64,000 bases of DNA from Chthoniobacteraceae bacterium (GTDB lineage Bacteria; Verrucomicrobiota; Verrucomicrobiia; Chthoniobacterales; Chthoniobacteraceae), in contig JBBCKI010000034.1 in assembly GCA_037190965.1 (NCBI GenBank), positions 32,001 to 96,000 on the forward strand, written 5' to 3'. The notes beneath the pieces are model-generated. The model saw only the letters and a list, made by a program, of their open reading frames with translations. It was not told the DNA's origin and did no database searches. Position 1 is the stretch's first letter; every line of letters begins with the position of its first letter. A program made the position numbers and the translations under genes. This document shows, piece after piece, positions 1-64,000 of this stretch.

Positions 1-1
1 A

Positions 2-352
2 TGGGATCGACTCTATACTGAGGTTCCGCCCGACCGCTACGAGGCTGAAAGCTTTGTCTACAATCAGCAGATTAACCTTGGCGGCAAGATCACCGAAATT
101 CCGATCCCGGTCAACAGCGTCATTAAGTACAGCTATTTCAATACATCTGATCCCACCTCGATTACCACCGAGAAAGCCTATAAGGCCGTTTACGTTGAAT
201 CAGAGGGAAGCTTCATCTTTTACGAGGTTGGCAGCATCCCGTCAGGGTCAACACGGCTTGCCGAAGATGAAAGCGTTTCACGCTGGAAAGGTGACATCTG
301 GGAAATCAAGCGGCGGGAAATCTCAAACTCATCTCTGTTGGGAGCTAGCTAA
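2..352 (+). CDS. Phage hypothetical protein, 5'-truncated by the window edge (probably virion structural)
   Basis: Open frame +2 from base 2 (WDRLYTEVPPDRYEAESF...EDESVSRWKGDIWEIKRREISNSSLLGAS) to TAA at 350-352, directly followed by the ATG at 353; not in the ORF track. Confidence 0.75.
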   Translation, partial: WDRLYTEVPPDRYEAESFVYNQQINLGGKITEIPIPVNSVIKYSYFNTSDPTSITTEKAYKAVYVESEGSFIFYEVGSIPSGSTRLAEDESVSRWKGDIWEIKRREISNSSLLGAS

Positions 353-628
353 ATGGCCATTGAAAGAGTACTAGCCGGACAGTCTCCAACCCTGCTCCAC
401 GCCGATAAGGCGAACGAGTTGATTGATGCCGTAAACTCGCTGAAGGCGATGACGATTTCACCCACGACCGCCGGGAAGGTCGTTCATAGCGACGGGAATA
501 CCGTTATTCAGATTACCGCCGGGGGAGGAGGCGGGGGGGAGGGCGAGTGGGAGGAATGGACCGTATGGCATCTCGGCGCTCCAGGGAAACAAAACGTTAG
601 AGTCGAAGGTCCAGCTGCTCCGATTTGA
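353..628 (+). CDS. Phage hypothetical protein (tail region)
   Basis: 91 aa, abuts both neighbours, Gly6 linker. Confidence 0.7.
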   Translation: MAIERVLAGQSPTLLHADKANELIDAVNSLKAMTISPTTAGKVVHSDGNTVIQITAGGGGGGEGEWEEWTVWHLGAPGKQNVRVEGPAAPI

Positions 629-629
629 T

Positions 630-1379
630 ATGGCTTACTGTCATGGACAAGGATTACCGTGCCTGATTAAGGACTACGACACCTTATCTAGCTTTGATAA
701 GAACAATTACTATTGTTTTGGCCTAACCTTCAAGCAGGCGTTCGACCTCTATTATAGAGTTAAAACTTTTGAATTTCGTGGTGAAGCCCGGGTTTGGGAT
801 GGGCAGAATTCAGAGGATCCAGAATACTTTACTGTTGCGATTTCAACCACAGTTAAAGCATATGAGTTTGACTCCGGGGATATAATCGACGCCGAGCCAT
901 CCTTAGTTGGAGATCACAATTTCATAGGAGAACAGTACGATGCGCCAACCGATTCTAGGCTTTCTGCCTATCTTTGCTATGAGCCGTGGAGCAATCCCGC
1001 ATACAACGCAAAGTTTGCCTTAAAAGATGGAACAACCTACTACCCGAGAACGTCGGTAGGTCTACAGATCGCCGTGGGAGGGGGCGGTTATTATGTCGCG
1101 CCTTTCGCTGGTTCATATGATGTAGGCATTTTTGACTTTGGCCCATTTGGAACATGGCCACTCACTACCGATTTACCTCCTCTTTATATTCCTTCGGCGT
1201 CGATGTCGTTGCTTCCCACTGAATGGTGGGAATACGACCCCGGCGACGCGGATCCTTACCCAGGAAAAGACGGCGCTGGCCCTGTCTATGACAAAGACAC
1301 GGGCGAACAGCTCCGTGATCCCTTCAGCATCGTCAAGCGCGGCGACGGGACATTCTACAACCCGAACTACGCTCCGTAG
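630..1379 (+). CDS. Phage hypothetical protein, Tyr/Asp/Pro-rich (tail region)
   Basis: 249 aa ORF starting 1 nt after the previous stop. Confidence 0.75.
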   Translation: MAYCHGQGLPCLIKDYDTLSSFDKNNYYCFGLTFKQAFDLYYRVKTFEFRGEARVWDGQNSEDPEYFTVAISTTVKAYEFDSGDIIDAEPSLVGDHNFIGEQYDAPTDSRLSAYLCYEPWSNPAYNAKFALKDGTTYYPRTSVGLQIAVGGGGYYVAPFAGSYDVGIFDFGPFGTWPLTTDLPPLYIPSASMSLLPTEWWEYDPGDADPYPGKDGAGPVYDKDTGEQLRDPFSIVKRGDGTFYNPNYAP

Positions 1380-1399
1380 TTGACACCGCGCCATAATCA

Positions 1400-2920
1400 A
1401 TGCCGACCGTCAATATCGACCTCAAGGACATTTTTGAGAGCGGATTTAAGCGCACTATCTCTTTCCGATCCACATCCGCGCCCTACGTCAAGGGGCAATC
1501 CTTGGTCTCTTCGGAGGTGCGCGAGGTTCCAACGGATGCCGATGGGCTCGCGACGATCACGCTCCAGCCCGGCAACTACGAGGTTACGTTTGCTGCGTTC
1601 TCCAACAAGGACAAGCTGATCATCGGTGTGCCGGATGATGATCAGACCTATCCATTGACGGCGCTGATCAATGCCGGGACCACCGTTCCCATCCCTCCCG
1701 TCTACCAAGGTCAAGCCGCCACGGTCGAGATTGCCGAAACCATCACGGGCGAACCGATGACCGACGCGATTGTTGAAAACGTCGGCAATGAGAATGCAGC
1801 GCGGCTTCGGTTTACGATACCTCGGGGAGATCGTGGGTGGAGAGGGTTTCGCGGTTACGCCGCGACTGTAGCTATTGGAGACGTGGAGACCGTTGCGCCA
1901 GGCGAAGATGCCGAGGTAATCAATACCGGTAACGCGCACGATGCGGTGTTTGATTTCAAGATCCCGAAAGGCAACACGGGCGACATTGCGACCATTGAGG
2001 TCGGCAGTGTCACAACTGGCGCGCCGGGGAGCGATGCCATCGTTTCGAACAGCGGAACGAGCGAAGCCGCCGTGCTCGACTTTGAGATTCCGCGCGGCGA
2101 CACCGGAGCGGCGGCTACAATTGCCGTAGGAACCGTAACGACCGGCGCGGCTGGAAGCTCTGCGGCTGTCACCAATTCAGGCACGAGCGGGGCCGCTACT
2201 TTCAATTTCACCATTCCGCGTGGGAATACCGGGGCAACTGGTAACATTGCCCTCGTCGCAGCATATGACGCCACCGGCGACATCACCCTGCCAAACTCCT
2301 CAACGTGGCATCAGATCATCAATCCTAACGGCGCACAGCGCAACGTCACGCTGCCCGTGATCGCCGTGGCCCCGGTTGGTGATCAGGTCGCAATCGGCTG
2401 GAGTCAAAAAATCGAAAACTCTGGCGCAAGCGGCCTTGCCTTGATCGTCAAAAACTCAGCAGGGATCGAGCAGGCCAGGATCGAAAACGGCTCTGTCGCG
2501 CTCTTCATCGCGCGCGGTGCGCCGGGGCTCTGGACAGTGCATCACGAACCCGAGAATCAGCCGTTCGTCAAACATTTCTACGGGATCGACCTAAAGCAGG
2601 CCAACGGCACCGTCATTGACCTATTCACCGTTCCGACCGGTTTACGGTACATTGTCGAGTCGGCATGTGTGATCCTGACGGGCTATAACGGCTCGGGGTC
2701 GCCCGTGGTATCGCTAATTGAATCCAGTGCAGGGGTGGCAATTACGGGCAACCAGACCGTCACCGCGTCCACGGTTGGCCGGTGCATCGTGTTTTACCCA
2801 TCTAGTTCGTTCCCGGCTGTTGCGCCTGGAAACAAGGTTCAGTTCAAGATCGTCACGGCGAGCGCCGCGACAGAGTACACAGTCAACCTCAGCGTCAACG
2901 GCTACTACATCCCGGCATGA
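1400..2920 (+). CDS. Putative tail fibre protein with four ~42-aa repeats and short Gly-X-Y linkers
   Basis: Four repeats of consensus AAT(I/V)x(V/I)GxVTTGxPGSxAxVxNxGTxxxAx(L/F)xFxIP(R/K)G(D/N)TG, a type I recognise from collagen-like phage fibres; prophage context. Confidence 0.75.
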   Translation: MPTVNIDLKDIFESGFKRTISFRSTSAPYVKGQSLVSSEVREVPTDADGLATITLQPGNYEVTFAAFSNKDKLIIGVPDDDQTYPLTALINAGTTVPIPPVYQGQAATVEIAETITGEPMTDAIVENVGNENAARLRFTIPRGDRGWRGFRGYAATVAIGDVETVAPGEDAEVINTGNAHDAVFDFKIPKGNTGDIATIEVGSVTTGAPGSDAIVSNSGTSEAAVLDFEIPRGDTGAAATIAVGTVTTGAAGSSAAVTNSGTSGAATFNFTIPRGNTGATGNIALVAAYDATGDITLPNSSTWHQIINPNGAQRNVTLPVIAVAPVGDQVAIGWSQKIENSGASGLALIVKNSAGIEQARIENGSVALFIARGAPGLWTVHHEPENQPFVKHFYGIDLKQANGTVIDLFTVPTGLRYIVESACVILTGYNGSGSPVVSLIESSAGVAITGNQTVTASTVGRCIVFYPSSSFPAVAPGNKVQFKIVTASAATEYTVNLSVNGYYIPA

Positions 2921-3693
2921 TTCTGACCAACTCGCCAGAAACGCTAGCCCGGGCCGATATGCTGGCCTACAAGGGTCAACTCAAGATCAAGGGTAAAACC
3001 CTCGATACGGCGGCACAGGACCGGCTTTTTGGCGGTGCTCGCGATCTTTACGCCGCGTTTGGGCGAATGGATTTTGCCTCCTTTCGCGACAACGTCGGAT
3101 CGGGAGACATCGCTTACACCTTTCATCGCAAGGTGTTCTCTCTGATTAGCTCACCCTCATGGGTTAGCGACGGCATCGAAAACAGCGCCACCGGATCCAT
3201 TCGCTCCACGGATTGGGTGTGGAATCCGACAAATCACACAATCCTTGTCGGATTCCAGCAGACGAATTTTACAGACCTTCAGACGTTGGCGACTTGCGGC
3301 GATGGCCTTTCAGGGATTGCGGCCGGTCGCAGGACGAACCTCCGCAGCGATTCGGCTTCGGCATCGTCTACATTTGTGTTCAACGGTGCTTTCACTCAAT
3401 ACTCAAGTTCCTGGGGGACGTATTCCTTGGCCGGATATTCATACGGATCGGGGGGAATCAGGCTGCATCGGGATTCGCTAACAAATACATTAACGGCATC
3501 CCCGGCTAGTTTGGATGGGGGAACTCCAACGAATCGAATTGTGCTCATGGCTTCTGACAGCGCGGACGGATCCCGAAGCCAGTTTTTCAAGGGGCGCGCA
3601 AGGTTTGCGATACTGTTTCCTCGGCAGCTAACCAGCGCCGAATACCTAGCGTTTCGGGCCATCTATAACACCTACTTCGCAGCAGGACTATGA
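2917..3693 (+). CDS. Phage tail-associated protein, possible LamG/concanavalin-like C-terminus
   Basis: ATGA overlap with the fibre gene; C-terminal FFKGRARFAILFPRQLTSAEY resembles the LamG end motif F.G.I.....Y.RAL...EI. Confidence 0.6.
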   Translation: MILTNSPETLARADMLAYKGQLKIKGKTLDTAAQDRLFGGARDLYAAFGRMDFASFRDNVGSGDIAYTFHRKVFSLISSPSWVSDGIENSATGSIRSTDWVWNPTNHTILVGFQQTNFTDLQTLATCGDGLSGIAAGRRTNLRSDSASASSTFVFNGAFTQYSSSWGTYSLAGYSYGSGGIRLHRDSLTNTLTASPASLDGGTPTNRIVLMASDSADGSRSQFFKGRARFAILFPRQLTSAEYLAFRAIYNTYFAAGL

Positions 3694-4082
3694 ATTGGAT
3701 AGAATGCGCTGTGTTTTTCCCATCTCGGCTTTTTGTCCCGGATGGGTCGCCACCTGAGTTTTTGCTTCAGTATCTCCAGGAGTATTTTGATCGCTATAGC
3801 GTCGATACCAGCCTTGAGCCGCAGACCATCGACGGCGTTCCGGTCGTTCAGTCTTATGCCGAACGTGAGCCGGTGATTGCGTCAATTTTTGGCGATGACC
3901 TCCCACGGAAGCGGTTTCGAACCGCATCGATTTTTAGAGGAACCATCCCATTCGAGCCAAGCGATGGAGGTTATATCCTTCGCTGTTGCTGGCCGGAAAC
4001 GTTCATCAACGACATCAACCGAGACCCGCAGCCCGAGCCGGAATGGTTTGAGGGGGTCCGCATCGTTGACACCAACTCTTGA
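3690..4082 (+). CDS. Phage hypothetical protein
   Basis: 130 aa, ATGA overlap with the upstream gene. Confidence 0.65.
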   Translation: MNWIECAVFFPSRLFVPDGSPPEFLLQYLQEYFDRYSVDTSLEPQTIDGVPVVQSYAEREPVIASIFGDDLPRKRFRTASIFRGTIPFEPSDGGYILRCCWPETFINDINRDPQPEPEWFEGVRIVDTNS

Positions 4083-4091
4083 TAGACACCC

Positions 4092-4430
4092 ATGACGCAA
4101 GACACATCCAGTATCACGGATCTGATTAATTTGGTTTCATCGGTCGGCCCTAACGGGTTGCTGGTGATCGCCATCATCTATTTCAAGCGAATCTCTGATA
4201 AACGAGAGAGGGAGCGCGATGATCAGATTGGTAAACAGGAAAAGCGGATAGCGGACCTTGAGACGAAGCAGGAGGAATCTCGCCTAAGGGAAGAAAAGAA
4301 TTCTCGGGAGCATACGGCCAGGGAGGAGAAGAACACTCAAGAGTACAAGGTGTTAGCCGAGAGGGTTACCGACGTCATGGATCAAACCCGGAGCGTCATG
4401 CAGCAGGTTTTAGCCAAGCTCGAAAAATGA
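4092..4430 (+). CDS. Putative holin (or i-spanin-like) membrane protein
   Basis: One N-terminal hydrophobic segment (LINLVSSVGPNGLLVIAIIYF), then a charged coiled-coil; lies just upstream of the lipoprotein and endolysin. Confidence 0.6.
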   Translation: MTQDTSSITDLINLVSSVGPNGLLVIAIIYFKRISDKRERERDDQIGKQEKRIADLETKQEESRLREEKNSREHTAREEKNTQEYKVLAERVTDVMDQTRSVMQQVLAKLEK

Positions 4431-4603
4431 AAACGATACCCATTATTGCAATCATCGCATTTCTCACCGGCTGTCAAACCATCACCGACGAAACCGGGAC
4501 TCATCGGCGGTACGTGGGGCCCGGTGTGTCCGTCACGTTCGACCTCGGCGGGGCTGACCTTGGATTCACCATTGCTAAACCTTTGGAGGATGCATCCAAG
4601 TGA
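4427..4603 (+). CDS. Small lipoprotein (58 aa), o-spanin-like candidate
   Basis: MKTIPIIAIIAFLTGC-QTITDETG...PLEDASK*; lipobox LTGC; 4-nt overlaps with both neighbours (ATGA at 4427, GTGA at 4600); too short for the ORF track. Confidence 0.75.
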   Translation: MKTIPIIAIIAFLTGCQTITDETGTHRRYVGPGVSVTFDLGGADLGFTIAKPLEDASK

Positions 4604-5139
4604 TCGACATCAAAAAAATCCAAACCGGGCTGAGGCCGTTTTACACGGGCGCAATCGATGGCGATTGGGGTCCGAAGACGCAGGCGGCAATGGACACCTA
4701 TCAGGCCTTGCGTGGCGAGGCTGTTCCGTCGTGGCTCAAGGTCGCGGCGGCAGAGCTGGGCGTCAAGGAGATCGCCGGGAGTCAGCACAACCCGAGAATC
4801 ATCGAGTATCACAAATCCACCGACCTCGGCGCGACAACCGACGAAACCGCGTGGTGTTCCAGTTTCGCCAATTTTTGCATGGCGCGCGCTGGCCAGTCCC
4901 ATGGCAGGAGCGCGGCGGCTCGCTCGTGGCTGCAATGGGGGGATGCCTTGCCAAGACCGCGTTACGGCTGCGTCGTTGTGCTCAAGCGCGGCACCTCCAG
5001 TTGGGAGGGGCACGTCGGGTTTCTGGTCGCCGAGGATGTTGACAGCCTGGCGCTACTGGGCGGCAACCAGGGCAACCGGGTCAAGGTGTCGGTTTACCGG
5101 CGCGCAGATTTGCTTGGGTTTCGCTGGAGCAAGCCTTAG
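4600..5139 (+). CDS. Endolysin: N-terminal peptidoglycan-binding domain plus TIGR02594-family (NlpC/P60/CHAP-like) domain
   Basis: IDGDWGPKTQAA PG-binding motif; WLKVA..ELGVKEI.G..HNPRI, AWCSSF, ARSWL.WG, GHVGF and LLGGNQ. Confidence 0.88.
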   Translation: MIDIKKIQTGLRPFYTGAIDGDWGPKTQAAMDTYQALRGEAVPSWLKVAAAELGVKEIAGSQHNPRIIEYHKSTDLGATTDETAWCSSFANFCMARAGQSHGRSAAARSWLQWGDALPRPRYGCVVVLKRGTSSWEGHVGFLVAEDVDSLALLGGNQGNRVKVSVYRRADLLGFRWSKP

Positions 5140-5352
5140 CGGTCTACATCAGCCCGTCGGCGCGCTTCCCACCCTTGGAAGCTTTGGTCTTCAAAGCTTT
5201 GATCAGAGCCTGAGTAATTTTAAGGCGCATCGGATTGCCTTCGTTTCCCTGTTGTTGGCCCGATTAATTAGGGGGAGATGCATTTTCTATTCCGCTGGGA
5301 GCGCCGAACGATCATGTCATTCTTCGGCCCATTCTGCAATGGGCGAGGCGCG

Positions 5353-5390
5353 AAATCATGCAAGCATTTTCTTTTATGCTTGCAGGATTT
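5353..5390. promoter_or_regulatory. 15-bp inverted repeat with 8-bp spacer upstream of the P63C gene (candidate operator)
   Basis: AAATCATGCAAGCAT-TTTCTTTT-ATGCTTGCAGGATTT, 14/15 complementary. Confidence 0.55.
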
Positions 5391-5414
5391 AAGCATGCAT
5401 CATAAAAACAATGC

Positions 5415-6413
5415 ATGAGCATCAAAAGCGATATTCATTCAATGGGCGGCAAGGCTCGCGCCGAAAAACTTACTAAAGAAGAGCGGAGCGCCATTGCGCG
5501 CAAGGCTGCCTCGGCGCGATGGATCCCAAAGGCAACCCATGATGGCGACCTAACTCTCATAGAAGGCGCCTCTATTCCATGTGCTGTTTTAGAAGATGGG
5601 ACACGAGTCTTGTCAGAACGAGGAGTCACCAAGGCGCTAGGGGGTAAGCGCGGCGGATCTCATTGGCGCAGGCTGAAAGAGGGCGGCGCCGAACTGCCCG
5701 TTTATATATCGGCGCCGAACTTTAAACCGTTTATTTCCAAGGAATTAGAATCGGCGCTGACAACGCGAATTGATTATAAAACCAAGATGGGCGCCGTAGC
5801 GCATGGTATTCCTGCAACATTGCTCCCGGAGGTTTGCGAGGTGTTCTTAAAGGCTCGTGATGCGGGCCAGTTGCATCGCTCTCAGATTCGACTGGCCCAA
5901 ATGGCGGATATCTTGATGCGGGGCCTTGCCAGGATCGGGATCGTTGCTCTTGTTGATGAAGCCACCGGATATCAAGAGATCCGCAATAAGGAGGCCCTTC
6001 AGGCCCTTCTTGATGCGTTTCTACGAAAAGAATTTGCGGCATGGGCAAAAAGATTCCCGGATGAATTTTACAAGGAGATTTTTCGTTTGCGCGGATGGGA
6101 ATGGAATCGCCTCTCAGTCAAGCGCCCGATATTCGTAGGGAAATTGACGAACAACATCGTGTACGAACGTTTGGCGCCGGGGGTTCTCTCTGAATTAGAG
6201 GGCCGCAACCCAAAGGACGAGAAGGGCCGGCGCCTACAAAAACATCATCAGTGGTTGAGCGAAGATATAGGACATCCGGCCCTGGCCCAGCATCTGCATG
6301 CCGTCATTGGATTTATGCGAGCCTCGTTAGACTGGAAACAATTTCAAAGCCTTCTGGATAAAGCCTTTCCTAAAAGAGGGGCTGTTGTTCAGATGGAACT
6401 GATTTCAGACTAA
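5415..6413 (+). CDS. P63C domain-containing protein (prophage moron)
   Basis: N-terminal GGKARAEKLTKEERSAIARKAA; IPCAVLEDGTRVLS, GIVALVDEATGYQ, W.KRFPDEFYKEIFRLRGW and HHQWL motifs. Confidence 0.8.
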   Translation: MSIKSDIHSMGGKARAEKLTKEERSAIARKAASARWIPKATHDGDLTLIEGASIPCAVLEDGTRVLSERGVTKALGGKRGGSHWRRLKEGGAELPVYISAPNFKPFISKELESALTTRIDYKTKMGAVAHGIPATLLPEVCEVFLKARDAGQLHRSQIRLAQMADILMRGLARIGIVALVDEATGYQEIRNKEALQALLDAFLRKEFAAWAKRFPDEFYKEIFRLRGWEWNRLSVKRPIFVGKLTNNIVYERLAPGVLSELEGRNPKDEKGRRLQKHHQWLSEDIGHPALAQHLHAVIGFMRASLDWKQFQSLLDKAFPKRGAVVQMELISD

Positions 6414-6673
6414 ATTTGGATCAGGACGGGCGGGCACTTCGGCTCGGATGGCGGCCCATGCGTCAGGGTGTGCCGGATTTCGGCGCCATTGAATTTGATC
6501 ACGTCGAGGAGATCCCGGATTTCGTCGAAGCGATCACGATCCTCCTGCCGGATGGATCGGTCTTTTGGATTCGGAGCGAGCGACGGCCTGCTTGATGGGT
6601 AAACCAGACCGGAGACGGGGGAGGGGACGGGTGAAATCGGCAATTGACCCACGGATCGAAATCCTTGTGTTGT

Positions 6674-6707
6674 AGTGGCGAAAAATGGCGAACGAGTGGC
6701 GAAAAAT
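6674..6707 (+). repeat. 13-bp direct repeats next to the att core (candidate integrase arm-type sites)
   Basis: AGTGGCGAAAAAT at 6674-6686 and 6695-6707, plus a partial TGGCGAA between them. Confidence 0.55.
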
Positions 6708-6726
6708 TTGGCCAACAGAGTAAATT

Positions 6727-6775
6727 CACGGATTTCTAATCCGTGGGTCGCAGGTTCAAGTCCTGCCGGGCGCGC
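6727..6775 (+). pseudogene. 3' half of tRNA-Arg(UCU), interpreted as the prophage attR core duplication
   Basis: Anticodon stem-loop ACGGA-TTTCTAA-TCCGT (anticodon TCT at 6735-6737), T-arm GCAGG-TTCAAGT-CCTGC, 3' acceptor strand CGGGCGC; no D-arm or 5' acceptor strand upstream. Confidence 0.88.
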
Positions 6776-6941
6776 TTCTGGAAAAGTGGGGATCTCACGG
6801 TTTCGTTCTTGGGGCTGGGATTCATGTCGATATTGTCCTCCAGGCTGCATCGGTCTTTCTTGGGATGGCGCGGTCAGGGTTTGCCCGTCTTGATATTCGC
6901 ATTCCTGAGGCGATGGTTTTCTTTGGAAGAAGGAGGAACTC

Positions 6942-7622
6942 ATGGCGGCTGATACAACATTTCAAGAAGGGTTTCGTGAGCCGGAAAGAAGCAAGGCATT
7001 GGAGACCACAATGGGTGGTTCGGGGCTTGAGGCTATTGGAGGGATTGCGGCGGTGGTGCTTGGAATTCTCGGGCTTCTCGGGGTCATCCCGGGGATGATG
7101 GCGTCGATTGGAATCATTGTCATCGGCGTCGGCTTTTTGAGTCAGGGGACAGCGGTTGCCACGCGTTATGCGGAATTGCTGAAGGCATTGGACGGAGGCG
7201 GTGCCAAGCAGGCGGCTGAACTGGCAGGGGGAATGACGACGGAGTTCATCGGAGGCATAACGGGCATTGTGCTCGGCGTGCTTGCGCTGCTGGGGATTGC
7301 GCCTCTGCCGCTAATGGCTGCGGCTTTGATTGCGTTTGGGGCGGCTCTCCTGATGAGCACGGCGGAGACCAGTCGGCTAATTTCGATGGGGACGCTGGAA
7401 GGAACACGAGCGCGCCAGATTTTTCGCATTGCGGTCCCGGCGGCAGCGGGAGGTCAGGTTCTTGTCGGTGTGGGTGCGATGATCTTGGGTATCCTTGCCT
7501 TGGTGATGGTGCCTCATTTGTCGTTGAAACTGATCCTCGTGGGCGTGCTGGCCGTTGGCGCAGCATTGCTCTTCAGCGGGTCAGCCGTTGCAGGTCGTTT
7601 AATGATGCTGCTCAAATACTGA
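6942..7622 (+). CDS. Hypothetical integral membrane protein with three internal repeats
   Basis: GGAGG RBS; about six Gly-rich hydrophobic segments; repeats EAIGGIAAVVLGILGLLG / EFIGGITGIVLGVLALLG / QVLVGVGAMILGILALVM. Confidence 0.85.
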   Translation: MAADTTFQEGFREPERSKALETTMGGSGLEAIGGIAAVVLGILGLLGVIPGMMASIGIIVIGVGFLSQGTAVATRYAELLKALDGGGAKQAAELAGGMTTEFIGGITGIVLGVLALLGIAPLPLMAAALIAFGAALLMSTAETSRLISMGTLEGTRARQIFRIAVPAAAGGQVLVGVGAMILGILALVMVPHLSLKLILVGVLAVGAALLFSGSAVAGRLMMLLKY

Positions 7623-7883
7623 GATCCCGAAGGAGACTCATGGCCGTCGGGCTCCCATAGGGAGGCATTGAGCCATGATGAACGCACGAACGTTTGGCTC
7701 GGCTGGTCTTGAATTTGGAAACCGGCCGGGCTTCCCCTTTGCCTGGAGATGGACCCCAAGGGGTTTTGATTTGCAACGGGAGATCTTAAACGATAGATTG
7801 TGCCCTTCCCGGTGGGAGATGTGAACGCGCCTGGCGCCCTTTCCCTCCTGCGACGGAAGATTAACCCATCATCACACCACCTC

Positions 7884-8135
7884 ATGATTTATAAAGCATT
7901 GATCACTGCTGCCGCTGTTGCGGGGCTTTTTTCGAGTTCCATCGTGGCCCAGGCCGGCACATGCCCCTTCACGGGAGCGACGTCTGAATCAAGCAAGGGC
8001 GAGGGTGACAAAAAGGAGAGTAAGGACGCTTCCAAGGAGAGCGACAAAGCCAAAGATGGCGCCGCTAAAGACAGCGCCGGGTGCAGTGGTTGTCCGGCCG
8101 GTGCCGCTGCCAGTGCCGGTAGTGCCAAGAAGTAA
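7884..8135 (+). CDS. Small secreted low-complexity protein with Cys residues
   Basis: Start re-called at ATG 7884; signal peptide MIYKALITAAAVAGLFSSSIVAQA; TCPF and CSGC motifs around a K/D/E/S-rich linker. Confidence 0.7.
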   Translation: MIYKALITAAAVAGLFSSSIVAQAGTCPFTGATSESSKGEGDKKESKDASKESDKAKDGAAKDSAGCSGCPAGAAASAGSAKK

Positions 8136-8220
8136 TCAGTACTCGCCAGTGGGCGATACAGGCACCGCTACAGACGATTTTTTAGGCGGCGCTTTTTAGG
8201 GGAGATTCTCCCCAATCAAT

Positions 8221-8252
8221 GGGCGGGAATCCGACGACGGTTCCCGCCCTTT
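8221..8252 (+). terminator. Rho-independent terminator-like hairpin
   Basis: GGGCGGGAA(T)CCG-ACGA-CGGTTCCCGCCC followed by TTT. Confidence 0.55.
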
Positions 8253-8300
8253 GAGTGTCTCGGTTTTCACTTTCCCCCATTAGATCCCGAATTCCCTCAT

Positions 8301-9662
8301 ATGCAGATTCCTCCAGAAGCTGCCAACGTGACCCGCCGTGATTTCCTGCGCAAAGGCGCCCTTACCGGGGCGGGGTTGATGCTGGCGCCTTCGATCTTGC
8401 GGGCCCACGAGTCCCGCTCTGCGGACGCCCTGAACGTCGCCGTGATCGGCTGCGGCGTGCAGGGGGGCATCCTGCTGGACACGATGCTCAAAATGCCGGG
8501 ACTCCGAATCCAGGCGATTTGCGACATTTGGGAGACCGCGCAGGAGAAGGCAAAGGAGAAGCTCAGCAAGGCGGGACGCGAGGGGGAGGCCCGATATTAT
8601 ACCGATTTTGAGGAATTGCTTGATCGCGAGAAAGACCGTGGGTTGGACGTAGCGATCATCGCCTCGCCTGATTTCTGGCATGCCCCGCAGACGGTTGCCT
8701 GCCTGAAGGCGGGGGTCCATGTTTATTGCGAAAAAATGATGTCCAATACCGTGGAGGGAGCCCGCTCCATGGTGCGGGCGATGCGGGACACCGGAAAGCT
8801 GCTTCAGATCGGGCATCAACGCCGCAGTAACCCTCGATATCAACACGCGATCAATCAGTTGATCAAGAGCGCAAGGGTGCCGGGCCGGATCACTGCGGTT
8901 CGGGCCCAGTGGAACCATTCTTCCTCAGCGGGCGGACCGCATTGGCCCAGGGGAACTGAAATTCCGGCGGATACATTGAAGCGTTACGGCTACCCGAGCA
9001 TGCGACATTTTCGCGCTTGGCGGGCCTACCGCGATTACTCAGGAGGGGCGGTTTCCGATCTCGGCGCACACCAGATGGACATCTTCAACTGGGTGTTGGG
9101 CGTGCGCCCCACGACACTCACGGCCCTCGGCGGCATCGATTATTTCAAGGATCGCGAGCACTACGACAACGTCATCGCGGTTTATGAATACCCGACGCCG
9201 GAGGGAATGGTTCGCGCGCTTTATCAGGTGATCTCCAGCACCAGCGCAGGGGGCGGCGGTTTCGAGATGTTCATGGGAGACGAGGGGACGATCATCATCT
9301 CTGAGACGCCGCGTCTGACAAAAGCTTACCGCGAAGCCCGCGCGCCAAGCTGGGACCAATGGGTCACACAGGGTTACCTCTCCCAGCGAGCCGTAAAGCC
9401 CGCGATGGCGGGAGGAGGGGCGGACGAGCGGGTGGACATTCGAGAGACAATGGCGCTTGATGAATTCGGTATCCCTGTCGTGCTGGATAGGCCGATTTAC
9501 CAGCCGCACCTTGAGAATTTTTTTGATGCCATTCGAGGCAAGGCAACCTTGAACTTTGACGGCGCGCGGGCGCTGGAGAGCGAGGGGATCATTTTTCCGA
9601 TTAACGCAGCCGTTGCGGAGCAGAAAGCGCATCGGTTCACCCCGGCGGATTTTGAGGCCTAG
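8301..9662 (+). CDS. Tat-exported Gfo/Idh/MocA family oxidoreductase
   Basis: TRRDFL twin-arginine motif; VAVIGCGVQG Rossmann fold; PDFWHA, VYCEKM, QIGHQRRS and DLGAHQMD. Confidence 0.92.
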   Translation: MQIPPEAANVTRRDFLRKGALTGAGLMLAPSILRAHESRSADALNVAVIGCGVQGGILLDTMLKMPGLRIQAICDIWETAQEKAKEKLSKAGREGEARYYTDFEELLDREKDRGLDVAIIASPDFWHAPQTVACLKAGVHVYCEKMMSNTVEGARSMVRAMRDTGKLLQIGHQRRSNPRYQHAINQLIKSARVPGRITAVRAQWNHSSSAGGPHWPRGTEIPADTLKRYGYPSMRHFRAWRAYRDYSGGAVSDLGAHQMDIFNWVLGVRPTTLTALGGIDYFKDREHYDNVIAVYEYPTPEGMVRALYQVISSTSAGGGGFEMFMGDEGTIIISETPRLTKAYREARAPSWDQWVTQGYLSQRAVKPAMAGGGADERVDIRETMALDEFGIPVVLDRPIYQPHLENFFDAIRGKATLNFDGARALESEGIIFPINAAVAEQKAHRFTPADFEA

Positions 9663-9711
9663 CTTCCGTATGGGCTCCTTGAGTAACTGACTCCCTGGCG
9701 ATAACGCAATC

Positions 9712-10647
9712 ATGCCCGCCGAAACCTCCGTATTCCGTTTTCGTCACGAGGCAATGGCGACGGTCTTTGAGGTCCGGATCCGGGGCGAGGACTCGGAGCG
9801 CGATTATTTTGCGCAGGCGGCCCGTGAGGTATTTCAGGAGGTTGACCGGCTTGAGACGTTATTGAGCCGCTTTCACGAAGGGAGCGATGTCTTCCGCATC
9901 AATCGCCTGGTCCAGGGGGAGCAAATTCGGGTGAGCTTCGAGTGTCACGAATGCCTGAAGATGGCCATCAAGGTCAAAGAAGCCACGGGGGGCGCATTCG
10001 ATCCCGCCGTCGGAGGAGTGATGATGGCGGTGCGGGGGGAGGGAGAAGAGGGAACGATTGCCGGATGTGGGGAAACCGTGAGTCGAGCGTTCGACGCCTT
10101 TGCACAAGGCTCTCTGGTGGTGGATGCGACCGAAGCGGGAGTGGTTTGCACCGTGCCGGGGCTCCGGCTCGATTTCGGGGGCATTGGCAAAGGGTATGCA
10201 CTCGACCAGGCGGTGCCCATCCTGCGCCGGTGGAAAATTGAGGATGCTCTTTTGATTGCGGGCGGCAGCTCCGCGCGCGGCCTCGGCCGAAGCGGTTGGG
10301 AGGCGGATCTTGCGGGTGATCATTTCCGGCAAACGGTGCAACTGAGGGAGCGTGCGACGGGGGGCTCCGGCATCGGTGTTCAGGGTAACCACATCGTCGA
10401 TCCGCGCAGAAAGGTTTTGGAATCGCGGCACCGGAGGGCTTGGGCTCTCGCCGATACGGCTACGCTCGCGGACGCGCTCTCAACAGCTGCCATGACTATG
10501 AGCGCGCAAGAGATTCTTGAAGCGCTGCCGCGCCTGGAAGCAAGCTTCGGCCAGCATTGCGCAGTGGTCATGGAATCGTGGGAAAATGGAAGCCCGTTCC
10601 AATGGATTGCGTCGAAGGTAGATAAGGATCACCCATTGGGAACTTGA
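9712..10647 (+). CDS. apbE: FAD:protein FMN transferase (ApbE family)
   Basis: AMAT, LSRF..GSDV.RIN, TGGAFDP, LDFGGIGKGYALD, HIVDPR and ADALSTA motifs; no signal peptide visible. Confidence 0.9.
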   Translation: MPAETSVFRFRHEAMATVFEVRIRGEDSERDYFAQAAREVFQEVDRLETLLSRFHEGSDVFRINRLVQGEQIRVSFECHECLKMAIKVKEATGGAFDPAVGGVMMAVRGEGEEGTIAGCGETVSRAFDAFAQGSLVVDATEAGVVCTVPGLRLDFGGIGKGYALDQAVPILRRWKIEDALLIAGGSSARGLGRSGWEADLAGDHFRQTVQLRERATGGSGIGVQGNHIVDPRRKVLESRHRRAWALADTATLADALSTAAMTMSAQEILEALPRLEASFGQHCAVVMESWENGSPFQWIASKVDKDHPLGT

Positions 10648-11035
10648 TAGGGTGGATGGTGCGGTAGGGCAGCCTGGCGTGTAGGCTGCGGCAATGCTCA
10701 GTCGAGAGAGTCTGAATGCTGATATATACGTAGATGCCAATTTGTATTTGATTTTATAGGCCGGTCGCGGGAAGCAGTGAGATGTGTTGGCCGGTTGGAT
10801 TGCTTTCCGCAGATGGTCTCATTCTCCGCACTCCATAGAAACAATGTCACGGGGAGGCGCAGGTGCTTCAAAAATTAAATAAACGTTTCTAATGTGATGG
10901 CGATTGTGTATGACGTTGAAATGGAATGTCACGAGGCTCCGTAGCTGGTTTCACGGGTTCATCGGAATTGAGTCGTTGAAACCGGCGTGCGTCGTCGTTG
11001 TTTCGACCGGATTTCGAGAGGGTCGGGGTTAACTG

Positions 11036-11064
11036 TTGACGAGAGGAGGGCATGTCTGTAAAAT
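11036..11064 (+). promoter_or_regulatory. Sigma70-like promoter of the LacI gene
   Basis: TTGACG, 17-bp spacer, TAAAAT; the -10 box lies inside the operator palindrome. Confidence 0.6.
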
Positions 11065-11074
11065 CACATTTACA
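11057..11074. promoter_or_regulatory. Candidate LacI-family operator, copy 1
   Basis: TGTAAAATCACATTTACA, 5 nt upstream of the regulator ATG. Confidence 0.7.
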
Positions 11075-11079
11075 TTTGT

Positions 11080-12225
11080 ATGATGACACAGCGCCAGATC
11101 GCAAAATCGCTAGGGGTATCGTGTGCCACCGTGGCCAATATCCTGAGCGGAAAGCCGGGTTTGCGGTATAGTCAGGAAACCCGCCAGCGTGTCATCACCG
11201 CTGCGAAGGAGATGGGATATCAGCAGAACCGGGCTTCCCGCGTGATCCGGACGGGCCGTAGTAACCTGATCGGAATCGTGCATTTCGGAGCGGATGTGGA
11301 AGCGGCCCGCCGTGCCAATGAGGAAATATCGAAGTATTGTAGCGCTGCCGGGTTTCATTATCACGTTATGGATATGAACTGGCACGGAGGCAGTGTTGAA
11401 CGGACGCTGAACGAGTTGATTCAGGCCCGGGTGGAGGGCGTCATCATATCGCACATCCAGGAGGTTTTTAACGACAGCCACATCGACGTTTTGACACGGG
11501 CCAGTATTCCGGTGGTTTCGATCAACGGCGACCAGAGAGAGAATGTTCCTGCGGTCTGGGATAATGTCGGCAAGGCCTTTTACGGGTTGACGACTCACCT
11601 GATTCGTCATGGCCACCGCCGTTTGTTGCACATGGGGGCGGTTCCGCCGATTGTCGACACCAAGCATAATCGGAGCGGACGGGAAAGAGCGGTGGGATTT
11701 CACCGCGCGATTCGGGACGCGCAGGGAACGGTGGAAGTGTTGAATGAGGAACAGTTTTTCGCCCTTTGGCCTCTTGAGGATTCGACCGACACCCGGGTGA
11801 GGGGATTTCACATCATCCAGGACTCAAAACTTTACGAGTTGCTGAGCAAGCCCAACTATTTGTTCTGCAAACGGTTGTTCGCCACCGGCGTGCTGCCCGA
11901 TGCGGTCGTTTGCCTCAATGACATGTACGCCATGGAGGTGATCGCGGCCGGCCTGGAGTGTGGAATTCGTGTTCCTGAGGATCTCGCGCTTACCGGTTAT
12001 GACAATGACCGGATAGGGGGGTTCCCCGCATTTGGATTGACCACTGCGGAGCAGGATATCGAGGGGCTTTGCTCGGCCGCAGTCAAAACGTTGATCGAGC
12101 GAATCAAAAATCCTCGTGCAGAGGTCGTGTGTCAGACCTACGATTCCAAACTCGTGCTCCGCACATCATGTGGCCGCAATGTCAAACTGCGGAAGCCAGC
12201 GGCAAGGAAGGCCGTCAAAGTCTGA
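11080..12225 (+). CDS. LacI-family transcriptional regulator
   Basis: HTH TQRQIAKSLGVSCATVANIL; hinge ETRQRV..AAKEMGY; PDAVVCLND and VPEDLALTGYD. Confidence 0.93.
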   Translation: MMTQRQIAKSLGVSCATVANILSGKPGLRYSQETRQRVITAAKEMGYQQNRASRVIRTGRSNLIGIVHFGADVEAARRANEEISKYCSAAGFHYHVMDMNWHGGSVERTLNELIQARVEGVIISHIQEVFNDSHIDVLTRASIPVVSINGDQRENVPAVWDNVGKAFYGLTTHLIRHGHRRLLHMGAVPPIVDTKHNRSGRERAVGFHRAIRDAQGTVEVLNEEQFFALWPLEDSTDTRVRGFHIIQDSKLYELLSKPNYLFCKRLFATGVLPDAVVCLNDMYAMEVIAAGLECGIRVPEDLALTGYDNDRIGGFPAFGLTTAEQDIEGLCSAAVKTLIERIKNPRAEVVCQTYDSKLVLRTSCGRNVKLRKPAARKAVKV

Positions 12226-12260
12226 GGGCTCTTTCCAACTTCTGAGGGCTCTTTCCAACT
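12221..12260 (+). repeat. Perfect 20-bp tandem duplication spanning the LacI stop codon
   Basis: TCTGAGGGCTCTTTCCAACT twice in a row. Confidence 0.9.
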
Positions 12261-12348
12261 GACCGGGGTTGATCGCGGTCATTGTTCAGGCCCGTCGCAT
12301 TCGGACCTCGCCAAAGCTGATGCGGGTCGCAACGGCCGGAGAAGACGC

Positions 12349-12368
12349 GCTCCCTTCGAAAAGGGAGC
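12349..12368. terminator. Hairpin between convergent genes (possible terminator)
   Basis: GCTCCCTT-CGAA-AAGGGAGC. Confidence 0.45.
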
Positions 12369-12396
12369 TCCACATCTCCTCCTTTCTCTTCTGCTC

Positions 12397-15246
12397 CTAT
12401 GGATTGAGGTTTCGGAAGTAGACGGTGCGGAACCGGACTTTGCTATTGGAATCCAGATACCGCTCCAGAATCGCATGTTGCCGCTGCTCTCCCGTGACCT
12501 GTAAATTCCCGCTGGAAGTCTGCTTGAGGGATTGGCCTATCGTATAGACTCCGAACACGTTGCTTCGGGTGGTGATAAAGTTGCTGATGCTTCGCACCAT
12601 TTCCTCGCTATCCTCACCGCCGTCTGCAATGCCCTTGATTTCAACAATCTCTCCCGGGCTGTCAAAGCCATTGGTGTAGCCATATTTAAAGGTGGAGGTG
12701 AAGTCGAGAATATTGTTCACGAGCGTGTTAGCCTCGGTCTCACTGAGCCGCGTGTTGGCATTGGTCGTGCTTTTCCGGGCATTTAGGAGAAATGCTTTCA
12801 AAGGCGATGAACGAGTGATTTTGAACGGCTCCACCTTGTTATTGATATTGATTCTCCCTGCGCCGGTTCCATGAGGGGAGAGTAGGGCGGCTGCGGCGGG
12901 GGATACATCGGCTGGTACGGTAAAGAGGTCCATCAAAGCCCAGTCGGGGACTTCCTTGATGGTCGTGTCCGTGCTTGTCGTGCCTTTCGTAGCCTGGAGA
13001 CGAAGTGTGCGCCAAGAAACCCCCCCTTTTGTATTTTCCGCTTTCCCTTCAATTCCGGTATGGACAAACCCCAGTTCCGCGGCGGATTTGACGATTCCGG
13101 GGCGGCCTTTGGATGGGTCTTTCGGATAAGGAACGCGAAAGCTGACGTCTGTCACTTTGTTGGCGCTTGTATGATCCCGCGGCGGGCGTCCGCCGCTGGG
13201 ATTAATTACGGAGCTGTTCAGGAGGCTAACAGGAGTATTCGCCGCGCCGAAGGTGTGTTCGTCGTTCTCAAACCAATCACGATAGGTCGCATTGACGCGG
13301 GGGTCATCGGTCATGAAGCTGCCGATAGCGGGAATTTCATCTGGGCCTGGTTCAGGAATTCCGCCTTGGGCTGTAATAGCGATGGGGAAGCCTAATGTGC
13401 CCCCATCCTTTGCGGGGGGATTTCCTAGTGGAGCAAGCTCAATGCGGCTTGCCTTGGCGGCTTCAGCGGCATCCTTCGCGATGGTCAAACCGTAGCGCAC
13501 ATTGATTTTCACCGGGTCGGGAAGAGGGGCTTTGACCTTGTTGTCCCTGTAGTAGAACTCAAACATCAGGGTCTTGTACCCCCCTGCATTGAGCATACGG
13601 TTTCCTCCAATGATGTTCTTCTGTTCAATTACATAGGAATTTTTCCTGTCATTTGCAATGAATGCATCCTGCCCATCGGCAAGGAAGGCATATCCTTCTT
13701 GATCCGCCTGGAAGATATACATGCATAACCTTTTTCCCGGTTCAGGCTCGAGTAAATCGACCGAGTCGATTCCCCCGTTTGCCGAAAGGTGCAGTTCTAC
13801 ATAAAGTTTGATTTTAAGTCGTCCTGTATGCGGAGGAGTAGTCTCCAACGCATCAGCCCTCCAGACTCCAAGCTCCGTTATGTAAAGGCGGCGCGGGCTT
13901 CCGATGAAAGTGTCGTCTGCTCCGGCGCTGACTGAGCCACTGACGCGGGTGAATTTCTTGAGGTTCTTATCGTATTTGACTCTGATGGGTTCGATGAAGC
14001 TTTTTGCCGATTCCACTGATCGAACGTACTCAATAATCCCAATGGCCAATTGTCCGAGTCGGTCGGGATCGCTATCGAAATACTTGGCTTGAAATGATTT
14101 GGAGGTGGCAGATGATGGGACCATCGGCCAATCGGTACGCTCGAGATATTTGACCAGTTTCAGCAACACGTTGCTGAGTTTGGTTGGATCGATCACATCT
14201 TCAACAGTGCCCGTTTCAGTAACTCTCTCGACCCATCCGGGATCGGTGTTATCGACTTTCAGAATGTCGAGGAAGTCATTATTGCCTGCAAGGCTTTTTT
14301 GGGTAGTGAGTACAATGCGCTTTTCGTTGAAGAAAGTGGTTTGCGGATCGTGATTGTAGTGAGTGAGGTCGAACTTGTTCTGGCGAAGCTTGGTGGCGAA
14401 ATTCGGGATCCGTCGGGCGTCGTTTGGAGAATTGAAGAAGTCTTTGAGTGTCCCAAAGTTGTCGGCGGAGATATAGTTATGAAACGCTTCGGCGTCATTT
14501 TCGGTAAAACCGGGGATCGCTGCAAGACTGATCCGTGTCGGACTGCCGGCGGAGAGTGTGTTCTTTGTGTTGGTGCCGCTCCAGGCGAGGTTGAGATTGA
14601 CCTTGGTGCTTTCGTCGTCAGCCCAGAAAGCGTAACGGCCGATGATTGGATCATACGACGGGTCGCTCTTATTGGTGACAATGCTGGGCGCTTCAGCCTT
14701 ATCCAACCGCCCGCTTTCACGGACATAGACCCATTTGACCTGCATAAGTCGGGCCGCGTCGGTGATCAGGTGTTCGCCTGCGTTGTCCCAGGTGGCTATG
14801 TTCAGGTTTGGGGGTTGCAACACGGCATCCAGAGTGCCGCCACTGGGAATTCCGGAATGGAGCGGGACGATTTTGGCCGCGTTTTTGTTCGTGCCGCCCA
14901 ACACGGCTCCGGTGAGTACCGTGCGTTCGTCAATGTCTAGTGTTGAGCCATTATCCTCTTCCGCCCCCAGCACGAGTTGCCCAGGCTGGCTGATCCAGTT
15001 GCGTCTGATGTCGCCGGTTTCCTTGTTCAGCGTTGCTGTAATGTGGTTGATGCCCCGCTCTGCCATTTGGGTGGACATTACCTCATTGACGTAGGAGACC
15101 GATGCACCGCGCTCGACGCGCAACGAATCGGACATGGCCAGGATCATGATTGCTATGAGGACGAGAAAGATCAGCGTCGTGATGAGGGCAGCGGCAGATT
15201 CCATCTTGGGGCCGCGGCCAGGAGGGCGTAAGGGAGTAGGCTTCAT
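12397..15246 (-). CDS. Verru_Chthon cassette protein A-like (large PilX-like pilin)
   Basis: PilX-like N-terminus AALITTLIFLVLIAIMIL without Glu5; WISQPG, WVYV, IGRYAFWADDESTKVNLN, PDWALMDLF, GRININ and TTRSNVF.VY.IGQ; last of four pilin-like genes. Confidence 0.85.
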   Translation of the reverse strand: MKPTPLRPPGRGPKMESAAALITTLIFLVLIAIMILAMSDSLRVERGASVSYVNEVMSTQMAERGINHITATLNKETGDIRRNWISQPGQLVLGAEEDNGSTLDIDERTVLTGAVLGGTNKNAAKIVPLHSGIPSGGTLDAVLQPPNLNIATWDNAGEHLITDAARLMQVKWVYVRESGRLDKAEAPSIVTNKSDPSYDPIIGRYAFWADDESTKVNLNLAWSGTNTKNTLSAGSPTRISLAAIPGFTENDAEAFHNYISADNFGTLKDFFNSPNDARRIPNFATKLRQNKFDLTHYNHDPQTTFFNEKRIVLTTQKSLAGNNDFLDILKVDNTDPGWVERVTETGTVEDVIDPTKLSNVLLKLVKYLERTDWPMVPSSATSKSFQAKYFDSDPDRLGQLAIGIIEYVRSVESAKSFIEPIRVKYDKNLKKFTRVSGSVSAGADDTFIGSPRRLYITELGVWRADALETTPPHTGRLKIKLYVELHLSANGGIDSVDLLEPEPGKRLCMYIFQADQEGYAFLADGQDAFIANDRKNSYVIEQKNIIGGNRMLNAGGYKTLMFEFYYRDNKVKAPLPDPVKINVRYGLTIAKDAAEAAKASRIELAPLGNPPAKDGGTLGFPIAITAQGGIPEPGPDEIPAIGSFMTDDPRVNATYRDWFENDEHTFGAANTPVSLLNSSVINPSGGRPPRDHTSANKVTDVSFRVPYPKDPSKGRPGIVKSAAELGFVHTGIEGKAENTKGGVSWRTLRLQATKGTTSTDTTIKEVPDWALMDLFTVPADVSPAAAALLSPHGTGAGRININNKVEPFKITRSSPLKAFLLNARKSTTNANTRLSETEANTLVNNILDFTSTFKYGYTNGFDSPGEIVEIKGIADGGEDSEEMVRSISNFITTRSNVFGVYTIGQSLKQTSSGNLQVTGEQRQHAILERYLDSNSKVRFRTVYFRNLNP

Positions 15247-15266
15247 GGCAACAGGAGGGTTGATCG

Positions 15267-16193
15267 CTAGCGTGAATTGATAAGGGTGATGGATGTCGTA
15301 TGGGCTTGGACACCCCCGTGGATGGCTTTGAGTGTGGAATCGCCGAGGACGCTCGCCACGAATACATCCGCGTTGGCCGCAAGATTGGCTTTCGCCTGAA
15401 GGCTTTGGGTGAGACGGGCGGCGCTACGGGCATCAATGGTTGCGATGCTGACCCTGATTGATCTTGGAAGTGATCCGGGGGGGAGGCTGACTCCCTTGCT
15501 ATCGGTGTACCCGGAGCGGGAATTGAAGTCGCCGGAGATGGTCTGACCGTAGGCGTCCAGCGGTTCAAACCAAAGGCCGACGACGTTTTCTGACATCAGG
15601 CCGAGATACTTGTTGGTATTGTCAGCGGGTGCCATATTATCAAGGATTGTGTCGCTGAGCCAGGCCTTTCCCGGTTGCTGATGGATTAGATAATAATTTA
15701 CATCCCTGGGGGTGACAAACAGGCGGCATAGATTCGCTTTGTGGTCTGGCGTCCAACGGATGAAGTAACCCAGAACGGCGATATCGCCCTGTGAAGTATT
15801 GACCGAAGCGGGAGCCTGCCAAAAGAGCGTATGCCCGCTCCCATACTTGGTATTCAAAATCGAAGTGGGCGGTTTTTGCGGGTTGTGAATCATCTGGAGG
15901 CTGGCCGTATTATTAGGAACGATAGGCGGCAGCGCGCATTGCAGGTCGCGCGTAATGAAGTCGAGGATGACTCGTGCGCTTTGTTGGCGGGAGGTGCGCT
16001 TTTGGGTCATGACCCAAACGTTACTGACGTTCTGCGCTACTGCGCCCAAGATGACGATCAGCAGGGCAAAGACGGAAAGGGCGGTGAGCAACTCGACCAG
16101 GGAGAACGCCTGAAGCCGACTGGGGCGTGATGTCGATGCTTGAAGCACGCCATCAAAAGGGAAGGTCTGTGGCGGGGGGCATTTATTTGTCAT
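15267..16193 (-). CDS. Verru_Chthon cassette protein C-like (prepilin-type, PulJ/PilW-like)
   Basis: Cleavage/methylation motif A|FSLVELLTAL; AR..LD.ITRDL..A, GH.LFWQAP, GYFIRW and LPRSIRVSI. Confidence 0.85.
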   Translation of the reverse strand: MTNKCPPPQTFPFDGVLQASTSRPSRLQAFSLVELLTALSVFALLIVILGAVAQNVSNVWVMTQKRTSRQQSARVILDFITRDLQCALPPIVPNNTASLQMIHNPQKPPTSILNTKYGSGHTLFWQAPASVNTSQGDIAVLGYFIRWTPDHKANLCRLFVTPRDVNYYLIHQQPGKAWLSDTILDNMAPADNTNKYLGLMSENVVGLWFEPLDAYGQTISGDFNSRSGYTDSKGVSLPPGSLPRSIRVSIATIDARSAARLTQSLQAKANLAANADVFVASVLGDSTLKAIHGGVQAHTTSITLINSR

Positions 16194-16656
16194 AGCGTGC
16201 TAGATTGATGCGGAACGTTTTCTTAAAAATGTCCTTCGGGTAAGGCCAACTGAACTCGATTTTCGCCTCATAGAGATTGATGACACCCGTCGTGGCGGTA
16301 CTGAACTCTGGTTCCGCCGTTACTGTAACCGTGCAAGTGTAAAGCGGGTTGTTGTTGGTGGTCAGAGTAGCGCCCTCCATGCTGAAGTAGGTCAATTCGC
16401 CTGTCGTCGATTTACTGAGTTTTTCGAGCGAGTTATCGGTGCCCGACGCGGGCGGATCGAAAGGCCGCGCTCGCAATCCGGCTGCGACAGTCTTGGCGAT
16501 ATCAGAGAGAACGGTGTCCTCTGAGGACTCGCGGCCTGAGCTCATCAGCGAGCCCAGTAGGCCAAGCATGGAGATGATGCCGAAAGCCGCTATGCCGATG
16601 GCAATGGTGACTTCAACCAGGCTGAATGCTTTTTTTGTCTGAAAGCGTCGTTTCAT
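16183..16656 (-). CDS. Verru_Chthon cassette protein B-like (prepilin-type, PulI/PilV-like)
   Basis: Start re-called at ATG 16656; KKA|FSLVEVTIAIGIAAFGIISMLGLL; YFSMEG motif. Confidence 0.85.
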   Translation of the reverse strand: MKRRFQTKKAFSLVEVTIAIGIAAFGIISMLGLLGSLMSSGRESSEDTVLSDIAKTVAAGLRARPFDPPASGTDNSLEKLSKSTTGELTYFSMEGATLTTNNNPLYTCTVTVTAEPEFSTATTGVINLYEAKIEFSWPYPKDIFKKTFRINLARYDK

Positions 16657-16810
16657 GACTGAGAGGTGGGGATTGAATTGCAATTAGATGGAGCTTTGAC
16701 GGGGCCTTTTCACCGCCGGTTCTGCAGCGCTTTCTCCAGGCGGTTCCTGCTGTATCAATAAAGCCCGCTTTTGGCGGGCTGCATCCATCTTCTATCAGGG
16801 ACGCGCTTCC

Positions 16811-17566
16811 CTAGGGTCGAGTGATGACGCTATGGCCGGTTGCGGCGATAATGGTGATGGTGTAGGTATTGGCAGGATCTCCCGAAGAGTTTTTGTTGGT
16901 GTAAACAACCGTACCGCCGGAAATTGTGCCTTCCGCAAGGGTGAGGACCCCCGGATTGTGGGTGTTGCTTAGCAGGCCACCCGAGGGCAGAAAGAGCAAA
17001 TACCGAAAACCATTTGTAGAATTGAGGGTGGAGCTTCCAAACTTGATGGTCGGAAAAGAGGGGGGGACGCTTGTTGCCGTCAAGGTGCCGGGGCTCTCCA
17101 TCTCATCGGTTCCGGGGGATTTGAAGATGGTTCCTGCTCGCAGCGTCTCCCATCTCGAGGCTTGCTTCCAATTGGTGGGTGTCAATGCGGTTCCGTCAGT
17201 CTTCGGCGTGATCTCCCAAATGCTAACGGCGCGCAGATTTCCGTCAACAGAAGGGTCGGTTACGAGAATCAGGGCAGTTAACGCGTTCTTGGCCATCGCG
17301 TTCTGTCTGGCCAGGCTGACGAGGGCGGCGAGGCGATCGCCCTCTCCCGTAAGGGATGAACTGCTGGCGGTTCCCTTGAGGCCAAAAATCACCATGCCTG
17401 TGGCAAGGGCGATAATGGCGATCACAACGAGGAGTTCGATCAACGTGAATGCTCCTCGTCTTTTCTTGGGGGCGAGAAGAAGCGAGGGTGTTGAAGATCC
17501 CTTCATCCAGTCGATGAGGCGCTGGGCGTGGAATTCGGTGTAGATTCGATGTGGGGGAGGGGCCAT
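16811..17566 (-). CDS. Verru_Chthon cassette protein D-like (prepilin-type, PulH/FimT-like)
   Basis: RRGA|FTLIELLVVIAII; LARQNAMAKN, F.PSG and I...TG motifs; the true start may be a downstream Met. Confidence 0.85.
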   Translation of the reverse strand: MAPPPHRIYTEFHAQRLIDWMKGSSTPSLLLAPKKRRGAFTLIELLVVIAIIALATGMVIFGLKGTASSSSLTGEGDRLAALVSLARQNAMAKNALTALILVTDPSVDGNLRAVSIWEITPKTDGTALTPTNWKQASRWETLRAGTIFKSPGTDEMESPGTLTATSVPPSFPTIKFGSSTLNSTNGFRYLLFLPSGGLLSNTHNPGVLTLAEGTISGGTVVYTNKNSSGDPANTYTITIIAATGHSVITRP

Positions 17567-17609
17567 AGGATGGCTGGAGCGTTTTCGCCGGATGAATCAT
17601 TTGTAGTCC

Positions 17610-17627
17610 TGTAAAAGCGCGTTTACA
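17610..17627. promoter_or_regulatory. Candidate LacI-family operator, copy 2 (upstream of the pilin cassette)
   Basis: TGTAAAAGCGCGTTTACA, 43 nt upstream of the cassette-D ORF start. Confidence 0.7.
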
Positions 17628-17703
17628 AGAAAATTCTTTCTCGACGGGTGCAACTGTGTGCACGACGCCTCTGTTGCCGATTTGGTGAAACCCCTCGGCT
17701 GTT

Positions 17704-17870
17704 CGGAGGGCGAGGTAGTCCGCTCGCGCCGTCGAGCGTGGGATTTGACGCGGAAGAGCGTTTGGCGTCCATCCCTATAGGCTACTTCTGGCAGGGAGGC
17801 GGCTTCAACGGAGGTGCGAAACTGATACCGCCCCCGAGGGTAGCGACGGAAATACCAGTGCTGCTCCGCC
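17704..17870 (+). repeat. REPIN-like (GTAG-REP doublet) element, copy 1, right arm degenerate
   Basis: GTAGTCCGCTCGCGCCGTCGAGCGTGGG at 17715; internal CGTTTGGCGTCCATCCC and terminal CCAGTGCTGC, matching copies 2 and 3. Confidence 0.7.
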
Positions 17871-18081
17871 TATATCTGTACTCGACGTTGCTTCTTCTCA
17901 GCTCGGTTGTAGATTCCAACTCTTGGTTCTGATCTTGGGATAACTCACAGGAGTCTTTTCTGCGCGTTGCAACACGCTGCGCCACATATGGACTTTTTTG
18001 GAAGTTCTCCTAAGGACGGCGCGAATCCACAGCATTTTTATCACCGGTCGAGATTTTTCTTGCCGCCTTCCCATGTTTCGA

Positions 18082-18099
18082 TGTAAACACGCTATTACA
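18082..18099. promoter_or_regulatory. Candidate LacI-family operator, copy 3 (upstream of the PEP-CTERM gene)
   Basis: TGTAAACACGCTATTACA, 102 nt upstream of ATG 18202. Confidence 0.65.
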
Positions 18100-18201
18100 A
18101 ATTCTACCCGCGCCACCTCGAATCCCGCCGCGAGTGACGCGCTTGAAGCCGGAGGCGGGTCGAAACGCCATCGCATCGACTGAATCCCCCATCGAGAAAA
18201 T

Positions 18202-20874
18202 ATGAAGACGAACTCCCCTAAATCGTTCCGCGTGGCTGCCGCGGCGCTCGCAACAGCCCTTCTGGCAGGCTCCCCATCGATTCCCTCTGCGCGTGCCGCA
18301 ACGGTCGATTGGAATGGTGCCAACGCAACTTGGGCTACCGGCGCCAATTGGACTGGAGGAGTTGCTCCCGCTAATGACCTGACCAGCGACATTGCCCGTT
18401 TCAACCTGGCGAGTTACACGGCGATGCCAAATGCCGGAAATGCCAACATCAATGGCTTGATCTTCGGGGATGGATCGACCGCGACGGCGGCCATTACTCT
18501 CGGCAGTACCACCAATTTTACGATCGGTTCAAGCGGTATCTTGGTGAACGCCCTTGCAGGGGCCGTTACATTGAACGGTCCTGTCCGCCTGGGAGCCAAC
18601 CAGACTTGGACGAACAACTCAGCAAACGAAATGCTCATCAGTGGGGCGTTGACCAATGCTGGCAATGTTACCCCGTTTACCCTGACTCTCGCCGGTACGG
18701 GCGCTATCAAATTCACGGGGGCTATTAACAACGGTGGGGCCACCGGCACCACGGCGATTGTGGTCGATAAGACGAGCGGCATTGTCAATTTCAGTGGCGC
18801 AAAAGCGTTCACCGGCGGGCTTTTGGTGAAATCCGGGACGGTTTCCGGTGAACTTGGCGTAAATCCATTTGGTACCGGAACCATCACTCTTGGCGATTCC
18901 AGCGGCAGTGCCAATGTCACCCTGATCAATGGAGTGACAAGTACGTACGGCGCTAACACGATTCCGAACACCATTCATGTTGCTGCTGGGAGCACGGGGA
19001 CCATCAAGATTGCGTCCACCCAGGCGGGGGCAATTAGCGGCACAGTCGACCTGGCAAATGATCTCACGCTTTCTACCTTAAGCGCCAACCGTCTTCTGTT
19101 GTCCGGGGGAATCACCGGAACGGGCAACGTTACCCTCATTAACGAGGGCGGAAATTCCACATTTGAGCTTACGGCCAAGAAACTTGATTTCGATGGTTCG
19201 ATCACCAGCCAAAGCGGGGGCAATGTTACCATAACTGGCGGTGTAAGCTCGAAGGTTAAGGGAATCACTAATAATGGCGCAGGATCGGTCCTCATAAGGA
19301 CGACCGGCGTTGAGGTCAACAGTAACGGTAGCACCTTCACGACAAACAGCACTGGTGCAATCCAGTTTGAGACTGCCGTGACGGGCACGGGGAATCTTAA
19401 TCTCGTCCATAATTCCACAAGTGTCGGCAGCGCTGGCATCGTGGGCATCGCCGGAAGCTTCTTTAACGTCGCTGGCGAAATTCTTGTCTCCGGCACGGGT
19501 ATTCTCTCCGGCACGGGTGCCTTTGGCGGGGTTACTCTAGGGGCAGGCACTACAGGGACCGTGGTGGGGTCATCGGTTACAGCGATCCGGCAAAGTGCTT
19601 TATCAAAACTCACGGTTCGGCAGGGTATTATCGTCAATGAGCATGGAACCACCCTCGAAAACAACGGTGGTGGAGTGTTCAGCATTGAAGGGGGGACGAC
19701 AGGTACAGGTGACTTGATTCTCCGGAATAACCGCAACACAATCACATCCGGGACGAGCGGGATATATATCGCCTCCGTCACGACTTCCCTCGGTACTCTT
19801 GATCATGCCGGTGCGATTATCAATTCCGGCACGGGAATTGATAGTGTAGCGCTAAATTATATTATTACATCCAAGGTTACGGAGATCACGCAAAACAGCG
19901 CCACGTCTGAACTGTTGATTGGGGGAAGTAACAGCTTTACGGGAGATGTGAATGTCAATGCCGGGAAGATCACGGTAAGCAACACGAATGCAATCAGGAA
20001 TAGCACCCTCAAGATCGCATCGGGAGCTTCCGCTTCACTCACTGGAGGAATCACGGTAGGGGGCTTATCGGGAGCGGGGGACGTGACGGTGACAGCTTTC
20101 AATAGCATTTCAGTGGGAGCAAACAATCAGGACACTACGTTCTCTGGCTTGATTTCGGGAACTACCATTACTTTGAACAAGGTTGGAACGGGGACCCTCC
20201 AGCTCTCCGGCACCCAAACAGTCACTACTGTGAATGTGAACGGCGGATCTCTTCTGATTAATACAGATTTGGTTGAGGGCTACTCTGCAACGGGTGTCGG
20301 AAACGTCAATGTCAACAATACCGGCTCTTTCGGGGGTATCGGCGTTGTGCGACCAGGCGGCGCAAACAAGATCACCGTTGCCAACGGGGCTTATATTACT
20401 CCTGGCGATAGGACTGTTGGCGGAGATTTTGGAACGCTTGTTCTTGATGGCGGCGGCACGACGGCTGCGCTGCTTACCATGCAGACCGGATCGAAATTCT
20501 CATTCCGGATTGGCGAGGACTTCGCCAGCGACAAAATTGATCTCTGGAACTATGCTGGGTCATCGGACTTTGTTCGGAACAGTACAGTGATTGAGATTAC
20601 CATGGTGGGTAACGTCGCAGAGGGTAGTTACAATCTCTTTAACTTCTATGGAGATAACGGAGAAAATTTTGCCAACCGAGGCTTCACCTCGGGGCTATCT
20701 GTCGTCTTTCTCAATGGTTTAGGGGGCGAGATTGGTGAAGGTTATCTGACTTACGACTACGGACAGATCAACCTGGAGGTGACGTTTGTGCCCGAACCCT
20801 CCACTTGGACACTTGTGGCCGCCTCCTTGCTCGGCGCGGCGGCCTTCCGCCGCCGCTTCAAGCGGGCCGCTTGA
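18202..20874 (+). CDS. PEP-CTERM surface protein with autotransporter-associated beta-strand repeats
   Basis: Signal peptide; G/T/N/S-rich repeats (GSNSFTGDVNVNAGKI, LNKVGTGTLQLSG); C-terminal VPEPSTW, TM segment and RRRFKR. Confidence 0.92.
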   Translation: MKTNSPKSFRVAAAALATALLAGSPSIPSARAATVDWNGANATWATGANWTGGVAPANDLTSDIARFNLASYTAMPNAGNANINGLIFGDGSTATAAITLGSTTNFTIGSSGILVNALAGAVTLNGPVRLGANQTWTNNSANEMLISGALTNAGNVTPFTLTLAGTGAIKFTGAINNGGATGTTAIVVDKTSGIVNFSGAKAFTGGLLVKSGTVSGELGVNPFGTGTITLGDSSGSANVTLINGVTSTYGANTIPNTIHVAAGSTGTIKIASTQAGAISGTVDLANDLTLSTLSANRLLLSGGITGTGNVTLINEGGNSTFELTAKKLDFDGSITSQSGGNVTITGGVSSKVKGITNNGAGSVLIRTTGVEVNSNGSTFTTNSTGAIQFETAVTGTGNLNLVHNSTSVGSAGIVGIAGSFFNVAGEILVSGTGILSGTGAFGGVTLGAGTTGTVVGSSVTAIRQSALSKLTVRQGIIVNEHGTTLENNGGGVFSIEGGTTGTGDLILRNNRNTITSGTSGIYIASVTTSLGTLDHAGAIINSGTGIDSVALNYIITSKVTEITQNSATSELLIGGSNSFTGDVNVNAGKITVSNTNAIRNSTLKIASGASASLTGGITVGGLSGAGDVTVTAFNSISVGANNQDTTFSGLISGTTITLNKVGTGTLQLSGTQTVTTVNVNGGSLLINTDLVEGYSATGVGNVNVNNTGSFGGIGVVRPGGANKITVANGAYITPGDRTVGGDFGTLVLDGGGTTAALLTMQTGSKFSFRIGEDFASDKIDLWNYAGSSDFVRNSTVIEITMVGNVAEGSYNLFNFYGDNGENFANRGFTSGLSVVFLNGLGGEIGEGYLTYDYGQINLEVTFVPEPSTWTLVAASLLGAAAFRRRFKRAA

Positions 20875-20966
20875 TAGAAATTCTTGTTGAATCCAAAAGC
20901 CTACGGGGAATGGCTCTATCTCCCGAGTTACCAGGCTGCTGAATTTTAACATCTCCTGCGGTTTAC

Positions 20967-20992
20967 GGCCGCCCCTCATAGAAGGGGCGGCC
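20967..20992. terminator. Hairpin downstream of the PEP-CTERM gene
   Basis: GGCCGCCCCT-CATAGA-AGGGGCGGCC; no U-tract. Confidence 0.45.
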
Positions 20993-21114
20993 TCCATGAT
21001 AAGCGTCAGGTCATTTATAGGCATGGCGCTCTATGTTCGATGGTACCCTCATGCCTCGATAAAAACTGACAGACTTAACCCCACCTTACCAAAATCAGCA
21101 CCCTCCCAGATATT

Positions 21115-24100
21115 ATGCGAAAGACCAAACGCGCAGCGACAAGAGCTTTTCCCTCGGCCATTTTAGCAGCGGGGATCATGATGGGAAGTTGGGGCACAGC
21201 ATCCTTTGCGGTTGGGCCCAAGGTTTATTTCACGGAAAACTTCCGGAACTATCACGATAAAGCGCCCACGGTGATTGAAGCGGAGGGGATCACAGTCGGT
21301 AACGATCCTGTCTGGACTCAAACGGCAGATATCAACCTCGATCTCAAAAAGGATGCGTTGATTCTCAAGGAGTATTCGCCTTCCCCCACGATCGCTCCCG
21401 ATCTGAAAAATTATGATGTGGTCTTCAAGTTCCGGCTTTGCAAGTCGAGGGTGGCGGAGACTCTCGGCAAATTTGAGCTTCGCCTCCGGCAGCAAATCGG
21501 GGGGAAGCCGGGCGAGATCCGGGTAGCCATCTCGACGGATGAAGTAAAGATCATGGGCGACGGCTCGGCGGCTTCCGTGAAAGGCGAGGCCAAGCTTCCC
21601 TTTACCATCGAGCGCGATCAGTGGCGTACCTGTGTCGTCACGGTGAGAGACGGCAAGATGGCCGTTTTTATCGACGAGGTTCGTGTGATGCAGAAAGTGG
21701 CCGATGTCACGATTCCCTCCGGAGTGGGCGCAGGAATCAATTTCTACGGTTTTACGAATTTCGCTTTCAGCATCTCGGAGATCGAGGTTCGCGAACCCGC
21801 GGCGCTGCCTGACCGTTCGATTGCCAACATCCTTCCTATAGTGCCCAAGGTCGATGCCGCGGCTTTCAAAGCGGGAGGAGCCGTCACAGTTCCCGCCAAT
21901 GACCTTTTTGGCGCAACGGTTCGGACGGGGCTTGAACCCGACGGAGTGCAGATGTCGGTGAAATGGAATGACGGACGGAGCGACGTGATCTCCTTCTCCG
22001 CGGTTGATTTTCGCGATGAACGTCTGACCAAGGAAGACGGAAAGACGGTCAAGAAACCTTACGATTGGCCAAACGCAATTATCCGTGTGACAGGCATCGG
22101 CGACCCCAAGAAGCCGATCAACTATCATATCCGTCCCAAGCTCGGTCGCTACCAGACCAGTTATAGCTATACCGACACCTATCACGACATCACTCGCGAC
22201 TGGGAGAAGCTGCCAGCGGCGAGCGATCATCCTTTGAAGATTGAAGCCCGCAGGAGTCCAAAGGGAGTTGATCTCTACTTGGACGGTTGCTATGCGGGCA
22301 CGCTGGAGGGGAGTGGCGTGAAGGAAATCAACTTTGCGGCAGCCTCGAGCGCTTCCATTGGCCCGGTGTTTTCCCTGAAGACCAAGTACGAAGCCTCAAA
22401 ATTCCTGCCCCTTGATCTTGCCGCTCAGAAAATGGCAAAGTCTTTTGCCGGGGCGAGTTCTTCGGTGCCTGCCGGGCTTTCGGAGTTGAAGGGCATCCCG
22501 ATGTTTGTCGCCACAAGCGAGGAGAGCGCCGACGTCGGGTTGACTCGGGAGGGACAGGGGAACTGGGCGTTGGAGGTGGACGAGTATCTGGCTCGCTCTC
22601 CCTTCGATGGCCTTCTCACCGAAGTTCATTTCACCGTTCCGGGAGGCTCCCCTTATGCGAAAGCCTGGGTGCTGGCGGCGGTCGATCCGGATCCGGCGAA
22701 GGATCCAATCTTCACCACACGAATCGCCAAGTATGTGGAGCACGGCGCAGGCGGCAATCAACTCGCCGACACGGTGATCACCCTCCCGCGCAATGGCGAA
22801 ACCCCGGGAGAGGGGATCACGCCGGTCGGTACCGTTACCAAGACCGACAAGAGCGGCAAAAAGGTGGAGGTGCCTCTTTATCTCGTCGAAGTTCCGCTCA
22901 ATGGCGGCAAGATCATCGACCTGATGATGGATGAGACCTCCTTGAACTTTGAGTTCTTTGGCAAGCCGTGGGAGAATTTTGAGCAGATCGACAACTCGAT
23001 CAAACCCGATCCGAAATCGACGAGCGCAGTTCAGATTTTTGGCGTCACGCTGGAACACGCCCCTGTGGGTCTTGCGTTTATCCAGTCTCAGCCCGCCAAT
23101 ATCTTTCACAATGGCGAGAAACCTGAGACCACGGCGGTGCTGAAGTCTGGCGCCGCTGCCAAGGGCAAGCTGGCCTGGGAGATTCTCGACGTGGATGGAA
23201 AGAAAACGGGCGGCGGATCGAAAGACTTTGCGTTCGCAAAGGCCGGTGAGGAGCAAAAAGTTCTGCTGCCCCTCGATGTTCCGCAGGTGGGATGGTATGA
23301 GTTGCGCGTTTTGATTCAGGATGCCAGCGGTAAGACCGTGTTGACGCATCCGGCCAGCTTCGGGGTGTTGGGCAAAGACGAGCGCAAGGCCAAGTATGAC
23401 TCCCCCTACGGGACCTGGTGGTTCGACGGCGCTCACAAGACTCCAAAGGAGCTTTCCTTCGCCGGGCCTGTCATGTTCAAGGCGGGAATGCGCAAGGCTT
23501 CCTGGACCAAGGCGACCGAGAAGGATATGGCGCAGTGGTACATCACCCGGGGGCAGTTGAACACGCCTCTCGATTTCCCCGATCTCAAAACGCCGGAGAA
23601 ATCCCTTGAGAAGGCGGAGATTGCTTTCAAAAAATTGGTGGAGGCGTACCCGAGCACTCGCGAGGTGGCGATCTTCCATGAGAGCGGCCCGGGTAACGAT
23701 CTTCCCGTGGAATTGTTTGGGCAGAAGCCGCAGCTCACCGAGTGGAGGACGGGCCACGAGAAGAGGTATGCCGATCTTGTTAACCTGAGCGGTGCGTTCT
23801 TCCGGGAAAAATTCCCGCAGATGAAGCTGGTGGTGGGCAATAACAGCGCCTCCCAGTCCGTGATGGCGGCGGTTCTCCGGCACGGAGGAAAGATCGAGTA
23901 CATCGACTATATCGGAATCGAGGCGCCTTCGCAGGTCTACATCCCCGAGAAACTTCAGGAATGGTCTGTGCAGGGAATGCATATTGCCATGGATACCGTC
24001 AAGGCGATCTCTGGCCGTCATGTTCCGGCCACGGGGTGCTATGAGTTTACCTACCGTTCGGAACGGGACATGGGTCAACAGCAGCAGGCAGAATGGTATG

Positions 24101-25242
24101 TGCGCGACATGCTGATCAGCCTGGCTAACAACTTCACGTTGATCTCCCCCGGCATTCTTTTCGATACCAGCAATGCCTATTACAACGGCTTGTGGGGTGG
24201 CAGCGGTGTTCTGGAGAGGGCTCCATACGGGTATCCCAAGAAGTCGTATGTGGCCTATGCCGCGCTCACCAATGTGTTCGATCAGGTGAAACTGCGGCGG
24301 CAGATCCCGACGGGATCAACGACCGTATATGCCGTCGAGTTCGACCGCGCGGATGGCAAGAAGGCCACGGCACTCTGGGCTTCTCGCGGTGACGCTGAGT
24401 TCAATATCGAGTTCGCGGGCGATACGCCGGTGAGAGTGGTCGATATGTACGGGCGTTCTCGCGAAGAGAAGACCGCGGGAGGCAAGTTGGTTGTGAAGGC
24501 TGGTACCTCCCCGGTCTATCTTCTCGCGGGCAAGGAGATTGGAAAGGTCACCCTTGGCAAGCGGTCCTTCCCGAAGGATGAAGCACGGGCGGCATTGGCA
24601 AACGTGGCGGCGCCGCTGGACAATCTCAACGACGTGAAGCTTGATTACGACAACGGGATCGACACGTTGTGGACCGTGCCTCTCCAGACCCCGGTACGCC
24701 AGATTGGCGAGTTCGACCTGCGCGCCGTCAACGACGAGGAGAAAGGTGGGAGTCTCGAACTTGAACTCAAGAAGAAGGGAGATGTTAACAAATACATCAC
24801 CGAGTACGTCACCGTCCGCCTCAACAAGCCGGCCGAAGTCAGCGGGACGCCTGCCGCAATGGGCGTTTGGGTGAAGGGGAATTCGAACTGGGGCCGTGTG
24901 ATGTTCGAGATTGAGGATGCCGATGGTGAAGTCTGGCGTTCGCTGGGAACCACGGGATGGGGATGCGATGTCCTCGACTGGCCGGGCAATATCGCGGTCA
25001 ACTTCGACGGGTGGAACTTCGTGGCGTTGCCGCTGAGGGACACCAAGCTCTTCAATGACCACAGCCCGGGGCCGGTCTCCGAACAGTGGGTGTCCAGCGG
25101 TGGTGACAAAAAGATCGCTTACCCGATCAAAGTAAGAGCCTTGATTGTCGAGATGCATCGGACACCGCTCGACCTCGCCGACTTCAAGCCCGCGACACCG
25201 GTCATTCGCCTGAAAGATGTCAGCGGGGTTTACGAAAAGTAG
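21115..25242 (+). CDS. Large secreted multidomain protein, putative clan GH-A-like glycoside hydrolase (paralog of 31888-35286)
   Basis: Signal peptide; SPYGTWWF, FHES, GCYEF and YPKKSYVAYA; C-terminal WVKGNS/NFDGW beta-sandwich. Confidence 0.6.
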   Translation: MRKTKRAATRAFPSAILAAGIMMGSWGTASFAVGPKVYFTENFRNYHDKAPTVIEAEGITVGNDPVWTQTADINLDLKKDALILKEYSPSPTIAPDLKNYDVVFKFRLCKSRVAETLGKFELRLRQQIGGKPGEIRVAISTDEVKIMGDGSAASVKGEAKLPFTIERDQWRTCVVTVRDGKMAVFIDEVRVMQKVADVTIPSGVGAGINFYGFTNFAFSISEIEVREPAALPDRSIANILPIVPKVDAAAFKAGGAVTVPANDLFGATVRTGLEPDGVQMSVKWNDGRSDVISFSAVDFRDERLTKEDGKTVKKPYDWPNAIIRVTGIGDPKKPINYHIRPKLGRYQTSYSYTDTYHDITRDWEKLPAASDHPLKIEARRSPKGVDLYLDGCYAGTLEGSGVKEINFAAASSASIGPVFSLKTKYEASKFLPLDLAAQKMAKSFAGASSSVPAGLSELKGIPMFVATSEESADVGLTREGQGNWALEVDEYLARSPFDGLLTEVHFTVPGGSPYAKAWVLAAVDPDPAKDPIFTTRIAKYVEHGAGGNQLADTVITLPRNGETPGEGITPVGTVTKTDKSGKKVEVPLYLVEVPLNGGKIIDLMMDETSLNFEFFGKPWENFEQIDNSIKPDPKSTSAVQIFGVTLEHAPVGLAFIQSQPANIFHNGEKPETTAVLKSGAAAKGKLAWEILDVDGKKTGGGSKDFAFAKAGEEQKVLLPLDVPQVGWYELRVLIQDASGKTVLTHPASFGVLGKDERKAKYDSPYGTWWFDGAHKTPKELSFAGPVMFKAGMRKASWTKATEKDMAQWYITRGQLNTPLDFPDLKTPEKSLEKAEIAFKKLVEAYPSTREVAIFHESGPGNDLPVELFGQKPQLTEWRTGHEKRYADLVNLSGAFFREKFPQMKLVVGNNSASQSVMAAVLRHGGKIEYIDYIGIEAPSQVYIPEKLQEWSVQGMHIAMDTVKAISGRHVPATGCYEFTYRSERDMGQQQQAEWYVRDMLISLANNFTLISPGILFDTSNAYYNGLWGGSGVLERAPYGYPKKSYVAYAALTNVFDQVKLRRQIPTGSTTVYAVEFDRADGKKATALWASRGDAEFNIEFAGDTPVRVVDMYGRSREEKTAGGKLVVKAGTSPVYLLAGKEIGKVTLGKRSFPKDEARAALANVAAPLDNLNDVKLDYDNGIDTLWTVPLQTPVRQIGEFDLRAVNDEEKGGSLELELKKKGDVNKYITEYVTVRLNKPAEVSGTPAAMGVWVKGNSNWGRVMFEIEDADGEVWRSLGTTGWGCDVLDWPGNIAVNFDGWNFVALPLRDTKLFNDHSPGPVSEQWVSSGGDKKIAYPIKVRALIVEMHRTPLDLADFKPATPVIRLKDVSGVYEK

Positions 25243-25391
25243 AAAGCCCTGACTCGCAACTTTCTATCAAGCGCTTCCCCCTAACAAACCCAATAACCCC
25301 GGCGCTCTGCCTGGCAGTGGCACTTATCATGCTCCTCGCCCAGCAGAGGCCGGGGGCTTCTTCACCAAAGGAACGATTCCCCACCCCAAAA

Positions 25392-27563
25392 ATGGAACTC
25401 CCGAAATGCGGTATGTGGATAGGCACCGGTGTCTATCCGATGAGCAAAGACTATTTTGTCTCCGGTCTCTACGCTCACCAGGCGTGGACCCCTCAGAACT
25501 ATTCTCCGTTGGAGATGATTGACCTGATCCTTAAGGACAATCAGGGAAATCTCGCTCAAGTCTGGGGCTATGGACGTGGGTACGCACCCGCTACGATTGC
25601 CGAATGGGACTACGCTTTGGATGAAATGGGCATTTCGATTCCTTTTCCGGATTGGGAGAAAGGAACGAACATCCGGAGGCAGGATACGCCGGAACTCGAC
25701 AATCATCGGAATCGCCGCGGGGCGGGAGCGCTTCGTTTCATCCGGGAGGCCGCAAAGAAAGACCTCTACACGCTTTTCATCTACGTCGATGCGAGCAAGG
25801 AGTGGTCGAGCCAGTTCCAGAAGGTCGGCGGCAAGCATTACCTTGGCTACGATTTCGGCGAACGCTTCCACTTTGGCATTACGGACCGCAATTTGGAGGG
25901 GAAGAAGCTTGAGGACGTTACGCTGAAGGTCCTTGCCGACGACTTGGTGGAGCGCGTCAGCAAGCATGTCGACCAGCGCCATGCGGATGGGTGGGGGAAC
26001 GTGATGGCGACCAGCACGAACTTCTACATCGACTACGAGGTTGCCGCCGGGACAGACGTGCCGTTGATTGAAGACTTCGCTTTCGAACATCTCAACATGG
26101 CGTCTGCGCTCTCCCGTGGGCTTTATCGCCAGTATAAGCTACCCCTCTGGGGCTCGCATATGGCTCATGAGCATTACTCATGGATCCCCAACTCCAGCGA
26201 CTTCAAGTTCTTTCTCCTGAAGGCGGGCATGTACCAGAAATACATGGCGGGTTGCAAAATCATCATTAACGAAAGCGGGAACTGGTTCGTGGAGGCCTCG
26301 CTCTGTGAGGACTCGCCCAAGCACGAATTCCCGATCGTTCCCCTCAAGCCGAATGAGGTCTCCTGGGGCGGTCACACGCCTCCAAATTTCATTCCCTATA
26401 TCGAAGAGGCGAGGAAGCATTACCATAAGATCGACTACACCGGAGAGGTTCCACGGAAGTATCGGAAAGAGATTTCGGACTTTTATGATTTTGTAAAAGC
26501 CAACGGAACGCCATCCGGACAGCCCCAATCGACCATCGCGATTGCCAAGGGGAATCTTGATTTGTGCAATCATCGTTACAGCCCCAATGCAGCCGTGGCC
26601 GGGGCATTTGCTCTCGCCGATAAAAACCCCGCGTGGTTTGAAGGCGCTCCGGAACGTGGGTGGGAGATTGTGAAGGAAACCTTCTATCCCCGGCCTCCGG
26701 TCCTCGGGCAGTACCAGAACGCGTTTCTCTCCGGGAATCCGTTTGGAATGGTCGATATTGTCAGCTTCGCGCAGGATAACATCGACGCGGCCTTCCTTGC
26801 GGCAAACTACAAGGCTCTCCTCTTTTCGGGATGGAACACCTCCTCCCTGAAGCAATACGAGATTCTCAAAGCCTATGTCGAAAGCGGCGGGACTCTCTTT
26901 ATTTCGATTCCGCACCTCTCCACCAATGTCTCCCGCAACTACGGCGACTATGGAGTGGATGAGTTGGTCAACGGCGGCGACTTCTCGGCGTTGTGCGGGG
27001 TGAAGGTCAAGAAGCGCGGACGGAGAATCTATTGGGCGACGCCTCCGCGTGGCTCCGAAGCTTTGGGAGTCAAATATCCGCGGCGTTTCGGAATTCTTCA
27101 GAATTGCCTGGGGGAAATCGAAATCACCGATCCCACGGTCGAGGCGCTTATCGTCGACGACGAAGAGGCGGAGCCGCTGCTCTTGCGGCGCAAGCTGGGC
27201 AAGGGGACCGTCTATTTTCTGAACTCCTGGGGATACCCCGGAGCACTGAATGAAGATTTCGGCCCGGGGAGCCGCAGCGATTCAGTCGGGTTGATCGGCA
27301 CGATTTATCGGCATATCGCCAAGGAGGCACGCGGCGATGTCTGGATTACCGACGATCAGCATGATGCCGGCACGGAGTGTCGCTTTATCACGTTTTCCTA
27401 CTTTCCGGAGGACGGAACCATCTGTCTTCTGAACATCGACAACACAAACCCGCACAAGGCTTTTCTGCATCGGTGCGGAAAAGTTGAGCAGTTTGAATTG
27501 CAGCCTGGAGAATTCAGAATCATCAAGAGCAACCAGACCTCGGAAGGAAAAGGGAATCCATGA
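25392..27563 (+). CDS. Cytoplasmic hypothetical protein, GH42-like architecture (paralog of 36391-38562)
   Basis: Start re-called at ATG 25392 by alignment to the paralog; YVESGGTLF and LGKGTVYFLN resemble the GATase-like trimerisation domain; no signal peptide. Confidence 0.55.
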   Translation: MELPKCGMWIGTGVYPMSKDYFVSGLYAHQAWTPQNYSPLEMIDLILKDNQGNLAQVWGYGRGYAPATIAEWDYALDEMGISIPFPDWEKGTNIRRQDTPELDNHRNRRGAGALRFIREAAKKDLYTLFIYVDASKEWSSQFQKVGGKHYLGYDFGERFHFGITDRNLEGKKLEDVTLKVLADDLVERVSKHVDQRHADGWGNVMATSTNFYIDYEVAAGTDVPLIEDFAFEHLNMASALSRGLYRQYKLPLWGSHMAHEHYSWIPNSSDFKFFLLKAGMYQKYMAGCKIIINESGNWFVEASLCEDSPKHEFPIVPLKPNEVSWGGHTPPNFIPYIEEARKHYHKIDYTGEVPRKYRKEISDFYDFVKANGTPSGQPQSTIAIAKGNLDLCNHRYSPNAAVAGAFALADKNPAWFEGAPERGWEIVKETFYPRPPVLGQYQNAFLSGNPFGMVDIVSFAQDNIDAAFLAANYKALLFSGWNTSSLKQYEILKAYVESGGTLFISIPHLSTNVSRNYGDYGVDELVNGGDFSALCGVKVKKRGRRIYWATPPRGSEALGVKYPRRFGILQNCLGEIEITDPTVEALIVDDEEAEPLLLRRKLGKGTVYFLNSWGYPGALNEDFGPGSRSDSVGLIGTIYRHIAKEARGDVWITDDQHDAGTECRFITFSYFPEDGTICLLNIDNTNPHKAFLHRCGKVEQFELQPGEFRIIKSNQTSEGKGNP

Positions 27564-29407
27564 GACACAGCAATCTTCGGTTGGCGATACTAACGGCTGC
27601 ATTTCTGACGAGTTCCCATTGGCCGCTAGCCGCCAAGAGTAAAATCAACTCTGCGGAAGCGCGTGTCCGGAGCGATATTGCGGATAGCAAGGCGAAGCCG
27701 CTTTCGGATCGCTTCGCATATTACACCGTCCCCGCGATGAGCAACGTCAAGCGGACGATGCACACCTATCCCGTGGATGGCACGCTGGGCGGACCGGTGC
27801 GGATCGTCGCCGCCAAGGGCGAGTTCGAACCCGCATCCGTCGTATTCTATCCGTTCGCCAATGCAGGGAAGGTGGAATTGAAAGTAAGCGAGCTGGTCGG
27901 AAAGAATGGGAAGATTCCGGCCTCCGCGCTCGATGTGAAGGTCGTCAAAGTCTGGTACCAGACCGGCACGGCATGGTATAGCTACTTTGCCGACACTGCC
28001 GGGCGTGAACTCGTCCCCGAGTTGCTGCTCAATGACGAGAGTCTCGTCAAAGTGGACCAGAAGACCCAGGACAACTACTTGCGCGTGGACCGGCCCAAAC
28101 CACGGGGGACCGAGTATGTGTGGATCAGCAATCCCATGCGGCTTGAGGTTCCCTTCAATGATCATCTTGAGCCGGTTTCCGATACGCCGACGCTTCAGCC
28201 CTTTGCTTTCACGGCGGGAGAGTTCAAGCAGATCTGGTTCACTCTTGAGGCCCCCGGAGACGCGGAGGGGGCCTATTCCGGCACCATCGCCGTCACGGTG
28301 GACGGCAAGCCGCAGGGGGCGATCCCGTTGGAGGTTGTCGTGCTGCCCTTCGAGCTTCCCGATCCTAAGACCAACTATGATCTTAGCCGGGAATATTATA
28401 CCTGCATCTATAACAACAACTACCTGAAGCTCTACCTCAAGAAGAATGGCGGCGACTTGGAAAAGGCAAAGAAACGCCTTTTCAACGAGTACGTCAATAT
28501 GCGCAAGCATAACCTGCTATATCCGATTCTCGACAATTACGATATGGGAGATGACTCCGTCTTGACGGAGCAGTTGGAGACCTACAAGAAGGCGGGCCTG
28601 AGAACCGACGCAATCTTCGGGGCTGTTCCCGCCATTCCCACCTACGATTGGATGATGTTGCCCGAGGTTCGGAGCAACCCCCTCGACAAACAGCCCGCTC
28701 CTCTCGACCTCTACGCCAGAATGGATCGTTCCGCAGAGATCGTTAAGAAGATCGTGGGGCACAGCAATATTTATGCGTTCGGTTGGGATGAACCGGCGAT
28801 GAACCTCCTGGTTTCCGAGCGGCTGCCCTGGAAGTACCTGCAGGAAAAGGGACTGAAGGTCTATACGACCGGGCATGATGGGCATTTGACCTATGGAGGT
28901 TACAATGAGGACTTCATCAACTATGGGGGAAGATATTCCAAGGAGACCTCGGCCAAATGGCATTCCGTAGGCACCAGGATCACCAACTACGCCGCTCCTC
29001 ATACCGGGCCGGAGAATCCCGATTTCGTTCGTAGAACGCACGGAATGGATACTTATCTGGCGGATTGCGACGGTACCAATAACTACATGCTCAACGGAAG
29101 CCCGTGGAATGATTTCGTGGGCGTGGAATACAATTTCCGGAGTTTCAACATGGTCTACCCGGGTATTGACGCTCCGATCGATACCCTCCAATGGGAAGGC
29201 TATCGTGAGGCGATCGATGACGTCAGGTACGCGACGTTGGTCCGGCAACTGGCCCAGAAAGCCATTGCCACCGGTAAAATTGACAACGTTTATCAGGGGC
29301 GGATGGCGCTCCAATGGCTGGCCGTGCTGGATCCGAAGACTTGCGATCTGAATGCCGCCCGGATGGAGATGATCTCCTATATCCTCAAACTCAAAAGCTT
29401 GCTGTAA
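27560..29407 (+). CDS. Secreted GH123/DUF4091-like glycoside hydrolase (putative N-acetylhexosaminidase)
   Basis: Signal peptide; AAKGEFEPAS, FKQIWFTL, LPFELP, catalytic-type WDEP and C-terminal TLQWEGYREAIDDVRY. Confidence 0.65.
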   Translation: MRHSNLRLAILTAAFLTSSHWPLAAKSKINSAEARVRSDIADSKAKPLSDRFAYYTVPAMSNVKRTMHTYPVDGTLGGPVRIVAAKGEFEPASVVFYPFANAGKVELKVSELVGKNGKIPASALDVKVVKVWYQTGTAWYSYFADTAGRELVPELLLNDESLVKVDQKTQDNYLRVDRPKPRGTEYVWISNPMRLEVPFNDHLEPVSDTPTLQPFAFTAGEFKQIWFTLEAPGDAEGAYSGTIAVTVDGKPQGAIPLEVVVLPFELPDPKTNYDLSREYYTCIYNNNYLKLYLKKNGGDLEKAKKRLFNEYVNMRKHNLLYPILDNYDMGDDSVLTEQLETYKKAGLRTDAIFGAVPAIPTYDWMMLPEVRSNPLDKQPAPLDLYARMDRSAEIVKKIVGHSNIYAFGWDEPAMNLLVSERLPWKYLQEKGLKVYTTGHDGHLTYGGYNEDFINYGGRYSKETSAKWHSVGTRITNYAAPHTGPENPDFVRRTHGMDTYLADCDGTNNYMLNGSPWNDFVGVEYNFRSFNMVYPGIDAPIDTLQWEGYREAIDDVRYATLVRQLAQKAIATGKIDNVYQGRMALQWLAVLDPKTCDLNAARMEMISYILKLKSLL

Positions 29408-29427
29408 ACCACCTGGGTATTTGCACA

Positions 29428-31725
29428 ATGAACTCAAAAGCTATGTCCAAACGTTCCCTATTCAGTACGCGGTTTGTGAGGGGGATCTCCTGTTGTTCGA
29501 TCGGGGCTGCTTTGCTTTTTACCACAGCGTTCAACGCGGGCGCTTTCGAAAATGCGGCGGACGCGATGAAGTCGGCTCGCGAGAAACTCAAGGCCTCGGA
29601 TTTTGTCGGGGCCTCCAAGGATGCCGACGAGGCCGCTCGTCTTGCCGGGGCTAATATCGCACAGCGTGCCGACGCGCTGTTTTTTAAGGCGCAGGTCGCG
29701 GAAGGTGAGAAGGACTATGCAAAAGCCTTGGCGGCGGTGGAGGCCGTTCTGGCCGAGCCGGAGCTCTCTCCAAATCATGCGTTTGGTGCAATCGTCAGGA
29801 AAGCTAACCTGCTTGGGAAGGAAGGGAAGAACGAGGAAGCGGCGAAGGTATTCCTCGACGCTGCCGCACACCCGAAGCTCCAAGCCCCCGCGGAAAAGTC
29901 GCGAGTTTTGAGTCAGTTCGCAGAGTTCCATGAGCGCAATAAGGAGCCAGAGAAAGCCGTGGAAATCTACGGGCAAATTCTGGCTGATGCCCAGACGCCG
30001 GTTTTATCGAAGGTCCACGCCCTGAGAAACCGGGCGAAGGTGAGGGTTAGCCAGTTTAAGTTCGACGAGGCGCAGGCCGACTATCAGGAAGCTCTTCGCA
30101 TTCCCGAACTCAAGACCCGGGATAGGGCGATTGTCCTGGGTGACGTTGCGCGAGCATTTTCAGCGCAGGGGGATTCGGAGAAGGCGCTGGAAACCTATGC
30201 CAAGATTCTTGAGGTTGAAGGCTTGACCGATGAGGACAAGAAGGTGGTTTCCGAACGCACTCGCGGGTTCTACAAAAACATCGGTGATGCCAAGCGGATG
30301 AAGAGCCTTCTGGAAGCCCTGGGCGGCGCGAAAACAGCCAGGGAATTTGCGTGGTTGCGTGACTACGCCCAAGTGGCGGAAGCATCGGGGCTTTTGATCG
30401 AGGCCGTCGATATTTGGGGGCAGGCGTTGGCGCTGCCTGAGCTTCCGCCAAAAAATTACACGGAGGCAGCCCTTGGAAAAATGACTTCTCTCGCATCACT
30501 CGGCAGGCGGGAAGAGTTGGCAAAGTTTGCAAGTGAGGTTGCCGAAAATGCGGCATTGGATGAAGAGAGCCGATTCTCTGCCTCACTGATCAAAGCATCG
30601 TTTTCGTCCGGTAAGCCCTCCGTGCTGGCGGCAGGGGCTCTCCCCAAGTCTTCGCTTGATGCTGAAAAGAAGGCAAAGGCATTCGATGTTGCCGGCAAGC
30701 TGCTGATGAGGGTGGGCGATTTTGAGAATGCACGTTTCCTGGGGCATCAGGCAGAAGCCATGTTCCAGAAACGCCCCGAAGTCGTTTACGAGTGCCGCTT
30801 TGTCGATCAAGCGCCCAGTGGCGTGACGGGTTGGTTTGGCTCTTCCATTTTCAAGGATCCCGGGAGCAGGGAGAGTCGTTTCGAGCCTTATAACCAGGCG
30901 GCGGCTGCGAATCTAATCAATGACGTGAACGTCACGCGAAGCGTCGTCAGTGACGGTAAGGCTGGAACGGGTAACGCAGCCTTTTACATGGCTGGGGACG
31001 CCCGGGGCTGGCATATCTTTATCGACTATAAAGATGACCAGATCGAACAAGCGATGGCGGGCCTGGTCGGCGGCGGCAACCTGGAGATGTATTTTACCCC
31101 TGGCAAAGGGGAGTGCTATTATCAATTCATGATCGATGTCCCCGGGGGCAAGACCACGTTTATTCCCTGGACCTCTCCCCATCGGAACTATCGCAAACTG
31201 GATGACTACCTGCAGACACAGATTGCTCCGGTCAAGGACGGGCTGGGAGTCTCCCTGTTTATCCCCTGGGAGGTGGTTTATGACAAGCTCCCCAAGGAGG
31301 GCGAACTGTGGCCGTTCGGGCTCATTAATTTCGCCCGTCAAGGCGGCTTTACATGGGGAAGCGGCCAGACGCATGAAATGAGCCGGTTCGGGAAGGTCCG
31401 ATTTGTAGGAATCGAAAAGGCCCTGCCTGCCATTCGTCGCGCCATCGTCATGAAGGCCTTCGCGAATTACAAAGAGTCGGTCAGGGGTGCCAGGAGGTTC
31501 TGGAACGACGAGGTCAAGGGCGATCGCGCCTTTTTCAACAATGTGCTTGTTCCCGAGATTGCAAAACTCGATGAGCTGGGCAAGCGGGTCACCCCGGATA
31601 TGAGTAAGGAGGATGTAGAATTGCTCTTTGCCCAGGCTGTCCCGAACTGGATGGAATTCAACTACCTTGTGGCCGAGTTGCGGACTCAGTTCTTGAATGA
31701 TCGGCTGTTCTCGCAGGCGAATTAA
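29428..31725 (+). CDS. Secreted TPR-repeat protein with C-terminal CBM9/DOMON-like domain
   Basis: Start re-called at ATG 29428; helical repeats (EKAVEIYGQIL, DEAQADYQEAL, EKALETYAKIL); C-terminal LEMYFTP..YYQF..IPW..P..G..W.F pattern. Confidence 0.7.
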   Translation: MNSKAMSKRSLFSTRFVRGISCCSIGAALLFTTAFNAGAFENAADAMKSAREKLKASDFVGASKDADEAARLAGANIAQRADALFFKAQVAEGEKDYAKALAAVEAVLAEPELSPNHAFGAIVRKANLLGKEGKNEEAAKVFLDAAAHPKLQAPAEKSRVLSQFAEFHERNKEPEKAVEIYGQILADAQTPVLSKVHALRNRAKVRVSQFKFDEAQADYQEALRIPELKTRDRAIVLGDVARAFSAQGDSEKALETYAKILEVEGLTDEDKKVVSERTRGFYKNIGDAKRMKSLLEALGGAKTAREFAWLRDYAQVAEASGLLIEAVDIWGQALALPELPPKNYTEAALGKMTSLASLGRREELAKFASEVAENAALDEESRFSASLIKASFSSGKPSVLAAGALPKSSLDAEKKAKAFDVAGKLLMRVGDFENARFLGHQAEAMFQKRPEVVYECRFVDQAPSGVTGWFGSSIFKDPGSRESRFEPYNQAAAANLINDVNVTRSVVSDGKAGTGNAAFYMAGDARGWHIFIDYKDDQIEQAMAGLVGGGNLEMYFTPGKGECYYQFMIDVPGGKTTFIPWTSPHRNYRKLDDYLQTQIAPVKDGLGVSLFIPWEVVYDKLPKEGELWPFGLINFARQGGFTWGSGQTHEMSRFGKVRFVGIEKALPAIRRAIVMKAFANYKESVRGARRFWNDEVKGDRAFFNNVLVPEIAKLDELGKRVTPDMSKEDVELLFAQAVPNWMEFNYLVAELRTQFLNDRLFSQAN

Positions 31726-31745
31726 AGAGACCGATATCCTATCGG

Positions 31746-31793
31746 AAAGCGGTGGTGGAACGGGGTTTTTCCGATCCTCCATCGCTTTTTTTT
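31746..31793 (+). terminator. Rho-independent terminator
   Basis: Imperfect long stem AAAGCGGTGGTGGAACGG...CCGATCCTCCATCGCTTT followed by a T-run. Confidence 0.65.
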
Positions 31794-31812
31794 GCCCAGA
31801 TCTCCTCGTCGA

Positions 31813-31852
31813 TTGACACTTGATTGATTTCGAGTGTAAATTCGATTTCACA
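31813..31852 (+). promoter_or_regulatory. Sigma70-like promoter with candidate LacI operator copy 4 over the -10 box
   Basis: TTGACA, 18-bp spacer, TAAATT; operator TGTAAATTCGATTTCACA at 31835-31852, 35 nt upstream of ATG 31888. Confidence 0.7.
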
Positions 31853-31887
31853 AACCGTTTTCCAGAACTTATTTCCCCTGTTCCCCC

Positions 31888-34800
31888 ATGAAGAAATCCG
31901 TTTCCCTACTCCTGTTTGTCTTGGGAGGTGCCTTGATCAACGCCAATGCAGCGTTGCCCCCCGGGGCCGAGGTCTCGCCGGCTGATAACTTGGTTGAAGA
32001 AAACGGCGTCATGGTTGCCAAGGAGCGGGTCAAGCTGAGCGTTCCCGTTCCGGAAGGTACGTCATCCATCGTCATCCTCGGCACCGCCGGCAGTGGGCTT
32101 GGATTAACCGCCGACTTGACCTGGAAGAACGGCGCCGACAGTCTCAGACTCCCGTTTCGGGTGGGGAACGACGGCGGGGATGATCAATTCATTGGATTCG
32201 CCGGGGGCAAGCGCCTGTTTATTCGCCCGAATCTTTACTACTATGCCACGGCGGCCCGCAAAAGTGCGCTCGTCTATCGCTGGGCCGACCTTCCGGCTGC
32301 CTCTTCGACTCCTCTAAAGATTGAGATCAGAGGCGGGGACGACAACGCCGAGGTTTGGTTGAACGGCCGCGTTATTGGTGATTTCACGGGACGCAAAGGT
32401 TTCGTCTCCCAAATCGATTTCAACCTCGATCTGGGCGCGACCATCAAAGACATCGTCTTTCAGCAAAAGGCACCCGCCAGCCGCTATCTCCCGTTGACGG
32501 TGGAAAACTTCGCGCGGCCGGCGAACTGGGAGGAAGTCATGGGTACGATGTCCGTTCCCGATGCCATGAGCGATGCCAAGCTTTCCGTCAATCCGGGGAT
32601 GAACACTCTGGACGGCATTCCTGTTGAGGTCGCCGGGCGGAACGTCAATCTTTCTCACATGGGGTTTCTGGCCTGTCCTTCCGACGACGGTTCGAGCTCC
32701 TTCTGGCGGCGCAGCACGCTTGATGGTTTGCCTGAGGCCTGCATTATCTCCGTACCCCTGGATACCTATGCTTCGGCCTACATCCTCTGCGCGGCCAGCG
32801 AAGATGACGAATCGAAGATTCCGGAGTTCACGGTCCGTCTTTCGCGGAATGCAAACGGGCGGGGCGATGCGCTCGCAGATACCCGCGTTGTGCTGCCGCG
32901 CGACGGCACGGAAACCGCCGACGCGAAGAAGGTCGGCGTTGTTGACTATAACGGTACTGGCGGAAGCAAGAAAGTGCCGCTCTGGCTGGTGCGCGTTCCG
33001 CTCAAAAGCGGGTTGATCCAGGACGTCATGCGCGAGAATGAGGAAGATTATGGCTATAGCGTTCCTCTCTTGAACTCACGTTATCTCGACATTGAGTTGA
33101 TGGAACCGGTGGACGGCTCCGAGGAAGAGGCCCCGTTCCCCACCGATCCCGAAGCGGTTACCCGCCGCAAGTTGCTCCCCAGTGGGCTTCGGACTTCCGT
33201 CCACGTCTTCGGGCTGACGCTCGAGAAAAGCCCTGTCGAGCTGGTCATGCGATCCAACGTTCCGGGCTTTGCTTTTTATGAAGCCGAAAACCCGGCCTTG
33301 AAGGCGGAGTTGAATATCCGTGAAGCGGGTAAGTACACCGTCGAATGGAACTTTGCCGACGTCGATGGGAAGATCGCCGCCACCGGAAGCAAGGAGATCG
33401 ACGCGGCGGGAGCGAAGAACGAGGTTGTCGAGATTCCGCTCAAGGTGGGGAACGGCTGGTATGCGTCGCAGGTCAAACTGCGGGATGCCTCCGGTCGGGA
33501 TCTTGTCGATAATCGGGGCTCGTTTGTCATGTTGCCTCCCGATACCCGTCAGGCGGGGAGGGAATCGCCATATGGGACGTGGTGGTTCAACTGGGCACAC
33601 GGGGGCACCCTGGATTACGTCAACGTGGGAAGAATGTTCGAGCGCGCGGGGCTTCGTCATACCATGCTCAAGTCCGACACGGTGATGGTGAACAGCAAAG
33701 TGACCACCTGGTGCGTCCCGTGGAAGCAACCTTCCATCGAAAATTGGGTCGGCGGCCTGGAGGCGCATATCCGCAAGCATGTGGAGGCGACGCCGGAGGT
33801 GACCACGGTCATGATTCACCACGAGACCGACAGCTATGACGGCAGGTTCCCCAGCGAGCTTTGGGGAGAGGAACCGCCGGCCCGTTCGGAGAAATCCCAG
33901 GCCGCCTGGGAGTTGCGGATGCAGTACCTTATTCCCGGTCTTAAGATGATTCGGGAGGAGTTTCCCCAGCTTAAAATTCAGTTCGGAAACACGGGCGACA
34001 GTTGCGCCATTGTCGCTGAATTGTTCCGCATGGGCCTTCCCAAGGAGTATGTCGATTACATCGCGGTGGAGGATCTCGGTCAGATGATCATGCCTGAAAG
34101 GCCCGTAACGGGCGGCGTGCAGTCGGCCTGGTACCTGCGGGAGACCGCCCGTCACTTCGGGTATAACGACGCAAAAATCACGGGCTGTTACGAGTGGATC
34201 GGGCGCATGCACACGAAGCTGGGCCTCAAGCTACAGGCTGAGTACTACATTCGCGACGTGCTCCATGCTCGCGCTTATGGCTTCCACACTATCGCTCCCG
34301 GGGCTATCCATGACGCCGGGCAAGCGTACTTCCACAGCATTTGGGGCAACGGCGCTTTCTGCTATCGCTATCCCTACATGTATCCGAAGCCGTCGTATGC
34401 GGCGATGGCAACGCACACCCGGGTCTTGGACTCCACCAAGTTCACTCGCATGACGCCGACGGGATCGACCTCGCTCTACGCGCTGGAATTTGAACGCAAC
34501 GGCGAGTGGGTCTATGCGCTCTGGACGCCCCGTGGCGAACGCGAGACCAAGATGACGTTCCCGGCCGACGCGGAGGTTGTCGTTACCGATCTCTATGGAC
34601 GTGAAGAGAAGCTTAAGGGGGCGACAATCACGCTTACTGCCGGCACCGGCGCGAAGTATGTGACCTCCAAGGCGAAGGTTGTCAGTGTTGAATCCGGGAA
34701 ATCCGCTTTCCCGAACGAACCGGCCGCGCCCGCGACTGCCACCCTCGTCGATTCCCTGGAGACCGAAGGCAGCTTCAAGCTGGATCCCGGCCTGGGGCAG

Positions 34801-35286
34801 CAACGCCTCAGGGGATTGAATTTCCCGCATCGGAAAGCCGGGAATTTCGAGGTCCGCCCTGTGGTGGATGAGGAAAAAGGAAATTGCATGGAGCTTGAAC
34901 TGATTCCTCAGGGAACTCTTTCCTGGCCTGCGCTCCAGGAGCAGGTTTGGCTCAAGTTCCCTTACCCTCAGCCCCATTCCGCCGGCCCTTACAAGCATGT
35001 GGGCCTCTGGGTAAAGGGGAACTCATCGTTCGGAGAAGTAAACATTGAGGTCATCGGGTATGGCGATAAGCACACCGTGCTTTATCCCGATATCAAAGGA
35101 TCGGGCTTTATCAACTTCGATGGATGGACCTTTATGCGGTTCAAGCTTCCCGAAGGGAAGGAATGGACCGCCGATATCGCGGTGGACGGGATCTTCGTGA
35201 CGACCGGACGGCAGGTTCTTTACGGAACGGAATTTACCCCGGTACAGAATCTCAAGCTGCGATTCAAGGATCTCACCCTGTTCTAA
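31888..35286 (+). CDS. Large secreted putative clan GH-A-like glycoside hydrolase (paralog of 21115-25242)
   Basis: Signal peptide; SPYGTWWF, HHET, GCYEW, YPKPSYAA, PTGSTSLYALEF, WVKGNS and NFDGW shared with the paralog. Confidence 0.6.
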   Translation: MKKSVSLLLFVLGGALINANAALPPGAEVSPADNLVEENGVMVAKERVKLSVPVPEGTSSIVILGTAGSGLGLTADLTWKNGADSLRLPFRVGNDGGDDQFIGFAGGKRLFIRPNLYYYATAARKSALVYRWADLPAASSTPLKIEIRGGDDNAEVWLNGRVIGDFTGRKGFVSQIDFNLDLGATIKDIVFQQKAPASRYLPLTVENFARPANWEEVMGTMSVPDAMSDAKLSVNPGMNTLDGIPVEVAGRNVNLSHMGFLACPSDDGSSSFWRRSTLDGLPEACIISVPLDTYASAYILCAASEDDESKIPEFTVRLSRNANGRGDALADTRVVLPRDGTETADAKKVGVVDYNGTGGSKKVPLWLVRVPLKSGLIQDVMRENEEDYGYSVPLLNSRYLDIELMEPVDGSEEEAPFPTDPEAVTRRKLLPSGLRTSVHVFGLTLEKSPVELVMRSNVPGFAFYEAENPALKAELNIREAGKYTVEWNFADVDGKIAATGSKEIDAAGAKNEVVEIPLKVGNGWYASQVKLRDASGRDLVDNRGSFVMLPPDTRQAGRESPYGTWWFNWAHGGTLDYVNVGRMFERAGLRHTMLKSDTVMVNSKVTTWCVPWKQPSIENWVGGLEAHIRKHVEATPEVTTVMIHHETDSYDGRFPSELWGEEPPARSEKSQAAWELRMQYLIPGLKMIREEFPQLKIQFGNTGDSCAIVAELFRMGLPKEYVDYIAVEDLGQMIMPERPVTGGVQSAWYLRETARHFGYNDAKITGCYEWIGRMHTKLGLKLQAEYYIRDVLHARAYGFHTIAPGAIHDAGQAYFHSIWGNGAFCYRYPYMYPKPSYAAMATHTRVLDSTKFTRMTPTGSTSLYALEFERNGEWVYALWTPRGERETKMTFPADAEVVVTDLYGREEKLKGATITLTAGTGAKYVTSKAKVVSVESGKSAFPNEPAAPATATLVDSLETEGSFKLDPGLGQQRLRGLNFPHRKAGNFEVRPVVDEEKGNCMELELIPQGTLSWPALQEQVWLKFPYPQPHSAGPYKHVGLWVKGNSSFGEVNIEVIGYGDKHTVLYPDIKGSGFINFDGWTFMRFKLPEGKEWTADIAVDGIFVTTGRQVLYGTEFTPVQNLKLRFKDLTLF

Positions 35287-35301
35287 CCCCCATTCCATCG
35301 C

Positions 35302-36282
35302 ATGAAAACTTACTTCCGCTTCGGCAGAGCCGCTTCGGCTTTCGTGTCCACCTTGTTTTGCTCAGCTCTGATGCCGGCCAACGGTATCGCGGGCGACGCA
35401 TCGGTGATTGAAAAGACCCCCGGCCTGGTGGCCTTCTGGACCTTTGGCGAAGAGCAGGATCAGCCCCGGGTTTCCCAAGGCACCAAAGAGAAGCATCCGC
35501 TTACAGTTTTCAATGGACCTATTCCGCGCGTAGAAGGGGGGCCTTTCTCGGGCTACTCCGCGAAGCTCGATGGCGCGCGATATTTTCATATCAAGCATCA
35601 GGAATTGGGCGATTTGAACATCTGCGGCCCCGATGCCCAGGTGACTCTTTTCGCGGTGGTCTATATCGAGGACGTTGAGAAAAGCCGCACCATCGCGGGG
35701 ATCTGGACGGAGGGCAAGGGGTATGGCGACAACACCGGCACTCGTCAATGGTCGCTTCTATTGCACATGCCTGCTTATGGAGGTCATCGCCGGGTCGTCC
35801 CTCATGTCTCCAGTGAAGGGGGGACCACCCATCGCGACGATGGGTCGCGGCTGCCCTGGAATGCGGACTATGCATCGTCCGTTTCGGAAGTCCCCGAAGG
35901 CCGGTGGTGTACGATGGGATTCACCTACGACTCCAAGTGGGTTCGCGCCTATCTCAACGGAGTCATGGAGCCGCGTGAGCCCGATCCGGAGAAGGACAAC
36001 CGCACCGACCGTTATTTCACCAGCGAAGGGCCCAACGGAGGTAATCGCGGCATGAACCCGTATTACCACGGGCGGGGGATTTTCAAGTACGACCCCGACT
36101 TGCATGCTGACAAGCTGGATCCGGCCGATTTCACCGTCGGCGCGCGCCAGGCAGGCGGCACGATGTTCAGCGAAGCGTTCCGTGGGAAGTTCGGGGCTTT
36201 GGCCATTTTCGATCGCGCCTTGACCGATGCCGAAATGCAAGCGTTGCATGACGCTGCCGCCGTTCATACGATCAAGCCCTGA
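35302..36282 (+). CDS. Secreted LamG-like (concanavalin A jelly-roll) protein
   Basis: PGLVAFWTFGE; W....FTYD....RAYLNG; F.G......IFDRALTDAEM. Confidence 0.8.
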   Translation: MKTYFRFGRAASAFVSTLFCSALMPANGIAGDASVIEKTPGLVAFWTFGEEQDQPRVSQGTKEKHPLTVFNGPIPRVEGGPFSGYSAKLDGARYFHIKHQELGDLNICGPDAQVTLFAVVYIEDVEKSRTIAGIWTEGKGYGDNTGTRQWSLLLHMPAYGGHRRVVPHVSSEGGTTHRDDGSRLPWNADYASSVSEVPEGRWCTMGFTYDSKWVRAYLNGVMEPREPDPEKDNRTDRYFTSEGPNGGNRGMNPYYHGRGIFKYDPDLHADKLDPADFTVGARQAGGTMFSEAFRGKFGALAIFDRALTDAEMQALHDAAAVHTIKP

Positions 36283-36390
36283 TTTCGCGACGCAAATTCC
36301 CTTCAATTCATGATGCAGGGCGGGGGTATTGGTCCCGGCCGTTGGTCCCGCTTGTTTAGCTAATTTGCAATCCCTTCGATTCATCAGGAT

Positions 36391-38562
36391 ATGACAACTT
36401 CCTCGCGAAAGTGTATCCAGCTCCCGCCGTGCGGTATTTTTGTGGGCTCGGGAATCATGAATTCCGTTCCCGACTACCTCGTCTGCTCGGGACGCATGCA
36501 CACGACCTGGGTTCCCCAGTTGTTTTCGCCATTGGAGCTCCTCGATAAAGTGATCGAGGACAACCAGGGAAACCTGGTCCAGTATTGGGGCTTCGATGGA
36601 GGCGGTGCCCCCGTTACCTATGCGCGGCATCGGGCCCTGGAAGATCTCGGGATGGTCGCCCCGGAGCCGGATTGGGAGAATCTCAAGAATCTGCGCGTGA
36701 CCGATTGGATCGACCCTCAGCAATACAAAGGCCGGTCGGGCGCGGGCGTCGTCAAGCTGATCAAAGCCGCGCGGGAGAAGGGGATCTACATCGCCTTGAT
36801 CTACACCCAGGCGACTCCGGAATGGTCGGCTCAATTTGTTGAAGCCGGTGGCAATCACTACCTGGGGTACGACTTCGGCGAGAGTTTTTCGTTTGGCCTC
36901 TGGGAGGACCACGTTACCCCCGAGGCGTTGGACAAGGTCACCCTCCGGACACTGGCGGACGATCTGATGAAGCGTGTGAGCGATCACGTGGACCAGCGGC
37001 ACGCCACCGGCTGGGGCAACGTGATGGCGACGAGTTCCAACTTCCATCTCGACTACGAAATCGCCGCCGGAGCCGACGTGCCGATGGTGGAGGATTTCGC
37101 CTTTAAGCACCTCAATCTTTCCTCCGCTTTGTCCCGGGGGCTTTACCGCCAGTATCAGCTTCCGATCTGGGGTTCCCACCTCGCGCACGAGCACTATTCC
37201 TGGATCCCATACTCCAGCGAGCACAAGTTCGCCCTGCTGCGGGCGTCGATGTACCACAAGTACATGGCGGGGAGCAAAGCGATCATCAACGAGAGCGGCG
37301 GCTGGTATCTTGAGGCGCAACTCGTGACCGATTCGCCGATGTTCGAGACCCCGCGCGTCGAACTCGGGCCCTTAAACGTCCGCGATCCTGAACTCGTCGC
37401 GCCTTACGTTAAAGAAGCACGCAAGACCTACGGGAAGATCAACTACCACTCACCGACGGCGAAGAGCTACCGGAAGGAAATTTCGGATTTCTACGACTTC
37501 GTCAAAGCCAATGGGACCCCCGCAGGGCAGCCGGAGGCCACCCTTGGCGTCATCAAGGGCAATCTCGACCTCGGCGGCGAACAGCATTGGCCCAACAGCG
37601 CCATCGCGGGAGTTTTCTCGCTCGCCGATCACGATCCCCGCTGGTACAGCGGCCAGCCGGAGCGCGGCTGGAACATCGTCACGCAGGTCTTCTTTCCACG
37701 GCCTCCCGTATTGGGGCCCTGGCACAATCTGTTTCTTTCCGGAACTCCTTACGGGCAGGTCGATGTGGTCAGCTTTGCCAAGGACAATGTCGATGCGGAC
37801 TTCCTTGGCACGCAATACAAGGCTCTGCTGTTTGCAGGCTGGAACACCGCCTCGGAGAAACAGTACACCGAGCTGTGCCGATACGTGGAAAATGGAGGAA
37901 TTCTCTTCCTCTCGCTGCCGCATCTCTCCACCAATGAACGCAGGAATTATTCAACCTTCGGGGTGGAAGAGCTGGTGCGCGGAGGCGATTTCTCGGAGCT
38001 CTGCGGCGTCCGTGTGAAGGGAAAGGGCCGCAGGTTCTACTGGGCCACCGCGCCGGATCGCAAGGGTGAACTCGGCTTCGAGTTTCCCCGCCGCTTTGGC
38101 ATCCTGAGCACCTGCATGGGCGACGTCGAGGTGACCGACCCTACTGTCGAATTCCTCGCGGTTGACGACGAGAATATGGATCTCCCTGTCTTGCTGCGGC
38201 GCAAGCTGGGCAAGGGAGAGGTCTACTTCCTTAATACCTGGGCTTATCCCGGCGTCACCGATGCCGATTATGGCCCGGGTGCCACGATGGATTCCCCGGG
38301 GCTGGCAGGGTATGTCTATCGGCATATCGCCCGCAAGGTGAGGGGATCGGTCTGGATCACCGATGACGGCTGCGACGCCGGGCGGGAGTGCGGCTTTGTT
38401 TCCTACTCTTACTTCCCGGAAGACGGGACGATCTGTCTTCAGAATATCGATTTCGATCACCCTCACCGAATTGTTCTCCATCGTTTTGGAAAGACGGAGT
38501 CTGTGGAGCTCGCCGCCGGAGAATTCCGTTTGCTGAAGTCCGCAGATCAGCCGATCGCATAG
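36391..38562 (+). CDS. Cytoplasmic hypothetical protein, GH42-like architecture (paralog of 25392-27563)
   Basis: Long near-identical blocks with the paralog (GWGNVMATS, SALSRGLYRQY, AHEHYSWIP, KYMAG.K.IINESG). Confidence 0.55.
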   Translation: MTTSSRKCIQLPPCGIFVGSGIMNSVPDYLVCSGRMHTTWVPQLFSPLELLDKVIEDNQGNLVQYWGFDGGGAPVTYARHRALEDLGMVAPEPDWENLKNLRVTDWIDPQQYKGRSGAGVVKLIKAAREKGIYIALIYTQATPEWSAQFVEAGGNHYLGYDFGESFSFGLWEDHVTPEALDKVTLRTLADDLMKRVSDHVDQRHATGWGNVMATSSNFHLDYEIAAGADVPMVEDFAFKHLNLSSALSRGLYRQYQLPIWGSHLAHEHYSWIPYSSEHKFALLRASMYHKYMAGSKAIINESGGWYLEAQLVTDSPMFETPRVELGPLNVRDPELVAPYVKEARKTYGKINYHSPTAKSYRKEISDFYDFVKANGTPAGQPEATLGVIKGNLDLGGEQHWPNSAIAGVFSLADHDPRWYSGQPERGWNIVTQVFFPRPPVLGPWHNLFLSGTPYGQVDVVSFAKDNVDADFLGTQYKALLFAGWNTASEKQYTELCRYVENGGILFLSLPHLSTNERRNYSTFGVEELVRGGDFSELCGVRVKGKGRRFYWATAPDRKGELGFEFPRRFGILSTCMGDVEVTDPTVEFLAVDDENMDLPVLLRRKLGKGEVYFLNTWAYPGVTDADYGPGATMDSPGLAGYVYRHIARKVRGSVWITDDGCDAGRECGFVSYSYFPEDGTICLQNIDFDHPHRIVLHRFGKTESVELAAGEFRLLKSADQPIA

Positions 38563-38592
38563 GTTTACCGCTTCTACGACATCCCTCTTTTT

Positions 38593-40491
38593 ATGACCCA
38601 TCACAATCAGGTCACCTTCGACGCAGAGCAGCAGTGCTTCGTGCTCTCTCTTTCCGGTTTCGATCCGCTCAGATTCTCGCCCCGAGCCGAAATTGACGGC
38701 ACGGATGTAGGAGCGCTTGCATGGAAACCCTCCGGCGAGGACGGCGTTTTTCAGGCCGCGAATCCCGCTGGCGATTGGACTTATCGGATCCTCCATTCCG
38801 CTCAGGGCATCGGCTTCAGCCTTGAATGTCGGCTGTCCGCACGGACGGAGCCGGTCAGTGGGGTTGTCCTGAAGCCGTTGCAGATCGAATCCATCGAGGT
38901 GAACCATGTCCTGTGCCATGGGCGGGGGATGGGCCAGTGCGATAGCTATCCTGTTGAAGCAACGACCTCCGAGGCCATCAAAAGCATCTTTTACATCTCC
39001 CTTACCCGGGGTGAGAAAACCTTGCAGCTATCCCATCCACTGATCCAGGGAGATCTCTCCGGTTTTTCCGGCCGTATCGAGGGGAATCGTGTCGTAGGGC
39101 TGACTTCCGCCACCGTGATCGACCCGGTGTGCGGCGAGGCGCTGAGATCAGAGACGGTGACGGTTGCATCCGGCAAGGGGCATGAGCTGATGGAAGGCTG
39201 GGCGGCGATTCAGATCGGCGATCGCGAACCTCTTTCCATCCCGCAAAAGAGCGGGTGGAACAGTTGGGACTATTACCGCTGGACCATTACCGAAGAGGAG
39301 GTTCTCAAGAACGCCGAGTTCATCGCCGCCGATCCCATTCTTTCCCAGCATGTCGAGCGCATCGTGATCGATGATGGCTGGCAGTATTGCTACGGCGAAT
39401 GGGAGGCCAACAGCCTTTTCCCGTCGGGCATGGAGTCGCTGGCAAAGAAGATCAACAAGATGGGATTCACGGCGGGGCTTTGGATTGCGCCTACGTTGGT
39501 TGAGCCGCATTCCCGGATCGCACAGCTTGACCCTGACATGATGGCGATGGGCCTCTCCGGGCTTCCTTGCCTGGCATTTTCCTGCATGAGAAGAAATACG
39601 TTTCTTCTCGATCCGACCCGCCCCCGGGTCAAACAATGGTGGGACCAGCTCTTCCGCCGTTACGCGGGGTATGGCTTCCGCTATTTTAAACTCGATTTTC
39701 TGGGGGCCACCCTCGATGCGCCGCGTTTTTTCGCGCCGGTGCCCAAGGGCGAGATGATGCGGGAGATCCTCGAACCCATTCGCGCTGCGGTGGGGCAGGA
39801 GAGCCGTATTCTCGGCTGCAATTACCAGTTTCAGGGCGGTCGCGGCCTTGTGGACGAGGCCCGGATTTCCGCGGATATCCATGCCGATTGGGAGAGCGTC
39901 AAGATGAACGTCAACTCCATCGCCGCGCGCTACTGGGCGCACGGGCGGCTCTGGATCAATGATCCCGACTTTGCCGTCTGCCGGGGCGAGGAGACCTCCA
40001 ATGACCTCGATCTGCATCGCCTCAAGCCTTTGCTGGTCTTCGTCGAGCCACAGGAGAAGGATCCAAAGCACTTCTTCAGCAGCATCATTGATTTGAACCG
40101 GCGGGAAGCCGAAGTGCTCCTGAGCCTGGTGATCATTTCGGGCGGCGCGCTGAATCTTTCCGATAACCTCCCCAGGCTCAACGCCGACGGGCTCCGGCTC
40201 GCAAGAAAAGCCGTATGCGCCGAGAAAGGCGAGGCGGCGATTGCGCTCGACCTGTTCACGGCAAAATACCCTGCCTACTGGGCGCAGAAGCTCTCCTCGG
40301 GCCTGCATCGCCTCCTCATCATCAACTGGGGCGAAACAAGGCAGGAATACAGCGTCAACCTCGACACGCTCAACTTCCCCAAGGGCAACCTGACGGATTT
40401 CTGGTCGGAGCAGTCCTTGAAGGTTTCGGGAGGACACCTCTCGACAGTGCTTGAACCCCACTCCTGCCTCCTGGTTGAGGCAAAAAATTGA
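38593..40491 (+). CDS. GH36-like alpha-galactosidase / alpha-N-acetylgalactosaminidase (clan GH-D)
   Basis: GWNSW, IDDGWQ, FP.GM, GLWIAP, YFKLDF, RISAD and WINDPD. Confidence 0.85.
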   Translation: MTHHNQVTFDAEQQCFVLSLSGFDPLRFSPRAEIDGTDVGALAWKPSGEDGVFQAANPAGDWTYRILHSAQGIGFSLECRLSARTEPVSGVVLKPLQIESIEVNHVLCHGRGMGQCDSYPVEATTSEAIKSIFYISLTRGEKTLQLSHPLIQGDLSGFSGRIEGNRVVGLTSATVIDPVCGEALRSETVTVASGKGHELMEGWAAIQIGDREPLSIPQKSGWNSWDYYRWTITEEEVLKNAEFIAADPILSQHVERIVIDDGWQYCYGEWEANSLFPSGMESLAKKINKMGFTAGLWIAPTLVEPHSRIAQLDPDMMAMGLSGLPCLAFSCMRRNTFLLDPTRPRVKQWWDQLFRRYAGYGFRYFKLDFLGATLDAPRFFAPVPKGEMMREILEPIRAAVGQESRILGCNYQFQGGRGLVDEARISADIHADWESVKMNVNSIAARYWAHGRLWINDPDFAVCRGEETSNDLDLHRLKPLLVFVEPQEKDPKHFFSSIIDLNRREAEVLLSLVIISGGALNLSDNLPRLNADGLRLARKAVCAEKGEAAIALDLFTAKYPAYWAQKLSSGLHRLLIINWGETRQEYSVNLDTLNFPKGNLTDFWSEQSLKVSGGHLSTVLEPHSCLLVEAKN

Positions 40492-40512
40492 TCTTTCCGT
40501 TCACTTTTCATC

Positions 40513-42441
40513 ATGAACCCTGTCGTCTCCCATAAGGCCCAGAAGGGCCATAAAGGCCCTTCGGTCCGCTATGCCCTCGACTTTTCAACCGCCGCTTCCC
40601 TGGAAACGGGCCTGAAAGAGATTGTCGAACATCTTCCTGCCCGCTTCACCGATTCGGCGGAGGGGCACAAGATTTCCTTCCGCTTTGAGGAGGGGCTCGA
40701 CGGCTATCGTATTGTCCGATCGGAACAGTCCACGGAGATTTTCTATTCGCAGAAAAGCCTCGCCTTCCGCGCCCTCGCCGTTGCGACGGGCCGGGATGCA
40801 AAGCCCGGGACCGTCGAGGAGCGCCGGGCGTTTTCGGAGCTGGGCGTCATGCTCGACGTTTCCCGCAATGCGGTTTTCACCGTCGAAGCCGTCAAACGGA
40901 TGTTCCGGTACCTGGCGCTCATGGGTTACAACACCGTGCAGCTTTACACGGAGGATGTCTATGAGATCGATGGCGAGCCGCTCTTTGGTTACTTTCGAGG
41001 CCGTTACCGGGCCGGGGAATTGAAGGAGATCGATGACTATGGAGATGTCTTCGGCATTGAAGTCATCCCCTGCATCCAGACGCTGGGGCATCTGGAGCAG
41101 ATCCTGCAATGGCCTGCCTATTCGGCGATCATCGATTCACCGGGGGTTCTGCTGGCGGGAGATCCTGCAACCTATCAGTTGATCGGGAAGATGCTCGACG
41201 CCGTCTCTTCGGCGTTCCGGAGCCGCCGGGTGCATATCGGCATGGATGAAGCGCACGGAATCGCCCTTGGGCGCTATCGCAAGCTGCATGGCGATGTCCG
41301 CCCTTTTGATGTGCTCAACGAGCACTTGAAGAAGGTCGCCGCCCTTTGCGACGACCGGGGGCTAAAGCCGATGATCTGGAGCGATATGTATTTCCGCCTC
41401 GGCTCCGCGCACAACGACTACTATGACAAGGAAACGGTCATTCCCGAATCCATCGTCGCGGAGATTCCCGCCGGGGTCGAGCTCGTGTATTGGGATTACT
41501 ATCACGATGATCCCGCGTTTTATACCGACTGGATCGCGCGGCATCGGAATTGCCTTGGCAAAGAGCCGATTCTGGCGGCGGGCGGGTGGACCTGGAATAG
41601 AATGTGGACCCACTACGGCCTGCTTGAGGCAACCGTCTCCGCAGGGATGAAGAGCGCGAGGGAGGCAGGTCTCGGCAGGGCTTTCCTGACCATTTGGGGC
41701 GACGACGGCAACGAGTGCGATCCTTTCGCGATGATGTCGGCGATCCAGTATTTTGCCGAGCATGCTTTCTCTTCGGAGGTAAATGCCGATCTTCTTGCCC
41801 GGCGTTTTGAAAGCGCCTGCGAGGAGAACTTCGAATGGGTGCGCCTGGGTGGCGCTCTGGACATCGTGGAATCCCTCGCGCCGCCGCACGATAACTATTC
41901 CAATTTCAGCAAGTGGCTCCTGTGGCACGATCCGCTGCTCAACTTCCTGGAAAAGCTGATTCCGTCGATTCTCCCGGCTCATTACCGGGAGCTGGCCGCG
42001 AAATTCAGGAGCTACTGCCCGAATGAGAAGACAGCCATCCATCTCGCCTTTGCCACGCAACTGGCCGACACGATGGCTCTCAAAACCCGCCTGCATCTTG
42101 AGGTGCGGCCTGCCTATCGTGAAGGAGATCACAAAACCCTGCGGACTCTCGCCGGGCTGGTCACCGAGACCATCGAGTCCTTCCAGAAGCTTCAGGAGCT
42201 TCATTGCACGATCTGGCATGAATGGCGGAAGCCTTTCGGCTGGGACACGATCGAGCGGCGTTATGCCAGCGTGATCTCCCGCCTCGGAAGCCTGCAAAAG
42301 GCGTTGAAGCGCCACCTGGCCAATCCCGCAAGCCGGATTGCCGAGCTCGATGAGGAACCATGCAAGATCGGCGGGGCTGAGCACCTGCATCATCATCACT
42401 TCACCTACGCAAGGGCCTGTTCCGCAAGCACTCTCCTGTGA
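40513..42441 (+). CDS. GH20 beta-N-acetylhexosaminidase (GcnA-like)
   Basis: MLDVSRNAV, LYTED, IQTLGHL, catalytic HIGMDEA, WSDM, YWDYY and WGDDG. Confidence 0.9.
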   Translation: MNPVVSHKAQKGHKGPSVRYALDFSTAASLETGLKEIVEHLPARFTDSAEGHKISFRFEEGLDGYRIVRSEQSTEIFYSQKSLAFRALAVATGRDAKPGTVEERRAFSELGVMLDVSRNAVFTVEAVKRMFRYLALMGYNTVQLYTEDVYEIDGEPLFGYFRGRYRAGELKEIDDYGDVFGIEVIPCIQTLGHLEQILQWPAYSAIIDSPGVLLAGDPATYQLIGKMLDAVSSAFRSRRVHIGMDEAHGIALGRYRKLHGDVRPFDVLNEHLKKVAALCDDRGLKPMIWSDMYFRLGSAHNDYYDKETVIPESIVAEIPAGVELVYWDYYHDDPAFYTDWIARHRNCLGKEPILAAGGWTWNRMWTHYGLLEATVSAGMKSAREAGLGRAFLTIWGDDGNECDPFAMMSAIQYFAEHAFSSEVNADLLARRFESACEENFEWVRLGGALDIVESLAPPHDNYSNFSKWLLWHDPLLNFLEKLIPSILPAHYRELAAKFRSYCPNEKTAIHLAFATQLADTMALKTRLHLEVRPAYREGDHKTLRTLAGLVTETIESFQKLQELHCTIWHEWRKPFGWDTIERRYASVISRLGSLQKALKRHLANPASRIAELDEEPCKIGGAEHLHHHHFTYARACSASTLL

Positions 42442-44138
42442 GCCTATTCTCTCCCATCTCCAATCGTTCCGCCTCGACCAGGGCCCTTTACCTGGCGGTT
42501 TACCTCTTATTGACCGCCGGGGCGTTGACGATGGTGGTCCCGCTGATGATCACCTTGTCGGGCGCGATGTCGGGCCCTTACGAGTCGGCGTCGATTTCCC
42601 TCTACCCGCGTTTTATCTTTAGCGAAAGCGCCCTTTGGAACCGGTACCTGGAGGCCAGGTATGGCGGGGCGATCGAGAACTTCAAGATGTCATGGGGGAT
42701 GGATAGTCTCGATTTTTTCGAGACGCCGCCCGTCCCGCCGCAGGATGACAAGGCAGTTGCGCTCTGGAAGGAATTCAGGGCTGAGAAAGGACCGTTGAGT
42801 CCGCATTTCGCCGGTTTGGCGCAAACACGCTGGTCCAACCAGAATGCTTCGCTGGAGAACGTCCTCTTTCGCAAATGGTTGCTCGGTCGCCACGGGAACG
42901 ATCTGGCGAAGCTCAATGAAGCGCTGTTCGTCGATTTCCCCAACGGCTTTGCCATCGTTCCTCCGCCGCAGAACCGGTTGGTGCTACTCGATCCCGACGG
43001 CCCTTACTTTCAGACCTTCAATGAGTATCTCCTCACGGTTCACGAAGATCGCCGGATGCCGTGGAATGCCGGGAATTTCTATCGCGCCGTGTTTCTCCCG
43101 AGGATCTACGGCAGCAGCATCGAGAAATATAATGCCGAGTTGGGAACGGCCTATGGCAGTTTTGCGGAGGTTCCCTTTCCTTCGGAAGTTTCCGAAGGCG
43201 ATGGAGGCCCGTGGTTGAAGTTTTTGAAACGGGTCTTGAACCCGGCGTTCATCGAGTTTACCCCGGCCGGGGAGGCCGCCTGGAAAGCCAGCGGGTTTAA
43301 CAAGGTGGATTTCGTGAAGATGAACGCCGAGGCGGCGCATCTGCGTGTCGTGAGCGTGGATACGGAATTCGCCCGGTGGGCGGCGGAGCGGGGGATCCCC
43401 GACGCGCGCATTCCCCAGCCGCAACTGGACTGGGCGACCTTCAAGGCCGAGAAGAGCTTCTGGCGCTGGCAATTTGCGACGCAGAATTTTTCGCAGGTCA
43501 TCGAAGAGGTGCTCGTGCAGAGCAACGGCGCCCGCAATACCTTGATCCTGATTGTCCTGAGCGTGGGCGGCGCGCTGACCGTCAACCCGATGGCGGCGTA
43601 TGCGCTTTCCCGCTTCAAGCTCAAGCAAAGCTATCAGGTCCTCCTCTTCTTTCTTGCCACGATCGCCTTTCCCGGCGAGGTGGCGATGATCCCCAACTTC
43701 CTTCAGATCAAGGAGCTCGGGATGATCAATACCTTCTGGGCGTTGACGATCCCCGGGCTGGTCAGCGGCTTCTCGATCTTTCTCTTGAAAGGGTTTTTCG
43801 ACAGCCTACCCAAAGAGCTCTATGAAGCCGCCGACATCGACGGTGCCAGCGAATGGCAGATCTTCTGGGGCATCACGATGAATCTCTCCAAGCCGATCCT
43901 GGCGGTCATTGCGCTCGGTGCCTTTACCGCAGCGTATGGGGCGTTCATGTTCGCGTTGATTCTCGCTCCCGATCCCGACATGTGGACCATCATGGTCTGG
44001 ATTTATCAGCTCCAACAGGGCGCAGGCCCCGGCATCATCTACGCCTCCATCCTTATCACCGCGTTCCCAATGCTTATCGTCTATGTCTGCGCGCAGAACG
44101 TGATCATGCGGGGCATCATCGTCCCTTCTGAAAAATGA
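42438..44138 (+). CDS. Carbohydrate ABC transporter permease (MalG-like) with a large extracytoplasmic insertion
   Basis: AAYALSRF; EAA loop LPKELYEAADIDGAS; soluble insert of about 300 aa after TM1. Confidence 0.88.
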   Translation: MSLFSPISNRSASTRALYLAVYLLLTAGALTMVVPLMITLSGAMSGPYESASISLYPRFIFSESALWNRYLEARYGGAIENFKMSWGMDSLDFFETPPVPPQDDKAVALWKEFRAEKGPLSPHFAGLAQTRWSNQNASLENVLFRKWLLGRHGNDLAKLNEALFVDFPNGFAIVPPPQNRLVLLDPDGPYFQTFNEYLLTVHEDRRMPWNAGNFYRAVFLPRIYGSSIEKYNAELGTAYGSFAEVPFPSEVSEGDGGPWLKFLKRVLNPAFIEFTPAGEAAWKASGFNKVDFVKMNAEAAHLRVVSVDTEFARWAAERGIPDARIPQPQLDWATFKAEKSFWRWQFATQNFSQVIEEVLVQSNGARNTLILIVLSVGGALTVNPMAAYALSRFKLKQSYQVLLFFLATIAFPGEVAMIPNFLQIKELGMINTFWALTIPGLVSGFSIFLLKGFFDSLPKELYEAADIDGASEWQIFWGITMNLSKPILAVIALGAFTAAYGAFMFALILAPDPDMWTIMVWIYQLQQGAGPGIIYASILITAFPMLIVYVCAQNVIMRGIIVPSEK

Positions 44139-46504
44139 GAAAACTGGGTCTGTTTTTGCTTTTGAGTGTCTTTCTGGGACACATGGCCTCCGGTTCCGAG
44201 AAGATCGTTCTCCGGGTCGCCGGGCTCACCGCCGGCAGTTCGGCTTCGCCCTCTGGCGTGGCTGACAACCGGGTCATGGCGGAATTCAAACGGCGCAATC
44301 CCGATATCGACCTACGGCCTGCCACGGGCTTGAAAATCGAGAGCGTCGGCGATGAAGTCCTTCCGCTCATGATGATTGCGGGCGGTATTTCGCCGGACAT
44401 TCTTAATGTCAATTTCCGCCGGATCGATAGCTATGTCCGGCAAGGGTTCCTCTATCCGCTTGACGAGTTTATCGCCGCCGAGGAAGCCAGGGATCCGTCG
44501 TGGAGACGCAACCGCATTCTTCCCCAGATTGAGCAGGTGGTCGTGCGTCCCTCGCGGGATGGAAACCGCCACAGTTATGCAATCCCGATGAACTACGGTG
44601 TAATGGGGCTCTATTATAACCGGCCGCTCTTCCGCGAGGTGGGGCTCCCGGAGAGAGCGCCCAAGGATTGGGATGAGATGGTGGAGTTCGCCAAAAAGAT
44701 CAACGACGCCGATCCGCGCAACAAAGGACTCATCCTCAATAGTGGCCAGCAGTCTTCATGGAACCTGATGAACTTCCTCTGGTCCACCGGGGGAGAAGCC
44801 GTCGAGGAAGTCGCGCCCAACGATTGGCGTGCCACGTTCAACTCCGACGCGGCGGTGGAAGCTTTTGAGTTCTACTACAGGCTGACCGAAGGCGAGAAGA
44901 TCGCCACCCGTGGAGATATCGGCCAGATGACCGCGGGCGGCAACGCGCGCCGTGTCGGGATGCAGTTTAGCTATATCGGCACCCAGGGGCGAATGGACCC
45001 GAGCATCTGGGGGTTCGGAGCGGTTCCCCTCGGGCCAACAGGATTGCGCGGCGCGGAGATCAACGCCTCGATGCTCGGCATTTTTGCCGGGGTGAAGGAT
45101 CCCAAGGTCCGCGATGCCGCCTGGCGGTATATCGAGTTCATGGGGAGCGACGTGGCCAACAAGATCCGCACGGACACCCTGGTGGAAATGGGTCAGGTCA
45201 ACCAGATCAACCCGGTGACCCTGCGCAAGTTCGGGTACACTTCCTTCCTTGGCCTCTCCGAGCCCGGTCTTGAAGAGGAGTTCAAGCTGGCCATGGAGAC
45301 CGCCAAGCCCGAGCCGTTCGGCAAGAACTGCAACCTCGTCTATATCGAGATGACCTATCCGCTCGATCAGATTCTCCTGAGCGGAAAGATTGCCAGCCTC
45401 TGGAAGAGCGGCAAACGGGAAGAAGTCCGCGCGGAGATAAAGCGCATTCTGAACGACGCGGTCGCCATCACCAACGAGCGGATGCTAGGCATGATCGCAC
45501 CGGAGGAGATGCAACAGCGCCGCATCGTGGCATGGATCGCGGTGGCTTGCATTGTCGCGGCCTTTGCCTACGTGGGGCGCATGATCTTCAAGACGTTCTC
45601 TGAAGTCGGCCAGGCGACGAGCCGTGTTCGCGGGATTCAGAAGTACTATGCATGGGGGCTTCTGGCGATCCCCATCGCGCTGACTCTTGCCTGGAGTTAC
45701 CTTCCGGTCATCCGGGGAGCGGGCATGGCGGTGCTCGACTACCAGCTTCTCCTGAAGTCGTCGTATGTCGGCATCGATAACTTTGCCAACGTGCTGTACG
45801 ATCTTCGGTTCTGGAAGTCGCTTCTGGCCACCGTGCATTTCGCCTTCTGGTTGCTGACGCTGGGATTCTTTGCGCCCATCCTGCTGGCATATCTGCTGCA
45901 TATCGCGCCGAAGCAGAAGTTGCTCTTCCGCACGCTATACTACCTTCCATCCCTTCTTTCCGGGGCGGCGTTGTACGTGCTTTGGAAGCAGTTCTTTTCC
46001 CGGAACGGGATGGTAAACGAATTGCTCGCGCTGGTGGGAATCAATGTCCAGCGGGCCTGGCCGGACGATCCGGTCCTCGCCATGCTCTCCTGCGTGATCC
46101 CTACCGTCTGGGCGGCCTCCGGCCCGGGGTGTCTGATCTATCTTGCCGCGTTGAAGACCATCCCGGAGGAGCAGTTCGAAGCCGCCGAAATTGACGGAGC
46201 CAGTTTTCTCAGCAAGACGATGCATATCGTCTTCCCGGGGTTGAAACCGCTGATCATCATCAACTTCGTGGGGGCGGTGGCCGGGGCTTTTCACTCTTCG
46301 CAGAATATCCTGATCATGACGGGCGGCGGCCCGAACGGCGCGACAGAGGTGGCTTCGCTGCGTCTCTTTTACGAGGCATTCATGTTCCTGAACTTCGGCC
46401 CGGCAACCGCCATGGCGTGGATCCTGGGGGCCATGCTGATCGGCTTTACCTTGATTCAGCTCCGTCGCCTTAGCAGGATGGAGTTCAAGGGAACGGGAAG
46501 TTAG
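44135..46504 (+). CDS. Fusion of extracellular sugar-binding protein and ABC permease (MalF-like)
   Basis: Signal peptide; SBP family-1 motifs (YAIP...GLYYN..LF...G...PKDWDEM); C-terminal permease YVGIDNF and LKTIPEEQFEAAEIDGA. Confidence 0.9.
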   Translation: MRKLGLFLLLSVFLGHMASGSEKIVLRVAGLTAGSSASPSGVADNRVMAEFKRRNPDIDLRPATGLKIESVGDEVLPLMMIAGGISPDILNVNFRRIDSYVRQGFLYPLDEFIAAEEARDPSWRRNRILPQIEQVVVRPSRDGNRHSYAIPMNYGVMGLYYNRPLFREVGLPERAPKDWDEMVEFAKKINDADPRNKGLILNSGQQSSWNLMNFLWSTGGEAVEEVAPNDWRATFNSDAAVEAFEFYYRLTEGEKIATRGDIGQMTAGGNARRVGMQFSYIGTQGRMDPSIWGFGAVPLGPTGLRGAEINASMLGIFAGVKDPKVRDAAWRYIEFMGSDVANKIRTDTLVEMGQVNQINPVTLRKFGYTSFLGLSEPGLEEEFKLAMETAKPEPFGKNCNLVYIEMTYPLDQILLSGKIASLWKSGKREEVRAEIKRILNDAVAITNERMLGMIAPEEMQQRRIVAWIAVACIVAAFAYVGRMIFKTFSEVGQATSRVRGIQKYYAWGLLAIPIALTLAWSYLPVIRGAGMAVLDYQLLLKSSYVGIDNFANVLYDLRFWKSLLATVHFAFWLLTLGFFAPILLAYLLHIAPKQKLLFRTLYYLPSLLSGAALYVLWKQFFSRNGMVNELLALVGINVQRAWPDDPVLAMLSCVIPTVWAASGPGCLIYLAALKTIPEEQFEAAEIDGASFLSKTMHIVFPGLKPLIIINFVGAVAGAFHSSQNILIMTGGGPNGATEVASLRLFYEAFMFLNFGPATAMAWILGAMLIGFTLIQLRRLSRMEFKGTGS

Positions 46505-46513
46505 GCTTTTATC

Positions 46514-49381
46514 ATGAACTCGCACATCTTTGCCGCGTCCGACGACTTCGTCTCTCTCTTCGAGCGCGTTTTCGATGTCGCTGTCGTCGGGGCGGGACTC
46601 ATCGGTTTTGCCGCCGCGAGGGCATTGGCAAAGACCGGGGTTTCCGTGTGCTGGTTAGAGCCTTCCGGCGACCTGCTATGGGAGGTCTCCCGGGCCCTGG
46701 AAAACCGTTGCGCCACAGGGAAATCCTCGGCGGACTTGGAGCAGTGGCTCGATTCCCTGAGGGAATGGGAAGGTGTGCGCAATGGGTATTTCGACGCCGC
46801 ATTGGCGGAGATTGTTGCCGCTCGCGAGGCGGTGGCGTTGCGTCCACGCGTGGCCACTTTGTTTTATGCCGTTCCTGTTGCCGTGGAGCGTGTGGGCGAA
46901 GACATCGCCGCCGTCACTTTGATGACCAAGGGCGGGGCGCGGCCGGTTCGGGCGCGTCAATGGATCGACACCACGGAAACCGGGCAACTGGTCTCCCTTT
47001 GCGATCCGCAATCGACAGGTCAGGCGGGTCGGGAACCTTCGGCTTGTTTCGGGAGCATCGCCCTGCAATCGGCAGAGTGGGCGGAGTTTGAGCCGAAGTT
47101 GCAAAAGTTTTTGGGAGACCGGCCCGGAGTGCAGTTGCATCCCTCGGCGCGGATCAGCGAACGCCGCCTGATGATCCCCAACACCCCTGGTTCTTCGTGG
47201 CATCAGCGGGTCACCCAAGAGGTTGAGGCTCTACGCCAGGAATTTCCGGAGGCGAAGATTCTTGTCAGTCATATCTCCCTTCGCGACCTGCCTGTTTACC
47301 TCGCCACGGAGAACGCCCCTGCGGTTGAGCTTCCGTCCAATCTGCTTGTCCTCAGCCCGGCATGGAGTTCCGACCGGTTTGAGACGGCGGGCGACCGCTT
47401 TGCGGAAGGGACGACGGCTCCGGCGCGGTTGAAGCATCTTTCCCGGCTGGAAGGGGAGTTGCCGGTATTTGCCGCTGCAAATGCGATCTCCCCGGCCACC
47501 GAAGAGGTTTCCTGCGACGTTCTCGTTGCGGGAACCGGCACGGCGGGAACCGTCGCCGCGATTGCCGCCGCCCGCTCGGGGGCGAAAACGATCGCCCTGG
47601 AGCTGGCTTCCTTTCCCGGTGGGATCGGAGCCGGAGGCGGTATCAGTATCTATTTTCACGGCGCTTCGGGTGGCTTGCAGGACGAGCTCGATGCCGCGAC
47701 GGCACAGATTTCCGCGCTCCTCGGCGCCAAGTCCAGCACCGCGTCATGGCATCACGACGCGAAGAAGCTAGCCATCCGCGATCGGTTCGACGCGGCTGGT
47801 GTCGTCTTTCATGGCGAGACCCTGCTCTGCGGGGTGGATCGCGACGACGCGGGGAATGTTCTTTCGGTACTCGCCGCAAAAGAAGGGAGGGTGGTGCGGT
47901 ATCGTGCCAAGGCATTTATCGACAGCACCGGCGATGGTGATTTGTGCGTGCTGGCCGGGGCGGATTCCGTCAAGGGACGTCCCGGGGATGGGCGGACGCT
48001 TTCTTACAGCCAGGTCTCGCTCTTCATGAAGGAAAGTGAGGGCGCTTATTCCATCGGCATCCTCAACTATGACGCCGGGTGGGCCGACGCGACCGATCCC
48101 GAAGATTTCACCCGCGCCCGTCTCGAAGGGGTGTCGCTGCATCTTTATGGAGACTGGCCGGTGGAAGACCGCCCGTTCCTCCTTTCCCCGCTTCTCGGGG
48201 TGCGGCAAACCCGCCACATCATCACCGACGTGCAGATCACGATGGACGATCTGATTGTCCGCAGTCGGTTTGATGACGCGGTAGGCCGCGCGGAAGCCAT
48301 CGCCGACACGCATTCGGTCGACTACGAGTTCGAGTCGGACGACATGCTTTTCTATCTCTGGGTGTGCCGCAGCTTTTCCTATCCCTTGCAGACCGAGCTT
48401 CCCTACCGGATGCTCCTCCCGCAGGGGCTCAATAACGTCTGGGTGGCATGCCGGGCGGCAGGGGTGGATGTCGATGCCTCCTATTGCGTCCGGATGCAAA
48501 GAGACATGCAGCGGCTCGGCGAAGTGGCCGGGGTCGCCGCCGGTCTGTCAGTCAAGGGAGAGAAGGATACACGCCATCCGGATTGGGAGAATTTGCGGGA
48601 GGCATTGGAGAGATCCGGTGCCTATCGAAAGACCGCGCAGCCTGAGCATTCCCAGCCCACGGACGACGAGCTGTTGGCGCGCCTTGATTCCGGGGAGAGT
48701 GGCATACACCTTTGGCAATTGTCCCGCCGGGCCGACCTGCGTGATGACGTTGTATCGCGCCTGCGCTCGGTTTCGCCCTCGGTTACTTTTTACGCGGCTG
48801 CCGTTCTTGGCTTCCAGGGAGATTCCCGGGCTGAAGAGCGCCTGTTGCAGGCCATCAAGCATCGTGAAATCGGGGAGCGGCACAACCCCAAGGCAAGCCT
48901 CGGAGCATACGGGCAGGTCGTCGATATTCCTTTCTGGTTGCAGGCGGTCGCATTGCTGCGTCAATGCGGCACTCCTTGCTGCCTCCCGGTGTTGGACGGG
49001 TTGATTTCGACCGACAACCCTTTCAATGTTCGCACTCTTGCCGCATTGACGTTTGAGCGCCTTGCGGGGCGATATGGCCGGTTGCCGGGGATCGAGGCTG
49101 CCGTTGAGTCGCTGCTGGCCACCGAAGACGTTTCGAGTTCTCAACTCGCCCCCTCGCGCTCTCTTTGGAAGACGCTTCACGGAGAGGCGCAAAGCTTCGC
49201 GGCTTCATGGGGTGTTGACGCCCGGCAAGACCATTCCTGGCAGCTTTGCCTGATCGCCGTTCGCATTGCAAATCTTCTGGGAATGGAGTTCCCTGCCAAG
49301 GCGCGTCGCTACCTGCGCGATCCTCGCACCTATGTTCGCGAAGCTTTTGTGATCCATAGCCCCAAACCTTCCTCCCTATGA
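46514..49381 (+). CDS. FAD-dependent oxidoreductase with two Rossmann modules and a C-terminal HEAT-like region
   Basis: DVAVVGAGLIG and DVLVAGTGTAG..AAIAAAR.G; WIDTTE and FIDSTGDGDL; R.TRHI, LPYRMLLP, VRMQRDM..LGE. Confidence 0.85.
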   Translation: MNSHIFAASDDFVSLFERVFDVAVVGAGLIGFAAARALAKTGVSVCWLEPSGDLLWEVSRALENRCATGKSSADLEQWLDSLREWEGVRNGYFDAALAEIVAAREAVALRPRVATLFYAVPVAVERVGEDIAAVTLMTKGGARPVRARQWIDTTETGQLVSLCDPQSTGQAGREPSACFGSIALQSAEWAEFEPKLQKFLGDRPGVQLHPSARISERRLMIPNTPGSSWHQRVTQEVEALRQEFPEAKILVSHISLRDLPVYLATENAPAVELPSNLLVLSPAWSSDRFETAGDRFAEGTTAPARLKHLSRLEGELPVFAAANAISPATEEVSCDVLVAGTGTAGTVAAIAAARSGAKTIALELASFPGGIGAGGGISIYFHGASGGLQDELDAATAQISALLGAKSSTASWHHDAKKLAIRDRFDAAGVVFHGETLLCGVDRDDAGNVLSVLAAKEGRVVRYRAKAFIDSTGDGDLCVLAGADSVKGRPGDGRTLSYSQVSLFMKESEGAYSIGILNYDAGWADATDPEDFTRARLEGVSLHLYGDWPVEDRPFLLSPLLGVRQTRHIITDVQITMDDLIVRSRFDDAVGRAEAIADTHSVDYEFESDDMLFYLWVCRSFSYPLQTELPYRMLLPQGLNNVWVACRAAGVDVDASYCVRMQRDMQRLGEVAGVAAGLSVKGEKDTRHPDWENLREALERSGAYRKTAQPEHSQPTDDELLARLDSGESGIHLWQLSRRADLRDDVVSRLRSVSPSVTFYAAAVLGFQGDSRAEERLLQAIKHREIGERHNPKASLGAYGQVVDIPFWLQAVALLRQCGTPCCLPVLDGLISTDNPFNVRTLAALTFERLAGRYGRLPGIEAAVESLLATEDVSSSQLAPSRSLWKTLHGEAQSFAASWGVDARQDHSWQLCLIAVRIANLLGMEFPAKARRYLRDPRTYVREAFVIHSPKPSSL

Positions 49382-50682
49382 AACTCTCTTTTTCCAAAGC
49401 AGCCCTCGGTCTCCTTTTCTCCGTTTACTCGCTGGTCCAAACCAATGCTTTTGAGTTGAAGCAGGGCGACCTCTGGGTCATGGCGGGGGATAGCATTACC
49501 GCCCAACGCCTGCACAGCAACTATATCGAGGCGTTTTTGCGGACGCGTTATCCCGAACTGGGCCTTCAGTTTCGCAACGCGGGTGTCAGCGGCAATCGCG
49601 CCGCTGACCTTCTCAAGCGTTTCGATTATGACGTCGCCGCATGGAAACCGACCGTCGTCAGCATTGAATTGGGAATGAACGATACGGCAGGCGCGGCCCC
49701 TCTCGAAGCCTATGTCACGGACATGAAAGAGCTGGCCGTAAAACTGAAGGCGCTTAACGTCAGGCCGATCTTCATTTCTTCGTCGCCGGTCAACGACGGC
49801 AGTCTGACGGTGGGCTGGATCTCCGAGCGCAACCGGAATATCCGGCGCTGGACCGACGCTTTGCAGGAGATGGCCCAAAAGGAGGGAGTGCCCGTGATCG
49901 ACCAGTACGGGCACCTGGTTGATTTCTGGGGGAAAAACCAGATCCTTCTCGATGCCACGCGCCTTGCCGACCGCGCAAAGCTCCTTCAACCTACAGAGAA
50001 GATCTCCGGGCTGGCCGAGTTGCAGGCTTTCGCCAAGGCATGGGCTCCCGAACGCCCCGGCATTGCGTTGGGAGGGGACGCGGTTCATCCCGGCCCCATC
50101 GGCCAATACACCATGGCCGCGGTGATCCTGAAGGAGTTGGGAGTTGATCCGGAAGTGAGTTCCGCCACGTTGAATGCCAATGGAACGCTTGGGGAAACCC
50201 GTCGCTGCACTATTACCGAAATTTCCTCCAGCCCCGGGGAGCTTTCCTTTACCCGGCTTGACGAACGGCAGCCCTGGCCCATCGCAAAAAAAGACCTTCC
50301 TGACGTCTTGAAGATCATGCCGGAGATCACCGAGCTTTCCCGCTACATGCTTTGCGTCAAGGGGCTTCCTGAGGGAAGCTACTCCATCAGCATGGATGGA
50401 GAGCCGGTCACCACAGCCTCCCGGCAGCAACTTGAGGAAGGCATCAACCTGGGCGTCACTGAAGTTGGGCCGATCGCCAAACGAGCCCAGCGGATCTACG
50501 ACACGATTGACGGACTGCAAGCCTACTTCAACCAGCAGTGGCGGAACGCGAGCAAGGAAGGGGATCGTGAGAAACAGGCGGCCGTTGCCTTGCAGATCGA
50601 GGAGAAGGAAACGCTTCTTCGACAGCTTTCCCAGCCCGAAGCGATCCGGTATCGCATTGTTCGCGAGGAGGTTGCGAAGTAG
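49378..50682 (+). CDS. Secreted SGNH/GDSL hydrolase (putative carbohydrate acetyl-esterase)
   Basis: GDSIT, NAGVSG, LGMND and DAVHP blocks; signal peptide. Confidence 0.9.
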   Translation: MKLSFSKAALGLLFSVYSLVQTNAFELKQGDLWVMAGDSITAQRLHSNYIEAFLRTRYPELGLQFRNAGVSGNRAADLLKRFDYDVAAWKPTVVSIELGMNDTAGAAPLEAYVTDMKELAVKLKALNVRPIFISSSPVNDGSLTVGWISERNRNIRRWTDALQEMAQKEGVPVIDQYGHLVDFWGKNQILLDATRLADRAKLLQPTEKISGLAELQAFAKAWAPERPGIALGGDAVHPGPIGQYTMAAVILKELGVDPEVSSATLNANGTLGETRRCTITEISSSPGELSFTRLDERQPWPIAKKDLPDVLKIMPEITELSRYMLCVKGLPEGSYSISMDGEPVTTASRQQLEEGINLGVTEVGPIAKRAQRIYDTIDGLQAYFNQQWRNASKEGDREKQAAVALQIEEKETLLRQLSQPEAIRYRIVREEVAK

Positions 50683-50786
50683 TTAGGGGGTTTTATACAC
50701 GGCGGGAGGAGCCTCGGGGAGGTGACCTGCACGCACTTTTGAGGACGGCTTGCAGCGCGTCATTCCATCGGGCAGGATCGGGCCCC

Positions 50787-51383
50787 ATGCCGTTTCATTC
50801 TTTCGTTCAGGACGGGGAGGGTTGGAAGACGCTCGAAGAGAAGAGGGTCTATTCGAGCCCATTTATGCAGGTGCAGGAGATGAAGGTGCAGACGCCGACC
50901 CGCCCTCAAGGGGCACACTGGACGGTGGTGCACCGGAAGGCGGCTTGTGTGGTCGTTCCGGTTTTGGAAAACGGCGACTTCCTTCTCATCCGGCAGGAGC
51001 GCGTGCCGGTGCGCCAGGCCTTGTGGGAGTTTCCCGCCGGGCAGATCGACGTCGAGGAGGGTGATTTTGACCGTTCCGTGGCCCGGAATGGCGTTCGGGA
51101 GATGCAGGAGGAAACCGGGTACGAATTGGCCCCAGGCTTCGAAATCATCCGAATGGGCCATTTTTTTACCTCTCCCGGGATGACCGACGAAGTCTGCCAT
51201 CTGATGCTGGCGCGGGGGGTGACACCCAGTCCGAAGGGGACGCAGCATGACAAGGAGGAGGCAATCACGGAATGCCGGGCCGTGTCCCCTTCGAAGCTCA
51301 AGGAAATGATCGGAGAGGGCCGGATCTGTGACGCGAACAGCCTTGCGGCTTTTGCCCGGATGGTGGCGATGGGTCTCTTGTAA
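50787..51383 (+). CDS. NUDIX hydrolase (ADP-ribose pyrophosphatase-like)
   Basis: WEFPAGQID...REMQEETGY Nudix box; SPG..DE; start re-called at ATG 50787. Confidence 0.9.
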   Translation: MPFHSFVQDGEGWKTLEEKRVYSSPFMQVQEMKVQTPTRPQGAHWTVVHRKAACVVVPVLENGDFLLIRQERVPVRQALWEFPAGQIDVEEGDFDRSVARNGVREMQEETGYELAPGFEIIRMGHFFTSPGMTDEVCHLMLARGVTPSPKGTQHDKEEAITECRAVSPSKLKEMIGEGRICDANSLAAFARMVAMGLL

Positions 51384-51417
51384 AGTCCGGTCGGCTCTGT
51401 TAGTTTCCGCCTTCCCA

Positions 51418-52230
51418 ATGACGTTTCTGCAGCGCTTTTTCCAGCTTCGCGAAGAGTCCGATGAGGCCAAGCCGTTCCTCCAGCATCTGGAGGAGCTTCG
51501 GTTCATGCTCATCAAGATGGGATTGACGCTGGTGGCCTGCATGATGGGCAGCCTCCTTTTCCGGCATGAGCTGGTGCAGATCCTTCAGCAACCGCTGCAC
51601 AAGGTTGATCCGGAACTCGTCGCCAAGCTCCAGACGCTGGGGGTGGCCGATTCGATGACGATTTCGTTCCATCTCGCCTTTTACGCGGGCTTGGTGATTT
51701 CATTCCCTCTGCTCCTTTTCTTTTTCGCCCAATTCGTGGTTCCGGCCCTTACCCGAAAGGAAAAGAAGTACGTTTTTCCCGGCATCGCCATCGGTTTTTT
51801 CCTTTTCCTGACCGGGGTGGTTTTTTGCTATTTTTACGTCCTCCCGGAGACATTGAAGTTCTTCAACCAGGATGCCCGCTCGTTGGCGTGGACCCCCACT
51901 TGGACGGTGCGCGAGTATTTCTCGTTCGTGACACGGATGCTCCTTGCCTTCGGCCTTGCCTCGGAGCTTCCCGTTGCGGTCATGACCCTTGTGGCGCTTG
52001 GGTTTGTCTCTTTTGAACTTCTCAACCGCACGCGCCCCTACGCCGTTGTGTTGATTCTGGTGCTTGCCGCCATCATCGCGCCGACGCCGGACGTCGTCAC
52101 CTTCCTTTCGCTGGGCATCCCGATGTGCCTGCTTTACGAGGGATGCATCTGGATTGCGTGGGTGATCGATCGCCGCCGCCTGAGGCGGCTTGAACGCGCC
52201 GCGGCATTGGAAGAAACTTCAAATCCCTGA
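51418..52230 (+). CDS. tatC: Twin-arginine translocase subunit TatC
   Basis: PFLQHLEELR, FVVPAL...EKK, FG...ELP, AAIIAPTPD and PM.LLYE; start re-called at ATG 51418. Confidence 0.95.
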   Translation: MTFLQRFFQLREESDEAKPFLQHLEELRFMLIKMGLTLVACMMGSLLFRHELVQILQQPLHKVDPELVAKLQTLGVADSMTISFHLAFYAGLVISFPLLLFFFAQFVVPALTRKEKKYVFPGIAIGFFLFLTGVVFCYFYVLPETLKFFNQDARSLAWTPTWTVREYFSFVTRMLLAFGLASELPVAVMTLVALGFVSFELLNRTRPYAVVLILVLAAIIAPTPDVVTFLSLGIPMCLLYEGCIWIAWVIDRRRLRRLERAAALEETSNP

Positions 52231-52232
52231 TC

Positions 52233-53810
52233 ATGACGCGCCGTTGCTTCCCTCCACGCTGGAGTCGGTTTCTGTGGGCCGTCGGCTCGTTGCTCCTGTC
52301 ATGCGATCCGAGCTTTGCCGCAGGGGTTCTGAAGCTTGCGGAGGCCGACGAGGCGGCATTGAAAGCGATTGATGAGGTCCGGGCCTCCGAGCCGGGCTTG
52401 CCGAGGATCGACGTCCTGCCTGTTGCCGTTGCGGCGGGGCCGATTTCCCTGACGCTCGGCCGCGCCGTGGAGATTGCCCTCGCCAATAACGCCGCCATGC
52501 AGACGCGTCGCGAGCGGGTGAAGCTCGACGCGCTGGAGCTGGTCGCCATTCGCCGTGGCTATGGGCCCCAGTGGCGGGCGGGCATCACGGCGGTTCGTCG
52601 CGAAGTCGGGGTCACGCTCGACGACTCCCGGACGGCTTCGCAATTCACCGACTCTTTCCAATCGCTCGGTGTCTCCCAGCGGCTTCCCTTTGGCGGGGCG
52701 GTTTCCCTCGATTTCGGGGGCGCTTTTTCGCAGAGGGACAATACCGAGGGGGATTATTCGCCGCGTGCCGTTGTTTCTTTGACGCAGCCGCTGTTGCGCG
52801 GCGCGGGTCGTGATCTCCAGCAGGAGCCGCTTACGGAAGCCAAACGAAATCTTCTCTACTCCCTGCGCGGCTACAAGCTGGCTTCCGAGGACTTTGTCAT
52901 CGGCGTCATCAACGATTTCCTGCTCCTCCAGAACCTGCGGGCAAAGATCCGCAGCACCGAGGCGAAACGCGACGCTTTCGACCACCTCATCAAGCGTTCC
53001 CGGACATTTTTCGAACTGGGTCGGGAATCCGAGATCGAAACGCTCCGCGCGACTCAGGAGAGCCTCCTCGTCCAACAGCAGTTGCTGAACCTGGAGCTGG
53101 AACTCAAGAACCGGCTGGAGCTGTTTGCGATCACTTTGAACCTTGGCTCCGGAGCCTCGCTGGAGATGGCGGAGTTCGAGATTCCTTTTCAAAAAGTTGA
53201 GCACGAGAGCGAAGAGGCCGTCCGGCTTGCTTTGCTGGCGCGACCCGACCTCCGGAGCGCCGCCGCCGCCGTGGAAGACAGCGCCCGCAGGCTGAAGTTC
53301 GCGAAGCGCAATCTGCTGCCCGATCTCGGCATCAACTTGAAGGCCAACGCCGCCAACACCGGCGTGCGCACCGGCAGCGGCGTCATCACTGAGGAATATT
53401 CGGCGGGGCTCACCTTGTCGCTGCCGCTGGAGCGTTCCAACGAGCGGCTCGCCGTCTATGGTGCGTTGCAGACGCTCTCGCAGAACGAACGGGCGCTCGA
53501 GATGGCGCGGGCGACGGTCTCCGCCGGAGTCCGCTACGGGGTCAATCGGATCAAGAGTTACGAGAACGCGTTGGAGATCCAGGATTCGATCGTGCAGGCC
53601 AGCGCCAAAGGCGTCGGGCTCGCCGGGTTCCGCTTCGAGCGGGGACAGGCTTCGAATCGGAATGTAATCGACGCCAATACCATTCTTTCCAATGCCGTCA
53701 ATGCGCGGCTTGACCTCCGGCTCGCCCACTACATTGCCACCCTGCAATTGCGGCGCGATACGGGACGCCTGGAGGCGATTCCCTCCGGGCTGTTTGTGCA
53801 ATCCAACTAG
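52233..53810 (+). CDS. TolC-family outer-membrane efflux protein
   Basis: LTL..AVEIALANN, LTQPLLRG, A...RPDL, NLLPDL, LSLPL and RFERG; two OEP repeats. Confidence 0.88.
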   Translation: MTRRCFPPRWSRFLWAVGSLLLSCDPSFAAGVLKLAEADEAALKAIDEVRASEPGLPRIDVLPVAVAAGPISLTLGRAVEIALANNAAMQTRRERVKLDALELVAIRRGYGPQWRAGITAVRREVGVTLDDSRTASQFTDSFQSLGVSQRLPFGGAVSLDFGGAFSQRDNTEGDYSPRAVVSLTQPLLRGAGRDLQQEPLTEAKRNLLYSLRGYKLASEDFVIGVINDFLLLQNLRAKIRSTEAKRDAFDHLIKRSRTFFELGRESEIETLRATQESLLVQQQLLNLELELKNRLELFAITLNLGSGASLEMAEFEIPFQKVEHESEEAVRLALLARPDLRSAAAAVEDSARRLKFAKRNLLPDLGINLKANAANTGVRTGSGVITEEYSAGLTLSLPLERSNERLAVYGALQTLSQNERALEMARATVSAGVRYGVNRIKSYENALEIQDSIVQASAKGVGLAGFRFERGQASNRNVIDANTILSNAVNARLDLRLAHYIATLQLRRDTGRLEAIPSGLFVQSN

Positions 53811-53837
53811 ATAGATGACGCATCTAGCTTTCTAATC

Positions 53838-54725
53838 ATGAATTCTCGTCTCCCTCGTCTTTCCATTCTCGCACTGGCGGCTTGCGCCTCAACCGGGTTT
53901 GCCGAACCCAAGTCTGCCTCGGAAAAGGGAATACCGATCACGAACACTTTGCCCGAGTCCGCCGTGCTTCAGTATATCGCACCCGAGGGGCGTGTGCGCA
54001 GGGGAGAGATCATCGTCGTGCTCGACTGTAAAGCGGCGGCCCAAAAGAAGCGGGAGACCGAGGCGGCCATTGCGGAAAAGCGCGCCGCCTTGCAGGAGGG
54101 CGAGGAGAGCCTGGCGTCCGCAAAAGGGGAAGGCGCGGCTCGAATTGCGGAGGTCGAGCAGGAAGTGAAAGACGCCGAGCGGGCGCTCAACAAGTACAAT
54201 GAAGGCGACGGCCCCGTGGCAGAGTTGGCGTTGCAACTCGCTCTTCATGACGCCGAGGCAGCCTGGAAGCAGCAGTCCGAACGCTTCAATGCCCGCGACA
54301 AGCTGCTTGAGGAGGGATTTATCCAAAAGGTCGAATACAATAACGAAGAGGTGCTGCTAAAGAGGACAAAGCTTGTCCTCGATTCGGCGAAGCTGAAACT
54401 TGCCACCTTCACCAAGTTCGAGAAGGAGCAGACGGCGGACGAACACGCCCGGACGCTGGAAGCGAAGAAAGTGGCGGTGGAAAAACTGCGGAGCAAGATC
54501 GTGGCACTGGAGGTCGCCTCCGAAGCGGCGGCGGAGAGGATCCGCAAAAATATCAAAGCCTTGGAAGAGGAGCGGGATGCCTGCAACGCGCTCCTTCAGA
54601 AAGCCGTCGTCAGAGCCTTGGGAGACGGCACTTTCGCCCACGGCGATCCCGGTCGCCCGGCGCTGAAAGCCGAACGGGGCGAAGCGGTTTCCGCAGGACA
54701 GGTTCTCGGTGTGATCCGGGAGTAA
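53838..54725 (+). CDS. HlyD/MFP-like periplasmic adaptor (lipoyl halves plus long alpha-hairpin only)
   Basis: Signal peptide; PEGRVRRGEIIVVLD, long coiled coil, VVRA..DG and GEAVSAGQVL, then stop. Confidence 0.75.
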   Translation: MNSRLPRLSILALAACASTGFAEPKSASEKGIPITNTLPESAVLQYIAPEGRVRRGEIIVVLDCKAAAQKKRETEAAIAEKRAALQEGEESLASAKGEGAARIAEVEQEVKDAERALNKYNEGDGPVAELALQLALHDAEAAWKQQSERFNARDKLLEEGFIQKVEYNNEEVLLKRTKLVLDSAKLKLATFTKFEKEQTADEHARTLEAKKVAVEKLRSKIVALEVASEAAAERIRKNIKALEEERDACNALLQKAVVRALGDGTFAHGDPGRPALKAERGEAVSAGQVLGVIRE

Positions 54726-54743
54726 CCTTCCCCGGAATCAGAG

Positions 54744-54891
54744 GGTAGTCCGCTCTCGCCGAGAGCGCGGGATCGGTGAAGAGTCGCGTTTGGCGTTCAT
54801 CCCCGCAGGGCTGTTGACTGCGGATGTGGCGTTGCCACGGAGTCGATGCCCACGCTCGGCGGCGCGACGGACCCGCCGGTGCTGCCGCACC
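54744..54891 (+). repeat. REPIN-like element, copy 2
   Basis: GTAGTCCGCTCTCGCCGAGAGCGCGGG at 54745; internal CGTTTGGCGTTCATCCCCGCAGG; degenerate inverted arm; terminal CCGGTGCTGCCGCACC. Confidence 0.75.
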
Positions 54892-55004
54892 ACTTTGCAG
54901 GTCGCGTCTTCGGAAATTCGCGTAGTCATCTTCGCTTGCCGCGCGGGGTCGCCGGCTGATAAAATCTGCAGCGAACGCTTCCCGTTTTTTTCCTCCTTTC
55001 CTTT

Positions 55005-56777
55005 ATGTCGCGATTTTCTCCTTTTTTTCCACGGCTCCGTAGCGGACTGGCTCTTCTGCTTCTGGCGACGGGAAGCTTCCAGGCCAAGGGCGATCTTGTC
55101 GGGAAGGATTCCCTGATCGTTGGTCCGGTCGGGGACTTTTGGTACTTCAATGAGCAAGTCGGGACAGAGCTTTTTTATAGCCTGGGGTATCGTGGGCAAT
55201 CGACCGTCATCGCGAACGTGGAAGCGGGGCATGTCTGGAGCGGTCATGAAGTGTTCGACCGTACCGGCCTCAATGCTTTTCTGGAGTCCCAACTGGGATT
55301 TACTGTGAGCCCTGGGATCACGCATTATGTGAGTTCTGCGACGGCGAATACCTCTGCCCCCGAGCCGTGGCAGGTGGATTTCCATGCCACCGCTGTCGGG
55401 CATGTCCTTGCCGGAACGGGTTACAACGGCGACGGAGCGCTCACTTATCATGGGATGGGAATGGCACCTTTTGCGGAGCTGTGGTCGGGCTCCATCGCCA
55501 CCGAGTTTGATCACGTAAATATCGGCCAGTTCTCCACCTCCTATGAATCCTTCCTGAAACCGTACAAGACCTTCTTCAATGGAGATCTTGGCCGCAAAGC
55601 CGATGTCATCAACAGTAGCTACGGGTATGAAGACTCTGCGGCCACGGAGCCTGAGACCATGGCGATCGACGGCTTGGCGCGGCAGAATTCCACGGTTGCC
55701 ATGGTTTTCGCAGCAGGCAATGAGGGGCCGGGGGCGAATACGGTTGGGGCGGGTGGCACGGCATATAACGTCATCACGGTAGGGGCTCTCGGCGGCGAGG
55801 GTTATCGCTCGCCTTCGAGTTTCACCTCTGAGGGGCCTTCGGATTTTTACAACCCCGAAACCAATGAAACCATCACGGGCGTCCGCGCAACGGTTCATAT
55901 TGCGGCTCCAGGGGAGGGATTTTTTCTCGCATACTACGGAGGCACCGGCGGCAGCGCGATAGGGGATTACCCCGGTGAGACTGATCGCTACCTCGTTGAG
56001 GCCGCGGGTACGAGTTTTGCCGCCCCCGTCGTGGCAGGTGGCATCGCGCTTCTCAAGGATGTCGCGTATAATCCCTTGAATGGCCTTGGAGATGAAGCTT
56101 TCGATAGCCGCGTCATCCGCTCCGTATTGATGGCGGGGGCAGTCGCGACTGTCGGGTGGAACAACGGCCAGACAACTCAGGATGGGGTGATCCGGACCTC
56201 CCAGGCGCTCGATTACAAAACCGGCTCAGGCGCGCTCGATCTGACACGCGCCGCCATGGTTTACGCACTGGGAACCTCCGATGTCGAAGGGCTCGGCGGC
56301 GGAAGCGTCGATTTTATGGGTTGGGATTTCGGCTCCGTGAGCCTCGGCGGGCACAACGATTATCTTTTCAATCAGTCCTTCGATACCTTCGATCAACCTA
56401 TAGAGCTGACGATCTCGTTGAACTGGTTTGTGAATCGTTCGTTCGACAACGATACCGATATCGCCAGCGAAGGGAGCTTTGCCAACCTGAACCTGGAGAT
56501 CTGGTCCGTCACGGAGGGTGTCTTTACAAATCTCGTCGCGATTTCCGAGAGTCTTTACAACAATTCCGAGTTCCTGAGATTTACCCTCGACGCCGGAGAA
56601 GAATACGGCTTCCGCGTGACTTTCGATGGGGTGGTCTATGATATTCAGAACGATCTCTTGAGTGAACAGTATAGCGTCGCCTGGATGGCCATTCCCGAAC
56701 CCTCCACCTGGGCGCTGCTGGCGCCGGTGGTGATGATTGGCTTTGTCGTTCGCCGCCGCAGGGTCGTAAGGAGTTAG
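55005..56777 (+). CDS. S8 (subtilase) family peptidase with PEP-CTERM anchor
   Basis: VIANVEAG, FHAT.V...LAG, VINSSYG, FAAGNEG, YNVITVGA, IAAPG and GTSFAAP; C-terminal IPEPSTW, TM segment and RRRR. Confidence 0.92.
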   Translation: MSRFSPFFPRLRSGLALLLLATGSFQAKGDLVGKDSLIVGPVGDFWYFNEQVGTELFYSLGYRGQSTVIANVEAGHVWSGHEVFDRTGLNAFLESQLGFTVSPGITHYVSSATANTSAPEPWQVDFHATAVGHVLAGTGYNGDGALTYHGMGMAPFAELWSGSIATEFDHVNIGQFSTSYESFLKPYKTFFNGDLGRKADVINSSYGYEDSAATEPETMAIDGLARQNSTVAMVFAAGNEGPGANTVGAGGTAYNVITVGALGGEGYRSPSSFTSEGPSDFYNPETNETITGVRATVHIAAPGEGFFLAYYGGTGGSAIGDYPGETDRYLVEAAGTSFAAPVVAGGIALLKDVAYNPLNGLGDEAFDSRVIRSVLMAGAVATVGWNNGQTTQDGVIRTSQALDYKTGSGALDLTRAAMVYALGTSDVEGLGGGSVDFMGWDFGSVSLGGHNDYLFNQSFDTFDQPIELTISLNWFVNRSFDNDTDIASEGSFANLNLEIWSVTEGVFTNLVAISESLYNNSEFLRFTLDAGEEYGFRVTFDGVVYDIQNDLLSEQYSVAWMAIPEPSTWALLAPVVMIGFVVRRRRVVRS

Positions 56778-56825
56778 GCAGGAATCCAAGGGTGCCGAGC
56801 AATAGCTCGGGGTGTATGGAAAAAA

Positions 56826-57005
56826 GGTGCGGCAGCACCGGTAGCCCGCTCGCGCCGTCGAGCGCGGGGTTCGGCTCCGTAGCTTCATGAGGGCCGCATC
56901 CCAATACCAGCAGCCACCAGCAGCCCGTCCTGCGGGGATGAACGTCAAACGGCATCCCTGTCATGCCCCGCGCTCGATGGCGCGAGCGGGCTACCCCGTC
57001 CTCCG
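56826..57005 (-). repeat. REPIN-like element, copy 3 (best preserved, inverted relative to copies 1 and 2)
   Basis: Arms 56841-56869 and 56966-56994 are inverted repeats matching at 28/29 bp, each GTAG plus a CGCTCG/CGAGCG hairpin. Confidence 0.85.
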
Positions 57006-57129
57006 CTGACCAATGTCTAGCGTCTAGCGGCGAGGGGGCGTACATCACGTACTCGTTATACAAGCGACGATAATCCGTGTCGCTCTTTCCTTGAATTCCA
57101 CGCATGGGAGATCTTTTTCATTGCCAATC

Positions 57130-57155
57130 AATACGTATTTATAATACGTATTTAT
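57130..57155. promoter_or_regulatory. Tandem 13-bp repeat of a palindrome over a perfect -10 box (candidate operator/promoter)
   Basis: AATACGTATTTAT twice; each copy contains the palindrome AATACGTATT; TATAAT at 57140-57145. Confidence 0.65.
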
Positions 57156-57187
57156 GAAACCGAAGGATTCCCCCAACAAACCTTGCG

Positions 57188-59698
57188 ATGACCCCCTTTA
57201 AGACGACTTTCCGTTCGCTTCTATTCATCTCGGCAATGCCTGTTTTTGCTTTCGCGTCGATTGCGGAAGCGGCAACGCCCGAGGAGTTTACCCTCAGCGT
57301 TTCCTTGGAGAAAGCTGCACGTGTCTCCCTGGGCTCTGTCTTGAAGGCCGACCCGGAAGGGGAGGCGATCGCCCGGCAACTCATGGAGGTTCTCGGGAAA
57401 ATGACCGGCCAGGAATGGGCCTCGGCATCGATCGAGGAAGCTGACGACACGCGGGGAATCGTATTGGCCGTGGCCGCCGACTTTCCCGAACTGGCCGCAG
57501 AAGCTTCGCTTGATTCTGTCAATCCGTTCGGTCGCGAGGACTATTTGATTCGGACTTCGGGAGACCGTCTGTTGGTGCTTGGCGCAACTCCGCTCGGAGT
57601 TCGCCGCGGTGTTGCCGACCTTCTGCATCGGTGGGGTTATCGTCAGTTCTTCCCCGGTAAGGCGTGGGAAATCGTGCCGAAGCTTGCGAGCCTGACATTA
57701 CGGGCGAACGACGTGCAGCGCCCGGCCTACGCGTTCCGTGATATGTTCACAGTCAACTATCTTCCGGGAGAAGAGGCGGCGTATGAGCAGTGGTGCGCGG
57801 TGAACCGGATGGGGAGCGGGTTCCAATTGAATACCCGGCATGCCTATCTTGCCATCTACCGGCGCCATGAGGAAACTTTCGCCAAGAACCTCGATTACTT
57901 TGCGTCTGTCGATGGAGTGCCTCAGGACGCGGCGACCCAGAAGAAATTCAAGTTCAACGCGGCCAGCCCCGGCTTGATCGATCTGATCGTCAAGGATGCC
58001 AGGACGATTCTTTCCAAGGAAAATGCCGAGGATTCCATCAGCATGGACCCGAGCGACTTCGGGGGATGGGACAATAGCGGCGAGGCCTTCAAGAAGATCG
58101 GAAGCCCATCCAATCAAGCCGTCACGATGGCGAATGCAGTGGCCCGCGAGGCGGCGGCTCCTCTCGGTAAATACGTGGGGATGTATGCTTACTACGATCA
58201 CCAGTTCGCGCCCGAGATTCCTGTCGAGCCCAACATTATCGTCAGCTTTGCCACCCGTTTTCTGAAACCGGGGCAGGATCTATTCGAGTTGATCAATGCC
58301 TGGAAAAACAAGGGGGTCAAGCACATCGGCATCCGTGACTATTCATCCTATTGGAACTGGGACCTGGCCATGCCGGGGCGCGCTCTTGGGGGAAATCTCG
58401 ATTACCTCAAGCAATCGTTCGAGCGCTATCACCGGATCGGCGCGCGTTTCTATACCTCTGAATTTCAAAGCGCCTGGGGAGCTTACGGGTTGGGCTTCTA
58501 CGCGACCTCCCGTCTGCTCTGGAACCCTGCGGAGGATGTCACCGCGATGGTGAATGACTTTCTGGAAAAGTCCTTCGGCCCTGCGGCCGCTCCCATGGGG
58601 CGCTTCTACAGTCTGCTCAATGGCGAGGATTCAGTGTTGGCTCGCTTCACCGAGCCCGCGAAGTTCTATGCGCCTTTGTTGGAGGCTCTGGAAGCCGCGA
58701 AGGAAGACGAAGCCGTCACGCGGCGCATTACGGAACTGCTGGCCTACGTTCGCTACGTCGAGCTGTTGGGGAATCTGGAGAAAGCGACACAGGACAAGAA
58801 GCCCGAGGCATTGTTGGCCCTCTACGATTGGTTGTTCCGGTCCTCGCCTTTCCAGATGCTCCCGACCAAGGCGATCGCTCTGCGTAGCAAAAACGCGATG
58901 CACATCATGTATCCGGCGCTTTCGCACCCCAATCCGGCCTCTCTGGTCAAAATGCAGGCCGATGCTGCGACCCGCCCCGTGACGCTTGAGGAATTGACCG
59001 GGCACGCCTCGGAGGCCGTGGCTGCCGTCAAGTCAATCTCCGTGATTCCGCGTCTTGTGTCAGGAACGAAGTCGACGAACAGCCCGTGGATACGGAACGC
59101 GGCCGCGTTTGTATTCCCCCTGGAAGCGGAGAGCACGACGACGGTGACGCTGACGATGCGCCGGTTTGGATTTTCAGGATGGCCACGCTATGCGATCATG
59201 GATCCTTCGGGCGGGGTTGCGACGCGGGGTCGATTGGAGGCCGACAGCTCCACCGTCGAATTCAAAAACTCGGTAGCGGGGAACTATACTCTGGTCATCG
59301 AGCCGACGCCGAACCTGATCAAGTGTCAGTCTGACCGGACCTTCTTCCTGGAGCCTAGTCGCGACGCGGCCGCCTTGGAGATGGTCAACTTCAAGGGCTT
59401 GCTCTATGGCGCTGTCCCCGGAGTGGTGGCCTCCGAAATCGTCGCGGGAGGGCAGGGGGCCAACGAGAAGATCAACGCGGAGATCTATGCTTCCGGCAAG
59501 AAGGTTGCCAGCGGCAAGGATGTCAGCGGTGATGAGCCGCTGGTGCATATGTTTTCAAAGTCGGACAACGCAACGGAGTTCCATGTTCGTATCGGCAAGC
59601 CTTCGACGGGGAGCTACGAGGACCAATTCCTGAAAATTCAAGGAGGGCCTTCATTCCCGGTCTCAATCTCTCCCGAAGCCCGTGTCGTTTTTGAGTAG
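57188..59698 (+). CDS. Secreted DUF4838-like protein (putative glycoside hydrolase)
   Basis: Signal peptide; EDYLIRT...L...G....G..RG..DLL..WG.R.FFPG, P...FR, S..PSD..GW, MYAY, RLLWNP and FGPAA.PM..FY. Confidence 0.75.
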   Translation: MTPFKTTFRSLLFISAMPVFAFASIAEAATPEEFTLSVSLEKAARVSLGSVLKADPEGEAIARQLMEVLGKMTGQEWASASIEEADDTRGIVLAVAADFPELAAEASLDSVNPFGREDYLIRTSGDRLLVLGATPLGVRRGVADLLHRWGYRQFFPGKAWEIVPKLASLTLRANDVQRPAYAFRDMFTVNYLPGEEAAYEQWCAVNRMGSGFQLNTRHAYLAIYRRHEETFAKNLDYFASVDGVPQDAATQKKFKFNAASPGLIDLIVKDARTILSKENAEDSISMDPSDFGGWDNSGEAFKKIGSPSNQAVTMANAVAREAAAPLGKYVGMYAYYDHQFAPEIPVEPNIIVSFATRFLKPGQDLFELINAWKNKGVKHIGIRDYSSYWNWDLAMPGRALGGNLDYLKQSFERYHRIGARFYTSEFQSAWGAYGLGFYATSRLLWNPAEDVTAMVNDFLEKSFGPAAAPMGRFYSLLNGEDSVLARFTEPAKFYAPLLEALEAAKEDEAVTRRITELLAYVRYVELLGNLEKATQDKKPEALLALYDWLFRSSPFQMLPTKAIALRSKNAMHIMYPALSHPNPASLVKMQADAATRPVTLEELTGHASEAVAAVKSISVIPRLVSGTKSTNSPWIRNAAAFVFPLEAESTTTVTLTMRRFGFSGWPRYAIMDPSGGVATRGRLEADSSTVEFKNSVAGNYTLVIEPTPNLIKCQSDRTFFLEPSRDAAALEMVNFKGLLYGAVPGVVASEIVAGGQGANEKINAEIYASGKKVASGKDVSGDEPLVHMFSKSDNATEFHVRIGKPSTGSYEDQFLKIQGGPSFPVSISPEARVVFE

Positions 59699-59727
59699 TT
59701 TTTGAATCGTCGATTTCCCTGCATCCC

Positions 59728-60348
59728 ATGAAGACCGCCAAGATTACCGCATTGATATTTGGCATGGCCGCCGCCGCTCTCGCTTCATTGCAAGCTGGAG
59801 TTAAGGTGAGCGTCCATCAGGCGAAGCCAACGGAAAGAATAGCCTTTAGCTATGAGGCGGAAGGAGAGGTGGGAAGAACCACTTGCTTTTACCGGGGAAC
59901 CGGCGAGTCCCGTCATATCGGCCAGGCCTTTCCGGTGGCTGCCGGCCAGTCTTGTGAGATGACGGCTGTCACCTTCAAGTTGAAGGAGTTTGACTCCGCG
60001 GTGCTGGGGAAAAGGTTCAGCCTGAAAGTCTATCGTCTCGCGGCCGTCAACAAGGTTCCCGATCCTGTGAATGGCCTTGTTTCCACCCAGGATGGTACGT
60101 TGCCCGAATCGATCGACCCCGAGGGGTATATCACCTTCACCCTGGATGAAGCCGTAAAGCTGGATCAGGGCGGCGCGTATCTGGTGCTGTTCGCTTTCGA
60201 GGAGCCGACTTCGACGGATCAACGAGCCAACGTGCTGGGTTTCGAGCGAACGGAAGCGCCTGCCCAATCCGGGCGCATGTGGGCCTATCTCGAAGACAAA
60301 TTTGTGGCTGATGCCAAGTCGATGACCTTCTTCATCCAAACCCCGTAG
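59728..60348 (+). CDS. Secreted beta-sandwich protein, anchor-less paralog of the downstream PEP-CTERM protein
   Basis: Signal peptide; shares IGQ.F, AVTF, GYI.FTLD.A..L..G..Y.V.F with 60379-61101. Confidence 0.8.
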   Translation: MKTAKITALIFGMAAAALASLQAGVKVSVHQAKPTERIAFSYEAEGEVGRTTCFYRGTGESRHIGQAFPVAAGQSCEMTAVTFKLKEFDSAVLGKRFSLKVYRLAAVNKVPDPVNGLVSTQDGTLPESIDPEGYITFTLDEAVKLDQGGAYLVLFAFEEPTSTDQRANVLGFERTEAPAQSGRMWAYLEDKFVADAKSMTFFIQTP

Positions 60349-60378
60349 ACCGATTTTAATTGCAGATCCCACCATCCC

Positions 60379-61101
60379 ATGAACTCCAAAACCCCCATCA
60401 TCCTGTTGGCCGGCTTGCTGGCCTGCTCTCTTCAAGCCTACTCCGCTGTCGTTACGATCAGCGCATCAGCACCGGCGTCGAACGTGATCAAGTCGAATCC
60501 CTTGACGGCGACGACCCCCGCCAACGTCACCTCCTACTGGAGGGCTCCCGGCGCGACCGATAGCCGCAAGGGCATCGGGCAGGGGTTCTCCCTGGTGGGG
60601 GAGACGACTGACTACTCGCTTCAGGCGGTGACATTCAACATCCAGAATTTCAGCCCAGCGGTACAGGGCCTTTCCTTCAACATCAGTATTTACAAGGCTG
60701 CCGCGGTGACCACGGTTCCCGGTGTATCGAATCTCATCGCCAGCGAGGACGGGATAATGGCTTCAGGGCTGACAGCCGATGGCTACATTAAATTCACCCT
60801 GGATAGTGCCATCGTGCTGGAGAAGGGGTATTTCTACAATGTGATGTTCTCCTGGAATGAGAGAACCTCAGATACGACGACGGTACAGAGTATTTCCTTC
60901 AAGACGGCAGGGACTGGCACTCCAATTACCGCAGGCGGGCGCCGATGGATCGATGTTGATGGTACCATCTCGGCGTCAGGAACGAACGGCTTCATTTTTT
61001 ATGCGGAGGGGATTGCAATCCCGGAGCCGGGCACGGGCCTGCTTTTGCTGACTGCGGCGGGTATTAGTCTTGTCGCGCTGCGGAAACGTCTTCACCGTTG
61101 A
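60379..61101 (+). CDS. PEP-CTERM sorting domain protein
   Basis: Signal peptide; C-terminal IPEPGT, TM segment and RKRLHR. Confidence 0.9.
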   Translation: MNSKTPIILLAGLLACSLQAYSAVVTISASAPASNVIKSNPLTATTPANVTSYWRAPGATDSRKGIGQGFSLVGETTDYSLQAVTFNIQNFSPAVQGLSFNISIYKAAAVTTVPGVSNLIASEDGIMASGLTADGYIKFTLDSAIVLEKGYFYNVMFSWNERTSDTTTVQSISFKTAGTGTPITAGGRRWIDVDGTISASGTNGFIFYAEGIAIPEPGTGLLLLTAAGISLVALRKRLHR

Positions 61102-61105
61102 GCGC

Positions 61106-62422
61106 ATGAGAAGGAAACCCTCCAATAGCCGCAAGATCCGCTTTAGCCCCACGCAGAAGGACATCGCCGACGCCCTGGGAGTTTCCCAGTCGACGGTCGC
61201 GATGGCACTCAGCGCGCAGCATGAACGGAAGTTGATGGCGGAGACGGTGGAGCGTATTCGGAAGTACGCCGCCGAGGTAGGGTATCATCCGCAACGCTTT
61301 GCGCAGATCATGCAGGGCGGCCATACCAGGATCATCGGGGTCATCGTGCGCCTGGGCATTTACGCCAGCAATCACAAGATGGTGGCGATGCTGGCCAACG
61401 AACTGACCCGCGCCGGTTATCGCCTCGTGGTGGTGGATCCCGAGTGGTTTGGAAGCGACGCGGAACTGGTGCGGCGCTATCTGCTCGATCAGGGGGTCGA
61501 AGGGGTTGTCTTCTGCAACGTGACCTTGATTGAAGAAGTCGAGGCGATTCGGGCAATGCTCCCCGATTGTATGCCATACTACTCCCTGCAAAGCTCCGTG
61601 ACATGCGGGCCGAACTTGCGGGCCGATCTGGAGGGGGCGTACTATCACATGACCCGGCTGCACCTCGCCCTGGGATCGCAGCATCTGGGCCTTCTCACGA
61701 TGTATCGTGATGTCGGGAATATCCGCCGCCCCGCCTGGACGGTGCTCGATCGCGTGAGGGGATTTGCCAGGGCCATCCTGGAAGCAGGGGGGGCGGTCGT
61801 GGCCGACGACAAGGCCCGGGAGTTGCTGGAGATTCCCGGATGCGGAAGCCTTCCCAAGCGGCTTCCCAAAGGAATCGTGGGGGTGATCCATTATCCCGAG
61901 AAAGCGCCGGAGGTGCATCATGCCTTCGGGAACGGCTTCCATCAGACCCTGCGAATGATCGATGCCGCCGCGCTGCCCGATTCGCTCATTTGCGCCAATG
62001 ACGATGGCGCGCTCGGTGCGATCGCAGCTTGCGCGGACCGGAACGTGGAGGTTTCCCAGGATGTGCGGATCTCCGGGCACGACGACACGGTGGCGGGGCA
62101 GTTCGGCATGGTGCCTTTGACGACCGTCAGGCCTCCCCTTGAGGAACTGGTGAGGAAGACTGCCGAAGGCTTGCTCGATCAGATCAGGAATCCCGAGAAA
62201 GCTCGCGAGGATTCTCTCACTCAGCTCCCCTGCAAGATCGTAGTCTCCTCTTCGTGCGGCACTCGCGAAGAACTGCAACAGCTTGCCGGAAGTAATTTTT
62301 TCCGGAGCGGTGGAGGCCATGAATTTGAATGGAAGCTCGACGACAACGGAATTCACCGCTTCGACCCATATCAAAAGATCGAAGACCATGGCAGGAAGCC
62401 AAAGATAAAACCCAACCCATAG
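61106..62422 (+). CDS. LacI-family transcriptional regulator
   Basis: PTQKDIADALGVSQSTVAMAL HTH; PDSLICANDDGA, DVRISGHDD and PLTTV; start re-called at ATG 61106. Confidence 0.9.
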   Translation: MRRKPSNSRKIRFSPTQKDIADALGVSQSTVAMALSAQHERKLMAETVERIRKYAAEVGYHPQRFAQIMQGGHTRIIGVIVRLGIYASNHKMVAMLANELTRAGYRLVVVDPEWFGSDAELVRRYLLDQGVEGVVFCNVTLIEEVEAIRAMLPDCMPYYSLQSSVTCGPNLRADLEGAYYHMTRLHLALGSQHLGLLTMYRDVGNIRRPAWTVLDRVRGFARAILEAGGAVVADDKARELLEIPGCGSLPKRLPKGIVGVIHYPEKAPEVHHAFGNGFHQTLRMIDAAALPDSLICANDDGALGAIAACADRNVEVSQDVRISGHDDTVAGQFGMVPLTTVRPPLEELVRKTAEGLLDQIRNPEKAREDSLTQLPCKIVVSSSCGTREELQQLAGSNFFRSGGGHEFEWKLDDNGIHRFDPYQKIEDHGRKPKIKPNP

Positions 62423-62433
62423 ACTAGTCTTTT

Positions 62434-63204
62434 ATGCCCCCCAGCACCCCTTTTAATTGGCTATCCCAAGGATCGTGCAAACATTGGAGACGGACGCGTG
62501 CTTTTACCTTGGTGGAAATTCTGGTGGTGATCTCGATTCTGGGGGTGCTTGTAATGCTGGCGTTTCCATCGTTCAAGGGAAGTATTCAGGCGAGTCAGAA
62601 TGCGAAATGCGCCGCCAATCTGAAGTCTATTGGGGCGGGGCTTTTTGCCTATATTTCCGATCACAATGGCGACCTGCCTCCGTGTGCGGCTCTACCCAAT
62701 AGCGGGTATAAAGTCAGTTATCGGAAGGGAACTTTTTGGTTCGACGCTCTTAACCCTTACATGGGGTATCCCCAATACGCGCCAGAGCGCAACGAACAGT
62801 TTCCCGCTGCAACCGAAGTGGGGACTGAATTTCCGTTTGCGTGGCAGCTTTGCCCTGCCAAACGGAGCGAACCCCTTCAGCGTCAAGCGGTGGGTTACGG
62901 GTGGAATCTTTCCAATTTTGGCCATGACATGACGCGCGCCGCCACCACCGGCTTTGGGGCGAGGATTTCCGAGGTTACCGAACCCGCCAGGACCATCATC
63001 ATCGGCGACTCGCGGGATGAGGGGAATTCGGAGAATCCGCATGAGCATCGCTACCTCTATGACTATGACAAAGAGAAGAGCGTGCCTTATCCCGAGCGGC
63101 ACACCGGAAGGGGTAACTATCTCTTCCTCGACGGGCACATTCAGAGCTTTACACCAGTGGAGATGAAATCCACCGAGGTGCGGGCGCTCTTCAAGAAAAA
63201 GTAA
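62434..63204 (+). CDS. Prepilin-type N-terminal cleavage/methylation protein with H-X9-DG C-terminal motif
   Basis: RA|FTLVEILVVISILGVL, C.ANLK.IG, CP, YG.N and RHTGRGNYLFLDGH. Confidence 0.92.
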   Translation: MPPSTPFNWLSQGSCKHWRRTRAFTLVEILVVISILGVLVMLAFPSFKGSIQASQNAKCAANLKSIGAGLFAYISDHNGDLPPCAALPNSGYKVSYRKGTFWFDALNPYMGYPQYAPERNEQFPAATEVGTEFPFAWQLCPAKRSEPLQRQAVGYGWNLSNFGHDMTRAATTGFGARISEVTEPARTIIIGDSRDEGNSENPHEHRYLYDYDKEKSVPYPERHTGRGNYLFLDGHIQSFTPVEMKSTEVRALFKKK

Positions 63205-64000
63205 ATGAACCCTTTATATGATATTGCAGTGATTGGCGGCGGCCCCGCCGGAATCTGTGCTGCCATTGCAGCCGGTCGGCTTGGCTTGCGCACCGCGCTG
63301 GTGGAGCGGCACCCGATCCTGGGCGGCATGGGAACGGCGGCGTTAGTTAACAATTTCTGCAACGCGTATCATGATGGCCAGCGATTTATCATCGGGGGGA
63401 TCTTCTCGGAGATTCGCAATGAACTCATCGCCCGGGATGCCTTGTTCGTCACGCTCGGCCTTGAGCCTTATAATCACCATGTGTTCTGCGAGATTGCCGA
63501 GCGGCTTTGTCGGGAGGCGGGGGTGGATCTTTTTCTGGGGAGTCCCCTTGGCAAGGTCTCCTTTGGAGATGATGGCACGCTCATTAAGCTTCCCGGGGCA
63601 GGGAGGGACTTGCAAGCGCGGGTAGTTGTCGATGCCAGCGGTGATGCTGCGGTTGCAGCACAGGCGGGCGTAGGAATGGTGCCGCGAGAGGAAGGGCGGC
63701 GGTTGCCGATGCCGCTCAACTATTGCTACTTGCTGGGCCCTGCTGACTGGGAACAAATCCGCAGGGAAATTCCCGAGATTATTCTGACGGACATGAACGG
63801 CGAGGAGTATCTATACCTCGGGCCCCAGTCCCGGTTGCGCCAGTGGGTGAAGGAAGCCCGGGAGGCTGGTGAATTGACCATCCCTCGCGACCGGATTGCG
63901 GTGGCGTACTCGGTGCCGCTGATGAAGGAGACCATCTCAGTCAACTTCGGACGCGTGGTCGTGGATGATCCCGCAGACCCGGCGCAACTCGCGGAAGCCG
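63205..64000 (+). CDS. FAD-dependent oxidoreductase, 3'-truncated by the window edge
   Basis: ATG directly after the TAA at 63202-63204; MNPLYDIAVIGGGPAGICAAIAAGRLG...LGGMGT, VVDASGDA; not in the ORF track. Confidence 0.88.
   Translation, partial: MNPLYDIAVIGGGPAGICAAIAAGRLGLRTALVERHPILGGMGTAALVNNFCNAYHDGQRFIIGGIFSEIRNELIARDALFVTLGLEPYNHHVFCEIAERLCREAGVDLFLGSPLGKVSFGDDGTLIKLPGAGRDLQARVVVDASGDAAVAAQAGVGMVPREEGRRLPMPLNYCYLLGPADWEQIRREIPEIILTDMNGEEYLYLGPQSRLRQWVKEAREAGELTIPRDRIAVAYSVPLMKETISVNFGRVVVDDPADPAQLAEA

Follow-up and report, generated by a model that had tools for sequence, protein, structure and literature searches.

Gene content of the locus

The DNA analysed here comes from a soil Verrucomicrobium with a 4.2-Mb genome. 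The window, by which we mean the whole stretch of 64,000 nucleotides, contains the gene of a LacI-family repressor, a cassette of four pilin-like genes read in the order D-B-C-A on the opposite strand, and two operons for surface proteins and glycoside hydrolases (Table 1).

Table 1. Coordinates of the features within the window
Feature	Position	Strand	Details
Predicted lacI promoter-like site, TTGACG-17-TAAAAT	11036..11064	+	10/12 consensus matches, joint best within 10600-18300
Predicted operator O1 (autoregulatory)	11057-11074	.	TGTAAAATCACATTTACA, 0 mismatches, 29.1 bits
LacI-family repressor, 381 aa	11080..12225	+	PF00356 34.1 bits (cut-off 27), PF13377 84.4 bits
Cassette protein A, 949 aa, predicted GspK/ComZ-like giant tip pilin	12397..15246	-	TIGR02600 280 bits (cut-off 332.3)
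Cassette protein C, 308 aa, pseudopilin-like	15267..16193	-	TIGR02599 38.2 bits (cut-off 256.5), HpsC pseudopilin E 3.6e-4, N-terminal QAFSLVELL
Cassette protein B, 166 aa, PilV/GspI-like	16183..16683	-	TIGR02598 45.4 bits (cut-off 51.4), PilV 26.7 bits, motif KKAFSLVEV
Cassette protein D, 251 aa, GspH-like prepilin	16811..17566	-	GspH 46 bits, TIGR02596 45.8 bits (cut-off 70), N_methyl 30.3 bits
Predicted operator O2, ahead of cassette gene D	17610-17627	.	TGTAAAAGCGCGTTTACA, 0 mismatches, 28.9 bits
Predicted operator O3, ahead of PEP-CTERM gene	18082-18099	.	TGTAAACACGCTATTACA, 1 mismatch, 25.1 bits
PEP-CTERM surface protein, 890 aa	18202..20874	+	PF07589 21.2 bits (cut-off 20.7), signal peptide
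Secreted 1375-aa paralogue of GH39-like protein	21115..25242	+	32% identity over 1089 aa to 1132-aa protein
Rest of first operon: 748-aa GH42M-like, 615-aa secreted (unknown family), 803-aa TPR protein	25317..31725	+	
Predicted second-operon promoter-like site, TTGACA-18-TAAATT	31813..31842	+	10/12 matches, best within 20800-36500
Predicted operator O4, second operon	31835-31852	.	TGTAAATTCGATTTCACA, 1 mismatch, 27.3 bits
Secreted GH39-like (clan GH-A) glycoside hydrolase, 1132 aa	31888..35286	+	Structure model and fold search
Rest of second operon: LamG-like, 723-aa GH42M-like, melibiase-like, GH20, two ABC permease genes, FAD oxidoreductase, GDSL esterase	35302..50682	+	Pfam

The first operon is headed by the PEP-CTERM gene; the 1375-aa gene behind it lacks a separate site and would thus be co-transcribed with it. 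The second operon is taken to comprise same-strand genes separated by gaps of 0-109 bp, and one of its two ABC permease genes is fused to a solute-binding domain. The two GH42M-like proteins, of 748 aa in the first operon and 723 aa in the second, share 59% identity. The glycoside-hydrolase label given to these genes is borne out: Pfam identifies GH20 and melibiase-type genes in the second operon, and the lead gene of that operon and its first-operon paralogue fold as GH39-like clan GH-A enzymes. For the 1132-aa lead protein (model pLDDT 91.4, pTM 0.92) the best match in the fold search was 5jvk_A (GH39; E 1e-17, probability 1.0, TMt 0.62), with GH2 enzymes ranking next, and 5jvk was also the sole PDB match of its sequence profile (E 5e-5). 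Residues E646, E737 and E769 are invariant in its family.

The pilin-like cassette

All four proteins of the cassette had been assigned to the Verru_Chthon families, whose models are indeed their best or near-best matches, but every one of them scores under the curated NCBIfam cut-off. Protein D passes the 16.3-bit cut-off of the prepilin domain TIGR02532, with 23.3 bits, and has the motif RRGAFTLIELL. The structure model of protein A (pLDDT 88.2) gave weak matches throughout, to ComZ (Z 7.4), GspK (Z 6.7), XcpX (Z 5.6) and a helix-hairpin-helix domain (Z 7.9), all VIA Z-scores being below 8 and Foldseek returning no match at E 0.001 or better; on this model A may be described as weakly GspK/ComZ-like. 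The Verru_Chthon family has no function on record, and a literature search yielded no paper naming it. Contigs encoding A proteins at 58-64% identity to this one are known.

About 14 A-like genes are present in this genome and exactly one cassette lies within the regulon described below. One of the 14 has a LacI gene within 5 kb (P 0.59) and six have one within 15 kb (P 0.006). Linkage to LacI is not general in the cassette family, with a LacI homologue within about 9 kb at none of seven related cassette loci in other genera. The genome encodes pilus or secretion machinery elsewhere, namely five GspE/PilB-type ATPases, four PilT-like ATPases, four to five secretins and one prepilin peptidase.

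A shared palindrome in four promoter regions

The original prediction placed 18-bp palindromes in four promoter regions, and a motif search of the window recovered every one of them. O1 to O4 are even palindromes of the form TGTAAA-N2-CG-N2-TTTACA, the central CG being present in three of the four and replaced by CA in the autoregulatory O1. Classic LacI-family sites measure 14-16 bp, and the outer TGT of O1-O4 sits two bases further from the centre. With up to two mismatches allowed, the window holds six matches where 0.56 are expected, a number reached by none of 100 shuffles; the remaining two of the six, at 31336 and 38978, are both intragenic with low matrix scores. In a matrix scan of the whole window O1-O4 reach 25-29 bits and the next best site 9.6 bits. 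O2 was the only repeat found by an inverted-repeat search of the 646-bp intergenic stretch.

Genome-wide there are three perfect sites, seven with one mismatch and 38 with two, and four of the ten sites with at most one mismatch (O1-O4) fall inside a single stretch of 21 kb. The matrix scan of the genome found eight sites of at least 22 bits, four of which had been used to train the matrix while four were independent of training, and there were none in each of 20 Markov-1 simulated genomes. Outside the window there are four strong matrix sites and one weaker site, and these five stand ahead of the sole genomic paralogues that regulon genes have, and of a heparinase-like gene. The single paralogue of the PEP-CTERM protein that the genome encodes (C45, 47% identity) bears a site; the two paralogues of the 1132-aa protein lie in the first operon and, with a site, on C18; and the Big-domain proteins of C23 and C3, each other's only paralogues, both have sites.

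The predicted overlap with promoters was borne out for O1 and O4, since the -10 hexamers of the lacI and second-operon promoter-like sites lie within them. Both hexamers belong to the best promoter-like matches of their regions, which means that RNA polymerase would be blocked by a dimer sitting there. O2 and O3 precede the cassette and the PEP-CTERM gene as proposed, at 44 bp from the longest-ORF ATG of gene D and at 103 bp, respectively. A start of gene D at Met21 would put O2 104 bp upstream and give a more usual prepilin leader. The consensus promoter scan passed no promoter for O2 or O3; O3 comes after a promoter-like TTGCCG-18-TAAACA, an arrangement repeated ahead of the C45 paralogue.

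The LacI-family protein as the probable binder

The 381-aa protein matches the structures of PurR, CcpA and LacI, down to E 1e-23, and its recognition helix, SCATVANIL, is unique among the LacI paralogues of the genome. Its only close orthologue found (75% identical) is on metagenome contig L021, where O1 is retained as TGTAAAATCACTTTTACA ahead of the gene, with 17 of 18 bases kept between diverged, poorly aligned flanks. This contig keeps the lacI-cassette gene order, with a convergent cassette A gene 64% identical, and has a second site 49 bp ahead of a divergent FG-GAP gene; it ends before the cassette promoter, so that site conservation was compared there for O1. Two 45%-identical LacI homologues from the same genus have TGTAAA...TTTACA with a 7-base spacer ahead of their own genes. 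Both of them carry the helix S[A/C]ATV, and the same two positions are occupied by other residues in paralogues that have different palindromes. According to the accessible text of a survey of the LacI family, even palindromes occur for 1251 of 1303 factors, a central CG for 1173 of the 1303, and autoregulation in 72% (PMC4052901).

Taken together, O1-O4 are most likely the operators of the adjacent LacI-family repressor. The regulatory link put forward in the original prediction came through every in-silico test (clustering, -10 overlap, conservation of O1 and gene order, the unique helix, and sites at paralogues), with binding by this protein being a prediction from sequence.

Proposed mechanism and alternatives

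The best overall explanation, to which we assign a probability of roughly 0.7, is a LacI regulon that includes a pilus-tip-like cassette; the regulon itself is likely on the sequence evidence. LacI would jointly repress four promoters, its own and those of the D-B-C-A cassette, the PEP-CTERM operon and the glycoside-hydrolase/ABC-transporter operon, until a glycan-derived sugar is present. By analogy with the LacI family, a dimer would bind with its hinge residue inserted at the central CG, and a sugar effector would release it from the DNA. As the same palindrome stands in four promoters, the tip cassette is predicted to be co-induced with the glycan-degrading genes. A search for RNA sequencing runs containing this DNA gave none. 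Resemblance to the GspH/I/J/K, ComZ and PilY1 systems suggests that D, B, C and A would together form the tip of a type IV filament with machinery encoded elsewhere. The giant A protein may be its ligand-binding cap, capturing the glycan of the regulon on the cell surface and making it available to anchored and periplasmic enzymes. This capture role is put forward tentatively, by analogy, and on the same footing a role of the cassette in export of the regulon enzymes would be nearly as likely. Membership of the regulon, if true, gives an unstudied cassette family a testable role.

The export role can be cast as a reading of its own, rather unlikely in our estimate, in which the regulon is the same and D-B-C-A makes up a tip, specific for its cargo, on a type II secretion pseudopilus with a shared secretin, recruiting or pushing out the signal-peptide-bearing GH39-like paralogues, the Big/beta-helix proteins and the heparinase-like protein. 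The usual type II gene order is GspH-I-J-K, which the cassette order D-B-C-A matches. GspH is the best match of D, A can be aligned with GspK and XcpX at both ends of the chain and includes a helix-hairpin-helix domain, and most regulon members besides the cytoplasmic enzymes have signal peptides; type II secretion has also been proposed for the alginases of an Opitutales isolate, as far as the accessible text goes (PMC13274419). The structural matches are weak, however, and the 949 aa of A far exceed GspK (280 aa in 3ci0_K), a size nearer to that of the tip proteins on extruded pili, among them ComZ, the best full-length structural match of A. PilY1 is another large tip protein of extruded pili, and A is closer to it in size than to GspK.

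Two further readings dispense with this LacI or with regulation altogether. That the palindrome is bound by another regulator, global or a second paralogue, and lies beside lacI incidentally is improbable: the genome has 21 LacI-family genes, and C42 carries two TGTAAA...TTTACA-like sites, lacking the central CG, roughly 0.8 kb away from the gene of a GntR-type regulator, but the site over lacI's own -10 box is conserved with the orthologue, the recognition helix has no equal in the genome, the half-site tracks the helix across homologues, and the motif occurs in only about nine promoters, far too few for a global regulator. It is more improbable still, to the point of being very hard to credit, that the palindromes arose by chance from AT-rich, -10-like promoter hexamers and regulate nothing. 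TGTAAA does include a TAAA(A)T-like -10 core, a resemblance that by itself could favour placement in promoters, and five sites sit exactly at the expected -10 position. A -10 box nevertheless accounts neither for the second half-site and its fixed spacing of 6 bases nor for the central CG, the simulated genomes yielded nothing comparable to the eight strong sites, L021 retains its site within diverged flanks, and the targets make up complete paralogue sets.

Comparison with known systems

The preferred regulon resembles those of LacI/GalR sugar repressors such as PurR, CcpA and LacI in the helix-turn-helix and periplasmic-binding-protein-like domains of its repressor, the even 18-bp palindrome with central CG, the site on its own promoter and the carbohydrate gene targets. 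It is unlike them in taking in a minor-pseudopilin cassette and PEP-CTERM proteins, targets that the accessible text of the family survey does not mention; Verrucomicrobia have no occurrences in that text either (PMC4052901).

The cassette shares with Verru_Chthon (TIGR02596, TIGR02598, TIGR02599, TIGR02600) the order of its genes and the prepilin-type N-termini of D, B and C, the models being the best matches for A, B and C and the second for D, but A is short (949 aa against a 1296-position model). With GspH-I-J-K (PDB 3ci0, 5vtm) it has in common four genes of which the first is GspH-like, and the long N-terminal hydrophobic helix, helix-hairpin-helix domain and C-terminal sheet of A align with GspK/XcpX. 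Unlike GspK, A is more than three times longer and has a beta-sandwich insert at residues 419-662, the scores being weak (Z 5.6-6.7), and genes for GspC-G and L-M, expected of type II secretion, are absent nearby. Type IVa pilus tips, made of minor pilins and PilY1 as in Myxococcus xanthus (PMC7541494, bioRxiv 10.1101/2021.07.28.454143), likewise come as alternative sets per genome on a common machine. The known sets serve motility, adhesion or DNA uptake and are not known to serve sugar-repressor glycan loci; a PilY1-like gene is absent here. ComZ of Thermus (PDB 6qvi) is, like A, a large tip protein and matches it best over its full length, if weakly (Z 7.4).

A pseudopilin gene within a Verrucomicrobium polysaccharide locus, and many pseudopilin copies in the genome, are also described for the alginate cluster of Verruconatronum alginivorum, and the PulG-like pseudopilin of that cluster is over-expressed on alginate in the Opitutales isolate (PMC13274419). 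Going by the accessible text, that pseudopilin is a single major-type protein, unlike the H-I-J-K-like quartet here, and no operator or repressor link is reported for it (PMC13274419). Finally, the 1132-aa protein has the GH39 enzyme of Bacteroides cellulosilyticus (PDB 5jvk, clan GH-A) as its top fold match but differs from GH39 in having no Pfam GH39 match and in carrying additional beta-sandwich domains at its N- and C-terminal ends. The family of this protein, large and unnamed, counts 466 cluster representatives with E-values of 1e-30 or better, and an atlas search found look-alike clusters in Planctomycetota and Lentisphaerota.

Results

Four promoters of this locus and about five distant ones in the same genome share a common palindrome, which in two cases lies over a -10 box. 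The original prediction had placed four 18-bp copies of TGTAAA-N6-TTTACA in the window, and all four are present as candidate operators O1 to O4 (see the table). Six matches with at most two mismatches occur in the window against 0.56 expected, a number reached in none of 100 shuffles. The whole genome (4.21 Mb, 59% G+C, 73 contigs; the window is G000:C34:32001-96000) holds 3 perfect copies, 7 that differ at one base and 38 that differ at two, and four of its ten best sites fall into one 21-kb stretch of the window, all intergenic. Three of the four window sites have CG at the centre. The -10 hexamer of TTGACG-17-TAAAAT falls under O1 and that of TTGACA-18-TAAATT under O4, each sequence being a top-scoring promoter-like match of its region; at O2 and O3 no match passed the promoter scan. 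O2 lies 44 bp upstream of the first ATG of cassette gene D (104 bp if translation starts at Met21) and O3 103 bp upstream of the PEP-CTERM gene, and a common TTGCxx-18-TAAAxA layout was recognised by eye at O3 and at the sites before the genes on contigs C23 and C45. The -10 box of lacI ends 15 bp ahead of its ATG, so that the leader of its mRNA would be almost nil. CRP sites have the form TGTGA-N6-TCACA, and a CRP/FNR-type site was rejected for the palindrome, in which matching five-base arms stand 8 bases apart.

A symmetrised matrix of the palindrome was trained on six sites (four from the window, two from the metagenome contig L021) and scanned across the genome. Eight sites, four of them training sites, score at least 22 bits and none does so in 20 simulated Markov-1 genomes, and at 17 bits or more 14 sites were observed against a mean of 1.9 in those simulations. 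At 47% identity the C45 protein is the sole genomic paralogue of the window's PEP-CTERM protein. The 1132-aa protein has just two paralogues, the C18 protein and the 1375-aa protein of the window, and the C23 protein has one, which follows the weaker C3 site. The C23 target is followed by a lactonase gene and a D-serine-dehydratase-like gene. No cassette is found on the contigs carrying these outside sites, and hence the predicted regulon contains exactly one. On contig C42 a pair of TGTAAA...TTTACA-like sites stands 20 bp apart; both lack the central CG and score below 14 bits. A 110-aa ORF lies downstream of them, and a gene for a regulator with a GntR-type HTH and a periplasmic-binding domain is about 0.8 kb away.

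Features of the locus and candidate sites elsewhere in the genome; positions are those of the window unless a contig is named
Feature	Position	Strand	Description
P63C-domain protein	5415-6413		E 3.3e-36
GFO/IDH/MocA oxidoreductase and ApbE flavin-transferase genes	8301-10647		just upstream of lacI
O1	11057		perfect palindrome
O1 through lacI start codon	11057-11082
lacI	11080-12225	+	LacI-family protein, 381 aa
Cassette A	12397-15246	-	long hydrophobic helix at N-terminus
Cassette C	15267-16193	-	HpsC pseudopilin also matched
Cassette B	16183-16683	-	PilV also matched
Terminator-like hairpin	16762-16780	-	7 pairs, 6 G-C, weak T tail
Cassette D	16811-17566	-	GspH also matched
O2	17610		perfect palindrome
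ORF over dispersed repeat	17648-17932		probably spurious
Dispersed repeat	17713-17744		core 17714-17738
O3	18082		one mismatch
First operon (predicted)	from 18202	+	PEP-CTERM protein (890 aa), proteins of 1375, 748 and 615 aa, TPR protein
Inverted repeat	21005-21070		21 nt, 71% complementary, 24 nt between arms
O4	31835		one mismatch
Second operon (predicted)	from 31888	+	1132-aa protein, then LamG-like, GH42M-like, melibiase-like, GH20, ABC-transporter genes, FAD oxidoreductase, GDSL esterase
Second trio	60379-61101		small PEP-CTERM protein
Second trio	61070-62422		second LacI-family gene, 450 aa
Second trio	62434-63204		prepilin N_methyl/DUF1559-type protein
Site of at least 22 bits	C23		before 764-aa Big_2/beta-helix protein
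Site of at least 22 bits	C18		before 1184-aa protein
Site of at least 22 bits	C48		before 848-aa heparinase II/III-like protein
Site of at least 22 bits	C45		before 881-aa PEP-CTERM protein
Site of 18.8 bits	C3		before 1129-aa protein
C42 site pair	G000:C42:55997 and 56017 (L053 5998 and 6018)		low-scoring

The likely binder is the product of lacI, which carries a LacI-type HTH (PF00356, 34.1 bits, cut-off 27) and a periplasmic-binding-protein-like effector domain (PF13377, 84.4 bits) and matches the structures of PurR, CcpA and LacI down to E 1e-23, the PurR alignment spanning residues 3-215 and 260-362. No close orthologue was found in 40 relatives (best match 45% identical), and among species representatives the best full-length match has 31% identity. 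Among 25 loci from a metagenome scan one contig was useful, L021 (5405 bp), which encodes a 75%-identical LacI. Immediately ahead of this orthologue is TGTAAAATCACTTTTACA, which shares 17 of 18 bases with O1, and the rest of the upstream region aligns poorly; a second site, TGTAAAATCAATATTACA, lies 49 bp ahead of a divergent FG-GAP repeat gene. Downstream, the contig runs out in a cassette A orthologue (64% identity), of which it carries the C-terminal part, convergent with lacI as in the window. Two 45%-identical LacI homologues in congeners (L079 10295 and L081 11164) have TGTAAATAT(C/G)ATGTTTACA ahead of their own genes, that is, the half-sites of the window palindrome but with an odd spacer of 7 bases. 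The recognition helix reads SCATVANIL in the window and L021 proteins and S(A/C)ATVTNIL in the L079 and L081 homologues; at the two positions that follow the serine of this helix, LacI paralogues whose palindromes differ carry other residues, and none of the other LacI paralogues of this genome has the same helix.

The pseudopilin cassette had been predicted to be a Verru_Chthon D-B-C-A cassette, and this stood for gene order and for the presence of several copies per genome: D, C and A follow in that order at all seven related loci, with B between D and C in three, and the genome has about 14 A-like genes, five of them above the cut-off. Full membership did not stand. Among NCBIfam models the Verru_Chthon set (TIGR02600, TIGR02599, TIGR02598 and TIGR02596) ranks first for A, B and C and second for D. 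None of the four proteins reaches the curated cut-off (A 280 against 332.3, C 38.2 against 256.5, B 45.4 against 51.4, D 45.8 against 70). On these scores we file them as divergent short-form relatives outside the curated Verru_Chthon membership. Prepilin-type N-termini are apparent in D (TIGR02532, 23.3 bits, cut-off 16.3; PF07963, 30.3 bits, cut-off 21.2), in C (PF07963 at 19.4 bits, under the cut-off) and in B, where an AFSLVEV motif is visible. The best match to A across 151 genomes of the family is 44% identical, and orthologues with 58-64% identity were found on contigs of 6.7 to 33 kb. The 128-bp gap between D and B holds a terminator-like hairpin, with which the amount of D could exceed that of B, C and A. 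A short, GC-rich repeat, dispersed in more than 150 copies over most contigs of the genome, accounts for part of the 635 bp that separate the cassette from the PEP-CTERM gene; its copies often form inverted pairs about 150 bp apart, in the manner of a REP or MITE element. Contigs of two DNA runs matched the window through the source strain and this repeat only, and the depth spike in them is due to the repeat; among RNA runs none was listed as containing this DNA. The spacer yielded no tRNA and no Rfam match, either at the gathering threshold or with the E limit relaxed to 1.

The model of A (949 aa) is confident (pLDDT 88.2), and the pilin-like part is divided between the two ends of the protein. 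Foldseek gave no match with E at or below 0.001 (3ci0_K came at E 0.07), and the VIA-align matches are weak, all with Z below 8, which may mean a common arrangement only: residues 213-297 to a ComEA-type helix-hairpin-helix domain (Z 7.9), ComZ as the best full-length match (Z 7.4), GspK (3ci0_K; Z 6.7, 179 aligned), XcpX (5vtm_X; Z 5.6) and Ig-like sandwiches at residues 419-662. Pfam T2SSK has no match in A.

The surface protein does end in a PEP-CTERM sorting motif, as had been claimed, with PF07589 at residues 863-885 marginally above its cut-off (21.2 against 20.7 bits). The 1132-aa protein heading the second operon has no match in Pfam or, by phmmer, among PDB sequences, and its family numbers, at an E limit of 1e-30, at least 466 cluster representatives. 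Its model (pLDDT 91.4) best matches the GH39 enzyme 5jvk_A (E 1e-17, prob 1.0, TMt 0.62), followed by GH2 enzymes; a three-sequence profile also matched 5jvk (E 5e-5), and three glutamates, E646 (part of an HE pair), E737 and E769, do not vary across 50 sequences. The modelled fold thus places it in clan GH-A as a GH39-like protein with the (beta/alpha)8 fold of the solved member 5jvk_A. Given its 1375-aa paralogue, predicted hydrolase genes occur in both operons, and with the GH20 and melibiase-like genes the original prediction of glycoside-hydrolase genes beside the sites holds. The 748-aa protein of the first operon is 59% identical to the 723-aa GH42M-like protein of the second. An inverted repeat in the 241-bp gap between the PEP-CTERM and 1375-aa genes might act as an attenuator or be bound by another factor. 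Upstream of lacI, the GFO/IDH/MocA protein has a twin-arginine-like N-terminus and a weak likeness to glycoside 3-dehydrogenases; the matrix scan of the window gave no operator at its gene or at the ApbE gene. Further upstream, amid small unannotated ORFs, is a protein with the phage-associated P63C domain.

Linkage of such cassettes to LacI is not general: at seven related loci in other genera a search for LacI homologues out to about 9 kb found none. Of the 14 A-like genes in this genome, 6 have a LacI gene no more than 15 kb away (mean for random placement 1.8, P 0.006) and only 1 has one within 5 kb, a proximity modestly above random placement only. A second trio of the same LacI/PEP-CTERM/prepilin-type design stands near the end of the window; the matrix scan found no TGTAAA-type site there, and a Pfam scan of the genome for DUF1559-type pseudopilins gave six weak matches only.

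Discussion

The sites agree with the LacI/GalR norm in being even palindromes with a central CG, in their siting at promoters and in including the regulator's own promoter. Passages of PMC4052901 give even palindromes for 1251 of 1303 LacI-family factors, 1173 with a central CG, and odd ones for only 4%, with 72% of factors autoregulated and more than 75% of sites 30-140 bp ahead of the start codon. By analogy with the family, LacI would bind the predicted operators as a dimer and block RNA polymerase until released by a sugar effector. The enzyme set (GH20, a melibiase-type enzyme, an esterase, and GFO/IDH/MocA, lactonase and D-serine-dehydratase-like proteins) hints that the glycan of this regulon contains amino sugars.

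From their resemblances D, B, C and A may together make up the tip of a type IV filament whose machinery is encoded elsewhere; the genome has five GspE/PilB-type and four PilT-like ATPases, four or five secretins and one prepilin peptidase. The role we favour, with a probability of roughly one in three, is capture of the glycan by the giant A protein as cap. It is favoured because extruded pili typically have large tip proteins, because ComZ is the best full-length match to A, and because no outer-membrane importer is named by Pfam among the genes of the two operons. Service in enzyme export through type II secretion is an almost equally tenable alternative, and the same model of A also aligns, at lower Z, with GspK and XcpX.

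What is new is the predicted regulon at operator level and its conservation in an orthologue, together with a target set complete in its paralogues and the GH39-like assignment, which by modelled fold would place a large unnamed family among the hydrolases. Verru_Chthon-type cassettes occur in many copies in each verrucomicrobial genome; our literature search found no paper naming Verru_Chthon or its four TIGR models, and none joining "minor pseudopilin" with "Verrucomicrobiota". According to PMC13274419, the genes that an Opitutales isolate over-expresses on alginate include one for a pseudopilin; a PulG-like pseudopilin gene, which has 67 homologues across the genome of the isolate, is also described within its alginate cluster. 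The present locus offers a checkable handle on the cassettes, with operator and repressor both defined and with about nine target promoters and a single cassette in the regulon. Should the cassette prove to be co-induced with the hydrolases, direct tests would open on how these abundant glycan degraders of soil and water manage capture or export in the absence of SusC/D-type systems, on the ligand of the giant GspK-like proteins and on the interchange of tips on one filament machine.

Several sets of minor pilins and PilY1 are described for M. xanthus (PMC7541494 and bioRxiv 10.1101/2021.07.28.454143). Extending glycan capture beyond this locus, it is conceivable, if rather improbable, that Verrucomicrobia without SusC/D-type receptors handle polysaccharides by retractile type IV filaments. 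Each glycan regulon would then have its own repressor-controlled H-I-J-K-like tip with a giant cap binding that glycan, and one shared pilus machine would be re-aimed at whichever polymer is present, reeling it to surface enzymes or into the periplasm, much as competence pili do with DNA.
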